Virus record (IMG/VR): IMGVR_UViG_3300033571_007861 | Coordinates: 5,871-69,870 of that record | Length of the DNA stretch: 64,000 nt | DNA from: a virus | Direction: 5' to 3' (one strand) | Shown here: piece by piece, positions 1 through 64,000 of the stretch | Position numbering within the stretch: position 1 is the first letter of the stretch | Layout of the letters: every line of letters begins with the position of its first letter | The notes under the pieces: generated by a model | Told to the model about the DNA's origin: nothing | Seen by the model: the letters and a program-made list of their open reading frames with translations, nothing else | The model's database searches: none | Translations under genes and position numbers: made by a program

Positions 1-10
1 TCTGCAATAT

Positions 11-271
11 ATGTCATATGAAAATAAATGGCTGGCGATCTATCAGACATTACAAAAGCACAAAAACCTTGGCGCTGTAAATCAGCAAGCTTTAGACGCT
101 ATCGAAAGCGTTTTCTTTCTCAACGGAATTGAGACGATGAAAAGCAAAGCGCCCAACAATGCGCTTGAAACAAATGCGACAGACGCAAGCGCAAAGGATG
201 GCAGATTATTCTTCGCCGCCGTTGCAGGTATGATTGCGCTTGTGGGTTGTGTCTTTTTGGTTGTGGGTTAG
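11..271 (+). CDS. hypothetical protein with C-terminal transmembrane segment
   Basis: 86-aa ORF with a hydrophobic C-terminus (LFFAAVAGMIALVGCVFLVVG). Confidence 0.55.
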   Translation: MSYENKWLAIYQTLQKHKNLGAVNQQALDAIESVFFLNGIETMKSKAPNNALETNATDASAKDGRLFFAAVAGMIALVGCVFLVVG

Positions 272-287
272 ATGAGGGGAAAACATC

Positions 288-491
288 ATGAAAGACATCG
301 AAACAGTAATCCTCGAACTAACGCCATATGAAGCGGCGATTTTGCGTCATGCCTTGCTTCAAATAACAATTGAATGGCGTCACGGTCTCAGCATAGAGAC
401 AGCGAAACAAATAAACAGCGCTTTAGAGAAAGCAGGGATTAGATTTTTGTGGCCTAACGAAGTGGAGAAAGGCAAAATACTCAAAAATTAA
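288..491 (+). CDS. hypothetical protein, N-terminus paralogous to 10616..10891
   Basis: GAGGGG RBS; ETVILELTPYEAAIL resembles TIILELTPREAAVI. Confidence 0.65.
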   Translation: MKDIETVILELTPYEAAILRHALLQITIEWRHGLSIETAKQINSALEKAGIRFLWPNEVEKGKILKN

Positions 492-519
492 CTTCTCGCA
501 ATTAAAGGAGCAAACAACC

Positions 520-831
520 ATGAAACAACGATTCAAAACAAGCGGCCAAATGGATTATGAATTCGAGGGACTGTTGCTTGATGATAGTGACAATTTCTAC
601 AACGGTTCAGCGCTCATTGTTTATGAGTATGAGCCTTCTGATCCTGAAGTCGGAATCTTTAGCGCTGGATTCGGGTGGAATTTCGAGAACATCACACTTG
701 AAATAGGCGGACACAAAATCGCGATTGATTGGCGGCGCAATCAATCTTTGTTTGATGATATTGAGAAAGCGATCATCAAACAATATGGCGATCACATATC
801 AAGTGAAGTTGAGAGTCACGCGGAACTTTAA
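520..831 (+). CDS. hypothetical acidic phage protein
   Basis: AAGGAG RBS; 103 aa in a tightly packed gene string. Confidence 0.7.
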   Translation: MKQRFKTSGQMDYEFEGLLLDDSDNFYNGSALIVYEYEPSDPEVGIFSAGFGWNFENITLEIGGHKIAIDWRRNQSLFDDIEKAIIKQYGDHISSEVESHAEL

Positions 832-850
832 CTAGCAGGGAGCAAAAACA

Positions 851-1084
851 ATGAAAACATGTGATACTTGCGCGCTTTTACAAGATGCAAAACCAGAACA
901 TGAAGCATATTATATTTGCACTTGGCATTTTTCTGAGCCATTGCCATCAAACGCGCTTACTTGGCACACTTATCGTTTAAAAGACGCTTTATCTAGCGAT
1001 TCTGATAGATGGATTCCAAAAGAGATGATTGCTGGCAAAGCAAAAAAATACCTAAAAGAATGCCCCGCACATAAACCAAAGTAA
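851..1084 (+). CDS. hypothetical Cys-containing protein
   Basis: GGGAG RBS; CxxC near the N-terminus plus later Cys residues. Confidence 0.65.
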   Translation: MKTCDTCALLQDAKPEHEAYYICTWHFSEPLPSNALTWHTYRLKDALSSDSDRWIPKEMIAGKAKKYLKECPAHKPK

Positions 1085-1099
1085 ACAGGAGCAAAGATC

Positions 1100-1429
1100 A
1101 TGACAGACGAAACCGAAATGAAACCGCCGGGACACTATGCAAAGGACGGCGGAAGTTATGATTTAACCGGACACGTTGGGCCGTTGTATAGTTTTGATCG
1201 ACCGGAATGGCCAATGTATAGTTTTGATCGACCGGCTTACATTCTATGGAATGCAATCGGCGCTGAATTGTTTGCTAACGGATGGACCGATGATGAAATA
1301 AAATCTTGGTTGCAATCCAAGGGGCCGCGTTATGAACTTGATGGCGAATTAGGAGATATACTTGAGGCGCTTGGTAAACTTTACGCGCGTAAAGTTATGA
1401 CAGAATATCCAGAATATAAAAAACCGTGA
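1100..1429 (+). CDS. hypothetical protein with internal YSFDRP repeat
   Basis: AGGAG RBS; followed by a terminator. Confidence 0.7.
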   Translation: MTDETEMKPPGHYAKDGGSYDLTGHVGPLYSFDRPEWPMYSFDRPAYILWNAIGAELFANGWTDDEIKSWLQSKGPRYELDGELGDILEALGKLYARKVMTEYPEYKKP

Positions 1430-1436
1430 CTCATAA

Positions 1437-1477
1437 ACCGCCGTAATCTTTTCAGGGTTGCGGCGGTCTCTTTTTTT
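1437..1477 (+). terminator. intrinsic terminator
   Basis: ACCGCCGTAATCTT-TTC-AGGGTTGCGGCGGT stem (with G-U pairs) followed by a T tract. Confidence 0.8.
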
Positions 1478-1971
1478 GCCCATATGTTTACATTCAAGCT
1501 GGCGCTTGCGCGCATGGCGGCGCGCTACGCTGGCCTAGCGGCAAAGCTTAGGCTTCTAGCGGTTAAGTTTGCGCTTTGCGGATTCAATAGCAAGGCCGTT
1601 GGTGTGTTGTTTACAATCGGTCGCTGGCATATATCACAAAAGAGGGAAAGCCTATCCAGCGGCCTGTTTTGTGGCGTCTAGGCGCTATGGGTTTGGATTA
1701 GTGGCCACAGGATAGCGGGAAGGGGCGCTAGAGCGGTTTGGAGAGGGTTGCGAGTATGGGCAGGGGATTAGTGGCGGGATTAGAGGGGCGCGATAGGCGG
1801 GCGGTTTGTGGCTGGTTCGGGGGCTGTGGGAGAGGGAAACAACATTGCAGGATGTTGGGCAATGGTTGGGGGGGGGGGTCATGTGAGAGGGAAAACGGTT
1901 GCGGGATATGGGCGAAAGGTTCATGGCCGGGGGTTGATTCTTTTTTGACCATGGCCCCCGGCGAAAGATTG

Positions 1972-2439
1972 CTACTTTTGCCTCTCTATTTCTAAAAGAA
2001 GAAGCTTTCTTTCCTGTTTCAAAATTTTTATTTCTATTTTCTTCCGATACTTTTCCTCTCTAGCTTTTAAATAAGCGTTGCGCGCTTCTTCTTCTGTCTT
2101 AAAAGTTCCGACCGACCTACTTTTGCCTTCGTCTGATAATCGCGCGACGAAAGTTCCATTCCATTGTCGGCTGTAACCTTTAGCGTTCGTTTTTGGAATT
2201 TCTTCGGAGATTGGTTTTATCACGCCTCGATGACGTTGCTTTTTTGGTTTTATGTCATCGGGGTCGTCTTTTGCCTTTGCTTCATTATAAGCGGCAATGG
2301 CTTCTTCTTTGGTTTCAAAAGAACCAAGGTAAATTGGTTTGAACTTGTGAACGCGCGCTGCATATCTGCCGGTCGGCAATCTATGAACGCCGGGATGCTT
2401 TGCATCTAAATCGGGATTGTTTAAGTTATTATCAGCCAT
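1972..2439 (-). CDS. AP2-domain DNA-binding protein (two AP2-like repeats)
   Basis: GVHRLPTGRYAARV..YLGSFETKEEAIAAYN and GYSRQWNGTFVARL..SVGTFKTEEEARNAY. Confidence 0.8.
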   Translation of the reverse strand: MADNNLNNPDLDAKHPGVHRLPTGRYAARVHKFKPIYLGSFETKEEAIAAYNEAKAKDDPDDIKPKKQRHRGVIKPISEEIPKTNAKGYSRQWNGTFVARLSDEGKSRSVGTFKTEEEARNAYLKAREEKYRKKIEIKILKQERKLLLLEIERQK

Positions 2440-2440
2440 G

Positions 2441-2536
2441 ACCGATATGCCTCTGTCGGTTAGTGGTTAGAAGCCGGGAGACGTTGGCGCGTTTCCCGGC
2501 TTTGTTTTTATATGCTGAAAATGGATATAACTTCAA
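2441..2536 (-). promoter_or_regulatory. sigma70-like promoter plus two-hairpin leader of the AP2 gene
   Basis: TTGAAG-N16-CATATA on the - strand; hairpins at 2471-2502 and 2441-2460; same layout as 22971-23068. Confidence 0.6.
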
Positions 2537-2581
2537 GAGAAGAAACAGGTGGATTGATGCAGGTTTTACGCTGGACGTAAA

Positions 2582-2738
2582 AGGTGCTTCCACAGAATCT
2601 TTGTAATATCAATTTGTTCAAGTATAGTTACCCTTCTCCCTTTTTTCTCTTTTTTCTCTTTTTCCCCTTCTTTTTAAATTTCCAACGGGTAGGATATACC
2701 TGATGAAAATGATAATTCAAAGATTCTGTTGTGAACCT
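2582..2738. repeat. long imperfect inverted repeat around a pyrimidine tract
   Basis: ACAGAATCTTTG (2592-2603) and CAAAGATTCTGT (2718-2729) form a perfect core; arms of about 50 nt align. Confidence 0.7.
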
Positions 2739-2873
2739 TCCTTGTTTACTCCTGTTTTATCTTCCATTTTTGCATATTTTGCTTGATAAGCATTTTTCTT
2801 TTAATACAAACTTGTCGCTGTTTCCCCCCGTCGCTTTCCTTGTGCTATCGTCTCAAAATGCTTCGGAGGCTCT

Positions 2874-3380
2874 TTGATGCGTAAAAGTGAACTTGTTCTA
2901 GAGAATAACTTGCGTCAATGGTTGCGCTCAGTTTGGAAGAAAAGCGGAATCGGTTTGCAATGGATTGAACCGGCGAAAGGTTCTTCAGTCGGTTTTCCTG
3001 ATGTTTTAATTCCCGTTTGTGGCAAACTTATTCCGCTCGAATTGAAAGCCTGCAAAAGAGATATGAAAGATAATCTTATTTTGAACGATACAAATAAAGG
3101 TTATGCTTTTCACTGTGATGTTCGCCCATCTCAAAAACGCTTTCATTTATTGGCGCAAAATGAGCGCATCTTTTCAGGCTTCCTTGTCGCAAACGGAACG
3201 GAAAGAAGTTTCGATGTTTGGCTGTCATCGAATGAATTTCACGCATGGGAAAAGCATGAAAATCCCGGCCAAGTTTTGATTGCGTCGAATCAAACTAAAA
3301 GCGCCTCAATAATTCGGGCGGATTTCTGCGAGATTTTGCTTGAAATGATGCAAAATTACAGATCAAAAATAAATGTTTGA
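2874..3380 (+). CDS. PD-(D/E)XK nuclease (VRR-NUC/Holliday-junction-resolvase-like)
   Basis: E...GFPDVL...LELK motif followed by VRPSQKRF. Confidence 0.7.
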   Translation: MMRKSELVLENNLRQWLRSVWKKSGIGLQWIEPAKGSSVGFPDVLIPVCGKLIPLELKACKRDMKDNLILNDTNKGYAFHCDVRPSQKRFHLLAQNERIFSGFLVANGTERSFDVWLSSNEFHAWEKHENPGQVLIASNQTKSASIIRADFCEILLEMMQNYRSKINV

Positions 3381-3536
3381 GTAAAAGAACTTAACATAAC
3401 TTATTGAACTAGAATAATTAAGTATATTTTGTGCCGCCGTTTATTGGTTTGGAATAAATGGACAAATCAAATTTTTATACTTATTCTCAATCAAACGTTT
3501 TTCTACTTTTCTCAAAAAGTCTGGAGATTCTGTAAA

Positions 3537-4001
3537 ATGTCAAGAGTTCCTTCGCCTGCTCAACTTGCTGCAAGGATCAAACCGGGCCAAGTTTTGAACC
3601 CGAACGGTCGGCCCAAAAAAGTTTTGACGGCGCAAGAGGTTTTTGAACAAAGAGTGCGGAGCGATTTAAAAACGGCGGCGAAAGAATTTTCACCGCAAGC
3701 GTTGCGTATTTTAGTTGAGATAATGAATGACACAGCGGTTGCGGCTCAACATCGGTTATCTGCGGCGAATAGCGTTTTAGATAGAGCGCATGGAAAACCA
3801 ACTCATCATACAGATGTTAGCGTCGGCGTTTATGAGCGCATGTCGGATAAAGAACTTATCAAGTTCCTGACTGGCAAAGATATTACGGGCGACGTAATTG
3901 AGCATGATTTGAGCGCCGACGATTCAAGTAACGAGAGATATGACGACGAAGAAACATCGTCAAGCGAAGATGATGAATCAACCATGGACGGTGAATCATG
4001 A
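3537..4001 (+). CDS. terS: terminase small subunit (DUF5681-like)
   Basis: KPGQVLNPNGRPK and AANSVLDRAHGKP motifs; upstream of TerL; start moved to ATG 3537. Confidence 0.7.
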   Translation: MSRVPSPAQLAARIKPGQVLNPNGRPKKVLTAQEVFEQRVRSDLKTAAKEFSPQALRILVEIMNDTAVAAQHRLSAANSVLDRAHGKPTHHTDVSVGVYERMSDKELIKFLTGKDITGDVIEHDLSADDSSNERYDDEETSSSEDDESTMDGES

Positions 4002-4201
4002 GCGCTTATGTTTTGAGGTTGCCTGAAGGAAAACTAGATTACATTGTATTAGATCGCAATTTTCCTACGCGGTTTAATCGCAATATGCACTATAAGGATT
4101 TGCGACAAGCTGAAAAATATCGCGTGACAGGCTGGTTCTTTTTGCCTGCCTGCGTTTTGCCATGGAATGTTTCTCCAAAGAAGAAAGCAAACAAATCATG
4201 A
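3998..4201 (+). CDS. hypothetical protein
   Basis: ATGA overlap with the terS stop. Confidence 0.55.
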   Translation: MSAYVLRLPEGKLDYIVLDRNFPTRFNRNMHYKDLRQAEKYRVTGWFFLPACVLPWNVSPKKKANKS

Positions 4202-4317
4202 GCCTTCTTGACTGGGCTTTTGTTATTGCTCTTTTGTTATCGCTTGCACAAGTTGTGTTTGCTTTTATTTACGTTGTGCGCGCGTTCATCAAAGACTTAA
4301 CAACGGACAAGTGGTGA
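4198..4317 (+). CDS. small membrane protein (39 aa, not in the ORF track)
   Basis: ATGA-coupled to the previous ORF; MSLLDWAFVIALLLSLAQVVFAFYYVVRAF... Confidence 0.55.
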   Translation: MSLLDWAFVIALLLSLAQVVFAFIYVVRAFIKDLTTDKW

Positions 4318-4393
4318 TGAAACGTTTTACATATTACGACTTACGTAAACCGTAAACCCTGTTACGCCTTACGTAATACGTAAAGGATAAACC

Positions 4394-4504
4394 ATGGACG
4401 CCAAAACTTTCTTGTTCGTTGTCATGCCAGTGATCGTGATCGTTTGGATTGCGCTCATCTATGCTTGCATAGACATCGAAAACAATAAGCCAAAGGACAA
4501 ATAA
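4394..4504 (+). CDS. small membrane protein (36 aa, not in the ORF track)
   Basis: AAGGA RBS; MDAKTFLFVVMPVIVIVWIALIYAC... Confidence 0.5.
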   Translation: MDAKTFLFVVMPVIVIVWIALIYACIDIENNKPKDK

Positions 4505-4507
4505 TCA

Positions 4508-5266
4508 ATGCCGCTGGTGTATGAACATTGGCGGTCCGACACGAATGAGTGTTTTTATGTTGGCATGAGCGTTCTTGATGAAACAGGCGCTAATGCTAGA
4601 GCAACAAACTACAAGAGACCATTTAACAAACATCATTGCAGCGTTGTAAGCAAACTTAAATTATTAAACTTAGAACCTTTCACCGTTATCGTTGAAACAT
4701 ACGCCGATGCAGAATCAGCCAAGGCGCGAGAGAAAATGCAGATTGCATATAGACGCGCGACAATAGGAAACAAACTAACTAACATCACGGACGGCGGTGA
4801 TGGCGGCCCAATCATGTTTGGCAAAGACAACCCAATGTCTAGGCCCGACGTGCGACGTAAAGCAATGCTTTACTTGAAGGGAGACGATCATCATTCAAAG
4901 CGCCCTGAACATAGGTTAAGCGCCTCGCTGCGTATGCAGGGCAAACAAAACCCTATGAAGCGCCCTGAAGTAAGGAACAAAGTTTTATCAGCAAAGAACG
5001 TGGCGCGCAAAAACGAAGCTCTTAAACAATGGCGCAACTCCGATGCAGGAAGAATCCGAATCATTCAACTATCAAAGCGAATTAAGGAATCAGGAGAGCG
5101 GCGCGGCGAAAACAATTCTAATGCTAAACTAACATCAAAACAGGTTGCAAGAATTAGAGAGATATTAGAAGGCAATAAGTTGACGCTAGTTGAAACCGCA
5201 AGGTTGTTTGGTGTATCTGTCAAAACAATTAAGCGAATTAAATACAAAGAAAGTTGGAACGACTAA
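4508..5266 (+). CDS. free-standing GIY-YIG-like homing endonuclease with C-terminal HTH
   Basis: VYEHW..FYVG and LTNITDGGDG motifs, NPMxRPEVR repeats, GENNSNAKLT-HTH; stop overlaps the terL start. Confidence 0.8.
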   Translation: MPLVYEHWRSDTNECFYVGMSVLDETGANARATNYKRPFNKHHCSVVSKLKLLNLEPFTVIVETYADAESAKAREKMQIAYRRATIGNKLTNITDGGDGGPIMFGKDNPMSRPDVRRKAMLYLKGDDHHSKRPEHRLSASLRMQGKQNPMKRPEVRNKVLSAKNVARKNEALKQWRNSDAGRIRIIQLSKRIKESGERRGENNSNAKLTSKQVARIREILEGNKLTLVETARLFGVSVKTIKRIKYKESWND

Positions 5267-7824
5267 TGAGCGAAGAATTTGAAATAGAACTTGATCCGCG
5301 AGAGTTGCTAAAGCTTCCGCGCAATGAACTTGTAGCAAGAGCCGAAGCAAAGCGGATTTACGATATACGTAAATCAAAAAAGGCTTGCGAAGAATCTTTA
5401 ATTGAATTTGTTCGACAGTCTTGGCATGTCATTGAACCAGCGCAACCGTTCGTTGATGGTTGGGTGCTACACGCCATAGCCATGCACCTAGAGGCCGTGA
5501 CCGATGGAGAGATAAACAGACTCTTGGTCAACGTGCCGCCCGGATTTTCAAAATCGACTTTGACATCTGTTATGTGGCCTGCATGGGAGTGGGGACCGCG
5601 CGATATGCCGCATAAACGCTACCTTGCAACATCACACTCTCAAAACCTTGCTATTCGTGATTCAACTAAAATGCGCCGTTTGATTTCATCCGAATGGTAT
5701 CAAGAACGATGGGGCGATAGAGTAAAACTTACTGGCGATCAAAACAGCAAACTTAAATTTGAAAACACGCAAGCCGGATTTAGAGAAGCAACCGCGTTTA
5801 CAAGTTTGACGGGTGTTAGGGCGTCAACCGTTATCATTGACGATCCGCACAGTGTTGATAGCGCCGCGTCTGAAGCAATGAGAGATGCAACTGTAACAAC
5901 ATTCCTTGAAGCGGTGCCAACGCGACTTGTTGATCCAATCAAATCGGCAATCGTTGTGATAATGCAAAGGCTACATGAGAGCGACGTATCAGGCGTTATT
6001 ATAGAAAAGAACTTAGGCTATACGCATTTATGTTTGCCAATGGAATATGATCCGTTGCGGCATTGTGAAACCGAAGTAGGATTTAGCGATCCGCGAAGCG
6101 AAGAAGGTGAATTGCTTTTTGCAGAACGCTTTCCAAAAGAAATTGTTGAACGTGATAAGGCCGCACTTGGTCCCTATGCTTGCAACACCGGAGAGGCCCC
6201 GATTTTGATGGCGGACCTGTCTTTAAAAAGGATAGATGAAATTGTTGAAGGAGATGAAATTCTTGGTTGGTCAAAAAAGGAAAAAGGAAAGTCAAAAATT
6301 CATAAAACAAAAGTTGAAGCCGTTTATAAATATAGAGCGCAAGTTGTAAAAATGACGCTTGATAGCGGGGAGGTAATTCGATGCACAAAAGACCACAAAT
6401 GGTGGACTGCTAGGTATGAAAGGGGACGCAAAGAATATGCGCCCGCAAACATTGGAACTGATTTGGCGCGAGTTTGCCCGTCTTCTTTTGATAAACTTTC
6501 AATGGAAGATGAACGCCTAGCAGGATGGCTTTCCGGTTTTTTTGATGGCGAAGGAACAGTCAGTGTTTGTGCAAAAGACGGAGCCAACAAATATAATCCA
6601 AGTTATCAAATTCATTTTTATCAAACGGCTGAAAAAAACTTGCCAATTTGCGAAAAACTGGAATACGCTTTAGATAAACTTGGTTTTAATTATAAATTAT
6701 ATGAAACCCCATCAAGACAAAACAAAACAGGAGCGACCGGAAACAAATGGCAAAAATCCAGAATATATACTTTGCAAAACAACCAACATGCTCTTGGGCT
6801 GGCTCAAAAATTTATGAATATAGTTCAGCCGGTAAAGTGGGCGGATAGAGTTCAGGCCATGGCCGAAGGCTCTAAGTTTGTTAAACAATGGGAAAAAGTT
6901 GTATCTATAGAACCCGATGGGGAAGATGATGTTTACGCTTTGACAACGGGGACAGGCAACTATGTTGTTTGGGGTTTGGCATCTTCAAATTCCGCAGGCC
7001 AATTCCAACAATCACCATCCCCGCGCGGTGGTGGAATAATCAAACGAGATTGGTGGTCACTCTACGACGATGAAGTTGCAAAAACAAATGGAATAGGTGG
7101 AGCACACAAATATCCGCCGATGGATTATATTATCGCGTCGCTTGATACTGCATACACGGAGAAAAAAGAAAACGACCCAAGTGCATTGACGATCTGGGGT
7201 GTATGGCAGCGCGGTGGTCAATCGGCTAGGCGTATATTGTCGCGTGACAGTGAAGTATCAGACTTGATTGATGACCGTGATACGGTTCCATCTTTGATGC
7301 TTATGTATGCGTGGGAGAAACGATTGCCTATACACGGCCCTGACATTCAACGCATGGAAGGGGAGAGCGATACCGCTTTCCGTATTAGGCAACGCGAGAA
7401 CATGGGCCTAGTTGAACATGTGATTGAGGCTTGCAACCGATACAATGTTGATATGCTTTTGATCGAGGCCAAGGCATCTGGTATATCGGTGGCGCAAGAG
7501 ATAAAGAGGCTTAATCGCACTAATACATGGGGCGTTGAGTTGATTAACCCCGGCAACGCCGACAAGGTAGCAAGGGCCTATGCGGTTCAACCTATCTTTA
7601 GTAACGGTGCGGTGTTTGCCCCCGACAAGGAGTGGGCGGATAAGGTCATTACACAGTTTGAAGTTTTCCCTAAAGGCAAGCACGATGACTTGGTTGACTC
7701 TTGCACACAGGGGTTGAAGTATTTGAGAGAGCGCAATCTTATTCGCAGGCCGGAGGAGGTTGTAGCGGAAATCAAAAACCAAGGGGCATACAACCCTATG
7801 CTCCCGCCCTTGTATGATGTATAG
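5266..7824 (+). CDS. terL: terminase large subunit, interrupted by an intein
   Basis: Walker A NVPPGFSKS, Walker B IIDDPH, C-motif MQRLH, nuclease LDTA..IEAKASG..HDDLVDS. Confidence 0.95.
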   Translation: MSEEFEIELDPRELLKLPRNELVARAEAKRIYDIRKSKKACEESLIEFVRQSWHVIEPAQPFVDGWVLHAIAMHLEAVTDGEINRLLVNVPPGFSKSTLTSVMWPAWEWGPRDMPHKRYLATSHSQNLAIRDSTKMRRLISSEWYQERWGDRVKLTGDQNSKLKFENTQAGFREATAFTSLTGVRASTVIIDDPHSVDSAASEAMRDATVTTFLEAVPTRLVDPIKSAIVVIMQRLHESDVSGVIIEKNLGYTHLCLPMEYDPLRHCETEVGFSDPRSEEGELLFAERFPKEIVERDKAALGPYACNTGEAPILMADLSLKRIDEIVEGDEILGWSKKEKGKSKIHKTKVEAVYKYRAQVVKMTLDSGEVIRCTKDHKWWTARYERGRKEYAPANIGTDLARVCPSSFDKLSMEDERLAGWLSGFFDGEGTVSVCAKDGANKYNPSYQIHFYQTAEKNLPICEKLEYALDKLGFNYKLYETPSRQNKTGATGNKWQKSRIYTLQNNQHALGLAQKFMNIVQPVKWADRVQAMAEGSKFVKQWEKVVSIEPDGEDDVYALTTGTGNYVVWGLASSNSAGQFQQSPSPRGGGIIKRDWWSLYDDEVAKTNGIGGAHKYPPMDYIIASLDTAYTEKKENDPSALTIWGVWQRGGQSARRILSRDSEVSDLIDDRDTVPSLMLMYAWEKRLPIHGPDIQRMEGESDTAFRIRQRENMGLVEHVIEACNRYNVDMLLIEAKASGISVAQEIKRLNRTNTWGVELINPGNADKVARAYAVQPIFSNGAVFAPDKEWADKVITQFEVFPKGKHDDLVDSCTQGLKYLRERNLIRRPEEVVAEIKNQGAYNPMLPPLYDV
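6181..6990 (+). mobile_element. intein (270 aa) with a LAGLIDADG endonuclease motif, inside TerL
   Basis: block A CNTGEAPILMAD, block B IRCTKDHKW, LAGWLSGFFDGEG, block F/G VYALTTGTGNYVVWGLASSN then +1 Ser; removal rejoins GPYA|SAGQFQQSP. Confidence 0.92.
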
Positions 7825-7835
7825 GGTGAATATGC

Positions 7836-7909
7836 GCTGGCTTAGTATAAAGGCATTACAGATGATTTGTAATCTTCAAATAGGGGTTCGATTCCCTTAG
7901 CCAGCACCA
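7836..7909 (+). tRNA. tRNA-Thr(UGU)
   Basis: GCTGGCT/AGCCAGC acceptor, TTTGTAA anticodon loop, GGTTCGATTCC T-arm, encoded CCA; one anticodon-stem mismatch. Confidence 0.88.
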
Positions 7910-7922
7910 AGGAAACTTTTGC

Positions 7923-8150
7923 GTGAAAACCCTTTCCGACATCCGTAAAAGGTCAGCGGCGATTCAGGATCGTTTGTCTGATTTGTTTTGTGAGTTACGG
8001 GATGCGGAAGACCAGCAATCTAAAGCTTTAGAGTTAGCTGAGGAGATTGCAAAATTGTTGTATGAGGATAAGGTGCTGCAATATAACTTGCGTCATCATG
8101 AGCAAGTGACGGCGCAATTGTTGAGCGCCAAGTGTTCGGGGCCGCATTAG
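7923..8150 (+). CDS. hypothetical coiled-coil protein
   Basis: 75-aa helical ORF after the tRNA. Confidence 0.55.
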   Translation: MKTLSDIRKRSAAIQDRLSDLFCELRDAEDQQSKALELAEEIAKLLYEDKVLQYNLRHHEQVTAQLLSAKCSGPH

Positions 8151-8163
8151 GGAGCAAAGGTCA

Positions 8164-8370
8164 ATGTATGAATTCATGACGGCTGAGAAGGTAGGCAAAG
8201 AGGAAGCTAAAACAAAATGTTGTCCTGTTTGGTCTTTGCCTTCTAGGACAAATGAAAAACTATATTCCGTTGTTTTCCCTTGTGATGTTGGCGAGTGTTT
8301 TTATTGGATGGATAAGGACGAAGAATTCGGGATTTGTATTAAATTGCAGAAACAAGAGGATCAATCATGA
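8164..8370 (+). CDS. hypothetical Cys-rich protein
   Basis: GGGAG RBS; KCCP..CDVGECFYW..GIC pattern. Confidence 0.65.
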   Translation: MYEFMTAEKVGKEEAKTKCCPVWSLPSRTNEKLYSVVFPCDVGECFYWMDKDEEFGICIKLQKQEDQS

Positions 8371-8543
8371 TCTACTCCCTCTCCGAGTCCGACCGTGTAT
8401 TTGAGTTGCTGATGGAAAAGTTTGGTATGTTTGACTATACCTACTGGCGCTCTGATATAGGTTTGATTCGGTCTAGGGGGTATTATGATGGTGGGTGGCT
8501 AGAGGGCCGTAGGGTGGATTTGGTGGTTTATTGGGGTGCATAA
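8367..8543 (+). CDS. small protein (58 aa) ending in YWGA, not in the ORF track
   Basis: GAGGA RBS, ATGA overlap; MIYSLSESDRVFELLMEKFGMFDYTYWRSDIGLIRSRGYYDGGWLEGRRVDLVVYWGA*. Confidence 0.7.
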   Translation: MIYSLSESDRVFELLMEKFGMFDYTYWRSDIGLIRSRGYYDGGWLEGRRVDLVVYWGA

Positions 8544-8559
8544 CAAAGGAGTAAGCACT

Positions 8560-8859
8560 ATGTTGAAACGTCTAATGTCTGCTGTTCGTGCCTTTCGTTT
8601 TGAATGGAGGCACTATAGCGATAACACTGATTGGTCGCAGAGGTTTGATCTTTGGAAGAAAGACGATAACGCTTTCAAAATCACACATGAAGTATTTACG
8701 CGCCATCCAGATGACACGGTTGTTCAGGCACCTGTTAATCTTAAGCGTCGTTGTGTTGATGCGAACGGCAATGTGCGCTTTTTTGATGATATTCCAAATG
8801 GTTGCACTTTGGCTGACTACGGCGAAAATATTTTTTCAACATCTTCTGGACAACCCTAA
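8560..8859 (+). CDS. hypothetical protein
   Basis: AAGGAG RBS before ATG 8560. Confidence 0.65.
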   Translation: MLKRLMSAVRAFRFEWRHYSDNTDWSQRFDLWKKDDNAFKITHEVFTRHPDDTVVQAPVNLKRRCVDANGNVRFFDDIPNGCTLADYGENIFSTSSGQP

Positions 8860-9343
8860 AACCGGCGCATAATTTATTGCCACTGCCTAGCCGGTGAGTG
8901 GCAGGAGTAACCCCGGCAGTTGAGGCTTGACAGGACATTTTAACCTGCCTTAGCCAGACAAATCTTGGTTTGACAATGCTTGCGAAATGAGTCGGAAGTT
9001 ATTGTTATTTTGAGGGGAGTTTGGTTTCAAGTGACTCAACACAATCACATTGTTGATTGTTTATGGGGCGGGGCCTAGTGTCCCGCCTCCTCTTACTTTG
9101 GTTGTGTTTTGTTTCTATCTTGATTTTATTATTGTTCAACAGCATCCCCCACAAAAATGTTTACAATTACCACATGACGCTTGATGAAGAAGAAGCGTTA
9201 GAGTAACCAAAAGCATCCACACAATTTAATATCTAACACATCATCTACTTTGATAAAAAGTTGGTGGTCAAGTGCATGTTGCCAATTGTCCGGTGTTGGG
9301 GGCGGGGGTATGGTGGCGAATCAGGATTATGGGAGCAGGACAA

Positions 9344-9577
9344 ATGAGCTACGAACAATTGAACTCTGATTTAGCCGTTAAAGAAAAAGACGACAGAATT
9401 AAAAGTCTTGAAGAACAAATAAAAATTGAACGCCAACACTGCGCCGCCATCGTTCGTTCGTTTTTAATTACGCCTTGGTTTCTTAACGAGAACGGCAAGG
9501 GCTACAGGGACGAAGAACGTGCGCGCGTTGAGAACGAAAAGATAGAGAAGATTGCTTTGGCTGTGGAGAGGGGGTGA
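9344..9577 (+). CDS. hypothetical coiled-coil protein
   Basis: GGAG/AGGA RBS; ERQHCAAIV motif typical of phage accessory ORFs. Confidence 0.6.
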   Translation: MSYEQLNSDLAVKEKDDRIKSLEEQIKIERQHCAAIVRSFLITPWFLNENGKGYRDEERARVENEKIEKIALAVERG

Positions 9578-9581
9578 GGGG

Positions 9582-9842
9582 ATGAGTGACGACTACATAA
9601 CCGCGAATGTTCCGGGAAGATGGATCATGCAGAAAGACGACGAAATCACCCGCCTTCGTGCCGAGAACGAAAGGCTGCGGGAGGCGTTGAGAGATTGCGT
9701 ATCTGCATTAAAACATCCGATAAGGCCCATAAACAACGACGGTTCTCTTTTAAATAATATCAAGTTTGAGGTCGGAAGGGACATGGCCGTAAATGCGGCC
9801 CTCCGCCACGCCCGCGCCATCCTAGAAGGAGAAACCAAATGA
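9582..9842 (+). CDS. hypothetical coiled-coil phage protein
   Basis: DEITRLRAENERLREAL...ARAILEG. Confidence 0.65.
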   Translation: MSDDYITANVPGRWIMQKDDEITRLRAENERLREALRDCVSALKHPIRPINNDGSLLNNIKFEVGRDMAVNAALRHARAILEGETK

Positions 9843-10195
9843 CCATTGAAAACTACATGCAGTATCTTGGCATTGCCTTTGGCACCGCTTTTGTTTTTCT
9901 TGCAGTTGTGGCTGTGCTTTTTCTTTTGTTTATGTGTTTTATAGCGATCAAAGATGCCTGTTATTTTTTACAGGACCGTCAACCCGACACCTTGATTTTC
10001 CCAATGCAGTTAAAACGCAAAGACGAAGAAATCGAAAAATTACAAAAAGAATTACATGAAGTGAAAAGAGAGTTGCATGAAACCAAGCAATACGCTGGTG
10101 CGGCATTTCAAAGTATTGTTTTTGCAGAACAAGGAAACTATAAACATGAGGCAACAAAGATTGCACTAGAAGGCTTAAACAAAATGCGCCCGTGA
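9839..10195 (+). CDS. membrane-anchored coiled-coil protein
   Basis: N-terminal TM helix; AGGAG RBS; ATGA overlap. Confidence 0.65.
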   Translation: MTIENYMQYLGIAFGTAFVFLAVVAVLFLLFMCFIAIKDACYFLQDRQPDTLIFPMQLKRKDEEIEKLQKELHEVKRELHETKQYAGAAFQSIVFAEQGNYKHEATKIALEGLNKMRP

Positions 10196-10217
10196 TTAGC
10201 AGGAAAGCAATACACAA

Positions 10218-10565
10218 ATGGCTGAATCACCTTATGGTCTAAACCTTTTGGGATCGGTATTGCTTGATGAATTTGAAAGGCTTGGAGTTTTTGACATGCA
10301 AACAAAGGCACCATCTATGCCCAAGTATTTAATCCCCTCAACTGCTCACGAAGTCGCTCAAGCATTACCTCTCCAATCCAATCTTTTCGTCTGCCTTTCT
10401 TGCAACAAGCGTGGAACCCTTCACACTCTTTCCCATTCCGATTGCACACTAAAATACGAATCAGACACATCCGGTTGGAAGCCAGACCCACGCTACCCTG
10501 TCTTACACTTTGACAGTTCAGGCCGATTTACCGAATCAATATACCACATGGATGGATTGGCATAA
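10218..10565 (+). CDS. hypothetical protein
   Basis: 115-aa ORF with CxxC. Confidence 0.55.
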   Translation: MAESPYGLNLLGSVLLDEFERLGVFDMQTKAPSMPKYLIPSTAHEVAQALPLQSNLFVCLSCNKRGTLHTLSHSDCTLKYESDTSGWKPDPRYPVLHFDSSGRFTESIYHMDGLA

Positions 10566-10615
10566 AACACTACACAAAAACGGCATAGCCGTTTGCAAAC
10601 AAAAGGAGCAACCAA

Positions 10616-10891
10616 ATGACCAAGAAAGACACCACCCCCACTATTATCCTTGAACTCACGCCCCGTGAGGCGGCGGTGATTTTTGATGTTGTTTCAACTG
10701 CATCTTGGAATAAAGGGAACTTTTCCAAAGAGTGCAGGCAGATTAAAGAGGCTCTTCATGATGTTGGCCAAGAGTTTTTACACATTGAAACATATATGAG
10801 TGATAAAAATGGCATTGTTGAAAGCGAAAGTTTTTGGTTCATAGACGAGGCAAACGAACATGAAAACCTTCATCCTCATTCTGGCGCTTAA
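10616..10891 (+). CDS. hypothetical protein, paralog of 288..491
   Basis: AAGGAG RBS; shared ILELTPxEAA motif. Confidence 0.65.
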   Translation: MTKKDTTPTIILELTPREAAVIFDVVSTASWNKGNFSKECRQIKEALHDVGQEFLHIETYMSDKNGIVESESFWFIDEANEHENLHPHSGA

Positions 10892-11027
10892 ATTCTCCTA
10901 TCATGCTGTTTCGGTCACGGCTGCTGAGTTTAACAGCCGTGAAAAGTGCGAATATGCGGGAGAAACCTTTGTTGCCCAACACAAGAAAGAATTTGGCGAA
11001 GGCTATTATCTTTGTGTGGAGAAGTAG
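10860..11027 (+). CDS. small exported-type protein (55 aa, not in the ORF track)
   Basis: GAGG RBS; MKTFILILAL signal-like start, EFNSREKCEYAG...LCVEK two-Cys pattern. Confidence 0.55.
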   Translation: MKTFILILALKFSYHAVSVTAAEFNSREKCEYAGETFVAQHKKEFGEGYYLCVEK

Positions 11028-11034
11028 CCTTCTC

Positions 11035-11105
11035 GCGGGCATAGCTCAATGGTAGAGCAGCAGCCTTCCAAGCTGAGGACAGGGGTTCGATTCCCCTTGC
11101 CCTCT
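11035..11105 (+). tRNA. tRNA-Gly(UCC)
   Basis: GCTC-AATGGTA-GAGC D-arm, CTTCCAA anticodon loop, GGTTCGATTCC T-arm; one acceptor mismatch; followed by TCA rather than CCA. Confidence 0.85.
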
Positions 11106-11129
11106 TCAGATTGGTGTTGTATTTAAAAG

Positions 11130-11266
11130 TTTGAGCGGCGGCGTGGAAGGACACGCAGTTAGTAGGCGAAATCGCCTTGGCAAGCTTAAAGTGGGGCTTC
11201 TAGGTCACGGCCAGTGCCAGAGCCAAATACCTAGAGCCGGTATCAATCCCGGCCCGCTCAAAACCA
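11130..11266 (+). ncRNA. tRNA-like RNA with a 9-bp acceptor stem and a large central insert
   Basis: TTTGAGCGG/CCGCTCAAA-A-CCA; D-like arm GCGTG-GAAGGA-CACGC; T-like arm GCCGG-TATCAATC-CCGGC. Confidence 0.65.
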
Positions 11267-11461
11267 AAATCCAGCGCATGTGTGGGGCCGTTGGGGGCTA
11301 ACGGCTGACTTGCAAGCCTGCACATGGTAACTCGACCCTCGCGGGCTGGCTTTTCCCCTTGATTTTTGCTATAATTCCCTGATTTTCATTTTGCTTCGCC
11401 CTGCGATTGGGCGTCAAAGCACGAGCGCCATTCCTTCTTGGCGCAATTCGGGGATTATCTC

Positions 11462-13813
11462 ATGGACGATTTTAAATTCCTTCGCCAGCAAGAGCCTGAA
11501 AAGCCAGATTTGCCGGAAGGTGAGGAAATCGACCTTGGCGAACTTGAAATGGTCAAGTTAACCCCAGACGCCCTTGTTATTGACTTACCGGACGGGTCTG
11601 TTTCGCTAAATTTTGGCGGCCTTGGCGTCAAACCCCCGGACGAAGCATCGGATCACGATTCAAATTTAACCAATTTTATTGATGCTGGCGCTCTTGAGGC
11701 TATTTCAAACGACCTTGTTCGGTTGATTAGTGACGACGCCACGAGGCAAGAGCAGCGTCTTCAAGATATGGTAAAGGCGATTGAGCTGCTTGGCATTAAA
11801 CTGAAAGAACCCAAAGCCGAGCCTAACTCAGAAGGCATTAGCACCGTCACCCATCCTCTTCTTCTTGAGGCGGTTCTCCGCTTTCAGGCCAACGCCCATG
11901 GCGAGTTTTTGCCTGCCGATGGTCCGGTGAAGGTGGCGAATGAAGGTGATAACACGAAGGAATTGAACGAACAGTCTAATCAGCTTGAAGACGACTTCAA
12001 TCACTATCTGACTTCCGGAGCCCCGGAATATTATCCCGATTTTGATAGAGGATTGTTTTCTCTTGGGCTTAATGGCGAGATTTACCGCAAGATTTACTGG
12101 CATCCGATCAAGCGCCGTCCGGTCGTTGAGACGATCAACCGCAAGGACATCATTTTAAGCGATGGCGCTGTAAGCCTTGAGGCTTGTGGTCGCATTACGC
12201 ATCGTTCTCGTATGAGACCGAGCATCGTCAAGCAGATGCAGCTTGTTGGCGCTTGGCGCGATGTGCCGCTTGGCGGTGGAGTCGTGTCTCCGGACACTAA
12301 CCGTGTTGACGAGAAGCTAAGTGATATTTCTGGTGTTCAGCAGAAATTGCTGATTTCCGGTCAGGAAGAGCAGGATCGTGAGATTTACGAATGTTATTGC
12401 GAACTTGATCTTGTTGGGTTTGAGCATGAAGAAGACGGCGATAAAACGGGACTGCCGTTGCCTTACCGGGTGACGATTGACAAGGAAAGCCGCCAAATCC
12501 TCGAAATCCGCAGATGGTGGGAGGAAGACGATGAAAACTTTGTCCGCAAGGAATGTTTTGTATCGTATGTGTTCGTTCCTGCATTTGATGGGCTCAATCT
12601 TGGTCTGTCACATATTCTTGGCAATTCATCGCGCGCTCTCACGGCAGCGTGGAGAATAGCGCTTGATTCTGGAATGTTAGGCAACTTCCCCGGCGGCATT
12701 ATGGCTAGAGCTGTTGGAAAACAGCAAACGACAACTATCCGCGTAGGTCCGGGGCAGGTTGCGCCGGTTGATTCTGATGGCGTTCCGATCAATCAGATGT
12801 TTATGCCGTTACCTTACAAGGACGTTTCTCCCGGCTTTGTTTCAATGATTCAAATGATTGATCAGGCTTCGCAGCGTCTTGGCGGCACGGCTGAAACGGC
12901 TGTTGGCGAAGGCCGGGCAGATGCTCCCGTGGGAACCACAATCGCTTTGATAGAGCAGATGCAGAAGATTTTGTCTGCTGTTCACAAAAGAATGCACGTT
13001 TCTCAGAGCCGTGAGTTTGCACTTTTGAAGGATTTGTTCCGCAGAGACCCGAAGGCTTTGTGGCGCAGCAACAAAAATCCGGGCTTCTATAAAGACGTTG
13101 CAATGCTGCAGGAAGCTTTGGACAACAAGGACATTGTGCCGAAGGCTGATCCGAATACGGCTTCGCACACGATGCGCGTTCAAAAGGCCATTGCTTTGAA
13201 AACCTTAGCCTCTCAAAACCCAATGGCTTATGACCAAATTGAAGTTGATCGTCGTGTGTTGTCTATGATTGGCATAGACGATGTGGACGATCTTTTCAAC
13301 AAAAACCCGCCAATGCCTCCGCAGCAGGATGAGGCTAAATTGCTTGCGGCTAAGGCTTCTATGGCAAACGCGCAAGCTAAACTGATGGATACGTCGATTA
13401 AGGCGCAGCAGGCTCAGGGCGATATGTCTCTTAAGGCGGCTGATATTCAGACGAAGAGCATTGAGGCTGCAACCAAGCGGTCTATTGCCAAGGTTGACGC
13501 ACAGAACCATGCGAAAGACCGTGAGGGCAAGATCGCTCTTGAGAAGATGAAGCTTGTCCAGACTTCTATGGTTCATGCTGATAAACTTGCCCATGATCAT
13601 CAGAACAAAGGTTTAGACTTTGAGCGCGCTATGCGTGAGAAGGAAATGGACTTGACCCATAATCGCGTAACCAAGGGTTTGGATTTGGAAGAGGCTCGTC
13701 GTCAGCATGAGATGGACATGGCTCATGAGGCTGATCAGGCGTCTACGGATCGTTTGCATGATTTGATTATGGCTCGTCAGAATATTCCGCAACAGTTTGA
13801 TCAGGGCGAATAA
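11462..13813 (+). CDS. portal protein
   Basis: first large gene of the head module after terL; HPLLLEAVLRFQA and APVGTTIALIEQ..SAVHKRMH motifs; long coiled-coil C-terminus. Confidence 0.85.
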   Translation: MDDFKFLRQQEPEKPDLPEGEEIDLGELEMVKLTPDALVIDLPDGSVSLNFGGLGVKPPDEASDHDSNLTNFIDAGALEAISNDLVRLISDDATRQEQRLQDMVKAIELLGIKLKEPKAEPNSEGISTVTHPLLLEAVLRFQANAHGEFLPADGPVKVANEGDNTKELNEQSNQLEDDFNHYLTSGAPEYYPDFDRGLFSLGLNGEIYRKIYWHPIKRRPVVETINRKDIILSDGAVSLEACGRITHRSRMRPSIVKQMQLVGAWRDVPLGGGVVSPDTNRVDEKLSDISGVQQKLLISGQEEQDREIYECYCELDLVGFEHEEDGDKTGLPLPYRVTIDKESRQILEIRRWWEEDDENFVRKECFVSYVFVPAFDGLNLGLSHILGNSSRALTAAWRIALDSGMLGNFPGGIMARAVGKQQTTTIRVGPGQVAPVDSDGVPINQMFMPLPYKDVSPGFVSMIQMIDQASQRLGGTAETAVGEGRADAPVGTTIALIEQMQKILSAVHKRMHVSQSREFALLKDLFRRDPKALWRSNKNPGFYKDVAMLQEALDNKDIVPKADPNTASHTMRVQKAIALKTLASQNPMAYDQIEVDRRVLSMIGIDDVDDLFNKNPPMPPQQDEAKLLAAKASMANAQAKLMDTSIKAQQAQGDMSLKAADIQTKSIEAATKRSIAKVDAQNHAKDREGKIALEKMKLVQTSMVHADKLAHDHQNKGLDFERAMREKEMDLTHNRVTKGLDLEEARRQHEMDMAHEADQASTDRLHDLIMARQNIPQQFDQGE

Positions 13814-13815
13814 TT

Positions 13816-16800
13816 ATGGACGACGACATCATAAACTCCATTCGCCTTGCCCGCTCCCGTTTACAATCAGGTGGCGTCCCTGATGACGCTTCCCAAGAGG
13901 CTTTCCTACAAGAACAACTCCAAGGTTCCGCCCCTCAATACGATCCCGAAGCCGGTCTTCAAACGGCTAAGGAAGCTGGCCGCGCCATTGCAGGCATGAC
14001 TACCCCCGGCGCTATTGCAGATGCCGCTGGTTATCTTGGTGGTCCTTCGGCATATGAGAACCTTCGTAATCAACATTACCTTGACGCCGCCCTTCAACTG
14101 GCGTCGGTGATTCCGGGTGCAGGGGTTGCTGCAAAAGGGGCTGCGTTAGCGAAAGCAGCACCATTATTGGCTGTTGTCCCAACATCCATAGCAAAAACTA
14201 TTGGTAAAAAATCACTTCCTGAAACCTCTAAATTTTTACGTGCTGTTGAGACAACACCCGGCGCAAGAATTGAAGAAGGTTCTTTGGTTATGCCTGTTGT
14301 TCGTGGTCAAGAACCAGAACAGGCAATGTCTCCTTCGGTTAGGGGCGGTGTTTTTTATTTACCTCAAGGCGACAAAAACGCCCGTTATTATGGCGGCTCT
14401 TGGAATTATGGCGGTTCCCAAAAAATCCAAGGCGAGACGGCTTTTAATAACCCGTTGTTTGTAAAGGGAGCAACTGGCGGTAAAGCACCAGAAACCGCAT
14501 ATACAATGCTTCACGGAAAAAATGCTCTGAATAATTTACAAAAAGACATTCGTTCTGTTGTCAACGAACAATTTTGGATGACAAAAAAAGACCCATCCCT
14601 GTATCAAGAGAGAGTTGAAAGTCTTCTTAAGGACTATGGGGCCGATCCATCAATTGCTGATCATTTAATCCAAAACAGTAAAAAAGGAAACCAACTTTTT
14701 TATGCTTTGCAAGAATATATTATCGGAAATTCTGCAAGAAAGGCTGGATATGATTCTATTTTAGGTTATGGCGTAAAAAGAGATGCTGCAAAAAGCCCGT
14801 TTTTTTCAGAAGTTTTTGATTTAAGGGAAAGTCACTATCCGTCGCCTTCTGGTGAATACAAACTTTACCCTGAGTTTGTCCCTCAAGAACCTTCTTTAAC
14901 GACATCTTACGAATGGGTCTCCCCAACCATGGGCGCTGGCCGTCGATACACGACAAAAAAACAAGCCGTAAAGAGTATGCCTAAAGGCGCAAAACTTGTT
15001 AAAACAATGTTTGAAGACCCAATAAAAAATATCCCACTTGAAAACAGATCAACCGGCGGCACAGCGAGCGGAACCATGAACGATGATGTTAAGAATGCAC
15101 TTCGCCTTGCGAATAGCCGTTTGGGTCGTGCTGATGGCGGCAAAGTTTCTTTTGTTAAATTTAATAAAGAGTCTGGAACTCTTGGTATTCCGCGTGATGA
15201 AATGCCTCAGATAAAGTCTGAAAATAAAGGGGCATTGGTTAACTTTTTAAATGCTAAAGGTGTTAAACATAAAAAAATTGAAATTGATCCTGATAATCTT
15301 AAACCCACTCAACAAGAGTTTTCTCCTGAAAAGATTAAAATTGTCAGAGAAAACGCATCAAAAGACCGAACAATTTTGGTTTCGAAAGATGGTCACGTTA
15401 TTGATGGACATCATCAATGGCTCGCCGCAAAAGAGGACGGCAAAAAAGTAAAAGCCCTTGTTTTCAATAAAAACGCAAGAGAAATTCTTGACGAAATAAG
15501 AGAATTTCCAAGTTCTACTACAGATAATGCTTCAAGAATTAAACGCGCAATCGGCGGCGAAATTCCTACCCCTCCTCGTCGTCCGGATGATTTGGAATAT
15601 TATGGTGTCATGGGTGAGGCGCAAAAGAGGTTTCCGTTTATTAATAAATACGATCCTCATATCAAGGTAGACCCGCGAGAAGGCGACGGGATGTATTCGG
15701 AGTTTTACAATGCAACGGAAACGGGCGATCCTAACAACCCTTCTGACAAGCGACCTGAAGAATTCCCGCGTGGTTCGTCGGGTGTGCGCGTTTACAGACC
15801 TGAAGAATTCACGGCTGCTGATTATGCTGCGGAGTATTTACATGGCGATCCGGTCGCAAACAAAACGCGAGAAGAATTAATTAAGCAGTTAACTCCTGAG
15901 CAGTTGGATCATCTCAGGAACACTGGTGATTATAAGGAATCTGTTAAATTAAATCTCCCTGAAGAGCGCGCGTTGAATAACGCCGTTGATGCTATGATGC
16001 GTGGTTATACAATGCAAGATCAGCCAAGCCATCAATGGAGCAAGGAAGATTTGAAAGAGCTTGAGTTTACACCAGAAGAACTTGAGCTTTTAAACAGTCT
16101 GCAGGACTACGTTGAATCCCCGACTGAAGCTGCTCAGGGTAGAGACTTGGGCGGCAAGATAAACACGATCATTGACCGTGATCCTGATTGGCGTATGGGG
16201 CTTGATGGTGGTGGTCTTGTTGACGCACACACAGGATTACCTCCTGAAGAAAATTGGACAGAACTTGTTTCCAGAGAAAAACGCGGCAAGCGGCTTGAGC
16301 AGGCTGTCCCGTTGCGGGAAATGGCTGCACACGAACTCTATTTACAAGAAAATCCCACGGCGCTGCGTTCTGTAAAAGAACACGTTTATCATTTTATGAA
16401 CCGACCTTCTCGTAGTTTTGGAAAACCTTACGGGCAAACTCAGGGCGATTTTTTTGGGGTATGGCCTAATCGCGCCCCGCCAATAAAAGAATTTAACACT
16501 GGCGGCGAAGTCAGTGACGCTCTTGATCTGGCTCGCAACCGTCTTGCCTACGGCGGTCTGCCTGAAGACTACATGAAGGACGACCGTTACAAGGCGTTCC
16601 AGCAAATGGGCGGCACCAAGGTCGATCCAAGGTCGGAGGCCATTGGTCGGTTCCTGCCAAAGATGACGTATCATGAAAGCCGTGACAATCCATTGGCTGG
16701 CGCTAAAACGTCGAGTGCCGCTGGTTTGGGTCAGTTCACCAAGAAAACATGGAAAAATATAACAGCGGGAGAGCCGGAGGTTGCCGGTAAGTCTCGTGAC

Positions 16801-18084
16801 GAACTTTACGCCATGCGCCGTGATCCTTCTGAAGAAGGCCAGCGTTTTCACATGCGTATGGCTGAAAAGCTTGCCAATCAAAACGCGGATATGTTGGAAA
16901 AGGCTGGATTGCCTATAACGCCTGAAAATTTATATGCCGCACATTTTGGCGGACCCCACGGCGTCCGGGCTGCAGCCGCCCCGGCTAGAACTCCTTTGCG
17001 GAATATTTTTAACAAAGGAGAAATCAACGCTAATTCGTTCTTACGAGGGCAAAACGCAGCAGGCTTCCGCCGTTTCGCTCAAAGCGCCATAAACGAAACC
17101 CCTCGCGGATTGCCGATGGACTTGGAATTTAAACGCTCCCAGCTCCCCTCCAACCGCTACGAAGGTCTGCAGACGGCTATGGCTGGCGCTCAGCAACAGC
17201 CTTGGCAGGTGGCCGCTGCTCCCCAGCCAACACCGCCCACCCAAATGGCCTACGCCAAACCCGAGCAGCGCGGTTTCTCAGCGGACCTCATGACCCCGCG
17301 CCCGATCCCTCAACCAACGCAAATGGCTAGACTGCCCGATATGAATGTCGGTGGTCAGAGGATGATGGCTCAGGGTCCAATGGAAGGTCCGGGTCCGAAG
17401 GTGTTTGCTGATCGTGGGATGGGGGATAGTGGTCCGGGGATGGTGGCTGCTGATCGTGGGCCGGGGGTTGATTCTGGTATGGCTGGTCCGCAACCAGAGC
17501 CGCAGATTGATCAAGCGTCCTATCAGCCTGAGCCTGAGAGGCCCAATCAGGACATGCTTGAAGGTCTTGAGCAGCCGTTTGTTGGGTGGCCGGATTTTGC
17601 AAGTCTGTTTGCCGATGGTGGTGTTGTTGGTGATGCCTTGAGGTTAGCCACGGGTGGGAAAACTCCGACTTGGCAGAGAAAAGAAGGCCAAAATCCAGAA
17701 GGCGGTCTATCGGCAAAAGGCCGAGCATCATATAATCGTGCAAATCCCGGAAAGCCCGGATTGAAGCCACCTGCGCCTCATCCAAAAACCGAAAAGGATG
17801 CAGGTCGCCGTAAATCATTTTGCTCGCGCATGAAAGGTATGAAGGCTAAACTTACAAGCGCCGAAACAGCGCGCGATCCTGATAGCCGTATCAACAAATC
17901 CCTCCGCGCATGGAACTGCGCCGATGGTGGACAAGTGTGGGATAAGCCGCGCCCGAAGCGTCTTGGTGAGCCTGAGCCATTAAGCGCAAAACAGAAGAGA
18001 AGCGCCAAGGCTGCGGCGAAAGCTGCTGGAAGGCCGTATCCAAATTGGGTGGATAATGCTAATGCCGCCAAAAGGAATAAATAA
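13816..18084 (+). CDS. large modular (polyvalent-like) protein: pre-toxin-like leader, possible ART-like domain, ParB-like domain, lytic-transglycosylase-like domain, DUF6321-like module
   Basis: LKPTQ..IDGHHQWLAA (ParB-like); HESRDNP..SSAAGLGQF (SLT-like); WQRKEGQNPEGGL..RRKSFCSRM; modules separated by xxGG motifs. Confidence 0.75.
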   Translation: MDDDIINSIRLARSRLQSGGVPDDASQEAFLQEQLQGSAPQYDPEAGLQTAKEAGRAIAGMTTPGAIADAAGYLGGPSAYENLRNQHYLDAALQLASVIPGAGVAAKGAALAKAAPLLAVVPTSIAKTIGKKSLPETSKFLRAVETTPGARIEEGSLVMPVVRGQEPEQAMSPSVRGGVFYLPQGDKNARYYGGSWNYGGSQKIQGETAFNNPLFVKGATGGKAPETAYTMLHGKNALNNLQKDIRSVVNEQFWMTKKDPSLYQERVESLLKDYGADPSIADHLIQNSKKGNQLFYALQEYIIGNSARKAGYDSILGYGVKRDAAKSPFFSEVFDLRESHYPSPSGEYKLYPEFVPQEPSLTTSYEWVSPTMGAGRRYTTKKQAVKSMPKGAKLVKTMFEDPIKNIPLENRSTGGTASGTMNDDVKNALRLANSRLGRADGGKVSFVKFNKESGTLGIPRDEMPQIKSENKGALVNFLNAKGVKHKKIEIDPDNLKPTQQEFSPEKIKIVRENASKDRTILVSKDGHVIDGHHQWLAAKEDGKKVKALVFNKNAREILDEIREFPSSTTDNASRIKRAIGGEIPTPPRRPDDLEYYGVMGEAQKRFPFINKYDPHIKVDPREGDGMYSEFYNATETGDPNNPSDKRPEEFPRGSSGVRVYRPEEFTAADYAAEYLHGDPVANKTREELIKQLTPEQLDHLRNTGDYKESVKLNLPEERALNNAVDAMMRGYTMQDQPSHQWSKEDLKELEFTPEELELLNSLQDYVESPTEAAQGRDLGGKINTIIDRDPDWRMGLDGGGLVDAHTGLPPEENWTELVSREKRGKRLEQAVPLREMAAHELYLQENPTALRSVKEHVYHFMNRPSRSFGKPYGQTQGDFFGVWPNRAPPIKEFNTGGEVSDALDLARNRLAYGGLPEDYMKDDRYKAFQQMGGTKVDPRSEAIGRFLPKMTYHESRDNPLAGAKTSSAAGLGQFTKKTWKNITAGEPEVAGKSRDELYAMRRDPSEEGQRFHMRMAEKLANQNADMLEKAGLPITPENLYAAHFGGPHGVRAAAAPARTPLRNIFNKGEINANSFLRGQNAAGFRRFAQSAINETPRGLPMDLEFKRSQLPSNRYEGLQTAMAGAQQQPWQVAAAPQPTPPTQMAYAKPEQRGFSADLMTPRPIPQPTQMARLPDMNVGGQRMMAQGPMEGPGPKVFADRGMGDSGPGMVAADRGPGVDSGMAGPQPEPQIDQASYQPEPERPNQDMLEGLEQPFVGWPDFASLFADGGVVGDALRLATGGKTPTWQRKEGQNPEGGLSAKGRASYNRANPGKPGLKPPAPHPKTEKDAGRRKSFCSRMKGMKAKLTSAETARDPDSRINKSLRAWNCADGGQVWDKPRPKRLGEPEPLSAKQKRSAKAAAKAAGRPYPNWVDNANAAKRNK

Positions 18085-18765
18085 ATGCTTCCTGACAATA
18101 TAAACAAAAACTGTGGAATATACAGGATATATAACAAATCCAATGGTAAGTTTTACATTGGATCAAGCAAAAACATTAAACAAAGAAAACAAAAGCATTT
18201 TTATCAATTAAATAAAAATAATCATAAAAATGATTATTTGCAAAATGCTTGGAATTCACAGCAAAATAAAGAAGATTTTGATTTTCAAGTTTTTATATAT
18301 TGTAAAGAGCACGAGTTGATTTTATTAGAACAAAAATGCATAGATATTATGAATCCACATTATAACGAATCAAGAATAGCTGGAAGGCCGGACTTAAATG
18401 AAAATACAAGAAAAAAAATATCAAAGTCCGTAAAAAATTATTTAATTAGCTTAGGTGATAATCACCCAAGCAAAAGACCAGAAGTAAGAGAAAAAATGAG
18501 TCTTTCCTCCAAGGGGAGGCCAAAAACAAAAGAAAGTATTGAAAAACAAAAACATACCAAAGCTTCGCCCAATTTTAAGTGCCCTAATAAAAGCATTGAA
18601 AAAAGAACCAAACATAGTGAGTTATTAAAATCAAAAGGAGAGTTTCATGCCAGCAAGAGAGACGATGTTAGAAAAAAGATGAAAGATTATTGGCGCACAG
18701 GTGCATCTTTATATACACTTTGGTATAGATCAAATGTAATGCATCAATATTATTGGGGCGCTTGA
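18085..18765 (+). CDS. free-standing GIY-YIG homing endonuclease ending in YWGA
   Basis: CGIYRIYN..FYIGSS..R..H..LEQ..YN; AT-rich. Confidence 0.88.
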   Translation: MLPDNINKNCGIYRIYNKSNGKFYIGSSKNIKQRKQKHFYQLNKNNHKNDYLQNAWNSQQNKEDFDFQVFIYCKEHELILLEQKCIDIMNPHYNESRIAGRPDLNENTRKKISKSVKNYLISLGDNHPSKRPEVREKMSLSSKGRPKTKESIEKQKHTKASPNFKCPNKSIEKRTKHSELLKSKGEFHASKRDDVRKKMKDYWRTGASLYTLWYRSNVMHQYYWGA

Positions 18766-18767
18766 TT

Positions 18768-21701
18768 ATGCACACCGCCATAAAAAACGCTTTGCTGCTT
18801 GCAAAAAATCGTCGCAAATATCAAACGGGCGGATCAACACCGTATGGCGTTGTTGATTTGGGCGATAAAATAATCCTTGGCTCTCCTCATGGTGATAAAA
18901 TCGAACTGCCAGAGGACATTCAATCTCGCGTTAGGGATGTGGCTCAAAAGCACGGCGCATATTACGAGGGCACTGGGGGAGACATTGAGTCAAACAAAGA
19001 GTTGCTGCCCGAATATCGAGGGTCTTGGGACGAGCAATATGCAAGAAACATAAGTGGATACCCCACGGAATATCTTGCTCCGATGTTTAGCAACGTCGAA
19101 GTAAACAGACCTCATGAGATTTTTGAAGACCCTAAGAAAACCATAATGGCAAGTATTTTGGCCAATCAAGCCAAGGCCAGATATATTAAAGACAGGGATT
19201 TTAACGAAAAGGTTTTGCGGGATTTTTTGCTTGAGGGCAGCGAACCGGACACTAATTTTCTTAAATTATCTCAGGAACCCGCCACAAAAGAAAACCTTCT
19301 TAAGTTTTTTACAACGGGTGAAAAACTTATGTGGCCGGATAACTGGCAAGAATATCCTCATAACCTTGGAAAGATTGCAAAACGATTTGAAGATGCAAGA
19401 AATTCTTATTTGTTGAACGCGCCTCCCGGCGTTTACGTCGCTGGAGCCGGTCATATCCCAGAGCTTAAACGTCTTAAAAAAGATTTGAACGTCATTGGCG
19501 GCGAAAGGTCTGGTTATGGCATTGGCGGCACCCCAACCGACGACCAACAAGACTTCACCGGCAGCGTTGAACTAGGACGCCCCGACGAGGTTTCTCAGGA
19601 AGCGTTTTTACAAGAACAACTCCAAGGCTCTGCGCCTCAGTATGATCCTGAAGCTGGAATGCTGACGGCTAAGCGCGCAGGGTTGATGGCGGCAGGATTT
19701 GCGCCGGGGAGTGGTATTGCCACGGCTGCTGGTCAATTTCCGACTGCTGAGGGCGGTAAAGAGCCGTCAATGGCTGAGGATTGGCGCAAGGGTGAATATC
19801 TTTCTGCTGGCCTTAAAGGTTTGGGCGCTGCTGGCGATATTGCCTATGGCGTTCCCTTGGTCGGCCCTGCTGTTGGCGCTGCGATGAAAGCGCCGTTGGT
19901 TGCTAAACTTGCCATGGCTGCTGCGCCGATGGCGAAGATTGCTGGCGAAGTAGCGCCTGCTGTTGAAACTGTTTCACGTGTAACAAACCCCATCGGCATG
20001 TATTCGGCTGCTGCCGAAGCCGCTCGTGCTTTGCCCCAAGAAAAAGGCACCCTGCAGCAAATGCTGGCGACGATGAAGGGTGTGACGCCGGAAGAGCTAC
20101 ATTGGTCGGGGGTGAGTGAGGCGTTTGCGGGAAAACCCACTGTCACGCGCGAGGAACTGGCAAAGCATTTTGAGGAACGGTTGCCGGGGGTAAGTGAGAC
20201 GGTGTTGGTTGATGAGCCAATTAAAGGAAGCGGATGGGAGTCTGTTGAGGGCGGAACAAAGTTTGGAGAACACACACTCCCCGGCGGTGAAAACTATCGG
20301 GAGGTTGTGTTACATTTGCCAGAGATTTCTCCAGAAGCACAAAAACTTGAAGCGCGTAGAAGAGAAATAGAAGCACTTGGTCGTGAGGCGACAGAAGAAC
20401 AAAAAACCGAGTGGGCAAATATTATGAATCGCCTTCAACCCGAACAAAGGGACATTGAAGGATTAGATCAATTTAAAGGTTTTCCAACTTTTCAATCTCA
20501 ACACTGGAACCAACCCAACGTCCTTTCTCATCTCCGCATGTCCGACCGCACAGGCCCGGATGGCGAGAAAGTATTGCATCTTGAAGAATTGCAGAGTGAT
20601 TGGGGGCAGAAGGGGAGGAAGGAAGGGTTTAGGGATCAAGAATCTTTTGACAAAGCAAACAGAAGAGTAAAGGAAATTCAAGAAAAAGAAAAGGAATTGA
20701 ATAATAAATTAAATGATATTAACAAAAATATGATGATTGACGAAGATGCTTTTGAAACTATGCTTAGTTCAAATCCAGACCCCGTTCTTGTTAAAAAGTT
20801 TTACCAACAAAATCAAAACATATTAGATGCGTCAAAACCAATAGATAAAGAATTGGAAAACTTGCAAAATGAACGACTTTCACTTGTAAGTGATATGGAA
20901 AACTTTGCTAGGGGCGTTCCTTCCGCCCCCTACGTCGCCTCCCCCGAAGGCAAGCATACATTGTCGTGGGTTGATCTTGGCCTCAAGCGCGCATTGAAAG
21001 AAGCGGCTGAGGGTGGGTATGACAAACTTATTTGGACCCCCGGCCCTGAACAAGCGGCGCGGTATGATTTGTCGAAGCAAATTCAACGTATTGAGTATGA
21101 TCCAAAATTTCAAATGTTAAACGCTTACAAACCCAATGGCTTCAATGCCATTGAAAAATCAAATGTTAAACCAGAACAACTTTCGGAATATATTGGAAAA
21201 GAGGCTGCAGAAAAATTGTTGCAGTCTCAGCCAGATAGTTGGGGGATTTATAAACTTGCTGATGAAGACTTAAAAGTCGGCGGCGAGGGAATGAAGTCTT
21301 TTTACGACAAGATCGTTCCCAATCAACTGCAAAAGATTGTCAAGAAATTAGATAAAGACGCCAAGGTTCAAATTGGCGGTCATGCGATTGAGACGGATGA
21401 TGGCGCAATCAACGCCCACGTCATCCAAATCACACCTAAAATGCGCGAAGCCATCTTAAAAGGCTTTGCTGCATATGCTGATGGCGGCGCTGTTAAGCCA
21501 AAACAACGCAATTCCGCGCATCTTGGTCCGATTATTGAGCGCGGAATGAAGATTACGCAGAAATTGAGCGCCAAAAAGGGCCAAAAACCCTCAACCACCA
21601 TCCCAAAACCCGTAAAATACGTCCCTCAAGCGAAAGAAAACGCCGAGTTTCGCAAATTAATGGCTGAGGTGGACGAGTTGCTTGAGAAATTCAAAGATTG
21701 A
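18768..21701 (+). CDS. large modular (polyvalent-like) protein
   Basis: shares the SQEAFLQEQLQGSAPQYDPEAG leader with 13816; GGENYRE..HW..LEELQSDW..GYD..GM..FYD domain; xxGG-delimited. Confidence 0.75.
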   Translation: MHTAIKNALLLAKNRRKYQTGGSTPYGVVDLGDKIILGSPHGDKIELPEDIQSRVRDVAQKHGAYYEGTGGDIESNKELLPEYRGSWDEQYARNISGYPTEYLAPMFSNVEVNRPHEIFEDPKKTIMASILANQAKARYIKDRDFNEKVLRDFLLEGSEPDTNFLKLSQEPATKENLLKFFTTGEKLMWPDNWQEYPHNLGKIAKRFEDARNSYLLNAPPGVYVAGAGHIPELKRLKKDLNVIGGERSGYGIGGTPTDDQQDFTGSVELGRPDEVSQEAFLQEQLQGSAPQYDPEAGMLTAKRAGLMAAGFAPGSGIATAAGQFPTAEGGKEPSMAEDWRKGEYLSAGLKGLGAAGDIAYGVPLVGPAVGAAMKAPLVAKLAMAAAPMAKIAGEVAPAVETVSRVTNPIGMYSAAAEAARALPQEKGTLQQMLATMKGVTPEELHWSGVSEAFAGKPTVTREELAKHFEERLPGVSETVLVDEPIKGSGWESVEGGTKFGEHTLPGGENYREVVLHLPEISPEAQKLEARRREIEALGREATEEQKTEWANIMNRLQPEQRDIEGLDQFKGFPTFQSQHWNQPNVLSHLRMSDRTGPDGEKVLHLEELQSDWGQKGRKEGFRDQESFDKANRRVKEIQEKEKELNNKLNDINKNMMIDEDAFETMLSSNPDPVLVKKFYQQNQNILDASKPIDKELENLQNERLSLVSDMENFARGVPSAPYVASPEGKHTLSWVDLGLKRALKEAAEGGYDKLIWTPGPEQAARYDLSKQIQRIEYDPKFQMLNAYKPNGFNAIEKSNVKPEQLSEYIGKEAAEKLLQSQPDSWGIYKLADEDLKVGGEGMKSFYDKIVPNQLQKIVKKLDKDAKVQIGGHAIETDDGAINAHVIQITPKMREAILKGFAAYADGGAVKPKQRNSAHLGPIIERGMKITQKLSAKKGQKPSTTIPKPVKYVPQAKENAEFRKLMAEVDELLEKFKD

Positions 21702-21730
21702 TTGAAAAATCAAGCAAAAAAGACTATAGT
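21702..21730 (+). promoter_or_regulatory. sigma70-like promoter
   Basis: TTGAAA-N17-TATAGT. Confidence 0.6.
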
Positions 21731-21811
21731 AAACATGTTTTTCGCGCTTCTTGACGCGATTTTTCACTTCCGATTGGCCATCGGGAGTTTACCTAGCTAG
21801 GATTTGATCAA

Positions 21812-22966
21812 ATGGCGCACGAATATAAGGATTCTGCGAAGAAATCGCATGATAAGAAGCTAGCCAGCTATGGCGGCAAGAGCAAGGACACGGATCATTG
21901 GGCTGGTTTGAAGGACATTAACACGTCCAAGCAGGCTGGCATGAAGGTGATTGACAAGGAGCCGGAGCTTTCTGAGGAAACCGCTCCGCGTATCATGCGC
22001 AAGGCCGGTGGCGCTGTGAAGGGCGCGATGTCGCTGAAGCGTTTGGACAAGGCTCCGCGTGGAAAGAAGCCGGTTATGGGCGGAACGCGCACTGAGGCTA
22101 TCCCGTCGCCGCAGAAACAGGAAGAAAAGTTTGACGCCACGACGCGCCCGACGACGGATCACATGAAGGATGTGTCGCGGCGCAAGGCTGGTGGGGCTCT
22201 GCGTCATAAGAAGGAAGAGGGTGGCAAGTTGCCGAGCGCAGAAGAGGCGCTTCGTTCCGCTGAGCGTTTGAAAGAAATCAAGGTTGATCGGAAGGAGCCG
22301 GAATATCCGAAGAGCCTTCCGGCGGCTTCTGAAGCTGCGCGCACGTCTGGTCGCACTCAGCCCTACAAGAAGGGCGGCAAAATCCCGCACATGGAGTGGG
22401 AACATTCCAAGGATGATCTTGAGCAGGATAAGAAACTTGCCAAGAAGCATGGCATGTCCATGGAGAAGTGGGAAAAGTCTGCTCTGGACAAGAAACATGA
22501 CGAGCAGCAGTCCACGGAAGGGCTGAAGAAGGGTGGTCGCGCCAAGCGCGCTGCTGGTGGTGGCCTTGGCATGTCGGAAGATGACGACGCGCCGAAGTCG
22601 CATGGCAAAAAGGGCGCTGGAAAGACCACAGTGAACATTATCATTGGTGGTGGCGCTCCCGGTGGTCAGCCGCCCGCCCCGCCTCCGATGATGGGTCCGG
22701 GCGCTTTGCCGCCTATGGCTCCCCCGCCCGCTCCGCCTGCTGGTCCTCCGATGCCGCCTCCGGGTGGTATGCCTCCGGGTGCTGGCGGCCCTCCGCCTCA
22801 GCTTCCGCCGGGGATGATGATGCGCGCTCGCGGTGGCCGCACATTTACCGATGTCAAAGTCAGCAAACCCAAAGTCCGCGATGGTTATCCGGTTATGACA
22901 GCCGGATCGGGAACTGGAAAAGGACGGCGTGAGAAGATTCTTGCGTATGGCGATGAAGGCGAATAA
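21812..22966 (+). CDS. basic low-complexity protein with many K/R-x-GG motifs and a Pro-rich segment
   Basis: RKAGG twice, EEGG, KKGG twice, AAGG, RARGG. Confidence 0.75.
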   Translation: MAHEYKDSAKKSHDKKLASYGGKSKDTDHWAGLKDINTSKQAGMKVIDKEPELSEETAPRIMRKAGGAVKGAMSLKRLDKAPRGKKPVMGGTRTEAIPSPQKQEEKFDATTRPTTDHMKDVSRRKAGGALRHKKEEGGKLPSAEEALRSAERLKEIKVDRKEPEYPKSLPAASEAARTSGRTQPYKKGGKIPHMEWEHSKDDLEQDKKLAKKHGMSMEKWEKSALDKKHDEQQSTEGLKKGGRAKRAAGGGLGMSEDDDAPKSHGKKGAGKTTVNIIIGGGAPGGQPPAPPPMMGPGALPPMAPPPAPPAGPPMPPPGGMPPGAGGPPPQLPPGMMMRARGGRTFTDVKVSKPKVRDGYPVMTAGSGTGKGRREKILAYGDEGE

Positions 22967-22970
22967 GTAA

Positions 22971-23068
22971 CTGACAACAAGTTTGGAATCTGCTATATAA
23001 AAACGAAGGCGACAAGAACCATCAATTCTTGTCGCCTTCTAACCAAACACCGAAGGAGCAGGACGGCG
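22971..23068 (+). promoter_or_regulatory. sigma70-like promoter plus structured leader of the endonuclease gene
   Basis: CTGACA-N17-TATATA; AAGGCGACAAGAA/TTCTTGTCGCCTT hairpin; CTAACCA; SD flanked by CCG..CGG. Confidence 0.65.
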
Positions 23069-23929
23069 ATGGCTAACTCAGGTATATATAAAATTGTGGA
23101 TATTTCAACAGGTGATTTTTATATTGGATCAACTAAAAATTTTAAATTAAGAAAGAAGAAGCATTTTAACGATTTAAAAAATCAAAAACATCACAACAAC
23201 AAGATTCAAGCCATATACAACAAAGAAAGAGTCTTGAGTTTTGAAATATATATAATTTGTTCTGTTGAATTTTTACAAATGTATGAACAAAGATGTATAG
23301 ATATATTGAAACCAAAATTAAACATTTCTATTGACACTATTGCTTTTATGAGGGGTAAAAAGCATTCTCCCGAAACAAGAAAAAAGATGAAAGAAAACGC
23401 AAAAAGAGGTGAGAACAGCCCATCAAAACGCCCGGAAGTTAGAAAAAAGATGAGTGAAAGCAGTTGGATGAAGACACCGGAGGGTTCTTTATCTGTAAGC
23501 GGAGAAAACCACGCAGGCGTAAAACTTACTAAAGAACAAGCAATAGAAATTTTATATTCTCTGGAACCGACAAGTGTTTTAGCTCGTCGCTATAATATTG
23601 CACAGTCTGTAATTTCAAGAATTAGAAGCGGGGAAAGATGGAAGTGCATTCGTCCAAAAGATTTTGTTCCAAAGGGCATTCCTGAAAAAATATGGTATAG
23701 GTCCGGGCCTGACAATAAATTTTATGGCAAAAAACACTCTGTTGAATCTAGATTAAAAATCAGTGGAGAAAACGCCCATAAATCTAAGTTAAAATTAGAA
23801 GATGTATTAATTATCAGAGAATCAAAAGAACCTCCCAAAATTTTGGCTAAAAAATTTAATGTTTGTGAGGCTTCCATAAGAAACATACAAAAAAGAAAAT
23901 CTTGGAGATTTATAGATGGGCTCTCTTGA
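23069..23929 (+). CDS. free-standing GIY-YIG homing endonuclease with NUMOD3/HTH repeats
   Basis: SGIYKI..FYIGST; GKKHSPETRKKM and FYGKKHSVES. Confidence 0.9.
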   Translation: MANSGIYKIVDISTGDFYIGSTKNFKLRKKKHFNDLKNQKHHNNKIQAIYNKERVLSFEIYIICSVEFLQMYEQRCIDILKPKLNISIDTIAFMRGKKHSPETRKKMKENAKRGENSPSKRPEVRKKMSESSWMKTPEGSLSVSGENHAGVKLTKEQAIEILYSLEPTSVLARRYNIAQSVISRIRSGERWKCIRPKDFVPKGIPEKIWYRSGPDNKFYGKKHSVESRLKISGENAHKSKLKLEDVLIIRESKEPPKILAKKFNVCEASIRNIQKRKSWRFIDGLS

Positions 23930-24131
23930 CCTTGAATTATATCAAGTCTTAGAAAAAGAATTCGGTGATTTACTTGAACAGCTTGCCGCTGAGATTGTAA
24001 GTGGCCGTGCTTCCGACTATGCCGACTATCGGTTTAGATGCGGAAAAATAAACGCTATCAAAGACGCTCTTTTGATAGCTAAAAAAGCAAACCGAAAAGT
24101 TCTCGGTTTGAAAGATGACGAAGAAAGGTGA
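23916..24131 (+). CDS. hypothetical head-module protein upstream of the GroES-like gene
   Basis: SGRASDYADYRFRCG motif; synteny. Confidence 0.7.
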   Translation: MGSLDLELYQVLEKEFGDLLEQLAAEIVSGRASDYADYRFRCGKINAIKDALLIAKKANRKVLGLKDDEER

Positions 24132-24135
24132 AGCC

Positions 24136-24552
24136 ATGCCGGCTGTTTTGATGGATCATGAAGTTAACCCAAAAGACGCTCTTTTGGAACGTGTTGGTGA
24201 TTTGAGCGGAGTTGAAATATTTGGCAACGACGTTTTAGTTGCCATCTATCAAAGACCAAATCGAACAAAAAGCGGTCTTTATTTAACGGACGACACCGTT
24301 GGTGAAGATAGGTGGCAGTCAAAAGTAGGATTGGTTCTTAAAGTTGGACCAACAGCCTATGTTAATGAAGATGACGGAACAAAATTTAGAGACGTTAAGG
24401 AAGGAGATTGGGTCGTCCTTAGACCATCAGACGGTTACCCTGTTCAGTTCAGTTCTCAGTCTGCTAAAACGTCCAGAGACGTTGTTCCGTGTAGAATTGT
24501 TTCTGACGTTCACATCAGATGCCGGGTGAGCCATCCGGACCTCATTTACTAA
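24136..24552 (+). CDS. GroES/Cpn10-like co-chaperonin
   Basis: RTKSGLYL..GLVLKVGPTAY..VKEGDWV. Confidence 0.8.
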   Translation: MPAVLMDHEVNPKDALLERVGDLSGVEIFGNDVLVAIYQRPNRTKSGLYLTDDTVGEDRWQSKVGLVLKVGPTAYVNEDDGTKFRDVKEGDWVVLRPSDGYPVQFSSQSAKTSRDVVPCRIVSDVHIRCRVSHPDLIY

Positions 24553-24564
24553 GGAACGCCTCCT

Positions 24565-25605
24565 ATGATTGATGATGAAAACAAAGAACGCGCCGTGGAA
24601 GTCACACTTCCCGATGAGCCGATCACAGAAGTCACGCTTGGCGACTCTTCCGAAATCAAGGAAGAAGCGCCAAAGCTTTCTGTAAAAGAAACCAAGGAAC
24701 CGGAAGTTGACAGTGCTCCGGTTGTTGATGAGCGCGAACGTGCGCTTCAAGACCTCAAGAAACAGTATGAGGCGCAGAAGCTTCGTGCAGAAGCAGAGCG
24801 CGAGGCCCGCCGTCAGGCTGAAATGTATGCCCGTCAGCAGGCACAGCATCTTGGTCGCGCTAATATTGAGGTTCAGGACGGAAACCTGCGGGTTATCCTG
24901 AACGCGATTGACGCCACTGAACAGGCGGCTGAAAACGCGCAGCGCGACCTTGTTGATGCGTTGTCTGCGGGCGACTACGATTTGGTCGGAAAAGCTCAGC
25001 GCGCCATTGCTCAGTGTGAGGTTCATCTGCTTCAGCTTAATAATGGTAAGCAGAAACTTGAAGAATACCTCCAGCAGACAACTGAGGGAAGTGTTTATGA
25101 GCCTCAGGTTCCAAGTTTTGAGCCTCAAATCCCTCAAGACCCGGTTGAGATGTATGCGGCAAAGCTGACGCCCAAAAGCGCACAGTGGCTTCGTGAGCAT
25201 CCGGAAGTTGTCGGCAAGATTGGAAAACTCACCCGCGCTCATCAGGATGCTGTTGAGGACGGTATTGTGGCCGAATCGCCGGAATACTTTCAATATATTG
25301 AGTCGCGGCTTGGATACTCCGGCGCTCCTTCTTCGCGCTCCGGTGACCCTGAGCCTGAGCAGGATTTGCCGCAACGAGCGCCAAGTCAGCCTGCACCATC
25401 GCGCAAGAACCTAGCGTCGGCTCCTGTGTCGTCCTCAACGACAAGTATTTCTCCGCGCCCAAGCAGCAGCAATACAATGGTTTTGTCACCGTCAGAGGTT
25501 GAGGCTGCTATTTTGATGGAGCCTAGTCTTCCGCGTGAAAAGGCGATTGAAGTCTATGCGCGCAGCAAGGCTGATCTGATTCGACAGGGCAAGATGTCCG
25601 CCTAA
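24565..25605 (+). CDS. putative scaffolding protein
   Basis: acidic coiled coil, basic C-terminal helix, upstream of the capsid genes. Confidence 0.65.
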   Translation: MIDDENKERAVEVTLPDEPITEVTLGDSSEIKEEAPKLSVKETKEPEVDSAPVVDERERALQDLKKQYEAQKLRAEAEREARRQAEMYARQQAQHLGRANIEVQDGNLRVILNAIDATEQAAENAQRDLVDALSAGDYDLVGKAQRAIAQCEVHLLQLNNGKQKLEEYLQQTTEGSVYEPQVPSFEPQIPQDPVEMYAAKLTPKSAQWLREHPEVVGKIGKLTRAHQDAVEDGIVAESPEYFQYIESRLGYSGAPSSRSGDPEPEQDLPQRAPSQPAPSRKNLASAPVSSSTTSISPRPSSSNTMVLSPSEVEAAILMEPSLPREKAIEVYARSKADLIRQGKMSA

Positions 25606-25622
25606 AAACAAGGATTTATAAA

Positions 25623-26150
25623 ATGACAGACGAAACCGTAAATGAAACGCGCAGCCGCGAGATAAGCGCAACGCGCAACGCTGCTGGCGCTCCCAAGGCT
25701 GCTTCTGCTGATTCCAAGGCTCGTGCTGAGGCTCGTATTCGCCAGTTGCGCGGCAATCCGGACCTTCAACCCGGAGAGCGCGACAAGTATTGGGCTCCCA
25801 ATGCACCCGATGGATGGACTTATGAGTGGAAACTCAAGTCGGTCATGGGTCAGGATGACGTTGATCGTATTCGTGCGATTGAACTTGCTGGTTGGGAACC
25901 TGTCCCGCTTTCGCGTCATCCGGAACTTATGCCGAAAGGCTGGAAGGGCGAAACGATTGAGGTTGGCGGTCTTGTGTTGATGGAGCGACCGGCTGTATTT
26001 ACGCAGGAAGCCCGCGAGGAAGAGCGTCGTGCGGCGCGCGAGGCCGTTATAACCAAGGAAAACCAGATGCGCGAAGGCCGTTCGGGTGATCTTGGAAGGC
26101 GACAGGCTGACATTCGCAAGACGCGAGAGCCCATGGCGGTTCCGGAATAA
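25623..26150 (+). CDS. hypothetical head-module protein
   Basis: PDGWTYEW..GWEPV..GGLVLMERP; position between scaffold and capsid. Confidence 0.7.
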   Translation: MTDETVNETRSREISATRNAAGAPKAASADSKARAEARIRQLRGNPDLQPGERDKYWAPNAPDGWTYEWKLKSVMGQDDVDRIRAIELAGWEPVPLSRHPELMPKGWKGETIEVGGLVLMERPAVFTQEAREEERRAAREAVITKENQMREGRSGDLGRRQADIRKTREPMAVPE

Positions 26151-26157
26151 TATTTAC

Positions 26158-26186
26158 TTGAGGGGGCGTCAAAAGCGCCCCCTCAA
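26158..26186 (+). terminator. GC-rich terminator-like hairpin
   Basis: TTGAGGGGGCG-TCAAAAG-CGCCCCCTCAA; weak T tract. Confidence 0.6.
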
Positions 26187-26210
26187 TCTGTTTTACAAGG
26201 GCTACTATAA

Positions 26211-26462
26211 ATGGAGTGCGCTATGAAGGACGATGACGAGGATTATTCTGATATTGACTCGCCGCCTTTTGAGGAAGCGCCTCTTGATCCTGTGGCGGCT
26301 CGGGCGGCGTCTTTTACAAAGCTGCTTGCTTTGATTGACCACATCAAAGACGAGGAAGCCCGCAAAGAGGCTCTTTTGATGCTTCGTGCGATCAGGATGT
26401 CGTTCAAAACCCTTCCAATCGGTGAGTTATCGGCAATTCCGGCAGGGAAAACCGTTGTTTAG
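26211..26462 (+). CDS. hypothetical protein
   Basis: 83-aa ORF, acidic N-terminus. Confidence 0.55.
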   Translation: MECAMKDDDEDYSDIDSPPFEEAPLDPVAARAASFTKLLALIDHIKDEEARKEALLMLRAIRMSFKTLPIGELSAIPAGKTVV

Positions 26463-26466
26463 ATAG

Positions 26467-26494
26467 TTGACATTGATGTTAATGGGATTATAAT
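26467..26494 (+). promoter_or_regulatory. consensus sigma70 promoter upstream of the capsid operon
   Basis: TTGACA-N16-TATAAT. Confidence 0.75.
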
Positions 26495-26720
26495 CTATAG
26501 CCGGAATTCGTATTTGCGTCATTAACTTGTTTTGCGACTCGCGCTGAGAAACAAAACGCCAAATGACGCATTTTAGTTTGGCCTAAGAGCCAAAGAGTCG
26601 AAGCAAGAGGCTTCGAAAAATACTCGTGGTCCGCGCTGGGCCGCTTTCAACACATCCAGTCTAAGACTGCCACGCGCTGTTGCGGTTAACGACGTTTTCT
26701 TCAATGAGAAGGAGAAAACC

Positions 26721-27359
26721 GTGCCGAATTCATTCGCGCCCTTCGGTTTTTCGCCGGTAAACACTTCGGGAGGCCCCATGAATTGGAGGCTTTCTCGTCG
26801 TCGTATTGCTTCGACAAACTCTACCCCAATCTTCAAAGGTGATGCTGTCGTTCCCGTCACTGGAACGGCAACAGGTTATATTGCTCAGGCCACTGCCACA
26901 CAGTCTGCCACGATCCCGTTGGCCGGTGTGTTTTGGGGCTGTGAATACCTTTCGGTTTCGCAGAAGCGCACCGTTTGGTCGCCCTACTGGCCGGGTTCGG
27001 ACGCCAATGGCGACGTTCTGGCTTATGTGATTGATGATCCGCAGGCTCGTTTTGTTGTCCAGACATCTGGTTCTTCTTTCCAGATCACTGGCACACCGAC
27101 GAACTTTGGTTCGTCGCCGGTTGGTCAGCTTGCTCGTTTGAACACGACGGGTCAGGCGGGATCAACTGTTACGGGCAACTCCGGCATGTATCTTGATACT
27201 GTTGGCACGACCAATTGGTTTCCCTTCCAGATTGTCCAGATGGTCATTGATCCTCCGGGCACCAACGGGGCCGATGCCGCGTCAAACTTCAATTACGTTA
27301 TCGTCGGATTCAACAACGAGTGGCTGCGTGGCAACACTGCAGTAACCGGCATCAGCTAA
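26721..27359 (+). CDS. putative capsid decoration/minor head protein
   Basis: AAGGAG RBS; APFGFSP..IFKGDAV..VIDDP; directly upstream of the MCP. Confidence 0.7.
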   Translation: MPNSFAPFGFSPVNTSGGPMNWRLSRRRIASTNSTPIFKGDAVVPVTGTATGYIAQATATQSATIPLAGVFWGCEYLSVSQKRTVWSPYWPGSDANGDVLAYVIDDPQARFVVQTSGSSFQITGTPTNFGSSPVGQLARLNTTGQAGSTVTGNSGMYLDTVGTTNWFPFQIVQMVIDPPGTNGADAASNFNYVIVGFNNEWLRGNTAVTGIS

Positions 27360-27372
27360 GGAGTAGCGAACA

Positions 27373-28287
27373 ATGGCCGTTAATCTTTCAGCCATTAAAG
27401 ACCTGCTTCTGCCGGGTCTACGTGGCGTCGAGGGCAAGTATGCCCAGATTCCTAGCCAGTGGGATAAAGTCTTTGAGAAGGCCAAGTCCAACATGGCTCT
27501 GGAGCGCACCGCCGAAATGCGTTACCTCGGTCTTGCTTCTATCAAGACTGAAGGCGGCGCTGTCAACTTTGACAACAATGCCGGTGAGCGTTTCGTCTAT
27601 AATCAGGAGCACTACGAAATCGCGCTTGGTTACGCGATCACTCGTAAGGCAATTGATGACAACCTCTACAAGACACAGTTTACGCCGACGAACCTCGGCC
27701 TGATCGAATCCTTCGGTCAGACGAAGGAAATCTACGGCGCAAACATCCTCAACACGGCGACGACCTACAATCAAGCTGTCGGTGGCGACGGTCAGGCTCT
27801 CTGCTCGACTGCTCACCCGATTGACGGTGGCACGGTTGCGAACCGCCCGGCTGTTGACGTTGACCTCAACGAATCGTCGCTGCTCAACGCGATGGTTTCG
27901 ATCAGAACGAACTTCAAGGACATCGCTGGCCTGAAGATGTTCGCTCGTGGTCGCAAGCTGATCGTTCCCCCGGCGCTGGAGCCCGTTGCTATCCGTCTCA
28001 CCAAGACGGAACTTCGCCCCGGCACGGCGAACAACGATGTCAACGCCATTCATACGACCGCAGGGGGCCTCCCCGAAGGTTATATGGTCATGGACTTCTT
28101 GACCTCGAACTTCGCTTGGTTCCTGCTGACAAATATCAAGGGTTTGGTCTACATGGAGCGTGTTCCTTACGAAATGGACATGCAGGTGGACTTCACCACG
28201 GACAATTTGTTAGTGAAAGGTTATGAGAGGTACAGTTTTTCGTACTACAACTGGCGTTCGATTTTTGGATCGTTCCCGACAAGCTAA
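27373..28287 (+). CDS. major capsid protein
   Basis: LLLPGL..EGG..ALGYAIT..DD..GGDGQALCSTAHP..KLIVPPAL..ERYSF; strongly biased codon usage. Confidence 0.88.
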   Translation: MAVNLSAIKDLLLPGLRGVEGKYAQIPSQWDKVFEKAKSNMALERTAEMRYLGLASIKTEGGAVNFDNNAGERFVYNQEHYEIALGYAITRKAIDDNLYKTQFTPTNLGLIESFGQTKEIYGANILNTATTYNQAVGGDGQALCSTAHPIDGGTVANRPAVDVDLNESSLLNAMVSIRTNFKDIAGLKMFARGRKLIVPPALEPVAIRLTKTELRPGTANNDVNAIHTTAGGLPEGYMVMDFLTSNFAWFLLTNIKGLVYMERVPYEMDMQVDFTTDNLLVKGYERYSFSYYNWRSIFGSFPTS

Positions 28288-28296
28288 CAAAAACAA

Positions 28297-28333
28297 TGAG
28301 TTGCGCTTAAATTTTAACTTTAAGCGCAACTCA
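28297..28333. terminator. hairpin after the MCP
   Basis: TGAGTTGCGCTTAAA...TTTAAGCGCAACTCA 15-bp inverted repeat; no clear T tract on +. Confidence 0.55.
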
Positions 28334-28352
28334 AATAAAAGGGTACTTTTGG

Positions 28353-28381
28353 TTGACTTCTTTGGATACAAATCTTATATA
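28353..28381 (+). promoter_or_regulatory. sigma70-like promoter of the endonuclease gene
   Basis: TTGACT-N17-TATATA. Confidence 0.55.
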
Positions 28382-28412
28382 CAATTTGTACCCCCAAAAC
28401 AAAGAGGTCAAA

Positions 28413-29117
28413 ATGCCAAAGTTCTCAGAAGATGTGTCTATTGATCTTGTAAACGAGTTTTTTGTTCTTGATCGTGATGCAGGGGTGGTTGTTTGGAGAA
28501 AATCTCCAGCAAAAAACGTCTATGCGGGTGAAGTTGCAGGATGCGTTAAAGCTTGTCGAAAAGACAAAGACGGTAACGAAAAGTCCTATAGCTATGTTCG
28601 AATTGGCGGTCATCATATCCCAACTTCGCGAGTTGTTTGGGCGTTAGCTTACGGAGAATGGCCGAACGGAAGAATTTCTTTTATAGACGGCAACACTCTA
28701 AATTTGAGCGTTGAAAATCTGTCTTTAAACAAATCACTTCCAAAGCCATTTAATTTTGACGACGCCGAAGATCGCAAAGAGTATTACAAAGAACACAGAA
28801 AAGTTTTCAAGATTGATCACGCAGACAAACATCTACAAAGAAAGTATGGTATAACTATTCATGATTATGGTAAAATGCTCGTTGCACAAAATGGAAAATG
28901 CGCCATTTGTGGCAGCGAAGAAGCCGGAAATCGTGAAGGACAACCAAAAGCTTTTGCTGTAGATCACGATCACAAAACAGGTAAAATTCGTGGACTTCTC
29001 TGCGAATCTTGTAACCAAGGAATTGGCAAACTTAAGGATGATCCAGATATCCTCCGTAAAGCAGCCGATTATCTTGAAACCCACCACCTAGCCTCCAAGG
29101 CCGTTGGTGGAATTTGA
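28413..29117 (+). CDS. degenerate HNH domain fused to an endonuclease-VII-like domain
   Basis: N-terminal HNH-like SRVVW..GEWP..IDGNTLN with His residues lost; C-terminal KYGIT..CAIC..VDHDHKTGKIRGLLCESCNQGIG. Confidence 0.85.
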   Translation: MPKFSEDVSIDLVNEFFVLDRDAGVVVWRKSPAKNVYAGEVAGCVKACRKDKDGNEKSYSYVRIGGHHIPTSRVVWALAYGEWPNGRISFIDGNTLNLSVENLSLNKSLPKPFNFDDAEDRKEYYKEHRKVFKIDHADKHLQRKYGITIHDYGKMLVAQNGKCAICGSEEAGNREGQPKAFAVDHDHKTGKIRGLLCESCNQGIGKLKDDPDILRKAADYLETHHLASKAVGGI

Positions 29118-29135
29118 ACTTAGAAAGGGGCCGAA

Positions 29136-29201
29136 ATGGCGCTTACAAATTTTACCAACTGGGCGGCATCTTTTGATGTCCCCTATCTAATAGGAGGGTG
29201 A
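29136..29201 (+). pseudogene. 21-codon mini-ORF, possible relic of a structural gene start
   Basis: GAAAGGGG RBS; MALTNFTNWAASFDVPYLIGG*. Confidence 0.35.
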
Positions 29202-29204
29202 GTA

Positions 29205-30383
29205 ATGACTATTACAGCATTTACTGGACCCGTCCTGTCTTTCGGCGGAACACCGGGGGATTCGTTTTCCAATCCCGACCTTGGCACATCGCTGTTTTGG
29301 GCAGGCACGGGTCTTCTTGATCAGAGGGTTCCCACTGGTTACTACCCCGGAAGCGATGGCAGTGGTATCGCGACTGGATGGTTTGGCACCGGCTATATCC
29401 AGACGGTCAACTACAACCCTTCGACTCTGGCTGCGGACAATATTGCCGCCAGTCAGACGCCTCCCGTTGGCGCTGGATCGCTTACGCTTGTTGCTGCTAC
29501 GGCTGCTGGTGTAACGATTGGATGTCAGGTTCTTAATCGGAACACGGGACAGACGGTGACGGGCCTTCGTGGCCTTGATCTTCCGACGGCTTCGTCGGCC
29601 ACCAGCACGATTGCTGGCAATGTGTTTACGGCTGTTGGCGCTGTTACGGCGACGACGACGTTTACCATTGGCTCGGTGCTTTCGGGCACTGGCGTTACGG
29701 CTGGCACCAAGATCATTGGTTTTGGCACGGGTCGTGGCGGCGTTGGAACGTATATCGTTGATACTCCGCAGACGGTTTCTTCAACAACGATTACCGGCAC
29801 TGCTGGCACCAGAGGCATTCCGGTCATTCCGCAGGGTCCGAACGGCTCTATTAATCTTTACAACCCGCTCTGCATGTTGGGGCGGAATGTGACGATTACG
29901 ACGGCTGCGACGGACAACACGGTTTATACCGTTAACGGCTATGATGTTTACGGATATCCGATTTCCGAAAACATCACTGCAAACGGCGCTACGACCGTTT
30001 CTGGCAAGAAGGCGTTCAAGTATATTGCCAGTGTTACCGCTCCGGCGGCTGGAACGCGCGGTGCGACGATTACGGTTGGCACCGGAGACGTGTTTGGTTT
30101 CCCGCTTTACTCGGCTGGTTTCCAAGGCATCACGACAACTTCGGCTTCCTTCAACAATCAGGACGTTTTCATCTTCTACGGGACGCCTCCGGTGGCCATT
30201 ACGGCGACGACGGGGTATCTTGGTGGAGATGCGACGGCGGCGAGCGCCACGACGGGCGATGTGCGCGGCACTTATGCCGTTCAGTCTGCTTCAAATGGCA
30301 CGAGACGACTGGTTGTTTACCAAAGCCCAAGCCCACTTTTTGTTAACTCAATGACCGGCCTGTTCGGCGTGACACAGGCTTAA
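29205..30383 (+). CDS. virion structural protein (Thr/Gly-rich, beta-rich)
   Basis: GGAGG RBS; [34 protein letters not shown]. Confidence 0.75.
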
Positions 30384-30393
30384 GGAGGTCAAA

Positions 30394-30714
30394 ATGAAAG
30401 CTGCGAAGAAGAGTGCTGAAAGCCCCAAGAAGGGCGTTGTTGTCGGTGATCGTTCTCCTACGACGGTTTATGCCGGTGAGGGATCAAACGTCATCAAGGA
30501 GGCCAAGGAGCGCCGTAAGGGCGGTTCCTGCTACGAGGCTGGCGGCAAGGCCATGGCCAAGAAGGCTGCTGCGAAGGTTGAGGGCAAGAAGGCGATGGAT
30601 CGTCTTGATCGTCCGAAGCGGGCCACTGGCGGCAAGATTGGCGCGAATGAGAAGCCTTTCTCAACGGCGGCAACGACCTCCAATCGACCCGGCGGCGACG
30701 TTCAGGAAGCCTAA
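30394..30714 (+). CDS. small basic protein with xxGG motifs
   Basis: AAGGAGG RBS; RRKGG, YEAGG, KRATGG. Confidence 0.75.
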   Translation: MKAAKKSAESPKKGVVVGDRSPTTVYAGEGSNVIKEAKERRKGGSCYEAGGKAMAKKAAAKVEGKKAMDRLDRPKRATGGKIGANEKPFSTAATTSNRPGGDVQEA

Positions 30715-30719
30715 GAACA

Positions 30720-30746
30720 GAGGGGCCGCCTAGTGCGGCCCTTTCT
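30720..30746 (+). terminator. intrinsic terminator
   Basis: GGGCCGC-CTAGT-GCGGCCC-TTTCT. Confidence 0.65.
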
Positions 30747-30805
30747 CGCTAAAAGGCGCTATTATTGCAAAGTGCTTTTTGTGCTGCTCGTAAAGGAAAA
30801 GACTA

Positions 30806-31765
30806 ATGCAAGCGAAAACCGTTTCCGTTGGCCCTGTTACAGCGGCGGTCACTAACCAGATTTGTGCTTCTCAGACGCCTAATGCTGGTCAGATGGTGCT
30901 GAATGGCGCGGGTGTGAGCGCGACGCTTGGCAGCATTAATAATGTCGCTACATCACAAGACCCCGCCGCCGCAGGCAATTTAACACTTGTGTCTACAATC
31001 GTTCAGTTTGCTCAGCCGCGATATGTTTACGTTACGAGCGCATCAAATGATTCCGCTTTTACGTTTACAATTACCGGGACTGACGCGAATTGGAACCCGC
31101 TGACAGAGACGATTACGGGCGGCAACACCAAGGCGGTTGTTACGACAAAACAGTTTACATCTGTAAGCTCCGTGTATGTCAACGGAAATTGCGGCTCTGT
31201 TCAGGTTGGGTCTTTTGCTTATGCCACTTTTACGGGTGGAACTGCGCGTCAGGTGACGATTACGCCGACCGGCAATGAAAGTTCTAATTCGTTTATTGTG
31301 ACCGGCACAGACTTGAACGGCAACACGTTTTCTGAGACGGTCACGGGCAAAAATGCAACTGCCAGCACCACAAACAGTTACTTTTTTACAGTGACCAGCA
31401 TCACGATTGCCAGCAATGCTGCAAACGCAATCGTTGCAGGCATGACCAACACCGCTGCATCAAACTGGGTTCGGTTTGATGATTTTGCACCGTCAAACAT
31501 TTCTATTCAATGCACTGTTTCTGCCTCTGGTTCGGCCACTTACACTGTTCAGTCAACTTTGCAAGACCCTAACGATCCTTTTTCGCCGGTAACTGAAGGG
31601 TCTTTGACTTGGGTGAGTTCGTCCGACCCAGCAGTTGTTGGGGCCACAACCACTCAGCAGAGCAACTTTTTGTTTGCCCCTAAATTTGCCAGAGTTGTTC
31701 TGACCACAACCAGCACTGGTTCCGTATCTGCAGTCTTCCTGCAATCTAGCAATGGACCGAAATAA
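30806..31765 (+). CDS. virion structural protein with an internal duplication
   Basis: two FxxTGTDxN..ETxTG repeats. Confidence 0.7.
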   Translation: MQAKTVSVGPVTAAVTNQICASQTPNAGQMVLNGAGVSATLGSINNVATSQDPAAAGNLTLVSTIVQFAQPRYVYVTSASNDSAFTFTITGTDANWNPLTETITGGNTKAVVTTKQFTSVSSVYVNGNCGSVQVGSFAYATFTGGTARQVTITPTGNESSNSFIVTGTDLNGNTFSETVTGKNATASTTNSYFFTVTSITIASNAANAIVAGMTNTAASNWVRFDDFAPSNISIQCTVSASGSATYTVQSTLQDPNDPFSPVTEGSLTWVSSSDPAVVGATTTQQSNFLFAPKFARVVLTTTSTGSVSAVFLQSSNGPK

Positions 31766-34279
31766 ATGTCTTTTGATCTTAAAAATCAAACACCCAAAAC
31801 CACGCTCCCTTCAACTGGCGTTATTTTTGGCGCTGATAGCGCCTCTGCAACCAGCCCTTCTACCTATACAAAAGACTCTATTATTCAAATTCAGAGCATT
31901 GATACGATTGCCGATTTGCGTAATATGCCCGTGTCAACAGGTTTTAATGTTGATTTGGGAGGATATTATGCAAATGGAGATGGCGGCGGTGGACAATTTT
32001 ATGGTGTTACGGGTGCAGCCCCCGGAACTTATGTTGACAACGGCGGAACAATCATTGTCCCAACTGGCGGCAACGGTTCATCTGCATGGATAAGAATTTA
32101 CTCGTCTGCCATCAACATTCGCTGGTTCGGGGCGAAAGGTGTTGACAGCATTGGCGCAAGCGTTACGTCGGTTGACGATACGGCTGCTATTCAAGCGGCG
32201 TGTGATGTCGGAAGCAATGCAGTTTATATTCCACAAGGATGGTTTGTTGTCAAAAACGCTATTACACTGACATCTGTGGGTAGTGGTTATGTATTTGGCG
32301 AGGGGCGAGCGTCTGTCGTGCTTTTAGCTGACCCAAAGGCGCAGTTTATTGTGGATGGCGCAAATGTCACAATCCGTGATCTTACGATGGTGACACGGTT
32401 GGCTACGGCTAACACGGTCATGGCTTCGACTGATCCCGCAAAGAACGCTGTAATTTATGTTGAAGAACGTGAAGCAAACTGGGAATTTGACAACATATTT
32501 ATGTTTAATTACATAGGTTTGCTGAGCACGGGAATTAAAAGTTTTAATGCAACTTGCGGATTGGTTAAAAATTGTTCGGTAAACTTCCCAGAATTATATT
32601 GCTTGTGGTTTACTGGCGCGACAGGTGGCGAAGCAAACGCTATCAATGTTGTAGGCGGTAATTATAGAGGCGCGAAGGTAGCTGGTATTTTTTGGGAAAA
32701 CGGCATTTTTAATTTAATAACCGGCGCGACTGTTCAAACTGGTGCGTATGTTGCAGGACAGGCGGGTATTTATATCAAAAACAGCCAAGTAAATGTTAAT
32801 GGTTGCTATATAGAATTTGGCACTGGAATTTCATCTTTCACTGGGTCCATCGCTTATAATGGAACAAATAGTATTCTGACGGCTACTGCACAACCTAGTT
32901 ATCCAAATCTTTTGTTATCGCCCGGACAGGCGGTTCAAGCTGTGGCGGGGACGGGAGTTTTGGATGACACATACATTGTTTCACAATTGACCAGCACAGA
33001 GCCCGGCGGCGCTTTAGGTGGTAGAGGAACCTACCTACTTACCGGACCCTCACAAACTATCAGCTCAAGATCACTACGGGCGCAGTCAGGATTTTCATAT
33101 GTTTTGGACAACGCTCAAAATTGTTCAATTATCAGCCAATCAGCGGTAAATTGTCAGTGTGGGTATCTTATAAAAAATGGCAGTTATGGAAATACTATAA
33201 ATGGCCTCACAAGCGACAGCAGCATAAGATTTTATCAAATAGATGCAGGGTGTAATGATAATACAATATTTACTGGGGGCTATGTCAGGGCAAATCTGGT
33301 TGTTGATGACGGCACCAGAACGACCATTTTTGCAAATGGCGGATTTTGGGGAGGGACCGTAGCAAACCCCGGCATTAAATTTGACTATCAGAAGAATGTT
33401 GATCAAAATACGGGATTTTATTATTCTGGAGGGGCTGTTGGTGCATCCAGAGTTGGATATTCCTTGTTTTCTGCTACTGCTCCAGCATTTAATTTGACGA
33501 GGCCGAATACAACTTTGACAGCTACAATATCCGACGGATCGGGTGGAGCGGGCAATAAACTAATCGTAACAGCGCAGTCTGGGCCGCTTCTGGCGGGAAT
33601 GACGATCTCCGGTGTGGGTGTTACAACATGTCAGATTACGGTTGGCCGACCGGATGGTGGCCTCGGAGAATACACTGTTAGCGGTGCACCGCAATCTGTA
33701 TTAGCCCCCACACCGATGAACGCAGGTATCGGAGTTACGCTGGCGCTTCAAGACGTTAATTCTACCACCAGAAACACTAGAATATCCATGACCACAGTGA
33801 ACGGCCCTTGGATAATAGGGCCTAATATTGGCAACGGATCGTCATATGAAACTCTATTTAATGGGGACCAATTTGAAAGGCTTTCTGCCCCCGCATCGGA
33901 TGAGACCGCTCTATGGCTTCGTGTAAACAGGGCAGGAACATCAACGCTTTCCAGAGTCTCTATTGGAGCGGCGGGTTCGGCTGGTGGGGCGTTATTGACT
34001 GGCAGCAAGACGTATGATCCTCCAAGCCTTGATGATGGCGATGGAACCACCACGACCGTTACTGTTACGGGTGCGGCGCTTGGTGATTTTGTTACTAGCG
34101 TCTCATTTAGCCTAGACATTCAAAGCCTCATTGTGACCGGATGGGTAAGCGCAGCAGACACCGTTAGTGTTCTTTTTCAGAATGAGACAGGCGCGACGGT
34201 TGACCTTGGAAGCGGAACGCTTCGTGTTTTGGTGCAAGACACTCAAACTGGATTTAGACAACTGCGCGTAGCAAACTAA
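31766..34279 (+). CDS. tailspike/receptor-binding protein with a pectate-lyase-like beta-helix
   Basis: GYYANGDGGGGQF, NIRWFGAKG..DDTAAIQAA..VYIPQG. Confidence 0.8.
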   Translation: MSFDLKNQTPKTTLPSTGVIFGADSASATSPSTYTKDSIIQIQSIDTIADLRNMPVSTGFNVDLGGYYANGDGGGGQFYGVTGAAPGTYVDNGGTIIVPTGGNGSSAWIRIYSSAINIRWFGAKGVDSIGASVTSVDDTAAIQAACDVGSNAVYIPQGWFVVKNAITLTSVGSGYVFGEGRASVVLLADPKAQFIVDGANVTIRDLTMVTRLATANTVMASTDPAKNAVIYVEEREANWEFDNIFMFNYIGLLSTGIKSFNATCGLVKNCSVNFPELYCLWFTGATGGEANAINVVGGNYRGAKVAGIFWENGIFNLITGATVQTGAYVAGQAGIYIKNSQVNVNGCYIEFGTGISSFTGSIAYNGTNSILTATAQPSYPNLLLSPGQAVQAVAGTGVLDDTYIVSQLTSTEPGGALGGRGTYLLTGPSQTISSRSLRAQSGFSYVLDNAQNCSIISQSAVNCQCGYLIKNGSYGNTINGLTSDSSIRFYQIDAGCNDNTIFTGGYVRANLVVDDGTRTTIFANGGFWGGTVANPGIKFDYQKNVDQNTGFYYSGGAVGASRVGYSLFSATAPAFNLTRPNTTLTATISDGSGGAGNKLIVTAQSGPLLAGMTISGVGVTTCQITVGRPDGGLGEYTVSGAPQSVLAPTPMNAGIGVTLALQDVNSTTRNTRISMTTVNGPWIIGPNIGNGSSYETLFNGDQFERLSAPASDETALWLRVNRAGTSTLSRVSIGAAGSAGGALLTGSKTYDPPSLDDGDGTTTTVTVTGAALGDFVTSVSFSLDIQSLIVTGWVSAADTVSVLFQNETGATVDLGSGTLRVLVQDTQTGFRQLRVAN

Positions 34280-34289
34280 GGATGCAATC

Positions 34290-34466
34290 ATGGCAATAAT
34301 CCAATTTGAAATGGGTGAAGAGCCTTTTGTGTTCAAAGACGCCATTGTTGTGTCTGACGCAGAGATTACAACGCTAGACTTGGAAAAAATAAAGCAAGAG
34401 CGATATGCTGAATGGCTTTTGGCCATAACCCCTCCCCCGCCGATGTCGGAGAACCAAGATGGCTGA
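34290..34466 (+). CDS. small protein (58 aa, not in the ORF track), possible fibre partner
   Basis: MAIIQFEMGEEPFVFKDAI...KQERYAEWLLAITPPPP; fills the gap and overlaps the next start. Confidence 0.65.
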   Translation: MAIIQFEMGEEPFVFKDAIVVSDAEITTLDLEKIKQERYAEWLLAITPPPPMSENQDG

Positions 34467-36693
34467 TCGGTATTGGGTTGGCGGCACGGGTAACTGGAAC
34501 AATACCGCAATGTGGTCCGCTAGTTCTGGTGGGCCTTCTGGCGCTTCTGTCCCCACCAGCGCGGACAATGTGTTTTTTGACGCTAATTCTGATGGCGCTC
34601 CAAACGTTGCTTTTACCGTCACAGTAAACGTCACATCAAGTTGCGCTGACATTGACATTGGCGTTACGTCTGCACTAACACAAACAATGACACTTGCAGG
34701 CAGCTCTACGCTCAACGTTTTCGGGAGCTGGAAAAACGCCACATCTGCGACTTACACCCGGACATTTACCGGCTCCATATCCTTTCTTGCGACGACTACC
34801 GGCAAAGTCATAACGACTAATGGCGTGACACTGACGACCGGAGGTATAAACTTCAACGGAGCTGGCGGCGGCTGGACGCTTGGGAGTGCCTTGACGGTTG
34901 GTCCGGCATCTGGGGCCGGAGCAATCACTGTTTTGCAGGGAACTTTTGATACCGACAGCACCGGCAATTACAGCGTAACAACGTCCGCGCTTCTTTCTAC
35001 TGGAACCGGCACAAGAACAATAAACCTTAATGGCTCTACAGTCACTTTGAACTTTGAAGGCGTTGGGCTTAATCTATCTGGATCAAATATAACTTTTAAT
35101 GCCGGAACTTCGCAAATAAATCATACTGCCTTCACCCCCACAATCATTGTAGGGGGTTTTACTTTATATAACTTTTCGTTCACCAGCACCATTGCCTCAA
35201 ACGCAAACCTATCACTATCAAATGGTAGCGCAACATTTAATAATTTGACAGTGACAAGCCCAACGGCAGAATCTACTGGTATTAGAACTTTGCAGGTTAC
35301 CGGCAACAACGTGACGATCAATGGCACTTTGACTTTGGGCAGCGCCAATACAGTTGTCAGAAGAGTTCAAGTATTCAGTGACATAATGGGGACGCAAAGA
35401 ACAATTACGTTTAATGGCGCGTCGTCCGCTCTGGCTACATTGTCAAATGTTGATTTTAGGGATGTTGTTTTTGCTACATCAGGCGGATCGCCTGTGGCGC
35501 TTCCCGCTTCTGGCACTAAATTGGGGGACGGGGGAAACAACAGTCAAATTACATTTGCTGCAGGAACGAACTGCTATTGGACGGGAAATACAAGTGGCAG
35601 CGTTAGTGATAATAGGTGGTCTAATCTGTCAGGGGGAAGCCCCTCTACTTCATTCTTTCCACTAGCGCAAGATACACTTATCTTCGACCAGTCTGGAACT
35701 CCCGCAAATCACACAGTTACTAACAATCGCAATTTTTGGTTCGGGGCGCTGGATTTTTCTGCCAGATCAACCGCGATAACTTTCGCAACTGGCACCACGT
35801 CTATTGTTTTGTTCAAGGCGCTTACGCTGTCGTCTGCCGTCACGCTAACTGGCACGACTGGGGCGTTTTCATTCCAACAAGGCGCAGGTGCGCAAACGAT
35901 TGACATAACCCCTGCCGGGGTAGCGTTTACGCAAAATATTGTTGTGAACGTCAATCCGACTTCAAGCGTCAGACTGTTGGGCAATATCACAAATTCAAAC
36001 ACCAGTCTATCTGTTACTTTGACTTCTGGAACTCTTAACCTGAACGGGAATACGCTTTCCTATGGGCTGTTTGCGGGCGCGGGCGGAACGGGTTCTGGTG
36101 TTCGAGAGGTTAATTTTGGCACAAATGGAACTTTTACAATTTCCGGTTCAGGCGCTACGGCTTGGTCGGCTTCTGGAAGTAACTTTTCAACCAGTGGCAC
36201 CGGCACAATTAGCCTGACATCCGCCAGCGCCAAAACATTTGCCGGTGGCGGGTTTACCTACACGTCTGCTCTTAACCAAGGCGGTGCAGGAACGCTTACG
36301 ATCTCTGGCAGCAACACGTTCGCCAACATCACCAATACCTACGGAGCGACCGGCGCAACCACTATCACGTTCACCGCCGGAACGACGCAGACAGTCTCGG
36401 CATTCACCGCTTCCGGCACATCTGGAAAACTTTTAACTCTCAACAGTTCATCGGCAGGCACAAGGTTTAATTTGTCTGATCCTGTTGGATTTGTAAATGT
36501 AAGTTTTTGCGACATTAAAGATTCAAGTGCAACGGGTGGTGCAAGGTGGCTGGCTTATCTTGCAAACGGAAATGTTGATTCTGGCAATAATGCTGGTTGG
36601 AGATTTAGTCAGGGCGAAGGATTAAATGTTATAAGTGGATTAAGTGGAACAAGAGGTTTATCTATTGGTGTTGGCCTTGTCGGAAACCTGTAA
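34459..36693 (+). CDS. tail fibre/adhesin-like beta-solenoid protein
   Basis: RYWVGGTGNW..WSASSGG..ASVPT..DNVFFDANS repeated internally; GNNxGW end. Confidence 0.75.
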   Translation: MADRYWVGGTGNWNNTAMWSASSGGPSGASVPTSADNVFFDANSDGAPNVAFTVTVNVTSSCADIDIGVTSALTQTMTLAGSSTLNVFGSWKNATSATYTRTFTGSISFLATTTGKVITTNGVTLTTGGINFNGAGGGWTLGSALTVGPASGAGAITVLQGTFDTDSTGNYSVTTSALLSTGTGTRTINLNGSTVTLNFEGVGLNLSGSNITFNAGTSQINHTAFTPTIIVGGFTLYNFSFTSTIASNANLSLSNGSATFNNLTVTSPTAESTGIRTLQVTGNNVTINGTLTLGSANTVVRRVQVFSDIMGTQRTITFNGASSALATLSNVDFRDVVFATSGGSPVALPASGTKLGDGGNNSQITFAAGTNCYWTGNTSGSVSDNRWSNLSGGSPSTSFFPLAQDTLIFDQSGTPANHTVTNNRNFWFGALDFSARSTAITFATGTTSIVLFKALTLSSAVTLTGTTGAFSFQQGAGAQTIDITPAGVAFTQNIVVNVNPTSSVRLLGNITNSNTSLSVTLTSGTLNLNGNTLSYGLFAGAGGTGSGVREVNFGTNGTFTISGSGATAWSASGSNFSTSGTGTISLTSASAKTFAGGGFTYTSALNQGGAGTLTISGSNTFANITNTYGATGATTITFTAGTTQTVSAFTASGTSGKLLTLNSSSAGTRFNLSDPVGFVNVSFCDIKDSSATGGARWLAYLANGNVDSGNNAGWRFSQGEGLNVISGLSGTRGLSIGVGLVGNL

Positions 36694-36707
36694 ATAAAGA
36701 GCAAACC

Positions 36708-37415
36708 ATGACCTTGAACGCCAACATATCAAACACCTATACTTTTGATCCCTCTCTTGGTGAGGCGCTGATTGGCGCTTATTCACGGATCGGTATTCGC
36801 AGGACTGAGTTGACCACCCAGCACATGGCTGATGCGCGGTTTGAAGCCAATATGGTTATGTCTGAGTTACAGGCAGACGGCTTTAATCCGTGGCAGATTG
36901 AGCTTGTTACGCAAACGCTTATTGCTGGTCAAAGTCAGTATAATGTTCCGGATACGACAATCTTCTTGCTTGATGTTTATATTAGGCAAAATCCCGGAAC
37001 ATCTATGCCGTCTGATCGTATTCTTCTTCCAATAAGCAGAACTGATTGGGCATCTACCGCAAACAAGACAATGACCGGTTTTCCAACAAGTTTCTGGTAT
37101 AATCGCCAGCTTTCCCCCGTTTTGACCTTGTGGCCTGTTCCGGATCAGACGATTGTTAACGGATTAAATTATTATGTTCAAAAGCGTCCGATGGACATGA
37201 ACACTGAGAACGGAACGCAGATTGCTGTTCCGTATGAAGCGTATGATTGTTTTGTTTGGATGCTATCTGAGCGTTTGGCTTTTATCTATGCGCCTGATAA
37301 AATTGCAGTTGTTGGTCCGCGTAAACAAATGGCGTATCAGAAGTTCCTGCAGACATCTACGGAGAACGTGCCGCTTGATTTTGCGGTAAATATGCGCGGC
37401 TATTACCGTATGTAA
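36708..37415 (+). CDS. head-tail adaptor-like protein
   Basis: AYSRIG..NKTMTGFPTSFWY..LWPVPD; position. Confidence 0.65.
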   Translation: MTLNANISNTYTFDPSLGEALIGAYSRIGIRRTELTTQHMADARFEANMVMSELQADGFNPWQIELVTQTLIAGQSQYNVPDTTIFLLDVYIRQNPGTSMPSDRILLPISRTDWASTANKTMTGFPTSFWYNRQLSPVLTLWPVPDQTIVNGLNYYVQKRPMDMNTENGTQIAVPYEAYDCFVWMLSERLAFIYAPDKIAVVGPRKQMAYQKFLQTSTENVPLDFAVNMRGYYRM

Positions 37416-37449
37416 TTGATCCTACAATGACGGGGTGGTATAAAAACCA

Positions 37450-38619
37450 ATGCTTTCTGAAGCAGAACATTATAAGAAAAATTGGCAATCTGCGCAAAAA
37501 GAGTTGCGTCAGAAAGAAAAAAATTGCGCCTTTGTTTATGTTCATTTAGAGGCTGATACCGGCAATCCTTTTTATGTTGGGATTGGGGTTAACGAAAATC
37601 GGCCTTGGAATAAAACACATAGAACAAACAAACACAAAAACCGCATTAATAAACACGGCATGAGAGTTGAAATTATCACCCAAAAGATTTCTTGGGAGAA
37701 TGCTAAACTCTGGGAAATTTGCTGGATTAAAAATCTTCGTGATGGAGGATTTAATCTTGTTAATTTGACGGATGGTGGTGATGGAACAACAGGATATGTT
37801 CGCACAGAAGAAGAGCGGCTTAAAATAAAAGAAGTAAATAATAGACCAGAAATTAAAAAAATTCACAGAGAAAATATGTTGGGTGACAAAAACCCAATGA
37901 AAAATCCAGACACGGCAGAAATTGTTGCACAAAAAAATAGAGGCAGAAAAAGGTCTCAAAAATTTCGTGAAGATGCTTCTGCTAGAAGAACTGGAGTTCC
38001 TCTTAAAGAGGAAACAATTCAAAATATGAAAAAAGGACAAAAACTTCGTTGGCAATCAAAAACAAACGAAGAAAAAAAGATTTATGGAGATAAAATAAAA
38101 AATGGACATCAAAAAAGATCAAGCGAAGATAGAAAAGAAACAATAAAATTGGCTTGGGAAACAAGAAGAAAAAGAAAAGCGAAAAAAGAAGGAGTTTCTT
38201 ACGAATCTTTGCTTCCAAAACCAAAAGTAAAAATATCCAGAGAAGAAAAAATTAAAATTTTAAAAGAAATTGCGTCCAGACCAGAGGTAAAAAGAAAACA
38301 ATCTGAAAAAAGAAAACTAGCTTGGGAAAACAAAGAATATAGAAAAGCCGCTTCTTCGGGAGTAGCTTTGACATGGAAAAATGTTTTAATCAGGCAAAAA
38401 AGAATTGACGGTATTTTAAAATCAAGAGAAAATGGTGAGTTCGGAAAACAAGTCTCAATAAGAAATTTTGATGATTGGTCTGATCCATTTGAAAGACAAA
38501 AAAGAATTGATGGTATGAAAAAAGCTTGGTCTGATCCAAGTAAAACAATGCGGCGCGTTTTTGCTTCGTGGGATAAATCTAATCGTTGGGTTCTTAAGAA
38601 TTTATATTGGGGGGCTTAG
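37450..38619 (+). CDS. free-standing GIY-YIG-like endonuclease ending in YWGA
   Basis: FVYVH..PFYVGIG..R..E..LVNLTDGGDG; Lys-rich repeats; AT-rich. Confidence 0.85.
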   Translation: MLSEAEHYKKNWQSAQKELRQKEKNCAFVYVHLEADTGNPFYVGIGVNENRPWNKTHRTNKHKNRINKHGMRVEIITQKISWENAKLWEICWIKNLRDGGFNLVNLTDGGDGTTGYVRTEEERLKIKEVNNRPEIKKIHRENMLGDKNPMKNPDTAEIVAQKNRGRKRSQKFREDASARRTGVPLKEETIQNMKKGQKLRWQSKTNEEKKIYGDKIKNGHQKRSSEDRKETIKLAWETRRKRKAKKEGVSYESLLPKPKVKISREEKIKILKEIASRPEVKRKQSEKRKLAWENKEYRKAASSGVALTWKNVLIRQKRIDGILKSRENGEFGKQVSIRNFDDWSDPFERQKRIDGMKKAWSDPSKTMRRVFASWDKSNRWVLKNLYWGA

Positions 38620-39333
38620 GTGGGCTACGCATCAAAACTTGGCAAAGCCACAATAAGCGCAACAAATCCCACAGCCGCAGCCGTGTGTGACAGATGTTCG
38701 GCGGTTTACAACTTAAATCATCTCCGCTGGCAAAACGATTACCGGGGCAGAAACCTAGCCAACATTCGCATCCTTGTTTGCGAGCGTTGTGAAGATGAAC
38801 CACAAGCTCAGCTTAAACCCAGAATCATCCCGCCCGATCCCGTTTCGGTCAAAAATGCCCGCCCGGAGCGTTATTGCGAATACGAGTCAAACACGCGCAC
38901 AACGCAGGGCAACAGTATAGACTTTTGGACTGGCCTCCCTATTCCCGGCGGCGACACGCGCATCACGCAGGACGATAATACCCGTTCTACGCAGATCACA
39001 GGCGAGGCCCCCGGAGGCTTGGACAACACCCCAGGCACCAGCTTTCTTGTCCCCGGCAATGATCTTCTTGGGCCTGAGCAAGGGCTTCCATGCGGCTTTA
39101 ATCAAATTCCTCAGACTGGGCCGCTCGCGCCTTATCTTATCAACTTGACATGGTATCCAACTCTTGTCCCTGATCCCCTGCTTTGGGGCGGTCAGCAGAT
39201 TATGTGGGGACCACAGACCATATCTTGGGGCGGTCAGTCTGGAACATTCTCTGGTGTAAATTGGACTAATAACCTTGGCGGTGTTATAACTTGGACGACA
39301 AACGTGCCGTCAACTTCACCTGTAATGGATTGA
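38620..39333 (+). CDS. hypothetical protein with N-terminal CxxC..CxxC
   Basis: CDRC..VCERC..PQ..DP..NARPE; GTG start abuts the endonuclease stop. Confidence 0.7.
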   Translation: MGYASKLGKATISATNPTAAAVCDRCSAVYNLNHLRWQNDYRGRNLANIRILVCERCEDEPQAQLKPRIIPPDPVSVKNARPERYCEYESNTRTTQGNSIDFWTGLPIPGGDTRITQDDNTRSTQITGEAPGGLDNTPGTSFLVPGNDLLGPEQGLPCGFNQIPQTGPLAPYLINLTWYPTLVPDPLLWGGQQIMWGPQTISWGGQSGTFSGVNWTNNLGGVITWTTNVPSTSPVMD

Positions 39334-39337
39334 TAAA

Positions 39338-40408
39338 ATGAGCGTTCCATATACATTTGCTAATGCACTTGGCGGATCAAACGTCCCTTTGCAATGGTTG
39401 GACGATGATTTTGCATACCTTTCTGGAAGCCCTACGTTCACCGGCAATGTCACTGTAACTGGGACTTTTAGCGTCTCTGGTGCTGCCACTTTTTCAAACT
39501 CAATAACTTTTGATTCAAAGACAATCACCGCGACGACTGGAACTGGAAAATTTGTTCTGGACACTTCTCCAACGATTACAAGTGTAACATTAGTTACGCC
39601 GATTCTTGGAACGCCTCAAAGTGGGGCATTAACAAATTGCACTGGTCTTCCTGTGTCTACTGGAATTAGTGGATTTGGTTCTGGAATTGCTGCGTTTTTA
39701 GCAACTCCCTCAAGTTCCAATTTTCGCTCTGCTCTTACAGACGAAACCGGAACTGGATCAGTTGTTTTTGCTAACACCCCCACGCTTGTCACCCCTATTT
39801 TGGGAACACCGACCAGTGGAACCTTAACCAACTGCACCGGCTTACCGCTTTCCACTGGCGTCAGTGGAACACTGCCTGTCTCCAATGGAGGCACAGGCAT
39901 AACATCGCTAACAGCCGGCTACATACCATTTGGCGGTGCAACAACATTTAGTTCTGATGGTGGTTTGTTTTGGGACAATACGAACAAAAGACTTGGAGTT
40001 GGAACTTCAACTCCAACTGAACGGCTGACTGTTGTTACCACCGCAGCAACGGCACAATGGGCGGTGGTTTGTGCTAGCAATGGTGTAGCCAATTCAACTG
40101 GTTTTTATGTTGATGTTAGTAATAATTTTCAAATGGTGGTCAGAAACAGCGCGTCCGGATTGACCGGATTGATAAACAGCGCTGGAGACAGTTGGGTTAA
40201 TTCTGTCACCGGAAACTTTGGCATAGGAACAAACGCACCAAGTCAAAAACTTGATGTGAATAGCGACTCTATTCGTGTGCGCAGCGCAAAAACACCTGCA
40301 TCTGCAACTGACACTGGAACCCAAGGCCAATTATGTTGGGATAGCAATTACGTTTATGTTTGTATTGCTACAAACACTTGGAAACGAGCGGCGATAGCGA
40401 CGTGGTAA
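39338..40408 (+). CDS. tail fibre protein
   Basis: two TPILGTP.SG.LTNCTGLP repeats; WDNTNKRLGVGT; YVCIATNTWKR end. Confidence 0.75.
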   Translation: MSVPYTFANALGGSNVPLQWLDDDFAYLSGSPTFTGNVTVTGTFSVSGAATFSNSITFDSKTITATTGTGKFVLDTSPTITSVTLVTPILGTPQSGALTNCTGLPVSTGISGFGSGIAAFLATPSSSNFRSALTDETGTGSVVFANTPTLVTPILGTPTSGTLTNCTGLPLSTGVSGTLPVSNGGTGITSLTAGYIPFGGATTFSSDGGLFWDNTNKRLGVGTSTPTERLTVVTTAATAQWAVVCASNGVANSTGFYVDVSNNFQMVVRNSASGLTGLINSAGDSWVNSVTGNFGIGTNAPSQKLDVNSDSIRVRSAKTPASATDTGTQGQLCWDSNYVYVCIATNTWKRAAIATW

Positions 40409-40417
40409 GGTAAAACA

Positions 40418-41089
40418 ATGGCTTCAATTCAAATACCTAACCTTCCAGCAGCCATCGCTCTTAGTGGTTTGGAGCAGCTTGAGATTGTTCAGGACGGCGT
40501 ATCTAGCCGAACGACGACTCAGGCTATTGCTAATTTAGCAAACATAACCCCTCTGCAATCTCAAGTTGCAGTGCTCCAAGGGAATGTGACTACTCTTCAG
40601 GGGAATGTGACTATTCTTCAAACCGATGTAGCCAATCTTCAAAATGTCCCTTGTGCTTCATACTTTAGCACGGCCACTCAAAACCACGGCGCTATTGGTA
40701 ATGAAGGTATTGTTTCTTGCAACAACACTGATTTTCAGTATGGCATCAGTCTTGTCTCGGGAACACAATTTACGGCTGGTGTCAATGGTATTTATAATTT
40801 TCAATTTTCTCTTCAGCTTGTTTCAGCCGTAAACAACAAACATGCTTATGTTTGGCTAAAGAAAAATGGCATAGTGGTCCCTCAGTCAAACACTGAGGTT
40901 GATCTTCCGAACAAAAACTACGGTTATGTTGCGGCTTGGAATTTTCTACTTGCTCTAAATGCCGGTCAATATATCCAACTCGCTTGGACATCGGACGACA
41001 GTGTTAACATCAATGCTAACGCTGCGCCACCTTATGGTCCTGCTATCCCTTCTGCTATCGTAACCATGAACCTTATCCGCCGCACTTAA
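40418..41089 (+). CDS. structural protein, coiled coil plus C1q/TNF-like head
   Basis: heptad VxxLQ repeats; GIYNFQFSLQ..WLKKNG..PAIPS. Confidence 0.65.
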   Translation: MASIQIPNLPAAIALSGLEQLEIVQDGVSSRTTTQAIANLANITPLQSQVAVLQGNVTTLQGNVTILQTDVANLQNVPCASYFSTATQNHGAIGNEGIVSCNNTDFQYGISLVSGTQFTAGVNGIYNFQFSLQLVSAVNNKHAYVWLKKNGIVVPQSNTEVDLPNKNYGYVAAWNFLLALNAGQYIQLAWTSDDSVNINANAAPPYGPAIPSAIVTMNLIRRT

Positions 41090-41106
41090 ATAAGAGAGCC
41101 AGAAAA

Positions 41107-41343
41107 ATGGACACGCAAACATTGATAAACGTTGCCGCCGGAATTGTTATCGCTATAGCCGGTTGGCTGGCTCGTGTTCTTTGGGATGCGGTTGAAAAAC
41201 TTAAAGCGGATATTCATGAACTGGAAGTTCACCTTCCTACGAATTATATTCGCAGAGATGAGTTTAATGAAGGTTTAAGAGAAATAAAAGAGTCTCTCAA
41301 CAAAATTCTTGATAAACTTGAAAACAAAGCGGATAAACCATAA
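41107..41343 (+). CDS. small membrane protein with a coiled coil
   Basis: N-terminal TM; YIRRDEF..LENKADK. Confidence 0.7.
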   Translation: MDTQTLINVAAGIVIAIAGWLARVLWDAVEKLKADIHELEVHLPTNYIRRDEFNEGLREIKESLNKILDKLENKADKP

Positions 41344-42038
41344 TGGCTATGGACTACAATACATTCGTAGCAACCGTCGCCAACATCATGGCGGCGGATT
41401 CTACTACGCCTGAGTTTGTTCAGATTTTGCCGCAGGCAATCGCCTATGCGGAAAACAGAATTTATCGTGAACTTGATATTATTGATTCTGTTCACATTAA
41501 CGATACATCGGCTTTGACGCCTTTAAACCGTAGTTTTACTCTTCCTGCCGCACCCTATGGAAACTTCCTGACTGTTCAGGGAATTAACGTGCTCTATGGC
41601 AGTGGTCCTCAGCGCAGACAGCTTCAGCCCGTGGCTATATCTTATCTAAACGCCGTATGGGGCTCTCCGACCGGCGCTACGCTTCCTGAATATTTTGCCA
41701 TGGTCAAACAAGACACGATGCTTGTTGGTCCGTGGCCGGATCAGGCATATACGGTTGAGGTAATCGGAACCTATCAGCCTGAACCTTTGTCTGCAACAAA
41801 CACAACGACGTTCTTGACGATCAATCTTGCTGATCTTTTTGTTGCAGCAGGCATGATCTTTATGAGCGGATTCATGCGCGATTTTGGTTCTCAAAGCGAT
41901 AACCCGGCGCAAGCTCAGTCATGGGAAGGTCAATATAAGCAGCTTTTCAATTCTGCAAACATCTTGGAGTTGAAAAAGAAATTCTGTGGCGCTGGTTGGA
42001 CTTCGCTTTCTTCTATGCCGATTTCTCCGACGAGGTAA
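41343..42038 (+). CDS. head-tail connector/adaptor protein
   Basis: AENRIYREL..PEYFA..GPWPDQAY; upstream of the nozzle gene. Confidence 0.7.
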   Translation: MAMDYNTFVATVANIMAADSTTPEFVQILPQAIAYAENRIYRELDIIDSVHINDTSALTPLNRSFTLPAAPYGNFLTVQGINVLYGSGPQRRQLQPVAISYLNAVWGSPTGATLPEYFAMVKQDTMLVGPWPDQAYTVEVIGTYQPEPLSATNTTTFLTINLADLFVAAGMIFMSGFMRDFGSQSDNPAQAQSWEGQYKQLFNSANILELKKKFCGAGWTSLSSMPISPTR

Positions 42039-42042
42039 CATC

Positions 42043-44157
42043 GTGCCGTTCGCAGAAGTGAATCTTGTCCCAACTGTTAACGTAGAGACGACCCTCGCTG
42101 ATAACGCGAGCGGCGTTTCTGAATCCAACTTCATCCGTTGGCGCGGCGCGTTACCTGAAAAACGTGGCGGCTGCATTCTTTACTATAACAACACCATTCA
42201 AGGAACCCCCACCGACCTCCAACCATGGTTAGGCATTAACGGTGAAAAGTTTCTTGGCATCGGGACAGATGCGGGCTTGTTTGTTCTCCAAGACAAGTCG
42301 CCGTATAATATTTCTCCTCAATACATAGACAGCAACTCTCAGACACCGCCAAAGTTTACAACTTATGCTAACTCTTCAACAGTCAGGGTTGAAGATTCCG
42401 GAGTTTCCGGAACATCTTCCAACGTAACCATTTATGATTCTGTTGTTTTTAATACGCCAGTTTCTATTGATGGGTTGATTATATTTGGCGAATATAAAAT
42501 AAAAAATTCAATATCACCATCGCCATCTGTTTATGAAATTGAGGCAAATGGACTTGCTGCCTCTGGAGTTGTTAACGGCGGTGTTTTGCCGGAGTTTGTT
42601 ACAACGGCTGGCAACTCATCCGTAACCTGCAATTTTCCAAATCACAATTATGCCGTTGGAGAAATGGTTTCTTTTCTTGTTCCGACAACGGTTGCTGGAA
42701 TTACGATATTTGGTTCATACATAATTCGTGCCGTTAATCCGGGAGTTTCTTTTGACTTTGTTGCTGAAAACGCAGCGAGTTCAACGACAACCGCTTATAT
42801 GAACAACAATGTTCTTAATGCACGATATTGGATTGTTTCCGGACCAGTCATCAACGGGTCTGGATATGGATTAAATGGTTATGGCGAATATCCATATGGC
42901 CAAGGGTCCGCTGATCCTCCGTTGACTGGAACACAATACGGCAAGGGCGAATGGTGGCTTGATAATTGGGGTGAGAGGTTAATCTCTTGTGGAGAAGGCG
43001 GTCCACTGTTTGAGTGGTCAAAACTTGACGGCTTTAACAACGCAAGCATTATCAATGGCGCTCCTGTGGCCAACATGGGCATGTTTGTCGCCATGCCTCA
43101 GCAGCAGGTCATGTGCTGGGGCTCCACATATACGGGCCAAGTAGACCCGCTTCAAATTCGATGGTCCAATGTTGGGGATTATGCGGATTGGACGCCGCGA
43201 GTAACCAATCAGGCTGGCGGTTATCATATTCCAACTGGATCAAAAATCGTCCGTGGTATTCAGGGCCAGACGCAGCAGTTCTGGTTTACAGATATTGATG
43301 TTTATGTTGCTCAATATACAGGTGATCCTTTTGTCTACAGCTTTAACAAAATTGGTTCTGGCTGCGGACTGATTGCTCCTAGAGCCGTTGGTATGCTTGG
43401 CGGTTCTATTTATTGGATGAGTCAAACGCAGTTTTATGTTGCGACTGCGGGCAACTCCCCTATGCCTATTCCGTGTAGCGTGTGGGATTTTATCTTTCAA
43501 AACACCAAGCAGGGCATAAATCCCGAAAGCGGCAAGCCTTATAGCGATGGCGTTGTGTGCGGCACAAACGCTATGTTTAATGAGGTGAACTGGTTTTTTA
43601 CGTCTGTTGATTCTCCTGACGGGTATCCTGATGCCTATGTGTGCTATAATACACAGTATAACATGTGGGATTATGGATACATGGGGCGAACGGCTTGGTA
43701 TGATCAGTCTGCGCTTGGACCACCGTTGGCGGCTAATTCGCAAACAGTTCTAGGCGTTCAGCAGGGTTACATTTATCAGCATGAAACGTCGTATGATTTG
43801 GCGAACGGTCTGACCATAAACCCAATCAACGCTTATCTCAAAACTGGTTATTTTAGCTTGTCTAATGGCCAAGATTTGAGTTTCGTGGATTGGATGCTTC
43901 CCGATATGAAATGGGACACTTATGCGCTTCAGAATGAAATTGATGGCGCTGATCTTCAGGTAACATTTTATGTCACCGATTACACTGGAGAAACACCGAA
44001 GGTTTATGGCCCTTATAATATGAACAAAACGACAAAGTTTATATCTCCAAGGTTTCGTGGTAGATACGTCTCCATGAAAATAGAAAGCAATGATTCAAAT
44101 TCTTTTTGGAGGCTCGGCAGCATCCGTTATAGATTTGCACCATCGGGGAGGCGATAA
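42043..44157 (+). CDS. tail nozzle/tubular protein (P22 gp10-like position)
   Basis: GAGG RBS, GTG start; WLDNWGE..IRWS..W..NQAG..CGLI..YWMS..PSGRR beta-propeller-like pattern. Confidence 0.75.
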   Translation: MPFAEVNLVPTVNVETTLADNASGVSESNFIRWRGALPEKRGGCILYYNNTIQGTPTDLQPWLGINGEKFLGIGTDAGLFVLQDKSPYNISPQYIDSNSQTPPKFTTYANSSTVRVEDSGVSGTSSNVTIYDSVVFNTPVSIDGLIIFGEYKIKNSISPSPSVYEIEANGLAASGVVNGGVLPEFVTTAGNSSVTCNFPNHNYAVGEMVSFLVPTTVAGITIFGSYIIRAVNPGVSFDFVAENAASSTTTAYMNNNVLNARYWIVSGPVINGSGYGLNGYGEYPYGQGSADPPLTGTQYGKGEWWLDNWGERLISCGEGGPLFEWSKLDGFNNASIINGAPVANMGMFVAMPQQQVMCWGSTYTGQVDPLQIRWSNVGDYADWTPRVTNQAGGYHIPTGSKIVRGIQGQTQQFWFTDIDVYVAQYTGDPFVYSFNKIGSGCGLIAPRAVGMLGGSIYWMSQTQFYVATAGNSPMPIPCSVWDFIFQNTKQGINPESGKPYSDGVVCGTNAMFNEVNWFFTSVDSPDGYPDAYVCYNTQYNMWDYGYMGRTAWYDQSALGPPLAANSQTVLGVQQGYIYQHETSYDLANGLTINPINAYLKTGYFSLSNGQDLSFVDWMLPDMKWDTYALQNEIDGADLQVTFYVTDYTGETPKVYGPYNMNKTTKFISPRFRGRYVSMKIESNDSNSFWRLGSIRYRFAPSGRR

Positions 44158-44160
44158 GTC

Positions 44161-44523
44161 ATGTCTAATGACAGCATGACATCTGCGTTGCAAAACGCAG
44201 TTATCGCTATAAACAAAAGGACATCAACTGATCTTTATCTTAAAGGGCAGTTTACTTCTGACACTTATGCGGGCTCAACGACGGTTGTTATTGCCCAGAC
44301 AAAGGGCCAGTTAATCAATGTCTGCATTACGACCTCTGCTGCTGCTACAGTGACGTTTTACAATCAATCGTCTTCTGGAACCTTGTTTCCGATTAAGGTT
44401 CTCTATGTTGTTCCCGCAAGTGCGACGCAGGGTGTTTATCCGATTGGTCAAGTGTTTAATACAGGTTTGGTCATGGTTGTTGGTGCGGGCGTTTCAGCTA
44501 ATGTGACTTACTCTTTGGGATAA
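44161..44523 (+). CDS. hypothetical structural protein
   Basis: 120-aa beta-rich ORF in the tail module. Confidence 0.65.
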
Positions 44524-44528
44524 AGAAA

Positions 44529-45095
44529 ATGCCGTTGAAGCGTGGAAAATCTCAGGCTGCGATCAGTTCTAATATTAGCGAACTTGTTCACTCAGGCCGT
44601 CCGCAAAAGCAAGCCGTCGCCATCGCGCTTAACACGGCCCGTAAGGCTATGGAGCGTGGCGGGTCGCCTCACAACGACCCCAAGGTGTTTCATGGGCCTT
44701 TGAAAGCGCCTATCCCCGGTCGGACGGATCGGATGAAGGTTCACGTCGCCAGCGGAAGCTATGTGATCCCCGCTGACATTGTTTCGGGCATTGCTGAGGG
44801 AAACACTGAAGCCGGGTTTGAAATCATCAAGAAAATGATTGATGACAAAAAGTCTCAGGGTGGTCGCGTTGGTATGATTAGCAAGTATGGGTTAAACGGC
44901 AAATATCACGAGGCTAGAGGAAAGGTTCCTGTGATTGTTGCTGGTGGGGAATATATTCTTAGCCCAGAGGAAGTAGAGCTATTTGGCGATGGCGATTTAA
45001 ACGCTGGCCATAAGGTTTTGGACAAGTTTATTTTGTCTCAGAGAAACAAACTGATCAAAACTCTTAAAAAACTACCTCCGCCAGCAAAGGACTAA
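44529..45095 (+). CDS. small basic module fused through ERGG to a duplicated G(S/E)Y(V/I) domain
   Basis: [17 protein letters not shown]; [21 protein letters not shown] and [17 protein letters not shown]. Confidence 0.75.
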
Positions 45096-45158
45096 AGGTT
45101 TATTTTCAAAAGGTTTTGGAGTATAATGAGTTAAACGCCAAATGTAAACGAGGATAAT

Positions 45159-46055
45159 ATGGGTGTTCTTTACGAGCATTGGAGAACTGATACAAACGAG
45201 TGTTTTTATGTCGGCATTAGCTGGGCAAACGAAAATACTCGCCCTCATGATTTGACCCCAAGAAACCCCCATCACGGGAATATTGTCGCTAAATTGAAAG
45301 AAAATAATTTTGAAGTAGACGTTCGCATACAAGCGTGGGATTTGAATAAGGAAGAGTTGTGCGAATTAGAAGTAATGCAGATTGCTTATTGGCGTGATCT
45401 AATTGGAAATAGACTTACAAACATTGCTCAGGGTGGAGAAGGGTTGCGGCAATGGACCGATGAGATGAAAGAAAAACTATCTGCAAAAAAAATAAAAATG
45501 CTTAACGATCCCATTTTAGGGGCTTCAATAAGAAAAAAATTATCGGAGGCAAGAAAATCTTATTTTTATGATCCTAATTTTGGAAAAGAAAGAAGAGAAT
45601 CTGCAAAATTAAGATTGAAAAAAACATCAACTGAATATTGGTCAAATGAAGATTTAAAGGAACAGCGTAAATTATTGCATTCAAAAAAAATAAAAGAGTA
45701 TTGGAATGATGAATTATGCGGAGAAAAAAGAAAAAAAGTTGTGTCAGAAAGATTTTCTGGCGATAAAAACCCTTCTAAAAATCCAGAAATAAAATTAAAG
45801 AAAGAACTGACTAGAAAATCTAAGGGAAGTGATTTTTACAAATTAAGCGAAAAGGCTAAAAAACAAATTGGTTTGAAAAATAAACAACATATGTTAAATA
45901 AAGGCGATTTAATTCACACTAAAAACTTAGACGTAAGAAACAAAAACAGTAAAACCAGAAAAATCCAATGGTCATCTCCTGAATTTAGGTCAAAAATGAT
46001 GTATTATTGGTGGTGGTCTAAAAATGTTAAAAATTATTTTTATTGGGGGGCATGA
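45159..46055 (+). CDS. free-standing GIY-YIG-like endonuclease ending in YWGA, paralog of 4508..5266
   Basis: LYEHWRTDTNECFYVG..MQIAY..LTNIAQGGEG. Confidence 0.85.
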   Translation: MGVLYEHWRTDTNECFYVGISWANENTRPHDLTPRNPHHGNIVAKLKENNFEVDVRIQAWDLNKEELCELEVMQIAYWRDLIGNRLTNIAQGGEGLRQWTDEMKEKLSAKKIKMLNDPILGASIRKKLSEARKSYFYDPNFGKERRESAKLRLKKTSTEYWSNEDLKEQRKLLHSKKIKEYWNDELCGEKRKKVVSERFSGDKNPSKNPEIKLKKELTRKSKGSDFYKLSEKAKKQIGLKNKQHMLNKGDLIHTKNLDVRNKNSKTRKIQWSSPEFRSKMMYYWWWSKNVKNYFYWGA

Positions 46056-46528
46056 TGAGCGTTTCGTTTAAAGATTGCCCTGACGTTAGGCTGGCGGTTA
46101 AAGAAGATTTTGAAGAAATTCTTAATCTTATGAAGAACGCTTGCTCTGAAGATTCTCAACATTCTTTTGCTGAGGACAAAGTAATTTCAATGATTATGAG
46201 ATATTATAATAAACAAGGAGTAATGATTTCTGTGATAGGAGAAATTGGTCGTCCTGTTGCTTATGTTTTATCAGAAGTTTGCCCGGTTTGGTATAGTGAC
46301 GAGTGGCAAATCTTGGAGTTAAGTCTTTATGTATCTCCAGAACATCGAAAAAGCACATACGCAAAACAATTAATGCAGTTTATGAAAACCGCGTCAGAAG
46401 GTCTAAAATTAGATTTAACAATAGGTGTGTTTTCTAATTCTCGCACAGAGGCCAAAATACGCCTTTACCAGAGACAATTTCCACAAGTAGGCGCTTATTT
46501 CTGTTTCCGCCCTGATACAACGCAATAA
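46052..46528 (+). CDS. GNAT-family acetyltransferase-like protein
   Basis: VRLA..D..LYVSPEHRKS..AKQL..LY; upstream of the ejection proteins. Confidence 0.75.
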   Translation: MMSVSFKDCPDVRLAVKEDFEEILNLMKNACSEDSQHSFAEDKVISMIMRYYNKQGVMISVIGEIGRPVAYVLSEVCPVWYSDEWQILELSLYVSPEHRKSTYAKQLMQFMKTASEGLKLDLTIGVFSNSRTEAKIRLYQRQFPQVGAYFCFRPDTTQ

Positions 46529-46539
46529 GGATTAAGACA

Positions 46540-49500
46540 ATGGGTTCAAAAGGCAGCGGCGGTGGATCGTCAAATTTTAGTTTTCAAAATACGTCAAGCA
46601 CTTATGCGCCCGCCCCGTCTGCTATGGCCGCTTATAATCAAGCCCTTGGCATGGCCGAAAACGTAGCGGCAATACCTTTCCAGCCTTATGGTGGACAGAT
46701 GGTTGCCGGCGCAACTCCTGATCAAATGCAGGCGTGGGAAGCAACGCGACAAATGCAGGGCGGCGTTCAGCCTTATATCAACGCGGCTACAAATCTTCAG
46801 GGACAAGCTGTAAATCTTGCTGATCCACGAAACTTTAATCAGCAGACATTACAGCAATACATGAATCCGTATCAGCAGGATGTTGTCAATGCAACAATGG
46901 CCAATCTAGGCCAGTTGCAAGAACAACAGCAAAATAAATTGTCATCGCAAGCAATCAAGCAGGGTGCTTTTGGCGGTGATAGAACTGGTATTGCTCGCGC
47001 GGCTCTTGCTGGTCAGCAGAATCTTGCCAATGCTCAGACTTTGGCACAGTTGCAACAGCAAGGCTATACCCAAGCAATGGGTCAATATAACCAGCAGCAG
47101 CAGATGGCTATTCAGACCGCTCAGAACGCTGCTTATGGTCTTGGCCAACTTGGCGGTCAAGCTCAAAATGCCGCTCTTACAGGTATTAATGCACTTCTTG
47201 GAACGGGCGCGCAACAACAAGGTCTTGCACAGCAGCAGCTTTCAAACGCCTACAATCAATGGCAACAGCAGCGCGCCTATCCTTACCAGCAGGCCGCGTT
47301 CTATTCTGGTATTGCTGGCGGCATTGCGCCGAACATGGGTGGAACGACCAGCACTACAGGGTTCGGAACAGGACAAACCCAAATCCAACAACCAACGGGC
47401 GGTGGCGGTGGCGCTGGGGCGCTTACATCACTTTTATCGTTCTTGCCTGCAATGTTTGGCGCTTCCGACGAAGACGACAAGACAGACATCAAATATCTTG
47501 GGCGCGATCCTGAAACCGGCGAGAAGATGTATTCTTATCGCTATAAGGGCGACCCTAAATCCTATCCCAAGGTTGTTGGACCTATGGCTCAGGATATTGA
47601 AGAGGATGAGCCTGAGCGCGTTACGGAGATTGGCGGTCACAAGGTTGTTGCTGGTCTTGGTCGTTTGAAGCCGAGTGAACGCGAAGAGTTTCAAGGCGGC
47701 GGTTCTGCGGGATCGTCTGCCGGTCTTGGCGCTCTTATGGGCGATTCTTCTTCCTCTCCGACGGCATCTTCATCTTATGCCGCACCGGCAGGCAACCTTG
47801 CTCAACAGTCACAGATTGATCCGGGCATGGGTCAGTTTTTGCAGGGTGTTTACGACCCAAGAACCGCCTATCAGGTTGCGCGATCAAAGTGGGTGAATCA
47901 ACCGCAGTCTTTTGATCAGCCACAATTTCAATCTGACTCGTTTCAATTTCCCAAACAGTTGATGCAGGATGGGAGTGACAGCTTCCCGTTTTTTGCGTCC
48001 GACAGCGAACCGAGACGGGAAGGCGGAAGAGTTGAAAAGGCGGAAGGCGGCGGTTTTGGATCGTTCTTTGACTTGCTGAAACATGGCGGCGCTATGGGTC
48101 CGTATGCAACGGCCCCTGACAATTACATGGGCGCAGCTCAACAGATTGGCTTGGGAAAGATCATTCCGCAGGCACAAGACAAGGCGAAAAGCATCACCGA
48201 GTCAGCGGCTGAAGGTATGCAACGTCATCTTGCCAGCGACAAGGGCGGTGGTGGAGGTGGCGGCGAGGGCGGTGCGCCCAAAATGCCTGAGTTCAAACCG
48301 CGTCGCCCGCAAAAGGCGGCTGCGCCAGCGGCGGAAGGCACAGGGCGTGAAGGCGGTCTTGGCGAGTTAGAAGCATCACCGGGCGCAGAGCCGCGTTCTG
48401 AGCCGCCAGTAACGGCGACCGATCCCGTTATGCCTGCGGCTCCTGAGGGCGTTGGTCCGGGTGCTTTGGAAGGTGCCGGCGCTGGAGCGCCTTTTGATTT
48501 TGCCGCCGTTGCTCCGCCAATACATGAAACGCATTTGTTGGACCCCGGATTTGGGTTTGGCATGGCCGAAGGCGGCAGGATTGAAAAGGCTGGCGGTGGC
48601 GCGAGCGGCGTTCCTGTTGGCGGCGGCAGGGCGGTGATTGGTTCTGGCGGCGGTCTTGGGGATATTGTTCTTGGGTCGTCTCCGTCATGGAGCGATCTTG
48701 CCGGTTTTGGCGAATTGTCGGCACAGAACGCCGCCATGTCTCCTGATGCTTTGACAAAAAACATTTGGTCCAAAGACCCCGGCGAACAGTTGACGCCTGA
48801 GCAGCAGGGGATGCCTGCTATGCCGGGCGAAGAATATTACAAGACGCCTCAAGAGCGATTGCCCGGAAAACTTCAAAGCCAGACGCAGGGCTCTCAAAAC
48901 CCCGGCCTTGATCCATTCATGGCGATGATGATGGGTGGCAAATCGGGCATGAACCTTGGTCTGGCGACCATGATTGGCAATCAGGTTCAGCAACAGCAGG
49001 CGAGCGAACAACAGAAAGCGCTGCAGGCCAAGCGTGAGAAGATGCTTGAACAGCCGCGTCCGGTTGAGGGGTATTTTTCCAAGATTGGAAATCAGAACAT
49101 TAACCCGCGCACGGGCCTGTATAATTTGGATTATACGGGCGCTTATTACGGAATGCCGTATAAGGATGGTGGTCGGGTAGACAAAGCAGATGGCGGTTCT
49201 TCTTATACAGGCAAAAAATATGGGTTGAATGATCTGTATGACATCATGAGAAAAGCTGGCGCTACTCCTAAAGAAGCCGCTCAAATGGCGGCTGTTGGAA
49301 TGGGGGAAAGTAGCGGTTGGTCTGCGGCGCGCAATTTGAATCGCAGGACTGGCGATAATTCTCATGGAATATGGCAGATCAACATGCTTGGCGGTTTAGG
49401 CCCTGAGCGCGCTAAAAAATATGGGTTGAAATCCATAAACGATCTGTATGACCCTGTAACCAATGCAAGAATTGCACTTGATCTTTTGAGGAACACAAAA

Positions 49501-50526
49501 GGCGGACTTCACAATTGGGGCGCTTACAACAAAAAGACCGCTCCTTATCGTCATGCTATGGCTCAAATATCGCAGTCGTTTCCTCAATTAGCGTCACGCC
49601 CGGTAGAGTTTTCTGACGTATCTTCTCCGCGCGCCGTCGCCTATCAGCCCGAGGCTCGCCCTCTCGCATATAAACCCGCCGAAGGAACGCCGATTGTTGC
49701 GTCTGACGCTAAAGGGTTTGCGCCGATTGCAGAACAACCGAAAGGCAGCGTCTTATCGCGCATAAATCCTGCCGATCCGTCTGGACCTTTGTTGGGGCAG
49801 GCTGCACCCGATTATGCAAAGATAAGCCCGCGCACAAATGTTGCGAGAATCCCTTCTCCTTCAAGCGGCTTTGGTCTCGTTGGTTCGGCGCAGGCGGCTG
49901 ATAGAGGCGTCTATCCAGAAAGACCGCTTGGGGAAGGCGAGGCGATTCGTCCAAGAGATATTCCGATCATTGGAAATAGAGGCGAGGGTCGCTATCACAC
50001 CATGAACCGTGATGCGTTTAACCCGCAGCTTCAACTTGCGCCCCATGTTCGTGAATCTGAGGAATTGACGCCCGCTTTTGGACAACCGACACGCCAGTCG
50101 TTGGGCGGTCCTCATATGAGTATGTATGGTGTTGGTCACATGGATGAGCCGACATACGCCGATTTCCCGATGCAGACGGGACCGTTAGGGACAGGTTTTG
50201 AAGAGCCACAAGAACAGATCGTTGCTCAGGACCAGCCTGCAACTCACACCGAAGCAGCGCCAAGACAGATGTATTGGGGAGATTATCGTGATGTTGAGAA
50301 CAATCCTTTAGGCGACTTCATTGATGAGTTGGCCGGGGATGTTCGTCGATCAGCACGCGCGGGAACAGCAGCTACTCCGATGGGCAAGTTTCAAGGACAG
50401 GGCGGATTGGGCGAATTGTTCAATCTGGAGGGATACTTGCCGGGTGGCGGTCAGGCGTCTCAAAGAGATAGACAAACCGCAGACGCAGGCTTTGATTTAG
50501 GTAGCCTTTTTGACGTTTTCGGTTAA
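46540..50526 (+). CDS. ejection/internal virion protein with an internal S74-like chaperone domain and a lysozyme-like domain
   Basis: Gln-rich YMNPY..GAFGG region; SDEDDKTDI..YSYRYK..GPMAQDIE; GESSG..DNSHGIWQINM. Confidence 0.75.
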   Translation: MGSKGSGGGSSNFSFQNTSSTYAPAPSAMAAYNQALGMAENVAAIPFQPYGGQMVAGATPDQMQAWEATRQMQGGVQPYINAATNLQGQAVNLADPRNFNQQTLQQYMNPYQQDVVNATMANLGQLQEQQQNKLSSQAIKQGAFGGDRTGIARAALAGQQNLANAQTLAQLQQQGYTQAMGQYNQQQQMAIQTAQNAAYGLGQLGGQAQNAALTGINALLGTGAQQQGLAQQQLSNAYNQWQQQRAYPYQQAAFYSGIAGGIAPNMGGTTSTTGFGTGQTQIQQPTGGGGGAGALTSLLSFLPAMFGASDEDDKTDIKYLGRDPETGEKMYSYRYKGDPKSYPKVVGPMAQDIEEDEPERVTEIGGHKVVAGLGRLKPSEREEFQGGGSAGSSAGLGALMGDSSSSPTASSSYAAPAGNLAQQSQIDPGMGQFLQGVYDPRTAYQVARSKWVNQPQSFDQPQFQSDSFQFPKQLMQDGSDSFPFFASDSEPRREGGRVEKAEGGGFGSFFDLLKHGGAMGPYATAPDNYMGAAQQIGLGKIIPQAQDKAKSITESAAEGMQRHLASDKGGGGGGGEGGAPKMPEFKPRRPQKAAAPAAEGTGREGGLGELEASPGAEPRSEPPVTATDPVMPAAPEGVGPGALEGAGAGAPFDFAAVAPPIHETHLLDPGFGFGMAEGGRIEKAGGGASGVPVGGGRAVIGSGGGLGDIVLGSSPSWSDLAGFGELSAQNAAMSPDALTKNIWSKDPGEQLTPEQQGMPAMPGEEYYKTPQERLPGKLQSQTQGSQNPGLDPFMAMMMGGKSGMNLGLATMIGNQVQQQQASEQQKALQAKREKMLEQPRPVEGYFSKIGNQNINPRTGLYNLDYTGAYYGMPYKDGGRVDKADGGSSYTGKKYGLNDLYDIMRKAGATPKEAAQMAAVGMGESSGWSAARNLNRRTGDNSHGIWQINMLGGLGPERAKKYGLKSINDLYDPVTNARIALDLLRNTKGGLHNWGAYNKKTAPYRHAMAQISQSFPQLASRPVEFSDVSSPRAVAYQPEARPLAYKPAEGTPIVASDAKGFAPIAEQPKGSVLSRINPADPSGPLLGQAAPDYAKISPRTNVARIPSPSSGFGLVGSAQAADRGVYPERPLGEGEAIRPRDIPIIGNRGEGRYHTMNRDAFNPQLQLAPHVRESEELTPAFGQPTRQSLGGPHMSMYGVGHMDEPTYADFPMQTGPLGTGFEEPQEQIVAQDQPATHTEAAPRQMYWGDYRDVENNPLGDFIDELAGDVRRSARAGTAATPMGKFQGQGGLGELFNLEGYLPGGGQASQRDRQTADAGFDLGSLFDVFG

Positions 50527-50547
50527 AATAAAAGATAGTTTGGAGAT

Positions 50548-53481
50548 ATGACGATGGCTGAATCCGGTTTCTTTGATGCTCTTGCTGATGAGGCTTCGCA
50601 AGAAGATTTTCTTCGTAGAGAACTTGCCGGTTCTGCGCCACAGTATGATCCTGAAGGCGGACTGAATACGGCCAAGAACATCGGTCGTATGGCAGCTGAA
50701 ATGACGATTCCCGGAGCGGCGGCGTCTGCTGCTGGATACATGGGCGAGCCATCCATGTTTCAAAACATCGGCTCCGGCGACTACGGGACGGCGGCTTTGC
50801 AGGCTGCAGGTCTTATTCCGGGTATTGGCTGGATGGGTAAAGCCGGTCGCCTTGGCAAGAGCGCTCGTCGTGCGTCGGAAGTTATTCCGCCTTCCGCTGC
50901 TCGTGAAGTTGGCGCTACGCCGCGTGGGTGGGACATTGCAGGCCCAAGAGAAGCCGGCAGGACGATTGAAGGCAATGTTGCCGTTGAGCCATACTTGATT
51001 GGCGGGGAAGGTGCGCCAGCGCCAAGACGCGCAGTCAATTACACAAGCGAAGTCCCTCTTCCGAGATACACGGATTATGGACCTAAAATTTCAACGGAAT
51101 TGAACCCGCAAATTGCTGATTTGCTCCGTAGCATCAGAGCGGAAGGACGCGCTCCAAACCGCTTTGAAAGCAATATGTTGAGTTCGTATTTTCGTGGTCA
51201 ACAAGGTTCGGCTGCGGCTGAGGCAATGGCAAATATGCCTGTCTCGGTTATTCCTCGCGGTGTTCAAAGGGCGCTAAACAATATTCGAGCTGAAGGCAGA
51301 GAACCGACTAAGCTTGAACTTCTCAATATGAAAAAGCACTTTGCTGGACGCACCGGGCTCAAAAGCCGGGCTGCTCTGGATCGTGTTTCCATGGGGGAAG
51401 AACTTGCGGGGCCTTATCCAGAGTTTCGCGGCGCAATTAGAGAAGAAATGGCTGCGGCTCCAGAAGAACTTGCGGCAAGCGAAGGCACAAGGGAATCTTT
51501 GATTAATCGCGCCCTTAACATCGCTTCTCGCGTTGGCCCTAGAGTGGCCGAAGGAATGGCCGTTGGAGCGCCCGCTGGTATGGCGACGGGGCTTGCCTAT
51601 AACGCGATGATGGACCGTGGCGAAATGCCGGTTGTTCCGATTGCAAATCGCGAAGAGAGTCCTGTTATTGCTCCAATGCAATTGAGAGAATTTCCAATGT
51701 CAACAGCTATGGGCACAGATTTTGAGTCTGTCCCAAGCGTTGCTTCTGACATGCCTCAAGAAGCCGCATTGCCGCCGCGTCGTCCGATGGGTATTTCAAG
51801 GTCTGGAGAAGCGCCTGTTCGTCGCCCGTCTGCGCCGCGTCATGCAGCGCCAATTCATCGTTCGGCACCGAGACACGCCGGCCCATCGCGCATGGTTGAT
51901 TCTGGAAAGCGCTACTATGGCGATTGGCGAGACGCTGAGCCTTATGCGTCCGATCCGATTGGCGGGTTCATTGATGAACTGACGGGAAGAACAAGAACCG
52001 CTCGTCGTCCGGGGAGAGCCGCGCCTTCGTCCGCCGGGCTTGGCGATTTACTGCCGTTTGCCAGTGGGGGAACCGTCCGCCGCCCTTTCGCTAATGGGGG
52101 TGCGGAAGACCGTATCCCTGTTTTAAGCGACATTGGCGACGCTCTTGGTGGAATGATGCAGGGCGGCGAAGAACCCGTTGTGGCTAGTGATCGTAGCGCT
52201 GCTCCAGAAGGTAGAGAGAACATTTTTGAGCGCTGGTCAAACAACCCGCTCAGCCAATATCTGTTTGCCGCTGGCTTGGGGATGATGGCTTCTCCGCAGG
52301 CTAATCCGCTCATGGCGGTTGGCGAGGGCGGATTGCGTGGCCTTGAATATATGCAGGCGGTTCAGGCTAATTCTGATATGCGTCGCAGGGAAAAACAGGC
52401 AGCGGCGGAACGTCGTCAGCAGCTTGAATTTTTGAAAAATCTTGACCAACCTCAAGATGCTGTTGCATCTGATGTTGCGCCGTCAAAATCTTCTTTAGAA
52501 GAACCTGAAACTGTAATTCCGGAAACTCAAACTTCTCAGGATGTTAAACCAGAGACAATAAAAACCACTCAATCGGAACAGAAAACGGCAATAAATGCAC
52601 CACCTGTTGTCGCTCAAGACAACAGGTTAGAGCAGCTTTCAAATCTTAATCAAAAGATTTTGAGAAGTATGCCTTATGTTACCGATCCATCGGTAAGGTC
52701 TGGTCTTGTCGCCAGACAAAAATCTTTAGAAGCTGAAATGAACAGGATTCAGCGTCAAAGAGAAAAAGCCGTTGAAGACGCGCGCATTCAACGTGGCCTT
52801 CAGCTTCAAGAAAAAAGAATTAAAATTGAAGAAGAAGCAAAAGACCCGACCAAGGTTTTTGAGAGAACGGCAGAAGAAACAGCAGGAAAAACTCAAGATA
52901 AGAGAATACAAGACATTGATCAATCTGCCGTGGTTGCAGATCAAACACTTGATCAAATAAAAGAAGTCCAAAATGCTTATAAAGCTGGAGACATTCATAC
53001 GTCTCCTTATGTTCAGACGTTTCTAAAGGGTGTTCAAGGGCTCGGTCTTGAATTTGCCCCTAGCCTGACAAATGCAATAGTTTCTCCTTCTGCTATTAAG
53101 AATACAGAAATCTTAATGCAGTTGGGAGTGTCCGATCTTATGAAAAAGATTGGCGGCTCTCTTGGAACAGGTATTTCGGAAGGCGACCGCAGGCTTATTG
53201 AACAACAAGCTCTTGGAATTGATAAGTCCCCGGAGGCAAATATTAAGGCTCTGAAAAATCTTGAAAAGGTTATGAATAGGGCGATTGAAGTTAAAAACTT
53301 CAAAGACAAATACATTAAAAAATATGGTCGCCTTGATAAAGATTTTGAGGCATCGTTAAGCCAGCATTTTGAAGGAAGGTCTTTGGGGTTAGATAAAACA
53401 TCAAAAACCCAACGGCCAGAAGGTTTAAGCGATGAAGATATTAGAAAAGAAATAGAACGCAGGAGAGGCGCAGGTGGTTGA
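50548..53481 (+). CDS. internal virion protein
   Basis: third copy of the SQE.FL..L.GSAPQYDPE leader; AGLGMMAS; ISEGDR; position. Confidence 0.7.
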   Translation: MTMAESGFFDALADEASQEDFLRRELAGSAPQYDPEGGLNTAKNIGRMAAEMTIPGAAASAAGYMGEPSMFQNIGSGDYGTAALQAAGLIPGIGWMGKAGRLGKSARRASEVIPPSAAREVGATPRGWDIAGPREAGRTIEGNVAVEPYLIGGEGAPAPRRAVNYTSEVPLPRYTDYGPKISTELNPQIADLLRSIRAEGRAPNRFESNMLSSYFRGQQGSAAAEAMANMPVSVIPRGVQRALNNIRAEGREPTKLELLNMKKHFAGRTGLKSRAALDRVSMGEELAGPYPEFRGAIREEMAAAPEELAASEGTRESLINRALNIASRVGPRVAEGMAVGAPAGMATGLAYNAMMDRGEMPVVPIANREESPVIAPMQLREFPMSTAMGTDFESVPSVASDMPQEAALPPRRPMGISRSGEAPVRRPSAPRHAAPIHRSAPRHAGPSRMVDSGKRYYGDWRDAEPYASDPIGGFIDELTGRTRTARRPGRAAPSSAGLGDLLPFASGGTVRRPFANGGAEDRIPVLSDIGDALGGMMQGGEEPVVASDRSAAPEGRENIFERWSNNPLSQYLFAAGLGMMASPQANPLMAVGEGGLRGLEYMQAVQANSDMRRREKQAAAERRQQLEFLKNLDQPQDAVASDVAPSKSSLEEPETVIPETQTSQDVKPETIKTTQSEQKTAINAPPVVAQDNRLEQLSNLNQKILRSMPYVTDPSVRSGLVARQKSLEAEMNRIQRQREKAVEDARIQRGLQLQEKRIKIEEEAKDPTKVFERTAEETAGKTQDKRIQDIDQSAVVADQTLDQIKEVQNAYKAGDIHTSPYVQTFLKGVQGLGLEFAPSLTNAIVSPSAIKNTEILMQLGVSDLMKKIGGSLGTGISEGDRRLIEQQALGIDKSPEANIKALKNLEKVMNRAIEVKNFKDKYIKKYGRLDKDFEASLSQHFEGRSLGLDKTSKTQRPEGLSDEDIRKEIERRRGAGG

Positions 53482-55294
53482 TTTAAGCCAATACTCAGTT
53501 GAAGAGCTTGAATCCATGCTTGGTCAGCCATCTCCGGCTGCGCCAAGCACTCAGCCGCCTCAACCTACCAAATCGTCACCTGATCTAAGTCAGTATTCTG
53601 CTGAACAATTGCAGTCCATGTTGGGGCAACAACCCGCAACAAGTCCTAGTTCTGAAACTGATATTGCAGGAAGTGTTGCAGCCGCTCTTCGCGGCACTCG
53701 CGAGTCTTTGCCTTTTGGTCAAGATATTGGTGCTGCGGCAACATATTTAGCCGGCGGCAATCCATTGACTGGGTCTGAGGCACCGGAAAGTTTTGAGGAA
53801 GCCAAACGTCAACAAGTCGCGCAAGATGTTGAACTTTATAAACAGCATCCGTTGTCTTATGGAACTGGTTTTGCTGGCGGCATAGGCGCTCAAATGGCGG
53901 CGGGACTTCCGGCTCCAATTATGGGTGTAGAACAAAAGATTGCTACAAAAGCCGCTCCTTATGTTGGAAAGACCGCTGGAAATCTTCTTGGAGTTGCTGT
54001 TCCGGGCGCTGTTACTGGCGCTGTTTATGGCGCGGGAGAAGGTGTTACGCCAGAAGAAAGAATGCACTCCGCAATGACCGGCGCTGGGTTGGGCGCTGGA
54101 TTGGGACTTGCGGCGGAAGGAGCGGTCAAGGGTCTTCAAAAGATTGGGGCTATTGGTCAACCACCGAAGACGGCATCTATAACACAAACAAAAGAAAATC
54201 TTTTTGATCAAGCAAAGCAGGCTTATGACCTAACTAAAAAAATGGGGTTGTCTCTTAAAAAAGAAGCCGTTGAAGATTTTAACAGAAGCATAAATCAAAA
54301 GCTTGCAAATGAAAAATTCAGAAGAACAAGAAATACAGAATTAAATTCTGCTCTTGGCGAACTTGATAAATTAGCAAAAGGTCTAACAAAAGGAAACAAG
54401 CCTGTTTACTTGGAAGACTTAGACTTGGTTAATCAATTTGCTCGTGACGCTGTTATGAGTAAAGACCCTCAAACGCGGCGTCTTGGCGGTATTTTCAGAG
54501 AAGGATTAGACAATTTTCTTGAAAACATATCGCCAATGCACATAAACGCTGGCGACCCAAAGCTTGCAATGGCATCTCTTAAAGATGCTCGCAAATATTG
54601 GAAAATGGCTAGAAAAACAGAGACATTAGAGGATTTAATTAACGAGGCTCATCTCGAAGCTGCAGCTCCAAATAGCACGAGAAGCGCCGCTGATAAAATT
54701 AGAACAAAACTAACATCTTTAATTAAATCAAGAAAGCCGGGAGAGTGGACAGATGATGAAGTAAAAGCAATGACAGACATTATAAATCTTCATCCGTTCG
54801 TGAAAAGAGTTGGTGAATTTGATCCTCTTAAATCAAGAACAGGTGCTGTTGCTGCCGGAGCACTTGCTTTACACAATCTCCCGTTAGCGGGTGCTTTGAC
54901 TGGCGCTACTCATGGAGCACGAACTCTTATTGAGCGTCAAACGGCTCAAAAGATTGAAAACCTGAAAGACCTGATTGCGTCAGAAGGAAAGTTTTACAAT
55001 CTGAAAAAGCCGGCAATCCCGTCTGTTCGCAAAAAAGGAACAGTTGCGAGGCAATCTCTTGTTCCTTTTGGATCAGTCACCTTTGAACCACAAGGATCGT
55101 TAGTGTCGGACAATAGAGAAAAGCGCGCCTCCGGCGGAAAAATCAGCAACCGTGATTACCCGGCCAAGAGGCTTTCTCGCGTGGAGAGGGCTCTTAAACG
55201 AGCGCAAGACGCCCTTGCTCTTGAGACCAAGCCCATCATGAATGTTCCAGACGAAGCCGTGGCGCAAGCGCTACATTTAGCGAAGGATAAGTAA
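53474..55294 (+). CDS. internal virion protein
   Basis: DLSQYS.E.L.SMLGQ twice; Gly/Ala-rich hydrophobic segments; KRASGG near the C-terminus. Confidence 0.7.
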   Translation: MVDLSQYSVEELESMLGQPSPAAPSTQPPQPTKSSPDLSQYSAEQLQSMLGQQPATSPSSETDIAGSVAAALRGTRESLPFGQDIGAAATYLAGGNPLTGSEAPESFEEAKRQQVAQDVELYKQHPLSYGTGFAGGIGAQMAAGLPAPIMGVEQKIATKAAPYVGKTAGNLLGVAVPGAVTGAVYGAGEGVTPEERMHSAMTGAGLGAGLGLAAEGAVKGLQKIGAIGQPPKTASITQTKENLFDQAKQAYDLTKKMGLSLKKEAVEDFNRSINQKLANEKFRRTRNTELNSALGELDKLAKGLTKGNKPVYLEDLDLVNQFARDAVMSKDPQTRRLGGIFREGLDNFLENISPMHINAGDPKLAMASLKDARKYWKMARKTETLEDLINEAHLEAAAPNSTRSAADKIRTKLTSLIKSRKPGEWTDDEVKAMTDIINLHPFVKRVGEFDPLKSRTGAVAAGALALHNLPLAGALTGATHGARTLIERQTAQKIENLKDLIASEGKFYNLKKPAIPSVRKKGTVARQSLVPFGSVTFEPQGSLVSDNREKRASGGKISNRDYPAKRLSRVERALKRAQDALALETKPIMNVPDEAVAQALHLAKDK

Positions 55295-55295
55295 C

Positions 55296-56246
55296 GTGCC
55301 CGACGTATATGTTTCTGGCAAAACCGGCCTTATTGAGCCTGCGAACGGCGGTTATTCCAATGTCTGGGATGTTCCTCTGGCAGCGAACTGGATCACGCTT
55401 GACGCCGCCGTTTCTGGAACGACGACTGTTAGTCTTTCCAGCAGTAACGTCATCCTTGTTCGACCAACCTATCCGACAAGCCCCAATCCGGCTGGCGTGA
55501 CAAACTGTATTCAAAATCTTCGTCTTTTGCTTACAGGCGCTTTATCAGCAAATGTCTCTGTAAGCATTCCGTCCGGTGTCCCCGGAATGTGGATTGTAGA
55601 CAATCAGACGACTGGTTCTGCTTTTACTGTTACAGTCAACACGACTGCAGGCGGTTCAACGGGTGTCACACCGCCGCGCGGATATTTGTCCTATATCTTT
55701 AGTGACGGAACAAACGTTCGTTATGCTGATAGCGGTCCTATTCAGGAAGCAATTACAGCCATTCAAACAATACCGCCCGGCGCAATGATGCAATTTGCCG
55801 GTCTTGTTGCCCCTTCGGGTTGGCTTTTGTGCGATGGGACGGCGGTTTCTCGGACGACTTACGCCGCGCTTTTTACTGCTATAGGAACGCTTTGGGGCGC
55901 TGGAAACGGAACCACAACCTTTAACATTCCAAACTTTGTGGATGTTTTCCCTAGAGGCGCTGGATCATCTCCAGTTGGAACTTACGAAGCTGATGCTTTT
56001 GGGTCTCATACCCATGTCGCCGCTGTTACCGATCCGGGGCACAACCATACGACTGCGTTGCTTGCCAGCGCCAACTCAATCGGCAATGGCGTAAGCGTGA
56101 CGGGTGTTACGGGTAGCGCCTATGGAACAACAAACGGCGCTCTTACAACAACAAATACGACTGGAATTTCAGTCACCAACGCAGCATCCGGGGGCACCGA
56201 AACACGCCCCAAGAACCGTCGTGTTTTGTTCATTGTGAAGACTTAA
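55296..56246 (+). CDS. tail protein with a phage tail collar domain
   Basis: PSGWLLCDGTAVSRTTYAALFTAIGT..GNGTTTFNIPN..ETRPKN. Confidence 0.85.
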   Translation: MPDVYVSGKTGLIEPANGGYSNVWDVPLAANWITLDAAVSGTTTVSLSSSNVILVRPTYPTSPNPAGVTNCIQNLRLLLTGALSANVSVSIPSGVPGMWIVDNQTTGSAFTVTVNTTAGGSTGVTPPRGYLSYIFSDGTNVRYADSGPIQEAITAIQTIPPGAMMQFAGLVAPSGWLLCDGTAVSRTTYAALFTAIGTLWGAGNGTTTFNIPNFVDVFPRGAGSSPVGTYEADAFGSHTHVAAVTDPGHNHTTALLASANSIGNGVSVTGVTGSAYGTTNGALTTTNTTGISVTNAASGGTETRPKNRRVLFIVKT

Positions 56247-56378
56247 GACAATGCTTCATCCAGACCACTATGATCTTCTCATGAAAATCTGCAAAGGCGT
56301 CGCCATTGTGTGGTTTTTAATTCTGTCCTACAAACTTGGACATGGCGTCTACAGCAATATACGCATGGAGCTTTATTA

Positions 56379-56819
56379 ATGACCCCTAGAAAATCAACCA
56401 AATACCTTGTCGTCCATTGTTCAGCCACACGTCCTTCACAAGACATTGGCGTGAAGGAAATTCGTAGTTGGCATAAAAATCAGAATTGGGCCGACTGCGG
56501 CTATCACTATGTCATCCGCAGAGACGGCAAGGTGGAAAAGGGTCGCGCTGAAAATCTCGTCGGCTCTCATGTCGCCGGTCGTAATGCCAACAGTATTGGC
56601 ATCTGCATGGTTGGCGGTGTGAACCAGAAAGATTTTCAGAAGGCTGAAAACAATTTTACCAAGGAACAGTTTGCCAGCCTCAAGACGCTTCTGCAGGGGC
56701 TCGTCAAGAAGTATCCGGGGACGGTGGTTCTTGGTCACAGGGACTTTCCCAATGTTGCAAAAGCCTGTCCGTCGTTTGACGCTCGCGCGTGGGCGAAGAA
56801 AGAAGGTCTGCCAACGTGA
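56379..56819 (+). CDS. endolysin, N-acetylmuramoyl-L-alanine amidase (T7 lysozyme-like)
   Basis: VVHCSAT..GYHYVIRRDG..GSH..SIGICMVGG..GHRD..KACPSF; GGAG RBS before ATG 56379. Confidence 0.92.
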   Translation: MTPRKSTKYLVVHCSATRPSQDIGVKEIRSWHKNQNWADCGYHYVIRRDGKVEKGRAENLVGSHVAGRNANSIGICMVGGVNQKDFQKAENNFTKEQFASLKTLLQGLVKKYPGTVVLGHRDFPNVAKACPSFDARAWAKKEGLPT

Positions 56820-56906
56820 GGAAAGAGACGACAATATTCCTGATTTGGGCTATTGTTATGTCTGTGCTTATCGCGTTGATATTCAGTCTTGGAACAAGGT
56901 GACGCC

Positions 56907-57104
56907 ATGAAAGAACTTTTCATTGAGGCCGTAAAGCACGGCGTTATGCTTTACATTTTGGGCGCTGTTGTTGTCGGAATCTTACTGACAAGCTGCTCAA
57001 ATGAAGGTGCGGGGTTTACAAACTCTGGCAGACGATTGCAACCCGTTTGCATCAATAAACAAAAAAGCACTCCAACTCATCAGGTCTGGGAATCATGCCG
57101 TTAA
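56907..57104 (+). CDS. putative small lipoprotein
   Basis: hydrophobic stretch ending in lipobox LTS-C. Confidence 0.5.
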   Translation: MKELFIEAVKHGVMLYILGAVVVGILLTSCSNEGAGFTNSGRRLQPVCINKQKSTPTHQVWESCR

Positions 57105-57168
57105 TCTATCTGTTTTCTGTCGTCGGTTTCTTGTGGTGCGTCAAGCAGGTTTTCAATCTGTTTGACGC

Positions 57169-57393
57169 ATGTGGAAACTCCGGTCGTTACAAGCACTGGG
57201 AAGAAGAATAGTGTTTCTTTCCGATTACGATGTGGCTAGAAAAGTGTATGAAGCCTTTCGTATTCGTGCTAAAAAGACAAAGTTTGAAAATGAGGCGTCC
57301 GTTGATTGGGATGATCTTGAAGAGGATCATCAAATAAAATGGATCGCAATCGTCACTGTCGCCAAACAAATATTTGATGCGGCAAAATCGTAA
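57169..57393 (+). CDS. hypothetical protein
   Basis: VARKVYEA..WDDL..KW pattern; start uncertain. Confidence 0.5.
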   Translation: MWKLRSLQALGRRIVFLSDYDVARKVYEAFRIRAKKTKFENEASVDWDDLEEDHQIKWIAIVTVAKQIFDAAKS

Positions 57394-57410
57394 AAGAAAG
57401 GATCAAGACA

Positions 57411-57644
57411 ATGGATCGTTTTGTGGAAGTTGCCGTTAAATCGGCTTGGTGGTCAAAGATTAACTGGGTTCAGACCGTCACCCTTCTGGCGACAATTGCT
57501 ACGGTCGTCGGCTTTGACTTTCCGCCAGAGCTGCAGGCAAAAGTGGTTGAAACCATTGTTGGTCTGAGCACCGTTGCGACTGTTATCCTTCGCACTTGGT
57601 TCACGACGACCGTGACCCCGGCCTCTGCTAATAAAGTCGCCTAA
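57411..57644 (+). CDS. putative holin
   Basis: KSAWWSKINW plus two TM segments, ILRTWFTT; in the lysis cassette. Confidence 0.7.
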   Translation: MDRFVEVAVKSAWWSKINWVQTVTLLATIATVVGFDFPPELQAKVVETIVGLSTVATVILRTWFTTTVTPASANKVA

Positions 57645-57647
57645 TCA

Positions 57648-57896
57648 ATGATCCCCACCGCCCTATCCATGCTCATGGCGCTGTTTAGCGCCGTGGGCAA
57701 AATCTTTGAATGGCTTTACGCCCGGAAACTGACCGATGCCGGAAAAGTTCAAGCAAAACTTGACGCCCTGCAGCAGCAGGTGGAAGCCGCTAAAATTGCC
57801 GTTGCCGCTCGTGAAGCGCAGCGCGCTGATGATCTTAGGCGGACTGTTGATGGCCGGGTGCCAATCGACGAATCAGACCCCTTCCTTAGAGACTAA
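57648..57896 (+). CDS. putative i-spanin (Rz-like)
   Basis: N-terminal TM plus coiled coil ending DPFLRD; overlapped by a lipoprotein gene. Confidence 0.65.
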   Translation: MIPTALSMLMALFSAVGKIFEWLYARKLTDAGKVQAKLDALQQQVEAAKIAVAAREAQRADDLRRTVDGRVPIDESDPFLRD

Positions 57897-58032
57897 AGCT
57901 GACTTTTGCCAAACGGCAAAAGCAATCTATTATTCTCGCCACGACACACCGCCAACCATTGCTCAGATTAAAGAGCATAATGCTGTCGGGATTGCCCTCA
58001 AGTGCGGTTGGTTGCCTTCTAAAAAGCCATAA
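57811..58032 (+). CDS. putative o-spanin (Rz1-like lipoprotein)
   Basis: GTG start gives MKRSALMILGGLLMAG-C lipobox; overlaps the i-spanin in another frame. Confidence 0.7.
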   Translation: MKRSALMILGGLLMAGCQSTNQTPSLETKADFCQTAKAIYYSRHDTPPTIAQIKEHNAVGIALKCGWLPSKKP

Positions 58033-58050
58033 AAATCAGGGAGAGGTTTT

Positions 58051-58281
58051 ATGTCTTCTGTGGAAAAGAACGATTACAAGCAGCGTTATGCCAAAAACAG
58101 GCAGATTATTCAGGAGAATAATCTGGCGTCTGACATTCACGACCGCATTCTTGATGACAACAATCTCAATCTTGCCGCTGCGTTTGATGATGCTGTTGTG
58201 TGGATTGCTGAACTTTACCTAGAGCTTGAGCAGATTAAGAAAACTTCTTCTGCTGGATATTTGAGGCGCAAGCCTGAATGA
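58051..58281 (+). CDS. hypothetical protein
   Basis: GAGAGG RBS. Confidence 0.6.
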   Translation: MSSVEKNDYKQRYAKNRQIIQENNLASDIHDRILDDNNLNLAAAFDDAVVWIAELYLELEQIKKTSSAGYLRRKPE

Positions 58282-58472
58282 CATTGCTTGTCGTCATCAT
58301 GGTCTGCACCAACTATATGCCGTGCGACAAGGATCACGCCAGAGTCTATCAGGCGTTTCGTGCTCAACCGGGACAGATTGTTTGCGGCGTTCCTGCAGAT
58401 ATGACAATTATACAGTCTGATCTAAGGCCAGACAAAAACGAATATGTCTCTATCAAATGTAGACTAGACTAA
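58278..58472 (+). CDS. hypothetical Cys-containing protein
   Basis: ATGA overlap; four Cys. Confidence 0.55.
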   Translation: MTLLVVIMVCTNYMPCDKDHARVYQAFRAQPGQIVCGVPADMTIIQSDLRPDKNEYVSIKCRLD

Positions 58473-58699
58473 TCTAATTCTTTCAATTCTTTGATTGCTT
58501 TGATGGCAGCGGTTTTCTTGTCTTTTAGATTTGTTCTTTCAACAATAGCAACCGCCTGATCAACAACATCGCTTCTTGATTTACGAAGGCGAATGATTTC
58601 GTCTAGGCAATCAACAAGCAACTGCTCTCTCAGACTCAACATCGTGCGTCCGTCAAGTATTTCAGCTATGCGCTCAAAAAGATTATCGGTTCTCGTCAT
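58469..58699 (-). CDS. hypothetical protein
   Basis: last gene of the converging - strand block. Confidence 0.6.
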   Translation of the reverse strand: MTRTDNLFERIAEILDGRTMLSLREQLLVDCLDEIIRLRKSRSDVVDQAVAIVERTNLKDKKTAAIKAIKELKELD

Positions 58700-58789
58700 A
58701 ATTCAACATGGCCCACACGCAAAAGGCCACAAGCCCTGCTCCAACGAGTGACATAGACCAAATAAATATGTCTTGTTTGGACATTTAGA

Positions 58790-58969
58790 TTATTCTCCCA
58801 ATTCTTTGTTGAAGCATTTAATCGGATGCCATTCTACTTCGCCTTCTCTGCGAATTTCAATTTCATGCCGCATTAACATTTCACCAGTTCTCTTATCATA
58901 TTGAACATATCCGTCAACAAGAACGGGGTGGTTGACGGCGCGAATATCGACAATCGGCTTATCGCTCAT
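58790..58969 (-). CDS. hypothetical protein (59 aa, not in the ORF track)
   Basis: MSDKPIVDIRAVNHPVLVDG...; ATGA overlap with 58966..59307. Confidence 0.55.
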   Translation of the reverse strand: MSDKPIVDIRAVNHPVLVDGYVQYDKRTGEMLMRHEIEIRREGEVEWHPIKCFNKELGE

Positions 58970-59307
58970 GCTCTTTGTTCCCTTGGCTTGTATCTACGCG
59001 AGTTTGACTTTAGGCTGTCAGGTATTTTGCCACTTGTTTCTTCCATCGCTTTAAGCATTAGTCTAACGGTCGATTCATCTAATTCAAGAAGATTGGCTAT
59101 CATTGTCTTTTTTAATTTTAACTCTTGCCTCAACCTCCAGACGACATTGTGTCTGGCTCTCCTTACTGGGTAGGTGTATGTGCGCCCAATAAACCCGTCC
59201 CAGATGATGTTTTCTTTTGCCAACTCTTCCTTTACGATTTTGTAAAACACGGACACTTGGTCACGAGATAGTTTTGTTACGGCAATTTCAGATTTTGTCA
59301 TCATCAA
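58966..59307 (-). CDS. DnaA C-terminal-like HTH protein
   Basis: VRRARHNVVWRLR..IANLLELDESTV resembles DnaA domain IV (DHSTV). Confidence 0.6.
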   Translation of the reverse strand: MMMTKSEIAVTKLSRDQVSVFYKIVKEELAKENIIWDGFIGRTYTYPVRRARHNVVWRLRQELKLKKTMIANLLELDESTVRLMLKAMEETSGKIPDSLKSNSRRYKPREQRA

Positions 59308-59552
59308 TTTTCTTTGGCCTCCGTTTCCGTAATCTTCTGAAAGTGATGCTTGACCTCTTTTGGCAGCGTATTGAACAGACTTTCATCTATCTTAAGCTGA
59401 TAGATATGCTGGATAATTTGAGCAAGATCATAGGCGCTAATACTGCTCATGGAATTTAATTTATACCATTGCTCTAGCTTGTTGTTCACGAGACGTTCTC
59501 CGTGTTTACAGTTATAGTTGTCATTTGACCTTGTTTTAAGATCAAATGACAA
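59304..59552 (-). CDS. hypothetical protein
   Basis: 82-aa ORF coupled to its neighbours. Confidence 0.55.
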   Translation of the reverse strand: MSFDLKTRSNDNYNCKHGERLVNNKLEQWYKLNSMSSISAYDLAQIIQHIYQLKIDESLFNTLPKEVKHHFQKITETEAKEN

Positions 59553-59566
59553 CGCATATTTGTTGC

Positions 59567-59818
59567 TCAGTCGTTGAACAAGTGAAGCTGACCAATTTCC
59601 TTGGCGTAAAGGCGCGCAGCGTTGTCCTTTTCCTTTGCCTTTGCCTTCTTCTTCTCATCCCACATTTTGCGACGCACGACTTCAGCAAGGGCCTCTGGAT
59701 CAAAACCAGAGCTTTTGGCTTCGGTCTTCAATTCCTTGATCATTTCAGAATTTTCTTTGCGCTCAGTCTCAAGCTGCATCAAGCGATCAATGTAGGAGGA
59801 TAGGGATTCATTGCTCAT
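59567..59818 (-). CDS. GapR/DUF2312-like DNA-binding protein
   Basis: LSSYIDRLMQLETERK..IKEL..EAKSSGFD..L..VVR. Confidence 0.8.
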   Translation of the reverse strand: MSNESLSSYIDRLMQLETERKENSEMIKELKTEAKSSGFDPEALAEVVRRKMWDEKKKAKAKEKDNAARLYAKEIGQLHLFND

Positions 59819-59956
59819 GGTTGATGGCTCCTTGTTGGTGGTTCATCACCGGCACCATATCATAGCCGGTTTTTGTGTCTATGTTTTTGTTTTGTTTACA
59901 TTAAATGGCGGCGTGGGCGATGTCAGCCTGTGTCACGCGGGCCGGGGTGCAGGGCA

Positions 59957-60145
59957 TTAGCGGGCGACTTTCTTAATAACCATAAATAATATGGTAACAA
60001 TTTCAGCAACAGGCCAAAACAATGCCGCGAAAAGACATAAACCATCATCAAAATCCACTCTACCAAGTCTCTTTAGTTCAAAAATGAACATGCTAGAGTG
60101 AAAAACCCCTAACACATAAAGCGCTATTGCAACGTAGGTCATCAT
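59957..60145 (-). CDS. small membrane protein
   Basis: two hydrophobic segments, ALFWP. Confidence 0.6.
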   Translation of the reverse strand: MMTYVAIALYVLGVFHSSMFIFELKRLGRVDFDDGLCLFAALFWPVAEIVTILFMVIKKVAR

Positions 60146-60468
60146 CTCTCTCCTGTCTGAGTGTTAGCGGGCTCCGTCACGCCTTCAATCGCGGCGCGGG
60201 CGCGGCGGAAATCGTCAGGCTTTACAAAAACCATTTTGTAGCCATAGACGTTGTGTTCCGGCCTGCGTTCAATCAGGAACGGCTTCAACGCCTCCCGCAG
60301 CTTTTCGTTCTCAATGTGCAATTCTTCCATGGCGTCATCCGAAGCACCGACAAATCGTATCCCTGCGTTCAACGCCTCTTTCATCCCATCCCGTTCCTCT
60401 GTGACGGCGGCAAGGTCGGCGCGGAGGCGGGTATTCTCTCTGCACATTTCAGCGATACAATCACTCAT
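60142..60468 (-). CDS. hypothetical coiled-coil protein
   Basis: ENEKLREALKPF..DFRRARAA. Confidence 0.65.
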   Translation of the reverse strand: MSDCIAEMCRENTRLRADLAAVTEERDGMKEALNAGIRFVGASDDAMEELHIENEKLREALKPFLIERRPEHNVYGYKMVFVKPDDFRRARAAIEGVTEPANTQTGER

Positions 60469-61264
60469 TCGCCCCTCCTGATTGCTGCGTAGTTCCGGCG
60501 CCTATGCGCGCAAGCATTTTCTGCCACCGCTCGCGCTCGGCCGCCTCTATATGCGGTCTGATGGCGGTGATGACAGCATCGCTCTCGTCAATATACGACC
60601 ATGGGTCACACAATTCTCCGCATGGTTCTTCGCTCGCTTCTCTATCAATCGCCACTTCAAGTTTCATTTTGTAAATAGCCTCGGAGCCTATCTGGCTGAG
60701 TTTAATGTCCTCCACAGGCTTTTTAATTTTCGCAGAGCGGCGCAAAGCCGAATGGAATACTTTCTGCTCGTCGGTTGTCAGGTGGCGGGGTTCGTCCTCC
60801 ACAGGCGCGACTACCAAACGTCTCTCCTCGCCATCCGGCATGGTGACCGTCATACCATTTGTCAGCGGGTCGGTGCTTGGCTCCACCCGCGCGAGACGGG
60901 CGGCATTACTACACAAAGCTTTATGCTGTGCATTCACAGTAGCTTTTAGCGCGTCGCGTTCGCCGCGAACCATTGCCAACTCTTCAAACACCGTCGCTCG
61001 CATTTGTATCCACATATGCCCTGACGCGAGTTCGGCTTTCAGCGCATCCCGCTCCGCCAGCGCCGCCTCAAGAGCGTCGGCGGCGCGATTATTCTTTGCG
61101 TTATACGCCAAGCCCGAGCGTAGTGCCCTTATAAGCGCCGCATAATATTCCTCGCTCTGGAATTGCGCGGCGTACGCGGCGGTAATAATGTCAATCACTA
61201 TAGACCGACTGACAGTTGTGCAGGCGTTATATCCCGCCTCAATCGCTTTATTGTTCGGTTTCAT
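60461..61264 (-). CDS. hypothetical Ala-rich accessory protein
   Basis: AADALEAALAERDAL repeats; overlaps neighbours. Confidence 0.6.
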   Translation of the reverse strand: MKPNNKAIEAGYNACTTVSRSIVIDIITAAYAAQFQSEEYYAALIRALRSGLAYNAKNNRAADALEAALAERDALKAELASGHMWIQMRATVFEELAMVRGERDALKATVNAQHKALCSNAARLARVEPSTDPLTNGMTVTMPDGEERRLVVAPVEDEPRHLTTDEQKVFHSALRRSAKIKKPVEDIKLSQIGSEAIYKMKLEVAIDREASEEPCGELCDPWSYIDESDAVITAIRPHIEAAERERWQKMLARIGAGTTQQSGGANE

Positions 61265-61902
61265 TATAATACCCTCGTAGCTTCGACATAAACCACACCG
61301 TCTTTTTTGACGGTATGAGTTTTGATCCTAAGTCCGGCGCTGTAGGCGACGTTATACAGTTTGCGAGCAAGATTTACAGATTTATCGCCAGCCGGGAATT
61401 GTCGGCTTTCTCCGATTTTCATGGAACGAAATGTTTTTGATGTTCCGTTGCGGTATTGCTGCTCCAATTCAAGTTCCGCTATGCGTTCGTTTAGCGTGTT
61501 TATTTGGCGGACATAATTTGCAATAGTGCGAGACTGGGTTACAAGTTCATCGGTTAGATCAAGGCACGTTTGTCCCTCGTAGGCCGCGCCAATTTTTGTA
61601 ACAATGTCGCGAGCAATGCCTTCGTTGTCAGTGACCGGAGATATGCTGTTAAGGATAGCTTTGACCTCGCTCACAAGCATCGCGTCTCGCTCCGGTTCAA
61701 AGTCTGGCCGGTGCCTTTTAGCGATAACAAGTTCAAACCCAAGAACCTCCAGCACCGCTTCAAGATCAATCAGCCTTGGGGATGTGCCTATTTTCCATCG
61801 GCTGATGGAGTTGTGCGAGACCCCGGCTTTGGCGGCAAGATTAGACAGGTTGCTTGTTTTGTGTTCGTAGATGAATTTTACAAACTTGTGCGGGTCCATC
61901 AC
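61264..61902 (-). CDS. XRE-family HTH protein
   Basis: LSNLAAKAGVSHNSISRWKIGTSPRL..LEVLGFEL. Confidence 0.7.
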   Translation of the reverse strand: MMDPHKFVKFIYEHKTSNLSNLAAKAGVSHNSISRWKIGTSPRLIDLEAVLEVLGFELVIAKRHRPDFEPERDAMLVSEVKAILNSISPVTDNEGIARDIVTKIGAAYEGQTCLDLTDELVTQSRTIANYVRQINTLNERIAELELEQQYRNGTSKTFRSMKIGESRQFPAGDKSVNLARKLYNVAYSAGLRIKTHTVKKDGVVYVEATRVL

Positions 61903-62126
61903 TCACCCCTCGCCTTGCGTCGCGCTTTGGCAAACGCTTTCAAATCTTTGCCCTTAAAAACAACCTGCGTTGTTTCGTCGTCGCCAAAACACTCTGCGGG
62001 TATTCCGTTTTCGACCCAATCCGTCGCCGCATACAGCCCCTCAATCACATTCGCAGCCTCATATAAATCTTCCAGCCCGCTGATCTGGCCAGCTATGGCG
62101 CGAAGTCGCATGGATATGTTGTTCAT
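61899..62126 (-). CDS. hypothetical protein
   Basis: coupled ORF; LYEAANVIE. Confidence 0.55.
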   Translation of the reverse strand: MNNISMRLRAIAGQISGLEDLYEAANVIEGLYAATDWVENGIPAECFGDDETTQVVFKGKDLKAFAKARRKARGE

Positions 62127-62233
62127 GGCTCACTCCCCAATCCACATTTTGACGACCCACGCGGCTGCGGCGGCGAAGCACAAAATCGCGAAAATATGTG
62201 CGACGGTGTTGAAGTCTGGCAGTTGATTGTCGG

Positions 62234-62446
62234 TCATCCCTGTTTCTCCCACTCCATGCTTTCCAACTTCTCTTTTATAACAGAGTATCGCACAGCAATT
62301 GTTTTCGGATTTTTATTGCCAATTTCTTTTGCAATATCTGCCCAATTTTTCCCTTGCTGTTTCAACTCAAAAATCTTTTGCTCATAAGGGGTCAGGGCAG
62401 AAACATCTTTGCAAAAGTGAAAAGTAAATCTACCCTTCTGATACAT
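62234..62446 (-). CDS. small HTH (sigma region 4/LuxR-like) protein
   Basis: LTPYEQKIFELKQQGKNWADIAKEIG. Confidence 0.6.
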   Translation of the reverse strand: MYQKGRFTFHFCKDVSALTPYEQKIFELKQQGKNWADIAKEIGNKNPKTIAVRYSVIKEKLESMEWEKQG

Positions 62447-62813
62447 TATTTGTTCCCCTAAGCTTTTTCTTTGCCACAGAAATCATGTTACATATGCTGT
62501 TGCTGGATGTCTTCATGCTTCTGGCAATATCTTCTGTTGGGACTCCGCTCATGTGCATTTCGTAAGCCCTCCGCTGGCGGATCGTCAACCCATCAACGAT
62601 CACCGGAGGTCTTTTTATTTTGACAAAAACCTCTTTTGGCTCTTCAAACACATACGGCTGATACTTTTTCTTTCCTTCTTCCGTCACATCTTCAAGACAC
62701 TTGAGATATGGCAGAGTGATCGGTATGCCGGAGTAACCGTCCATTTCCATAGAGTTGAGACGGCTCATCGGGTTTGAAGAATTCAAATGCAACACGCAAC
62801 GATCTGCTCTCAT
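62430..62813 (-). CDS. protein with a C-terminal sigma-70 region 4-like HTH
   Basis: LTIRQRRAYEMHMSGVPTEDIARSM..ISVAKKKL. Confidence 0.65.
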   Translation of the reverse strand: MRADRCVLHLNSSNPMSRLNSMEMDGYSGIPITLPYLKCLEDVTEEGKKKYQPYVFEEPKEVFVKIKRPPVIVDGLTIRQRRAYEMHMSGVPTEDIARSMKTSSNSICNMISVAKKKLRGTNNVSEG

Positions 62814-63059
62814 TTACGCATGTCCGTGGGTTTTTGATTTGTCCATAAATTGTTTAAAGTTTCTTGAGTGATTCAGGACAGATTCCTTGAGAGCATCAAA
62901 GAAAGCGTCATAACTTTCTTCTTTAACGTCCTTGACAAAAAGGAGGACTAAAAGTTTCTCAATTGTGTCCCAAGTTTCTTCACGATCCATAAGACCTAAA
63001 ATCTCAAAGATTCTGGTTTCTTTTTCTGTCAATCCTGCTTTTTCTGTTGATTTTGTCAT
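62814..63059 (-). CDS. hypothetical protein
   Basis: 81-aa ORF in the - strand string. Confidence 0.55.
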   Translation of the reverse strand: MTKSTEKAGLTEKETRIFEILGLMDREETWDTIEKLLVLLFVKDVKEESYDAFFDALKESVLNHSRNFKQFMDKSKTHGHA

Positions 63060-63230
63060 TTCACTTTTCCTTCTTCTTTCTCAATAGTTCAATCTGCTTC
63101 GTCAGATCGTTAATCAAGTCTTGCTGCTCCTCAATTAACAGCCTTGCATCTTTCATCACCATCTGCGCGCTAGGGCTGATGTATCCTGTTTCCCAGCTTT
63201 TTAGTTGGGCAATGATGTGGTCTATTTTGC

Positions 63231-63728
63231 TCATAAATCTCCTCCGAAAACCCTCAACACTGCTTCCACAGGATTCAAGATTTTAATCCTGATTTTCTTC
63301 TCTGGTGTTTTGTCTTTGGCGACCGGGTTCATTTTGTCGCAGTCCGGAACGCCAAGATTTCGCAACTCGCCATATGTCAACGTCGCCTCAACCGAATAAT
63401 CGCGGCTGATGTGGCCATCCAGCCGTTGGCGAATGCTCATGGGCAACTCGTTTAACATCTTGTTTGTGATGTCCGGGCGCTCTTTGCCACTGTAGAGTTC
63501 ATAAGCTTGGTGCATCTTGACCACCGCACCCGGAGCAACGCACACAGACGGCACAGAAAGGGCCAGTGTGCAGGCAGAGCGGCAAGAGCCCCTAATCTCC
63601 ACCCTACGTTTTTCAAGCGCATACTGGTGCGCCTGAGCAATGTATTTGTCTACAAGACCGCCGCCATCTTCACGAATGACAACGGGCTGCTTGATGTCCG
63701 GGGGTGGGGAAAGAAAACTCACTTCCAA
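63231..63728 (-). CDS. ClpP/crotonase-like domain protein
   Basis: DGGG..IRGSCRSACTLAL..CV.PGA..MHQA. Confidence 0.55.
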   Translation of the reverse strand: MEVSFLSPPPDIKQPVVIREDGGGLVDKYIAQAHQYALEKRRVEIRGSCRSACTLALSVPSVCVAPGAVVKMHQAYELYSGKERPDITNKMLNELPMSIRQRLDGHISRDYSVEATLTYGELRNLGVPDCDKMNPVAKDKTPEKKIRIKILNPVEAVLRVFGGDL

Positions 63729-63979
63729 TATCTCCTGATGCGATGTCTACGCCGCTTTTTGTGACGCGGTTTTTCAGATTCGTCAATCGTTTCTTTTGTT
63801 GACGTTTGACTGTCAACGATTGATGGCTCAGGGTTGTTTACAACTACTTCACACTTTGGTGTTTGTGGACAAACAAGCGTTGGCGGTTTTAAAACAAACG
63901 CTGTCTCATGTTGCTTGTCCACCTTGTAAAGCCTGCAGCTTTGTCTTGGCTCCGGAACAGGAACGAAGAAAAGAGACAA
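63719..63979 (-). CDS. hypothetical protein with a basic C-terminus (may be 5'-truncated)
   Basis: ORF near the window end; RHKKRRRHR tail. Confidence 0.45.
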   Translation of the reverse strand: MSLFFVPVPEPRQSCRLYKVDKQHETAFVLKPPTLVCPQTPKCEVVVNNPEPSIVDSQTSTKETIDESEKPRHKKRRRHRIRRYWK

Positions 63980-64000
63980 CCCAAACCCTGCAACAGCGGC

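What the first reader, a model, noticed from the sequence alone, without database searches (positions are those of the whole stretch)
8367..46055. Four ORFs share the identical C-terminal tag YWGA-stop
Seen: three endonucleases (18085..18765 ..LWYRSNVMHQYYWGA*, 37450..38619 ..SWDKSNRWVLKNLYWGA*, 45159..46055 ..WWWSKNVKNYFYWGA*) and an unrelated 58-aa ORF missed by the track (8367..8543 ..GWLEGRRVDLVVYWGA*) end the same way, each with a Trp 14-16 residues from the end. The codons differ synonymously (GGC/GGG/GGG/GGT; GCT/GCT/GCA/GCA; TGA/TAG/TGA/TAA), which points to selection on the peptide. The tag spans two GIY-YIG subfamilies and is absent from the close paralog 4508..5266 and from 23069, so it behaves as a portable module. 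Inference: an undescribed C-terminal signal, such as a degron limiting nuclease toxicity, a docking or packaging tag, or a nascent-peptide termination/re-initiation signal. In the three endonucleases the stop abuts or overlaps the next gene's start. The 58-aa ORF could be a stand-alone decoy or the donor of the tag.
Basis: partly seen in the sequence, partly recalled or inferred. Interest (0 to 1): 0.88.

Follow-up and report, generated by a model that had tools for sequence, protein, structure and literature searches.

The report
Conserved YWGA end-cap of mobile phage nucleases
The shared YWGA ending is the last four residues of a roughly 35-residue end module carried by a family of mobile phage DNA-cutting enzymes, not a free-standing four-residue tag, and one small unrelated protein that ends the same way remains unexplained.

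Summary
YWGA occurs four times in all six frames of the 69,870-bp phage contig, each time directly before a stop; about 0.01-0.02 such ends are expected.

In the three GIY-YIG homing endonucleases it ends a ~35-aa module, K..W..PE.R.KM....W[WY].SNV....[YF][WFY]G[AST]-COOH.
- An exhaustive profile search of 1.84 billion proteins found 26 full copies, and all 26 sit at the exact C-terminus.
- The module is joined to at least three catalytic-domain types and is swapped often.
- Its first half is a nuclease-associated repeat.

My best reading is the terminal cap of the DNA-binding region. Selection acts on the peptide: Gly, Ala and stop codons vary, and W can be F or Y.

The G-run also lies where the next gene's Shine-Dalgarno must be. 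A contig from another sample lacks HEG2 exactly and has a 22-nt spacer with an ordinary SD instead.

The 58-aa ORF is a conserved small gene (10 variants, all ending YWGA). It shares only those four residues with the module. Its ending is unexplained.

The scan has not reported this before.

The parts
18085..18765 (+). HEG1 (P0001, 226 aa): classical GIY-YIG homing endonuclease with the YWGA-capped C-terminal module
   Evidence: PF01541 E 2.6e-10; phrog_314 homing endonuclease E 2.7e-17; module HMM E 7.6e-10
18655..18762 (+). C-terminal cap module of HEG1 (36 aa)
   Evidence: row of alignment A3; profile positions 1-36 match residues 191-226 of 226
37450..38619 (+). HEG2 (P0002, 389 aa): divergent GIY-YIG endonuclease with the cap module
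   Evidence: phrog_314 E 4.4e-8; PF01541 only E 0.082, below the cut-off; module HMM E 3.9e-11
38503..38616 (+). C-terminal cap module of HEG2 (38 aa, with a 2-aa insert)
   Evidence: residues 352-389 of 389
37419..38619 (+). HEG2 cassette as delimited by a HEG-less allele: 31-nt leader plus ORF through its stop codon
   Evidence: a contig of run X4 joins 37418 to 38620, skipping 1201 nt, with 22 other letters that contain an ordinary SD; two loose-end records at 37418 run on with a near-identical spacer into the first 8 letters of the downstream gene (tables 5, 5c, 7)
45159..46055 (+). HEG3 (P0003, 298 aa): 'VLYEHWR..NECFYVGIS'-type GIY-YIG endonuclease with the cap module
   Evidence: no Pfam or PHROG hit; AF2 pLDDT 86.5, with weak Foldseek hits to GIY-YIG nucleases; module HMM E 3.1e-15
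45945..46052 (+). C-terminal cap module of HEG3 (36 aa): helix 274-290, then an 8-residue non-helical tail KNYFYWGA
8367..8543 (+). P0004: conserved 58-aa gene of unknown function that ends YWGA and shows no other likeness to the module
   Evidence: AF2 predicts a helix plus three strands
18751..18765 (+). YWGA codons plus stop of HEG1; the G-run lies 9 nt before the ATG at 18768 of the next gene
   Evidence: anti-SD pairing -4.7 kcal/mol
38605..38619 (+). YWGA codons plus stop of HEG2; the six-G run lies 5 nt before the GTG at 38620
   Evidence: anti-SD pairing -9.3 kcal/mol
46041..46055 (+). YWGA codons plus stop of HEG3; the six-G run lies just before ATG 46052/46055 of the acetyltransferase gene
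   Evidence: anti-SD pairing -9.3 kcal/mol
8529..8543 (+). YWGA codons plus stop of P0004; the next gene (ATG 8560) has its own AAGGAG
4508..5266 (+). Paralogue with an HEG3-type catalytic domain and a helix-turn-helix-like end in place of the cap
   Evidence: (weak HTH hits at residues 207-246)
23069..23929 (+). Paralogue with an HEG1-type catalytic domain, NUMOD3 and an HTH-like end in place of the cap

Best explanation
YWGA-stop is the invariant end of a ~35-residue C-terminal module of a family of free-standing GIY-YIG homing endonucleases from uncultured freshwater-type phages.

The module has two parts. The first is one copy of a helical repeat, K..W.[DN]PE[YF]R.K, that occurs in tandem in the DNA-binding regions of many GIY-YIG and HNH nucleases. 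The second is a family-specific aromatic cap, W[WY].SNV....[YF][WFY]G[AST]-COOH.

Shown here:
- the module is conserved as a peptide;
- it is always at the very C-terminus;
- it is joined to several catalytic-domain types and is exchanged often;
- in sister proteins a helix-turn-helix-like end occupies the same position.

Inferred:
- it is the terminal DNA-binding or anchoring unit of the enzyme;
- the aromatic tail folds back on the last helix, with Gly allowing the turn, so nothing can follow it.

Secondary role, partly shown: these cassettes sit directly on the start codon of the next gene. The TGG-GGN codons of W-G therefore lie where that gene's Shine-Dalgarno must be. At HEG2 they replace a native SD.

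The 58-aa ORF is a separate, real small gene. Its identical ending is not explained by this reading. It could be a co-opted scar of a lost cassette or a convergent ending.
For: Homology of the tails:
- They align pairwise over about 30 aa.
- 13 of the 25 whole-protein homologues of P0003 end in the cap: YWGA 5, YFGA 4, FWGS 2, YWGT 1, YYGA 1.

Position:
- 26 of 88 hits in the exhaustive profile search match all 36 profile positions, and all 26 end at the protein's last residue.
- Among the 115 proteins held there are 0 internal cap motifs.

Repeat nature of the first half:
- The other 62 hits match only the first part of the profile (best stretch ending at positions 15-27), and 61 of the 62 do so in 3-10 stretches.
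- Pfam finds GIY-YIG in 16 of them, LEM-3_GIY-YIG in 3, SegE_GIY-YIG in 2, HNH families in 5 and NUMOD3 in 7.

Catalytic types carrying the cap: PF01541 type, a PF22945-like type, and a type Pfam does not detect.

Swapping:
- 9 label changes on a 36-row tree, at least 4 forced by starred branches; shuffled labels give a mean of 9.0.
- P0006 is 94% identical to P0003 over residues 1-105 and unrelated afterwards.

Structure:
- AF2 predicts helices 257-272 and 274-290 followed by an 8-residue coil.
- The Atlas look-alikes of this part are NUMOD3-rich nuclease clusters; this is a lead only.

Peptide-level selection.

SD role:
- A HEG-less contig has a 22-nt spacer with an ordinary SD.
- Anti-SD pairing of the tails is -9.3, -9.3 and -4.7 kcal/mol, against a median of -5.25 for 18 reference genes and -5.8 for the native spacer.
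Against: - DNA binding was not tested in any way.
- AF2 gives the last ~8 residues only about pLDDT 66 and no regular structure, so fold-back packing is not shown.
- Foldseek found nothing for the C-terminal part.
- A strictly terminal, short, aromatic motif is also what a docking or degradation signal looks like.
- P0004, a conserved unrelated protein, ends in the same four residues. The chance expectation for ORFs of 50 aa or more is about 0.0009, and this reading does not account for it.
- The three flanks share no DNA motif that a common DNA-binding unit might be expected to recognise.
- Some 'cap-less' homologues come from contigs of about 1 kb and may be truncated. That would inflate the count of swaps.
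Confidence: 0.62

Rival explanations
1. The last residues are a true C-terminal short linear motif. Under this reading a host or phage factor (a protease adaptor, a hub protein or a virion component) reads aromatic-aromatic-Gly-small-COOH, and both the nucleases and the unrelated 58-aa protein use it.
For: - The position is strictly terminal in 26 of 26 profile hits, and none of the 115 proteins held has an internal copy.
- The tail is predicted non-helical and of lower confidence, as for a peptide that orders on binding.
- P0004 is a real gene under conservative substitution. Its 10 variants (78-98% identity) all end YWGA, in a different predicted fold context.
- A fourth YWGA end by chance is expected 0.0009-0.02 times.
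Against: - Conservation extends about 30 residues upstream in the nucleases, and the tail is never found without that module, except in the P0004 family.
- No other protein in this genome ends this way, and no non-nuclease ORF in the 86 loci examined (675,720 bases), 80 of them from related phages.
- No partner is known.
- No paper among those listed links such an ending to nucleases.
Confidence: 0.17
2. The conservation is at the nucleotide level: TGGGGNGC is kept as the Shine-Dalgarno or coupling signal for the downstream gene, and the peptide is a by-product.
For: - In 4 of 6 intact cases with DNA, the next start lies within -4 to +2 nt of the stop.
- The tails pair with the anti-SD as well as or better than typical genes do.
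- At HEG2 the cassette replaced a native SD.
- The third base of the Gly codon is a purine in HEG2, HEG3 and L001, where there is no other SD. It is a pyrimidine in P0004, L002 and L004, which have their own SD downstream, and also in HEG1. This rests on n = 7.
Against: - 6 of 41 tails replace W with F or Y, which removes the G-run but keeps an aromatic residue.
- Tyr and Ala, and about 30 residues upstream, are conserved although they have no SD role.
- L002, L004 and P0004 are followed by separate canonical SDs.
- The third positions of the Gly and Ala codons vary freely.
Confidence: 0.07
3. For the 58-aa ORF only: its YWGA-stop is a scar. The last few codons of a lost endonuclease cassette were fused in frame to a neighbouring small ORF and then kept.
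For: - Cassettes end exactly at the stop codon.
- A decayed copy in L004 still carries an intact ...FYWGA-stop piece upstream of the next gene's SD.
- P0004 lies in a variable stretch of small ORFs behind the terminase gene that has no counterpart in 80 related loci.
Against: - No residual likeness to the module or to the whole endonuclease exists in any frame of 7.8-8.6 kb (HMM E limits 100 and 50).
- The tail is the end of a predicted beta-strand of a compact fold.
- All ten variants keep it, together with many other invariant residues.
- I found no allele with a nuclease gene at this site.
Confidence: 0.3

Closest known systems
NUMOD/IENR-type nuclease-associated modular DNA-binding motifs of GIY-YIG and HNH homing endonucleases (Pfam PF07460 NUMOD3, PF07453 NUMOD1). 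The review of the GIY-YIG superfamily, PMC1564403, describes 'different patterns of NUMODs' C-terminal to the catalytic domain; I read passages of it. The original NUMOD paper is recalled, not seen.
   Same: - Short helical units in the C-terminal DNA-binding region.
- Combined freely with different catalytic domains.
- Co-occur with NUMOD3 in some cap-bearing proteins (P0050, P0082).
- Atlas structural look-alikes of the HEG3 tail are NUMOD3-rich clusters.
   Different: - No Pfam or PHROG model matches the cap.
- The cap is Trp/Tyr-rich and occurs once per protein.
- It was at the exact C-terminus in all 26 full profile matches.
C-terminal helix-turn-helix 'anchor' of I-TevI and I-BmoI. For PMC3664794 I saw only the abstract in the search listing: 'a molecular anchor and a flexible tether'.
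   Same: It occupies the same place in the architecture. Sister proteins with the same catalytic domain (window 4508..5266; P0015, P0017, P0018) end in HTH-like segments where HEG3 has the cap.
   Different: It is not an HTH by any model. It is predicted as one helix plus an extended aromatic tail. Binding to DNA is untested.
Mobile endonuclease cassettes that bring a replacement for what they displace, such as gene-end replacement by mitochondrial or phage endonuclease ORFs.
   Same: The HEG2 cassette removed the native 22-nt spacer and its SD. The cassette's own last codons supply an SD-like G-run at the right distance.
   Different: What is replaced is a ribosome-binding site, not coding sequence. 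The replacing letters are the nuclease's own conserved codons.
C-terminal recognition tags such as the ssrA-type ...LAA-COOH degron or C-terminal clamp- or SSB-type docking peptides (recalled from general knowledge; not tested here).
   Same: A short, strictly terminal, hydrophobic/aromatic ending with a small last residue.
   Different: No sequence match to those motifs. No partner and no stability data. In the nucleases the ending is embedded in a larger conserved module.

Membership tests
GIY-YIG homing endonucleases | GIY-YIG catalytic domain recognised by a family model | tested here: met
   P0001: PF01541 E 2.6e-10, above the cut-off, and phrog_314 E 2.7e-17.
GIY-YIG homing endonucleases | Same, for P0002 and P0003 | tested here: inconclusive
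   P0002: PF01541 E 0.082, below the cut-off, but phrog_314 E 4.4e-8. P0003: no model hit. Its AF2 N-domain has pLDDT above 95. The best Foldseek rows are GIY-YIG nucleases (UvrC, I-TevI, PD-T4-3), but only at E 0.2-1.7. Y17, G19 and E71 are invariant and R28 and N88 nearly so in alignment A2.
GIY-YIG homing endonucleases | Mobility: presence/absence polymorphism of the gene at a fixed site | tested here: met
   HEG2 only: a contig of run X4 joins 37418 to 38620 without the gene, while run X3 holds the gene (record 9, 279 nt, 2 differences). Not shown for HEG1 or HEG3.
GIY-YIG homing endonucleases | Site-specific cleavage of the gene-less allele | not testable with these tools
   Needs an enzyme assay.
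NUMOD3 (PF07460) | Match to the Pfam model over the shared tail | tested here: not met
   No NUMOD3 hit in P0001-P0003 at E up to 0.1. Only 3 of 35 cap-bearing proteins have NUMOD3 anywhere, and in P0050 and P0082, where I saw the coordinates, it lies upstream of the cap.
Shine-Dalgarno / translational coupling element | Purine-rich stretch complementary to the anti-SD, 4-10 nt before the next start, and no other SD | tested here: met
   Met for HEG1, HEG2 and HEG3. Not the case for P0004, L002 or L004, which have separate SDs. Function is untested.
C-terminal degron or docking motif | The motif works outside its native domain and on unrelated proteins | tested here: inconclusive
   One unrelated protein family (P0004, 10 variants) carries it. 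No non-nuclease ORF does in 86 loci, 80 of them from related phages. There is no functional test.

The most novel reading that the evidence does not exclude
Aromatic-aromatic-Gly-small-COOH is a genuine C-terminal recognition signal in this phage-host system. A factor that controls the level, location or activity of otherwise toxic nucleases reads it, and the conserved 58-aa protein P0004 carries the same ending to compete for or connect to that factor. In addition, the W-G codons are kept because they give the cassette a built-in ribosome-binding site, which lets it land directly on the start codons of structural genes.
Probability: 0.14. Interest if true: 0.7.

Novelty: new variant of a known kind. 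Interest (0 to 1): 0.36.

Why it matters
It adds an undescribed, strictly terminal module to the known kit of interchangeable DNA-binding pieces of GIY-YIG homing endonucleases. It also gives a simple sequence signature for finding them, since many of these proteins escape Pfam altogether.

The sharp domain-boundary swap between P0003 and P0006, together with the frequent gain and loss of the cap, is a clean natural example of target switching by module exchange.

The HEG2 allele pair shows a cassette that replaces a host gene's ribosome-binding site with its own last codons. This is a small but concrete case of a selfish element limiting its cost.

The identical ending on an unrelated conserved small protein is a real statistical oddity. 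It is cheap to test at the bench.

Tried and rejected
**Chance.** Rejected for the set of four.

**Decayed nuclease gene under P0004.** Neither the module HMM (E limit 100) nor the whole-protein HMM (E limit 50) finds anything in any frame of 7.8-8.6 kb. A likeness I saw by eye between 'ECFY' in ORF 8164..8370 and the catalytic motif got no score.

**Gene splitting by HEG1.** The nearest annotated phage, MW202675.1 (portal 39% identical), also has several separate large genes behind the portal. I therefore found no sign that HEG1 split one gene.

**Shared DNA motif in the 150-nt flanks of the three nuclease genes.** Only one 9-mer with up to 1 mismatch is shared, at inconsistent distances.

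**Frameshift or slippage on the G-run.** I considered this only by eye. The runs have 4, 6, 6 and 4 G, so I dropped it.

**Searches that returned little or nothing.**
- Foldseek on both AF2 models found nothing beyond weak GIY-YIG rows.
- Megablast of 7.9 kb against the phage collection gave no match.
- The pattern NV..Q.YWGA-stop found only the contig of L001 in viral contigs.
- In 185,579 prokaryote genomes it gave 3 matches, all internal ...YWGAW in unrelated proteins, because my TRR also reads TGG.
- A P0004 peptide pattern found nothing in viral contigs.
- Earlier scan notes by words and by sequence gave nothing on this motif.

**Coverage in other samples.** In runs X3-X5 the bins over HEG3 and the acetyltransferase gene, and over HEG2 in X4 and X5, have much lower summed contig depth than their flanks. 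For HEG3 no clean joint was found: one joint, 44725 to 46076, has side 22 and unknown letters between. I make no claim about HEG3 absence.

No dN/dS could be computed over the tail, and spacing to the next gene is known for only seven tails.
- Supplements of papers were not consulted.

**Papers.**
- PMC1564403: passages read by 'find'.
- PMC3664794, PMC12774661 and PMC3045599: only the abstracts in the search listings.
- 'YWGA' anywhere in the text: 74 papers, and none of the 15 listed concerns nucleases.


Full report
**1. The observation**

The codons are TAT TGG GGN GCN with four different Gly/Ala/stop combinations.

The window is bases 5871-69870 of a 69,870-bp contig. A six-frame scan of the whole contig (5,734 stop-terminated pieces) finds YWGA exactly four times, each time directly before a stop.
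- Composition predicts 0.21 occurrences anywhere and 0.009 at an end.
- 100 Markov shuffles gave means of 0.23 and 0.02.

The pattern is therefore not chance. The Trp 13-16 residues from the end is also there.

**2. Context**

The contig is a tailed phage. I identified these genes:
- a large terminase (5254-7824), interrupted by an intein with a LAGLIDADG domain;
- a portal (11438-13813), large internal/ejection proteins and a major head protein (27373-28287);
- an adaptor, tail and fibre proteins, and an amidase.

There is no close DNA relative in the phage collection. The best portal match is 39% identical, to MW202675.1, followed by Pelagibacter, Roseobacter, Planktothrix and Caulobacter phages.

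The three nuclease genes are free-standing, between structural genes. HEG1 is a classical GIY-YIG protein (PF01541 E 2.6e-10). HEG2 and HEG3 are divergent. The HEG3 catalytic domain folds with high confidence, and its best, though weak, Foldseek rows are GIY-YIG nucleases.

**3. The shared element is a module, not four residues**

BLASTP aligns the three tails over about 30 residues.

Thirteen of the 25 whole-protein homologues of HEG3 end in the same way: W[WY].SNV....[YF][WFY]G[AST], with YWGA 5, YFGA 4, FWGS 2, YWGT 1 and YYGA 1. The other 12 have Lys/Arg-rich or helix-turn-helix-like ends.

I built a 36-position profile from five tails taken by reference from the window and from loci L001 and L002. 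HMMER ran it against 1.84 billion representative proteins and returned 88 hits at E up to 0.001.
- 26 hits match through position 36, and all 26 end at the last residue of the protein.
- The other 62 match only the first part of the profile (best stretch ending at positions 15-27), and 61 of them do so in 3-10 stretches. This is the repeat K..W.DPE[YF]R.K.

Pfam finds GIY-YIG (16), LEM-3_GIY-YIG (3), SegE_GIY-YIG (2), HNH families (5) and NUMOD3 (7) in those 62. It also gives spurious-looking GerD (30) and STI1 DP (10) matches to the repeat itself.

So the first half of the module is a nuclease-associated repeat, and the second half is a family-specific aromatic cap. Among all 115 proteins held, 41 end aromatic-aromatic-Gly-small and none has an internal cap. 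No Pfam or PHROG model covers the cap.

**4. Portability**

The cap sits on at least three catalytic types:
- 'VLYEHWR..NECFYVGIS' (HEG3 type);
- 'YVYGHIRPDTG.IFYVGKG' (PF22945-like);
- classical PF01541 (HEG1 type).

I built a tree of the first 100 residues of the HEG3 type from 36 rows, 26 with the cap. Presence of the cap needs 9 changes, at least 4 of them forced by well-supported branches. Shuffled labels need the same number (mean 9.0; 331 of 500 shuffles were as low).

P0006 is 94% identical to HEG3 over residues 1-105 and unrelated afterwards.

One caveat applies: several cap-less proteins come from contigs of about 1 kb and might be cut short.

**5. Peptide or nucleotide?**

Seven tail DNAs are available: four from the window, plus L001, L002 and a decayed copy in L004. 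They use all four Gly codons, three Ala codons, both Tyr codons and all three stops. Six of 41 tails replace Trp with Phe or Tyr, which removes the G-run but keeps an aromatic residue. Selection is therefore on the peptide.

The letters also matter locally. The next gene starts 2 nt after HEG1, 0 nt after HEG2, overlapping HEG3, and 2 nt after the L001 gene, with no other SD.

Anti-SD pairing of the 20 nt before those starts compares as follows:

| Site | Pairing (kcal/mol) |
|---|---|
| After HEG2 | -9.3 |
| After HEG3 | -9.3 |
| After HEG1 | -4.7 |
| 18 reference genes, median | -5.25 |
| Random positions, median | -2.5 |

A contig of an independent run (X4) joins 37418 to 38620 and skips the 1201 nt of the HEG2 cassette. 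Between the two sides it has 22 other letters containing an ordinary GAGGA 7 nt before the GTG (pairing -5.8). Two loose-end records show the same arrangement. Run X3 holds HEG2 itself. The joint has a short side (24 letters), so it rests on few records.

The cassette thus ends exactly at its stop codon and replaced the native ribosome-binding site. I read this as a secondary use of the W-G codons. It is not the cause of their conservation, because L002, L004 and P0004 are followed by separate SDs.

**6. What the cap does**

AF2 on HEG3, with a 35-row alignment and mean pLDDT 86.5, predicts a string of helices after the catalytic domain. It then predicts helices 257-272 and 274-290, followed by an eight-residue non-helical tail, KNYFYWGA, at pLDDT about 66.

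The Atlas look-alikes of residues 255-298 are NUMOD3-rich nuclease clusters; this is a lead only. In sister proteins with the same catalytic domain the same place is taken by HTH-like ends.

My best reading, at about 0.6, is a terminal DNA-binding or anchoring unit whose aromatic tail closes a small hydrophobic core. This is inference, because nothing here tests DNA binding.

A terminal docking or degradation signal remains a live rival, at about 0.17. The strict terminal position, the disordered-looking tail and P0004 all fit it.

**7. The 58-aa ORF**

It has a GAGGA 7 nt before its ATG, which overlaps the stop of the preceding ORF.

Its cluster holds ten variants of 78-98% identity. Nine are 58 aa and one is annotated with a longer start. 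Their substitutions are conservative (S/T, I/V, L/M, E/D, Y/F), and all ten end YWGA. It is therefore a real gene.

It has no other relatives and no counterpart in 80 related terminase-neighbour loci. It matches no family or fold. The module HMM aligns only its last four residues, at 0.7-2.1 bits.

AF2 predicts a helix and three strands, with YWGA at the end of the last strand. This comes from a two-row alignment: one model has pLDDT 78 and the others 44-56.

A fourth YWGA end among ORFs of 50 aa or more is expected 0.0009 times. I cannot decide between a co-opted scar of a lost cassette (L004 shows that decayed copies keep the tail), a convergent functional ending, and coincidence.

**8. Novelty and verdict**

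The genes are ordinary mobile endonucleases. The cap module seems undescribed:
- no model in Pfam or PHROGs;
- nothing relevant among the 15 listed of 74 papers holding 'YWGA';
- the passages I read of the superfamily review list only NUMODs and HTH;

It is rare. I hold about 39 nuclease proteins with it, only one contig in IMG/VR has it, and the strict pattern I used found none in prokaryote genomes.

This is a new variant of a known kind. It is of modest interest, raised a little by the exact-terminus rule, the RBS-replacing cassette and the unexplained P0004 coincidence.

Noticed in passing
window 5254-7824: The large terminase gene carries an intein with a LAGLIDADG domain (Intein_splicing at residues 318-575, LAGLIDADG_3 at 422-493). 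Many related loci match over only about 1.5-1.7 kb, spanning query residues about 20-856, and so probably lack the insert. L007 and L008 (70% identical) and L009 and L010 (62-66%) match over about 2.5 kb and probably have it.
   Followed up: partly
window 4508-46055: Five GIY-YIG endonuclease genes (4508, 18085, 23069, 37450, 45159) plus the terminase intein lie within 42 kb of one phage. That is an unusually high load of homing elements in the structural gene block.
   Followed up: partly
L004:15-811: A decayed copy of the HEG3-type gene. Residues 1-117 match at 15-368. The frame is then lost, but a 15-aa piece ...FYWGA-stop survives just before the same downstream SD and start as in L002.
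   Followed up: partly
P0003 versus P0006 (protein hits): The two proteins are 94% identical over residues 1-105 and unrelated afterwards. This is a sharp recombination point at the boundary between the catalytic domain and the DNA-binding region.
   Followed up: yes
proteins P0033-P0114 (one search hits): The tandem repeat K..W.DPE[YF]R.K of nuclease DNA-binding regions has no Pfam family of its own. It is picked up as 'GerD central core' (30 of 62) and 'STI1/HOP DP' (10 of 62), which look like repeat artefacts.
   Followed up: partly
window 40821-40891: In contigs of runs X4 and X5, a 69-nt stretch inside gene 40418..41089 is replaced by a diverged stretch of the same length, while the flanks stay alike. 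This is a small hypervariable patch in a structural-region gene.
   Followed up: no
window 37419-37449 and 45096-45158: HEG2 and HEG3 have their own promoter-like leaders (TTGATC...TATAAA and ...TATAAT). HEG1 starts directly after the stop of the 1422-aa gene, with no leader.
   Followed up: no

Follow-up and report, generated by a model that had tools for sequence, protein, structure and literature searches.

We read the open reading frame at 13816..18084 (+ strand) as the gene of a probable polyvalent cargo protein, P0001, with a lineage-specific joint code. The window analyzed here is a stretch of 64,000 nt (positions 5,871 to 69,870 of IMG/VR record IMGVR_UViG_3300033571_007861), and the source virus record is complete at 69,870 bp (69.9 kb). 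As a preliminary description of this DNA had proposed, the reading frame is real; it encodes 1422 aa, and this putative polyvalent cargo/ejection protein begins 3 nt after the end of the portal ORF. The phage is podovirus-like and related to the HTVC023P/027P pelagiphages, and SU10-type adaptor genes together with ejection-type proteins indicate a short tail. From gene position and domain content we infer that P0001 is probably carried inside the phage particle, and its place after the portal, with the same domain content, suggests ejection or delivery into the host. An assignment as tail tape measure protein was rejected, since the gene follows the portal and a short-tailed phage is indicated.

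In the polyvalent proteins of phages and conjugative elements, a single polypeptide combines many unrelated effector and enzyme domains, from two to fifteen (Iyer, Burroughs, Anand, de Souza, and Aravind 2017, PMC5512222). P0001 carries multiple unrelated domains and the DdrB/DarB-like ParB hallmark. The likeness extends to a DarB/DdrB-type ParB, a cell-wall hydrolase, a tentative ART-type lead, a late-gene position by virion genes, and solo versions of domains elsewhere (PMC5512222). Unlike the family, P0001 has no zincin peptidase module; zincin-like modules are common among polyvalent proteins but not obligatory. Neither "linker" nor "glycine" occurs in the main text of PMC5512222. Polyvalent cargo proteins are already known; the joints bear on the way in which such modules are connected, traded, and perhaps set free.

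At least eight modules make up P0001, five of them with independent homologues or family matches, and all features described below lie on the + strand. The N terminus is a leader cassette, H1 (MDDDIINSIRLARSRLQSGG; 13816..13875, aa 1–20), with a predicted helix at residues 3–17. It is followed by M1, a helical, Ala/Gly-rich "SAPQYDPE" module (13876..14220, aa 21–135) with two paralogues in the window, at 19575–19949 and 50578–50919, and by M2 (14221..14889, aa ~125/136–358), a widespread conserved domain absent from Pfam, of which YGG 199–200 and ATGG 221–222 are invariant core residues. The J1 joint (15043..15141, aa 410–442) reads RSTGG-TASGT-MNDDVKNALRLANSRL-GR↓ADGG, the arrow here and below marking a candidate cut, and leads into M3 (15142..15558, aa 443–581, GC3 0.22), a ParB/DarB-like (PLxRFG-type) module with RAIGG at its end. 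Residues 439–586 match DarB-like- or PLxRFG-annotated proteins with 40–57% identity and E values to 4e-35, and the ParB-like module also matches phrog_11358 and phrog_2859. M4 (15559..16137, aa 582–774) has a stand-alone homologue, P0292, of 187 aa with 42% identity over aa 597–766. J2 (16138..16215, aa 775–800), GG-KINTIIDRDPDWRMGLD-GGG, represents a second cassette type, which was also found in P0003, P0006, and an ORF of locus L095. M5 (16216..16488, aa 801–891), for which homology searches found no homologues, is followed by J3 (16489..16557, aa 892–914), FNTGG-EVSDALDLARNRLAY-GG, and the match of the relative P0003 begins inside this joint, at aa 896.

The C-terminal third starts with M6, a soluble lytic transglycosylase-like (SLT) module (16558..17265, aa 915–1150, GC3 0.55), and a Pro/Gln/Met/Gly-rich low-complexity spacer (17266..17604, aa 1151–1263) that contains a 21-nt tandem repeat at 17397–17467. 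J4 (17605..17658, aa 1264–1281), LF↓ADGG-VVGDALRLAT-GG, precedes M7, which is DUF6321 (PF19846; 17659..17919, aa 1282–1368; E 6.6e-19), the Pfam match spanning aa 1292–1366 with 68.8 bits against a gathering cutoff of 28.5. The minimal joint J5, WNC↓ADGG (17920..17931, aa 1369–1372), connects it to M8, the basic VWDKPRP unit (phrog_34011; 17932..18081, aa 1373–1422). AlphaFold placed isolated helices at 3–17 and 423–436, with low-confidence flanks. The modules are probably of mosaic origin and evolve by exchange, in support of which their GC3 values spread from 0.22 to 0.55.

Eight homology-defined borders fall on joints. For six of them the distance to the nearest GG is 0–7 aa (permutation P = 5e-5), and the two further ones, those of M4, are set by its stand-alone homologue; when 19 relatives were compared by BLAST, the breakpoints gathered at joints as well. 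A check of domain borders against the motifs had been suggested in the preliminary description, and these comparisons bear out its picture of a chain of independently occurring modules with Gly-Gly at the borders, as do stand-alone genes and a split gene in a relative. The 11 motifs listed there are all present at module borders, within 3–6 nt of where they had been placed. The pattern itself is unspecific: P0001 contains 21 GG dipeptides, not 11, and 10 of the 21 are inside modules. The total exceeds the 12.3 ± 3.3 found in shuffles (p about 0.009). GG could simply be common in a glycine-rich protein, as the glycine content of 9.4% (about 12 GG expected), the ten GG inside modules, the absence of a GG excess from several of the ORFs first listed, and the DarB-like protein of PEp14 (35 GG versus 35 expected) would allow. 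Against such a chance origin, the borders coincide with GG at the P value given above. We conclude that "xxGG" is too loose a definition and that the real signal is a joint cassette.

The cassette opens with [Y/F/C/R]-A-[D/E]-G-G, continues with the amphipathic helix x-V-x-[D/N]-A-L-R-L-A, and closes with G-G; it has reduced forms, either bare ADGG or GG-RVxKAx-GG. Positions −3, −2, −1, and +2 around GG are conserved, and the spacing from helix to GG ranges from 0 to 6 residues. Within the window, 36 ORFs together contain 9 copies of A[DE]GG (1.4 expected); every copy lies in one of three large proteins (ORFs 13816, 18753, and 46540), three copies being in P0001. Among 27 cargo proteins of the lineage we counted 47 versus 4.0 ± 2.1 expected, a 12-fold enrichment, and Y, F, C, or R precedes the motif in 31 of the 47 cases. 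The 75 other polyvalent proteins that served as controls showed no enrichment (18 versus 17.0 expected), and none of these 75 has the helix cassette. A search of all six frames of the window found the ALRLA-helix form only in ORF 13816, with a looser copy in the 18768 ORF. The cassette copies differ at synonymous sites and no long DNA repeat lies behind them, indicating selection at the protein level. For the cassette, chance is refuted: A[DE]GG is enriched in the lineage and not in the controls and is confined to three window ORFs, and the ALRLA helix reappears as a peptide although its codons vary. Chance can account for the loose "xxGG" definition alone, and as an account of the joints it is very improbable.

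Several modules also exist as genes of their own. In 76 of 80 related IMG/VR loci, DUF6321 stands alone in a small gene, and in 19 loci the VWDKPRP unit forms a separate gene of about 50 aa adjoining DUF6321, as the preliminary description had stated for the last two units; M4 also occurs as a separate gene elsewhere. The natural C terminus of stand-alone DUF6321 is the residue just before ADGG in J5. In the relative L087, the P0001 homologue stops inside J1 and the next gene starts with MNDDIANALRLARRRMDVGG, which equals the internal M421-NDDVKNALRLANSRL..GG of P0001, Met 421 in J1 corresponding to the start codon of the downstream gene. These data show that genes of this lineage fuse and split exactly at the cassette, and that the cassette consists of fused gene ends, namely a short tail added behind the upstream module and, joined to it, the leader helix with which the downstream gene begins.

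ALRLA-type leaders ending in GG begin at least eight cargo genes. The internal proteins of T4 have a short N-terminal helix, the capsid-targeting sequence, that is common to unrelated packaged proteins, and here too a shared N-terminal leader stands on unrelated, putatively packaged cargo proteins. By analogy with this sequence or with the N termini of P1 Dar proteins, the helix cassette might be a capsid-targeting or docking signal that brings every module or gene product into the procapsid, in which case gene fusion would have left the internal copies behind. The restriction of the cassette to large portal-adjoining or ejection-type proteins would fit, as would P1 DarA, which is packaged and loses its N terminus during head assembly (PMC12810830). 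DarA, DarB, DdrB, and Hdf of P1 are capsid-packaged, injected anti-restriction proteins (PMC12810830; PMC5512222), and the ParB-like module of P0001 matches DarB-like-annotated proteins; P1 Dar proteins, unlike the modules of P0001, are encoded by separate genes alongside the phage's own prohead protease, Pro, and no Gly-Gly joint is described in the portions of PMC12810830 considered here. A targeting role is improbable in our view, because stand-alone homologues of DUF6321, M2, and M4 have no leader and internal cassette copies are kept as well as terminal ones.

Other proteins of the same phage carry related elements. The next cargo protein (18768..21701, +) starts with the leader MHTAIKNALLLAKNRRKYQTGG, contains a paralogue of M1 in its interior, and has A[DE]GG at three sites, including AAY↓ADGG-AV. 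A 1328-aa ejection-type protein (SLT_3; 46540..50526, +) has three A[DE]GG sites and the mini-cassettes GG-RVEKAE-GGG, GG-RIEKA-GGG, and GG-RVDKAD-GG, and a 977-aa protein (50548..53481, +) has an N-terminal M1 paralogue, FASGG-TV, FANGG, and a C-terminal end in GG. The data support a motif common to a few other large, probably internal proteins. The phage-wide distribution originally claimed for it was only partly reproduced: ORFs 13816, 21812, and 46540 have an excess of GG and 30394 a weak one, but 18753/18768, 44529, 50548, and 53474 have none. A phage-wide signal is contradicted by the confinement of A[DE]GG to three ORFs of the window, and the motif is specific to the lineage and not general to polyvalent proteins. 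Its absence from portal, capsid protein (MCP), and terminase (TerL) had been correctly noted.

Cleavage at the joints was considered in the light of two tape measure proteins. Among tape measure proteins, the only cleavage site that has been mapped is that of T5 pb2, after R1127 (PMC10038345), where the sequence reads FVPR↓AEGGMMY; this is the sole A[DE]GG in the 1219 aa of pb2. The likely position of a cut thereby moves to just ahead of A[DE]GG, away from xxG↓G or xxGG↓. Lambda gpH is converted to gpH* and gpHC with loss of a peptide of about 14 kDa from the glycine-rich C-terminal region, and a 2025 paper states that both the site and the enzyme are unknown (PMC12617516). The region of the cut holds FATGGFTG and YATGGYVG, and cleavage before ATGG at residue 734 would yield 12.5 kDa. 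The same motif may thus make an old question directly testable, the prediction being a 12.5-kDa gpHC that starts with ATGGFTG. Both tape measures share [F/Y/R]-A-x-G-G in an ejected virion protein with P0001, as far as ejection of the latter is inferred. They are siphophage tail rulers with one or two near-C-terminal sites followed by a G-E-x-V unit, whereas P0001 belongs to a podovirus-like phage and its motif recurs between unrelated modules.

By analogy with T5 pb2, the joints could be proteolytic sites, cut just before A[DE]GG (P1 = Y/F/C/R, P1′ = A) by a host protease or an unrecognized phage activity. P0001 would then give fragments of about 47, 92, 11, and 6 kDa, exact predictions in which the ADGG-helix-GG leader stays on each downstream piece. 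The C terminus of stand-alone DUF6321, the enrichment of A[DE]GG with Y/F/C/R ahead of it, and the apparent interchangeability of fused and split gene forms agree with such cutting. The relatives P0003, P0005, and P0008 contain a zincin HExxH module within the chain, a kind of module to which Iyer et al. (PMC5512222) ascribed a predicted self-processing role. On the other side, A[DE]GG is present in just 3 of the 11 listed motifs, close pairs such as GG-RVEKAE-GGG would free useless octapeptides, and the parallel is drawn from a single mapped site, in a protein of another kind. Pfam found no protease family in 40 window ORFs, and HExxH is absent from P0001 and from every real ORF of the window. 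Because no protease gene was found, processing is unproven; we rate cleavage as possible but not probable.

In T4, the analogy drawn in the preliminary description, internal proteins are cut by the prohead protease gp21 at L/I-x-E. T4 has this dedicated enzyme, whereas in the present phage neither Pfam, run on 40 ORFs, nor PHROGs, run on 11, found a prohead protease. A gp21-like role appears unlikely for the gene before the capsid gene, whose 346-aa coiled-coil product looks like a scaffold. Double-glycine leader peptides are cut by C39 peptidases and have hydrophobic residues in fixed register to GG; adenovirus protease sites are (M/L/I)XGG↓X, and basic core proteins are cut at GG. The cassette resembles these systems in its short helix followed by Gly-Gly, and differs in its variable spacing of 0 to 6 and in a hydrophobic residue one position further from GG. 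A C39-type system was rejected on account of this spacing and because neither a C39 nor a clan CE peptidase was found among the window ORFs.

The explanation we tentatively favor, at a confidence just short of even, is that the cassette is an uncut hinge or leader joining the modules of a polyvalent cargo/ejection protein. P0001 would then consist of eight or more modules, strung in a chain, that fold independently and evolve by exchange. Its Gly-Gly pairs may act as helix stops and hinges, and the helices could be common handles by which a beads-on-a-string protein is kept in the internal core and can pass through the tail; cutting would not be required for this function. The lack of a protease family in the window ORFs argues for a hinge, as does the precedent of solved podophage pre-ejectosomes with long multidomain ejection proteins (PMC12002296). 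T7 gp14–16 and cyanophage A4 gp26–29 are likewise long internal proteins of several domains, a lytic transglycosylase among them, and are stored in the capsid and ejected; they are described as whole chains on helical bundles, and the portions of PMC12002296 considered here describe no joint motif. Conservation of sequence would be unnecessary in a plain hinge, yet the positions around GG are conserved; the cassette also stands at the extreme N and C termini of proteins, where a linker is unnecessary, and the motif fits the mapped T5 pb2 site.

A wider proposal, which we consider doubtful, would make [Y/F/C/R]↓A-[D/E/T]-G-G the processing signal of tailed-phage ejected proteins in general. The activity reading it, possibly host-supplied or self-acting, would cut T5 pb2 as well as lambda gpH, and in the lineage studied here it would free a whole set of counter-defense and wall-cutting modules from one polyprotein. 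This would entail polyprotein release in a phage without a recognizable maturation protease. If a short joint code marks each border between modules, such giant proteins could be divided into their parts on the basis of the sequence alone, and gene fusion and splitting without loss of function would be explained. A GIY-YIG-type homing endonuclease gene (18085..18765, +) is wedged between the two cargo genes.

Among the domain names first given, ParB/DarB-like, SLT-like, DUF6321, and the basic unit hold, pre-toxin-like was not confirmed, and the label ART-like for M2 is a moderately supported lead. Pfam gave no ART-PolyVal (PF18760) match for P0001 or 10 homologues, and Foldseek no match for M2 at E ≤ 0.001. 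The nearest Atlas clusters of M2 are ART-PolyVal (0.91, 181 shared features, 19/30 matches), and structural comparison with PARP/tankyrase catalytic domains gave Z 3.3–4.1 over 100–112 residues. M2 may be a diverged ART fold interrupted by a helical insertion of some 90 aa. A weak structural match was also obtained with cyanophage A4 chain 9k3a_B (Z 4.4, 119 residues aligned).

The virus record that contains the window is 69,870 bp long and is rated complete. The ORF of P0001 (13816..18084, + strand, 1422 aa) starts 3 nt past the end of an ORF that matches portal proteins (phrog_1216), with the gene for the terminase large subunit upstream and that for a Mu gpT-like capsid protein downstream. 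The best relatives of the portal are found in the uncultured phage MW202675 (39% identity), the Pelagibacter phages HTVC027P/HTVC023P, the Roseobacter phages CRP-901/902, and Caulobacter phages. The presence of two SU10-type adaptor genes and of a 1328-aa SLT-bearing protein suggests that the phage is short-tailed and carries internal ejection proteins. The latter protein (ORF 46540, 46540-50526) is of the ejection type, with an SLT_3 match (E 7.8e-10) and a stretch of seven consecutive glycines. An HNH-like match at aa 424-455 of the terminase large subunit (856 aa) suggests an insertion. A GroES (Cpn10, E 2.6e-8) is phage-encoded at 24115-24552, and the position of its gene is kept in MW202675, HTVC027P, Caulobacter phage RW, and CRP-902.

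By the definition of Iyer et al. (2017), P0001 is a polyvalent protein. All 11 xxGG motifs that the preliminary description had listed in it as processing signals are present, displaced by 3-6 nt or less. Its GG dipeptides number 21, whereas 2000 shuffles average 12.3 +/- 3.3 (p about 0.009). Ten of the 21 are internal to modules, among them YGG 199-200 and ATGG 221-222, which an alignment of 61 sequences shows to be invariant in the core of the second module, M2. The GG dipeptide on its own is weak evidence. Among 35 window ORFs, four show an excess: 13816 (21 versus 12.4 expected), 21812 (15 versus 6.6, p 0.001), 46540 (43 versus 26.9, poly-Gly runs counted in) and, weakly, 30394 (4 versus 1.7); no excess was seen in 18753, 44529, 50548, 53474, the portal, the terminase, or the capsid protein. 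The earlier proposal of a phage-wide signal therefore holds only in part, for the first four ORFs (weakly for 30394), and fails for 18753, 44529, 50548, and 53474, whereas its exemption of portal, capsid protein, and terminase was borne out, A[DE]GG being restricted to 13816, 18753, and 46540. The proteins encoded at 21812-22966 and 30394-30714 are basic, rich in Gly-Gly, and contain, for example, RKAGG-A and YKKGG-KI; in HTVC027P, small basic genes lined up behind the portal carry YKVGGRV and YKKGGSV.

A 27-protein lineage set of related cargo proteins (29,464 aa) and a six-ORF "cargo" set were picked partly for the motif, so that their enrichments are partly circular: at 399 isolated GG sites pooled from the 27 proteins, position -3 favors Y or F (2.5-2.7 fold), -2 favors A (2.1 fold), -1 favors D or E (about 2 fold), and +2 favors V (4.6 fold), and A[DE]GG occurs 47 times versus 4.0 +/- 2.1 in shuffles, the residue before it being Y (13), F (7), C (6), or R (5). 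The window-wide count is free of this circularity: A[DE]GG occurs nine times versus 1.4 expected across 36 ORFs, with all copies in ORFs 13816, 18753, and 46540 (three per ORF) and the remaining 33 ORFs free of it. Chance accounts for the loose xxGG definition only and is a very improbable explanation of the joints.

In P0001, the joint cassette combines [Y/F/C/R]-A-[D/E]-G-G with an amphipathic helix of the ALRLA type and a second G-G. The pattern x-[VI]-x-[DNS]-[AS]-[LI]-[RD]-L-A...GG occurs four times (aa 1-20, 425-442, 897-914, and 1269-1281), and among all six frames of the window the ALRLA-helix...GG pattern is confined to the P0001 ORF. Shorter cassettes are found in ORF 46540 (GG-RVEKAE-GGG, GG-RIEKA-GGG, and GG-RVDKAD-GG) and in MW202675 (GG-RVGFAQ-GG and GG-RIGYKD-GG), and a second type, GG-[KRE][IV]NT.ID[RK]DP.[WF].M.L..GG, is present in P0001, in the related cargo proteins P0003 and P0006, and in one ORF of the related locus L095. 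In an equally unbiased count over 75 large polyvalent proteins of other phages that share M2, A[DE]GG is at chance level (18 versus 17.0 +/- 4.7), the ratio of observed to expected GG is 1.10, and none of the proteins has the helix cassette. Since A[DE]GG is at chance and the helix cassette missing in these proteins, the cassette belongs to the lineage of P0001 and not to polyvalent proteins generally. The DarB-like protein of Erwinia phage PEp14 (4914 aa) has 35 GG, with 35 expected. Caulobacter phage RW and CRP-902 were rejected as cultured joint-bearing relatives, with one A[DE]GG in 5790 aa and none in 6524 aa of their portal-proximal regions, respectively; HTVC027P has a few related motifs. 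The joint code is real and lineage-specific within a known kind of protein, with sharp predictions on function at hand.

The motifs had been said to fall at module borders, and this was confirmed: at six borders defined independently of GG, the nearest GG is 0-7 aa away (permutation P = 5e-5), with the limitation that the end of DUF6321 and the start of the basic unit use one GG and are not independent. The first module, M1 (aa 20-132), starts right behind GG 19-20, and two further large proteins of the same phage each contain a paralogue of it. ParB/DarB-like matches span from 437-449 to 565-586, and a 187-aa stand-alone homologue of M4 covers approximately aa 588-784, the GG pairs standing at 580 and 779. 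M2 forms an exception, ending near aa 358-365 according to 60 stand-alone homologues, with the next GG at 414. The two terminal units also exist elsewhere as stand-alone genes, as the preliminary description had stated. DUF6321 (PF19846; aa 1292-1366 of P0001) stands alone in 76 of 80 IMG/VR loci, where it begins with M-A followed by KTPAWQRKEGQN and ends in ..WDC(N), the same residues that in P0001 come after LATGG and before ADGG. Of the other four, one carries a 25-aa leader with GG at its end, two are embedded or have extensions but show no GG, and the start of the last is unclear. In 19 loci the basic VWDKPRP unit (MKKP followed by VWD...) is encoded by a neighboring gene of its own.

Relatives of P0001 point to the origin of the cassette. 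L087, a close relative with 81% identity across aa 1-433, has a gene that ends within the first joint, J1, with overlapping ATGAATGA; its next gene begins MNDDIANALRLARRRMDVGG, a peptide that P0001 has internally as M421-NDDVKNALRLANSRLGRADGG. An internal translation start at Met 421 of P0001 was considered and rejected because there is no convincing ribosome-binding site upstream. An N-terminal copy of the cassette, the leader, begins P0001, the next cargo gene (true start 18768, leader MHTAIKNALLLAKNRRKYQTGG), P0004, P0006, and ORFs in L085, L091, L093, and L095, and P0003 and one L095 ORF terminate in a leader-type cassette. The junction between DUF6321 and the basic unit also varies by phage, being bare ADGG in P0001 and P0009, ADGG plus a short helix in P0006, and ADGG plus a long helix in P0004. 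The split in J1, the leaders at gene starts and ends, and this variable junction together show that the cassette is a fused pair of gene ends, at which fusion and splitting of genes occur. GC3 values of 0.22 for the ParB module, 0.30 for M2, and 0.55 for the SLT module indicate that the modules differ in history. Cassette copies differ in codons, and the sole DNA link between two joints is a 23-nt pair of 83% identity (16204 and 17614); conservation is therefore at the protein level, and a DNA-level repeat serving as recombination joint was discarded as the main cause. Within a Pro/Gln/Met-rich spacer of P0001, a 21-nt unit occurs in three tandem copies (17397-17467). The window has three free-standing homing-type endonuclease genes (18085-18765, 23069-23929, and 28353-29117; GIY-YIG-like twice, HNH plus endonuclease VII), and the GIY-YIG gene at 18085-18765 is placed precisely where P0001 and the next cargo gene meet, at a joint.

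As to function, the joints of P0001 may act as an uncut hinge plus handle, a reading we hold tentatively and rate at a little under even chances. In the AlphaFold model of P0001, the joint helices are isolated and their flanks floppy. Pfam searches of 40 window ORFs and PHROGs searches of 11 (all within positions 5,871 to 69,870 of the record) returned no peptidase family besides a sub-threshold S74 chaperone match in ORF 46540 (aa 309-361, 20.7 bits versus a cutoff of 22), and a regex search found HExxH in no real window ORF. The ORF at 24565-25605, between GroES and the capsid gene, encodes a coiled-coil-rich protein of 346 aa with 188 homologues and no Pfam or PHROG family; with 56-96% identity across 120 clusters, its conservation is unusually high for a scaffold. 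Considered as a protease, it was read instead as probably scaffold-like from its coiled coils, strong conservation, and 188 homologues. A complex prediction of this protein with aa 1-135 of P0001 scored 0.31 against a mark of 0.32, without controls, and is no evidence either way. A protease role for the product of ORF 44529-45095, considered as a candidate protease or reader, found no support (Foldseek against PDB, best E 1.8). This 188-aa protein, with 80 close homologous loci in IMG/VR, has a very conserved N-terminal helix (..KQAIAIALxTAR..RAxGG), a variable linker, and two repeats, modeled as beta-hairpin-plus-helix units (AlphaFold, pLDDT 79.3). The second repeat contains ..AGGEYVI.PE.V..; both repeats are similar to the unit that comes behind A-x-G-G in lambda gpH and T5 pb2. 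The solved pre-ejectosome of cyanophage A4 contains long multidomain chains (PMC12002296). The uncut reading is favored by these chains, the isolated helices, the lack of a recognizable protease in the ORFs searched, and the scaffold-like gene before the capsid gene.

That the joints are cleavage sites is possible but doubtful. T5 pb2 is cut after R1127 (Linares et al., PMC10038345), directly before AEGG (FVPR followed by AEGGMMY), the only A[DE]GG in its 1219 aa. Lambda gpH has FATGGFTG from aa 733 and YATGGYVG from aa 778 in a glycine-rich region that loses about 14 kDa, site and enzyme being given as unknown in PMC12617516; a cut before A734 would release a piece of 12.5 kDa. In the same register, a cut in J5, the last joint, would recreate the natural C terminus of DUF6321, and P0001 would yield pieces of 47.2, 92.2, 11.0, and 5.9 kDa (computed). 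This case, however, draws on a single mapped site, in a protein of another kind; just three of the 11 motifs listed are A[DE]GG, and pairs that stand close together would set free tiny peptides. The cassette is unlikely to be a packaging signal: the leader position would fit, but stand-alone homologues of three modules lack a leader.

The main text of Iyer et al. 2017 predicts processing of polyvalent proteins by zincin peptidases and mentions no linker or glycine motif, and PMC9599517, on HTVC023P-type phages, mentions neither protease nor polyvalent. The literal strings YADGG, FADGG, YAEGG, FATGG, YASGG, and FAEGG gave no phage paper by title among the matches listed. The joint is undescribed in this literature (motif strings, Iyer 2017 main text, and PMC9599517).

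Among the modules, the ParB/DarB-like one (aa 443-581) matches proteins annotated as DarB-like antirestriction or PLxRFG, and the SLT-like one (aa 949-1147) matches phrog_4067. M2 (aa ~125-358; 14188-14889) has 385 representatives at E <= 0.001 (50% clustering, 1.8-billion-protein library), occurring solo or within giant phage proteins of up to 4916 aa; it lacks a Pfam model, and none of 10 homologues matches a fitting Pfam family. Its invariant residues include R163, R176, Y192, T220-G-G, N292, E300, D313, E332, D335, and R337, and its AlphaFold model has a pLDDT above 90. Its Atlas neighbors are ART-PolyVal clusters (0.91, 181 shared features, 19/30 matches), and a second structural comparison returned many PARP/tankyrase catalytic domains (Z 3.3-4.1, 100-112 residues on both sides of a helical insert), yet Foldseek against PDB gave nothing at E <= 0.001 (best 4.6e-3, anti-CRISPR 6kyf), which makes "ART-like" a lead with moderate support rather than a finding. 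The best VIA wide match (Z 5.6) covers the helical insert only. Homology and Atlas searches found no relative of M5, the best Atlas score for M4 plus M5 (0.81) being at chance level. M1, a helical, Ala/Gly-rich "SAPQYDPE" module, is present as three paralogous copies (51-54% identity), one in each of three large proteins (13876-14220, 19575-19949, and 50578-50919). In relatives, the leader cassette usually precedes this module, which may be a common anchoring or membrane-insertion module.
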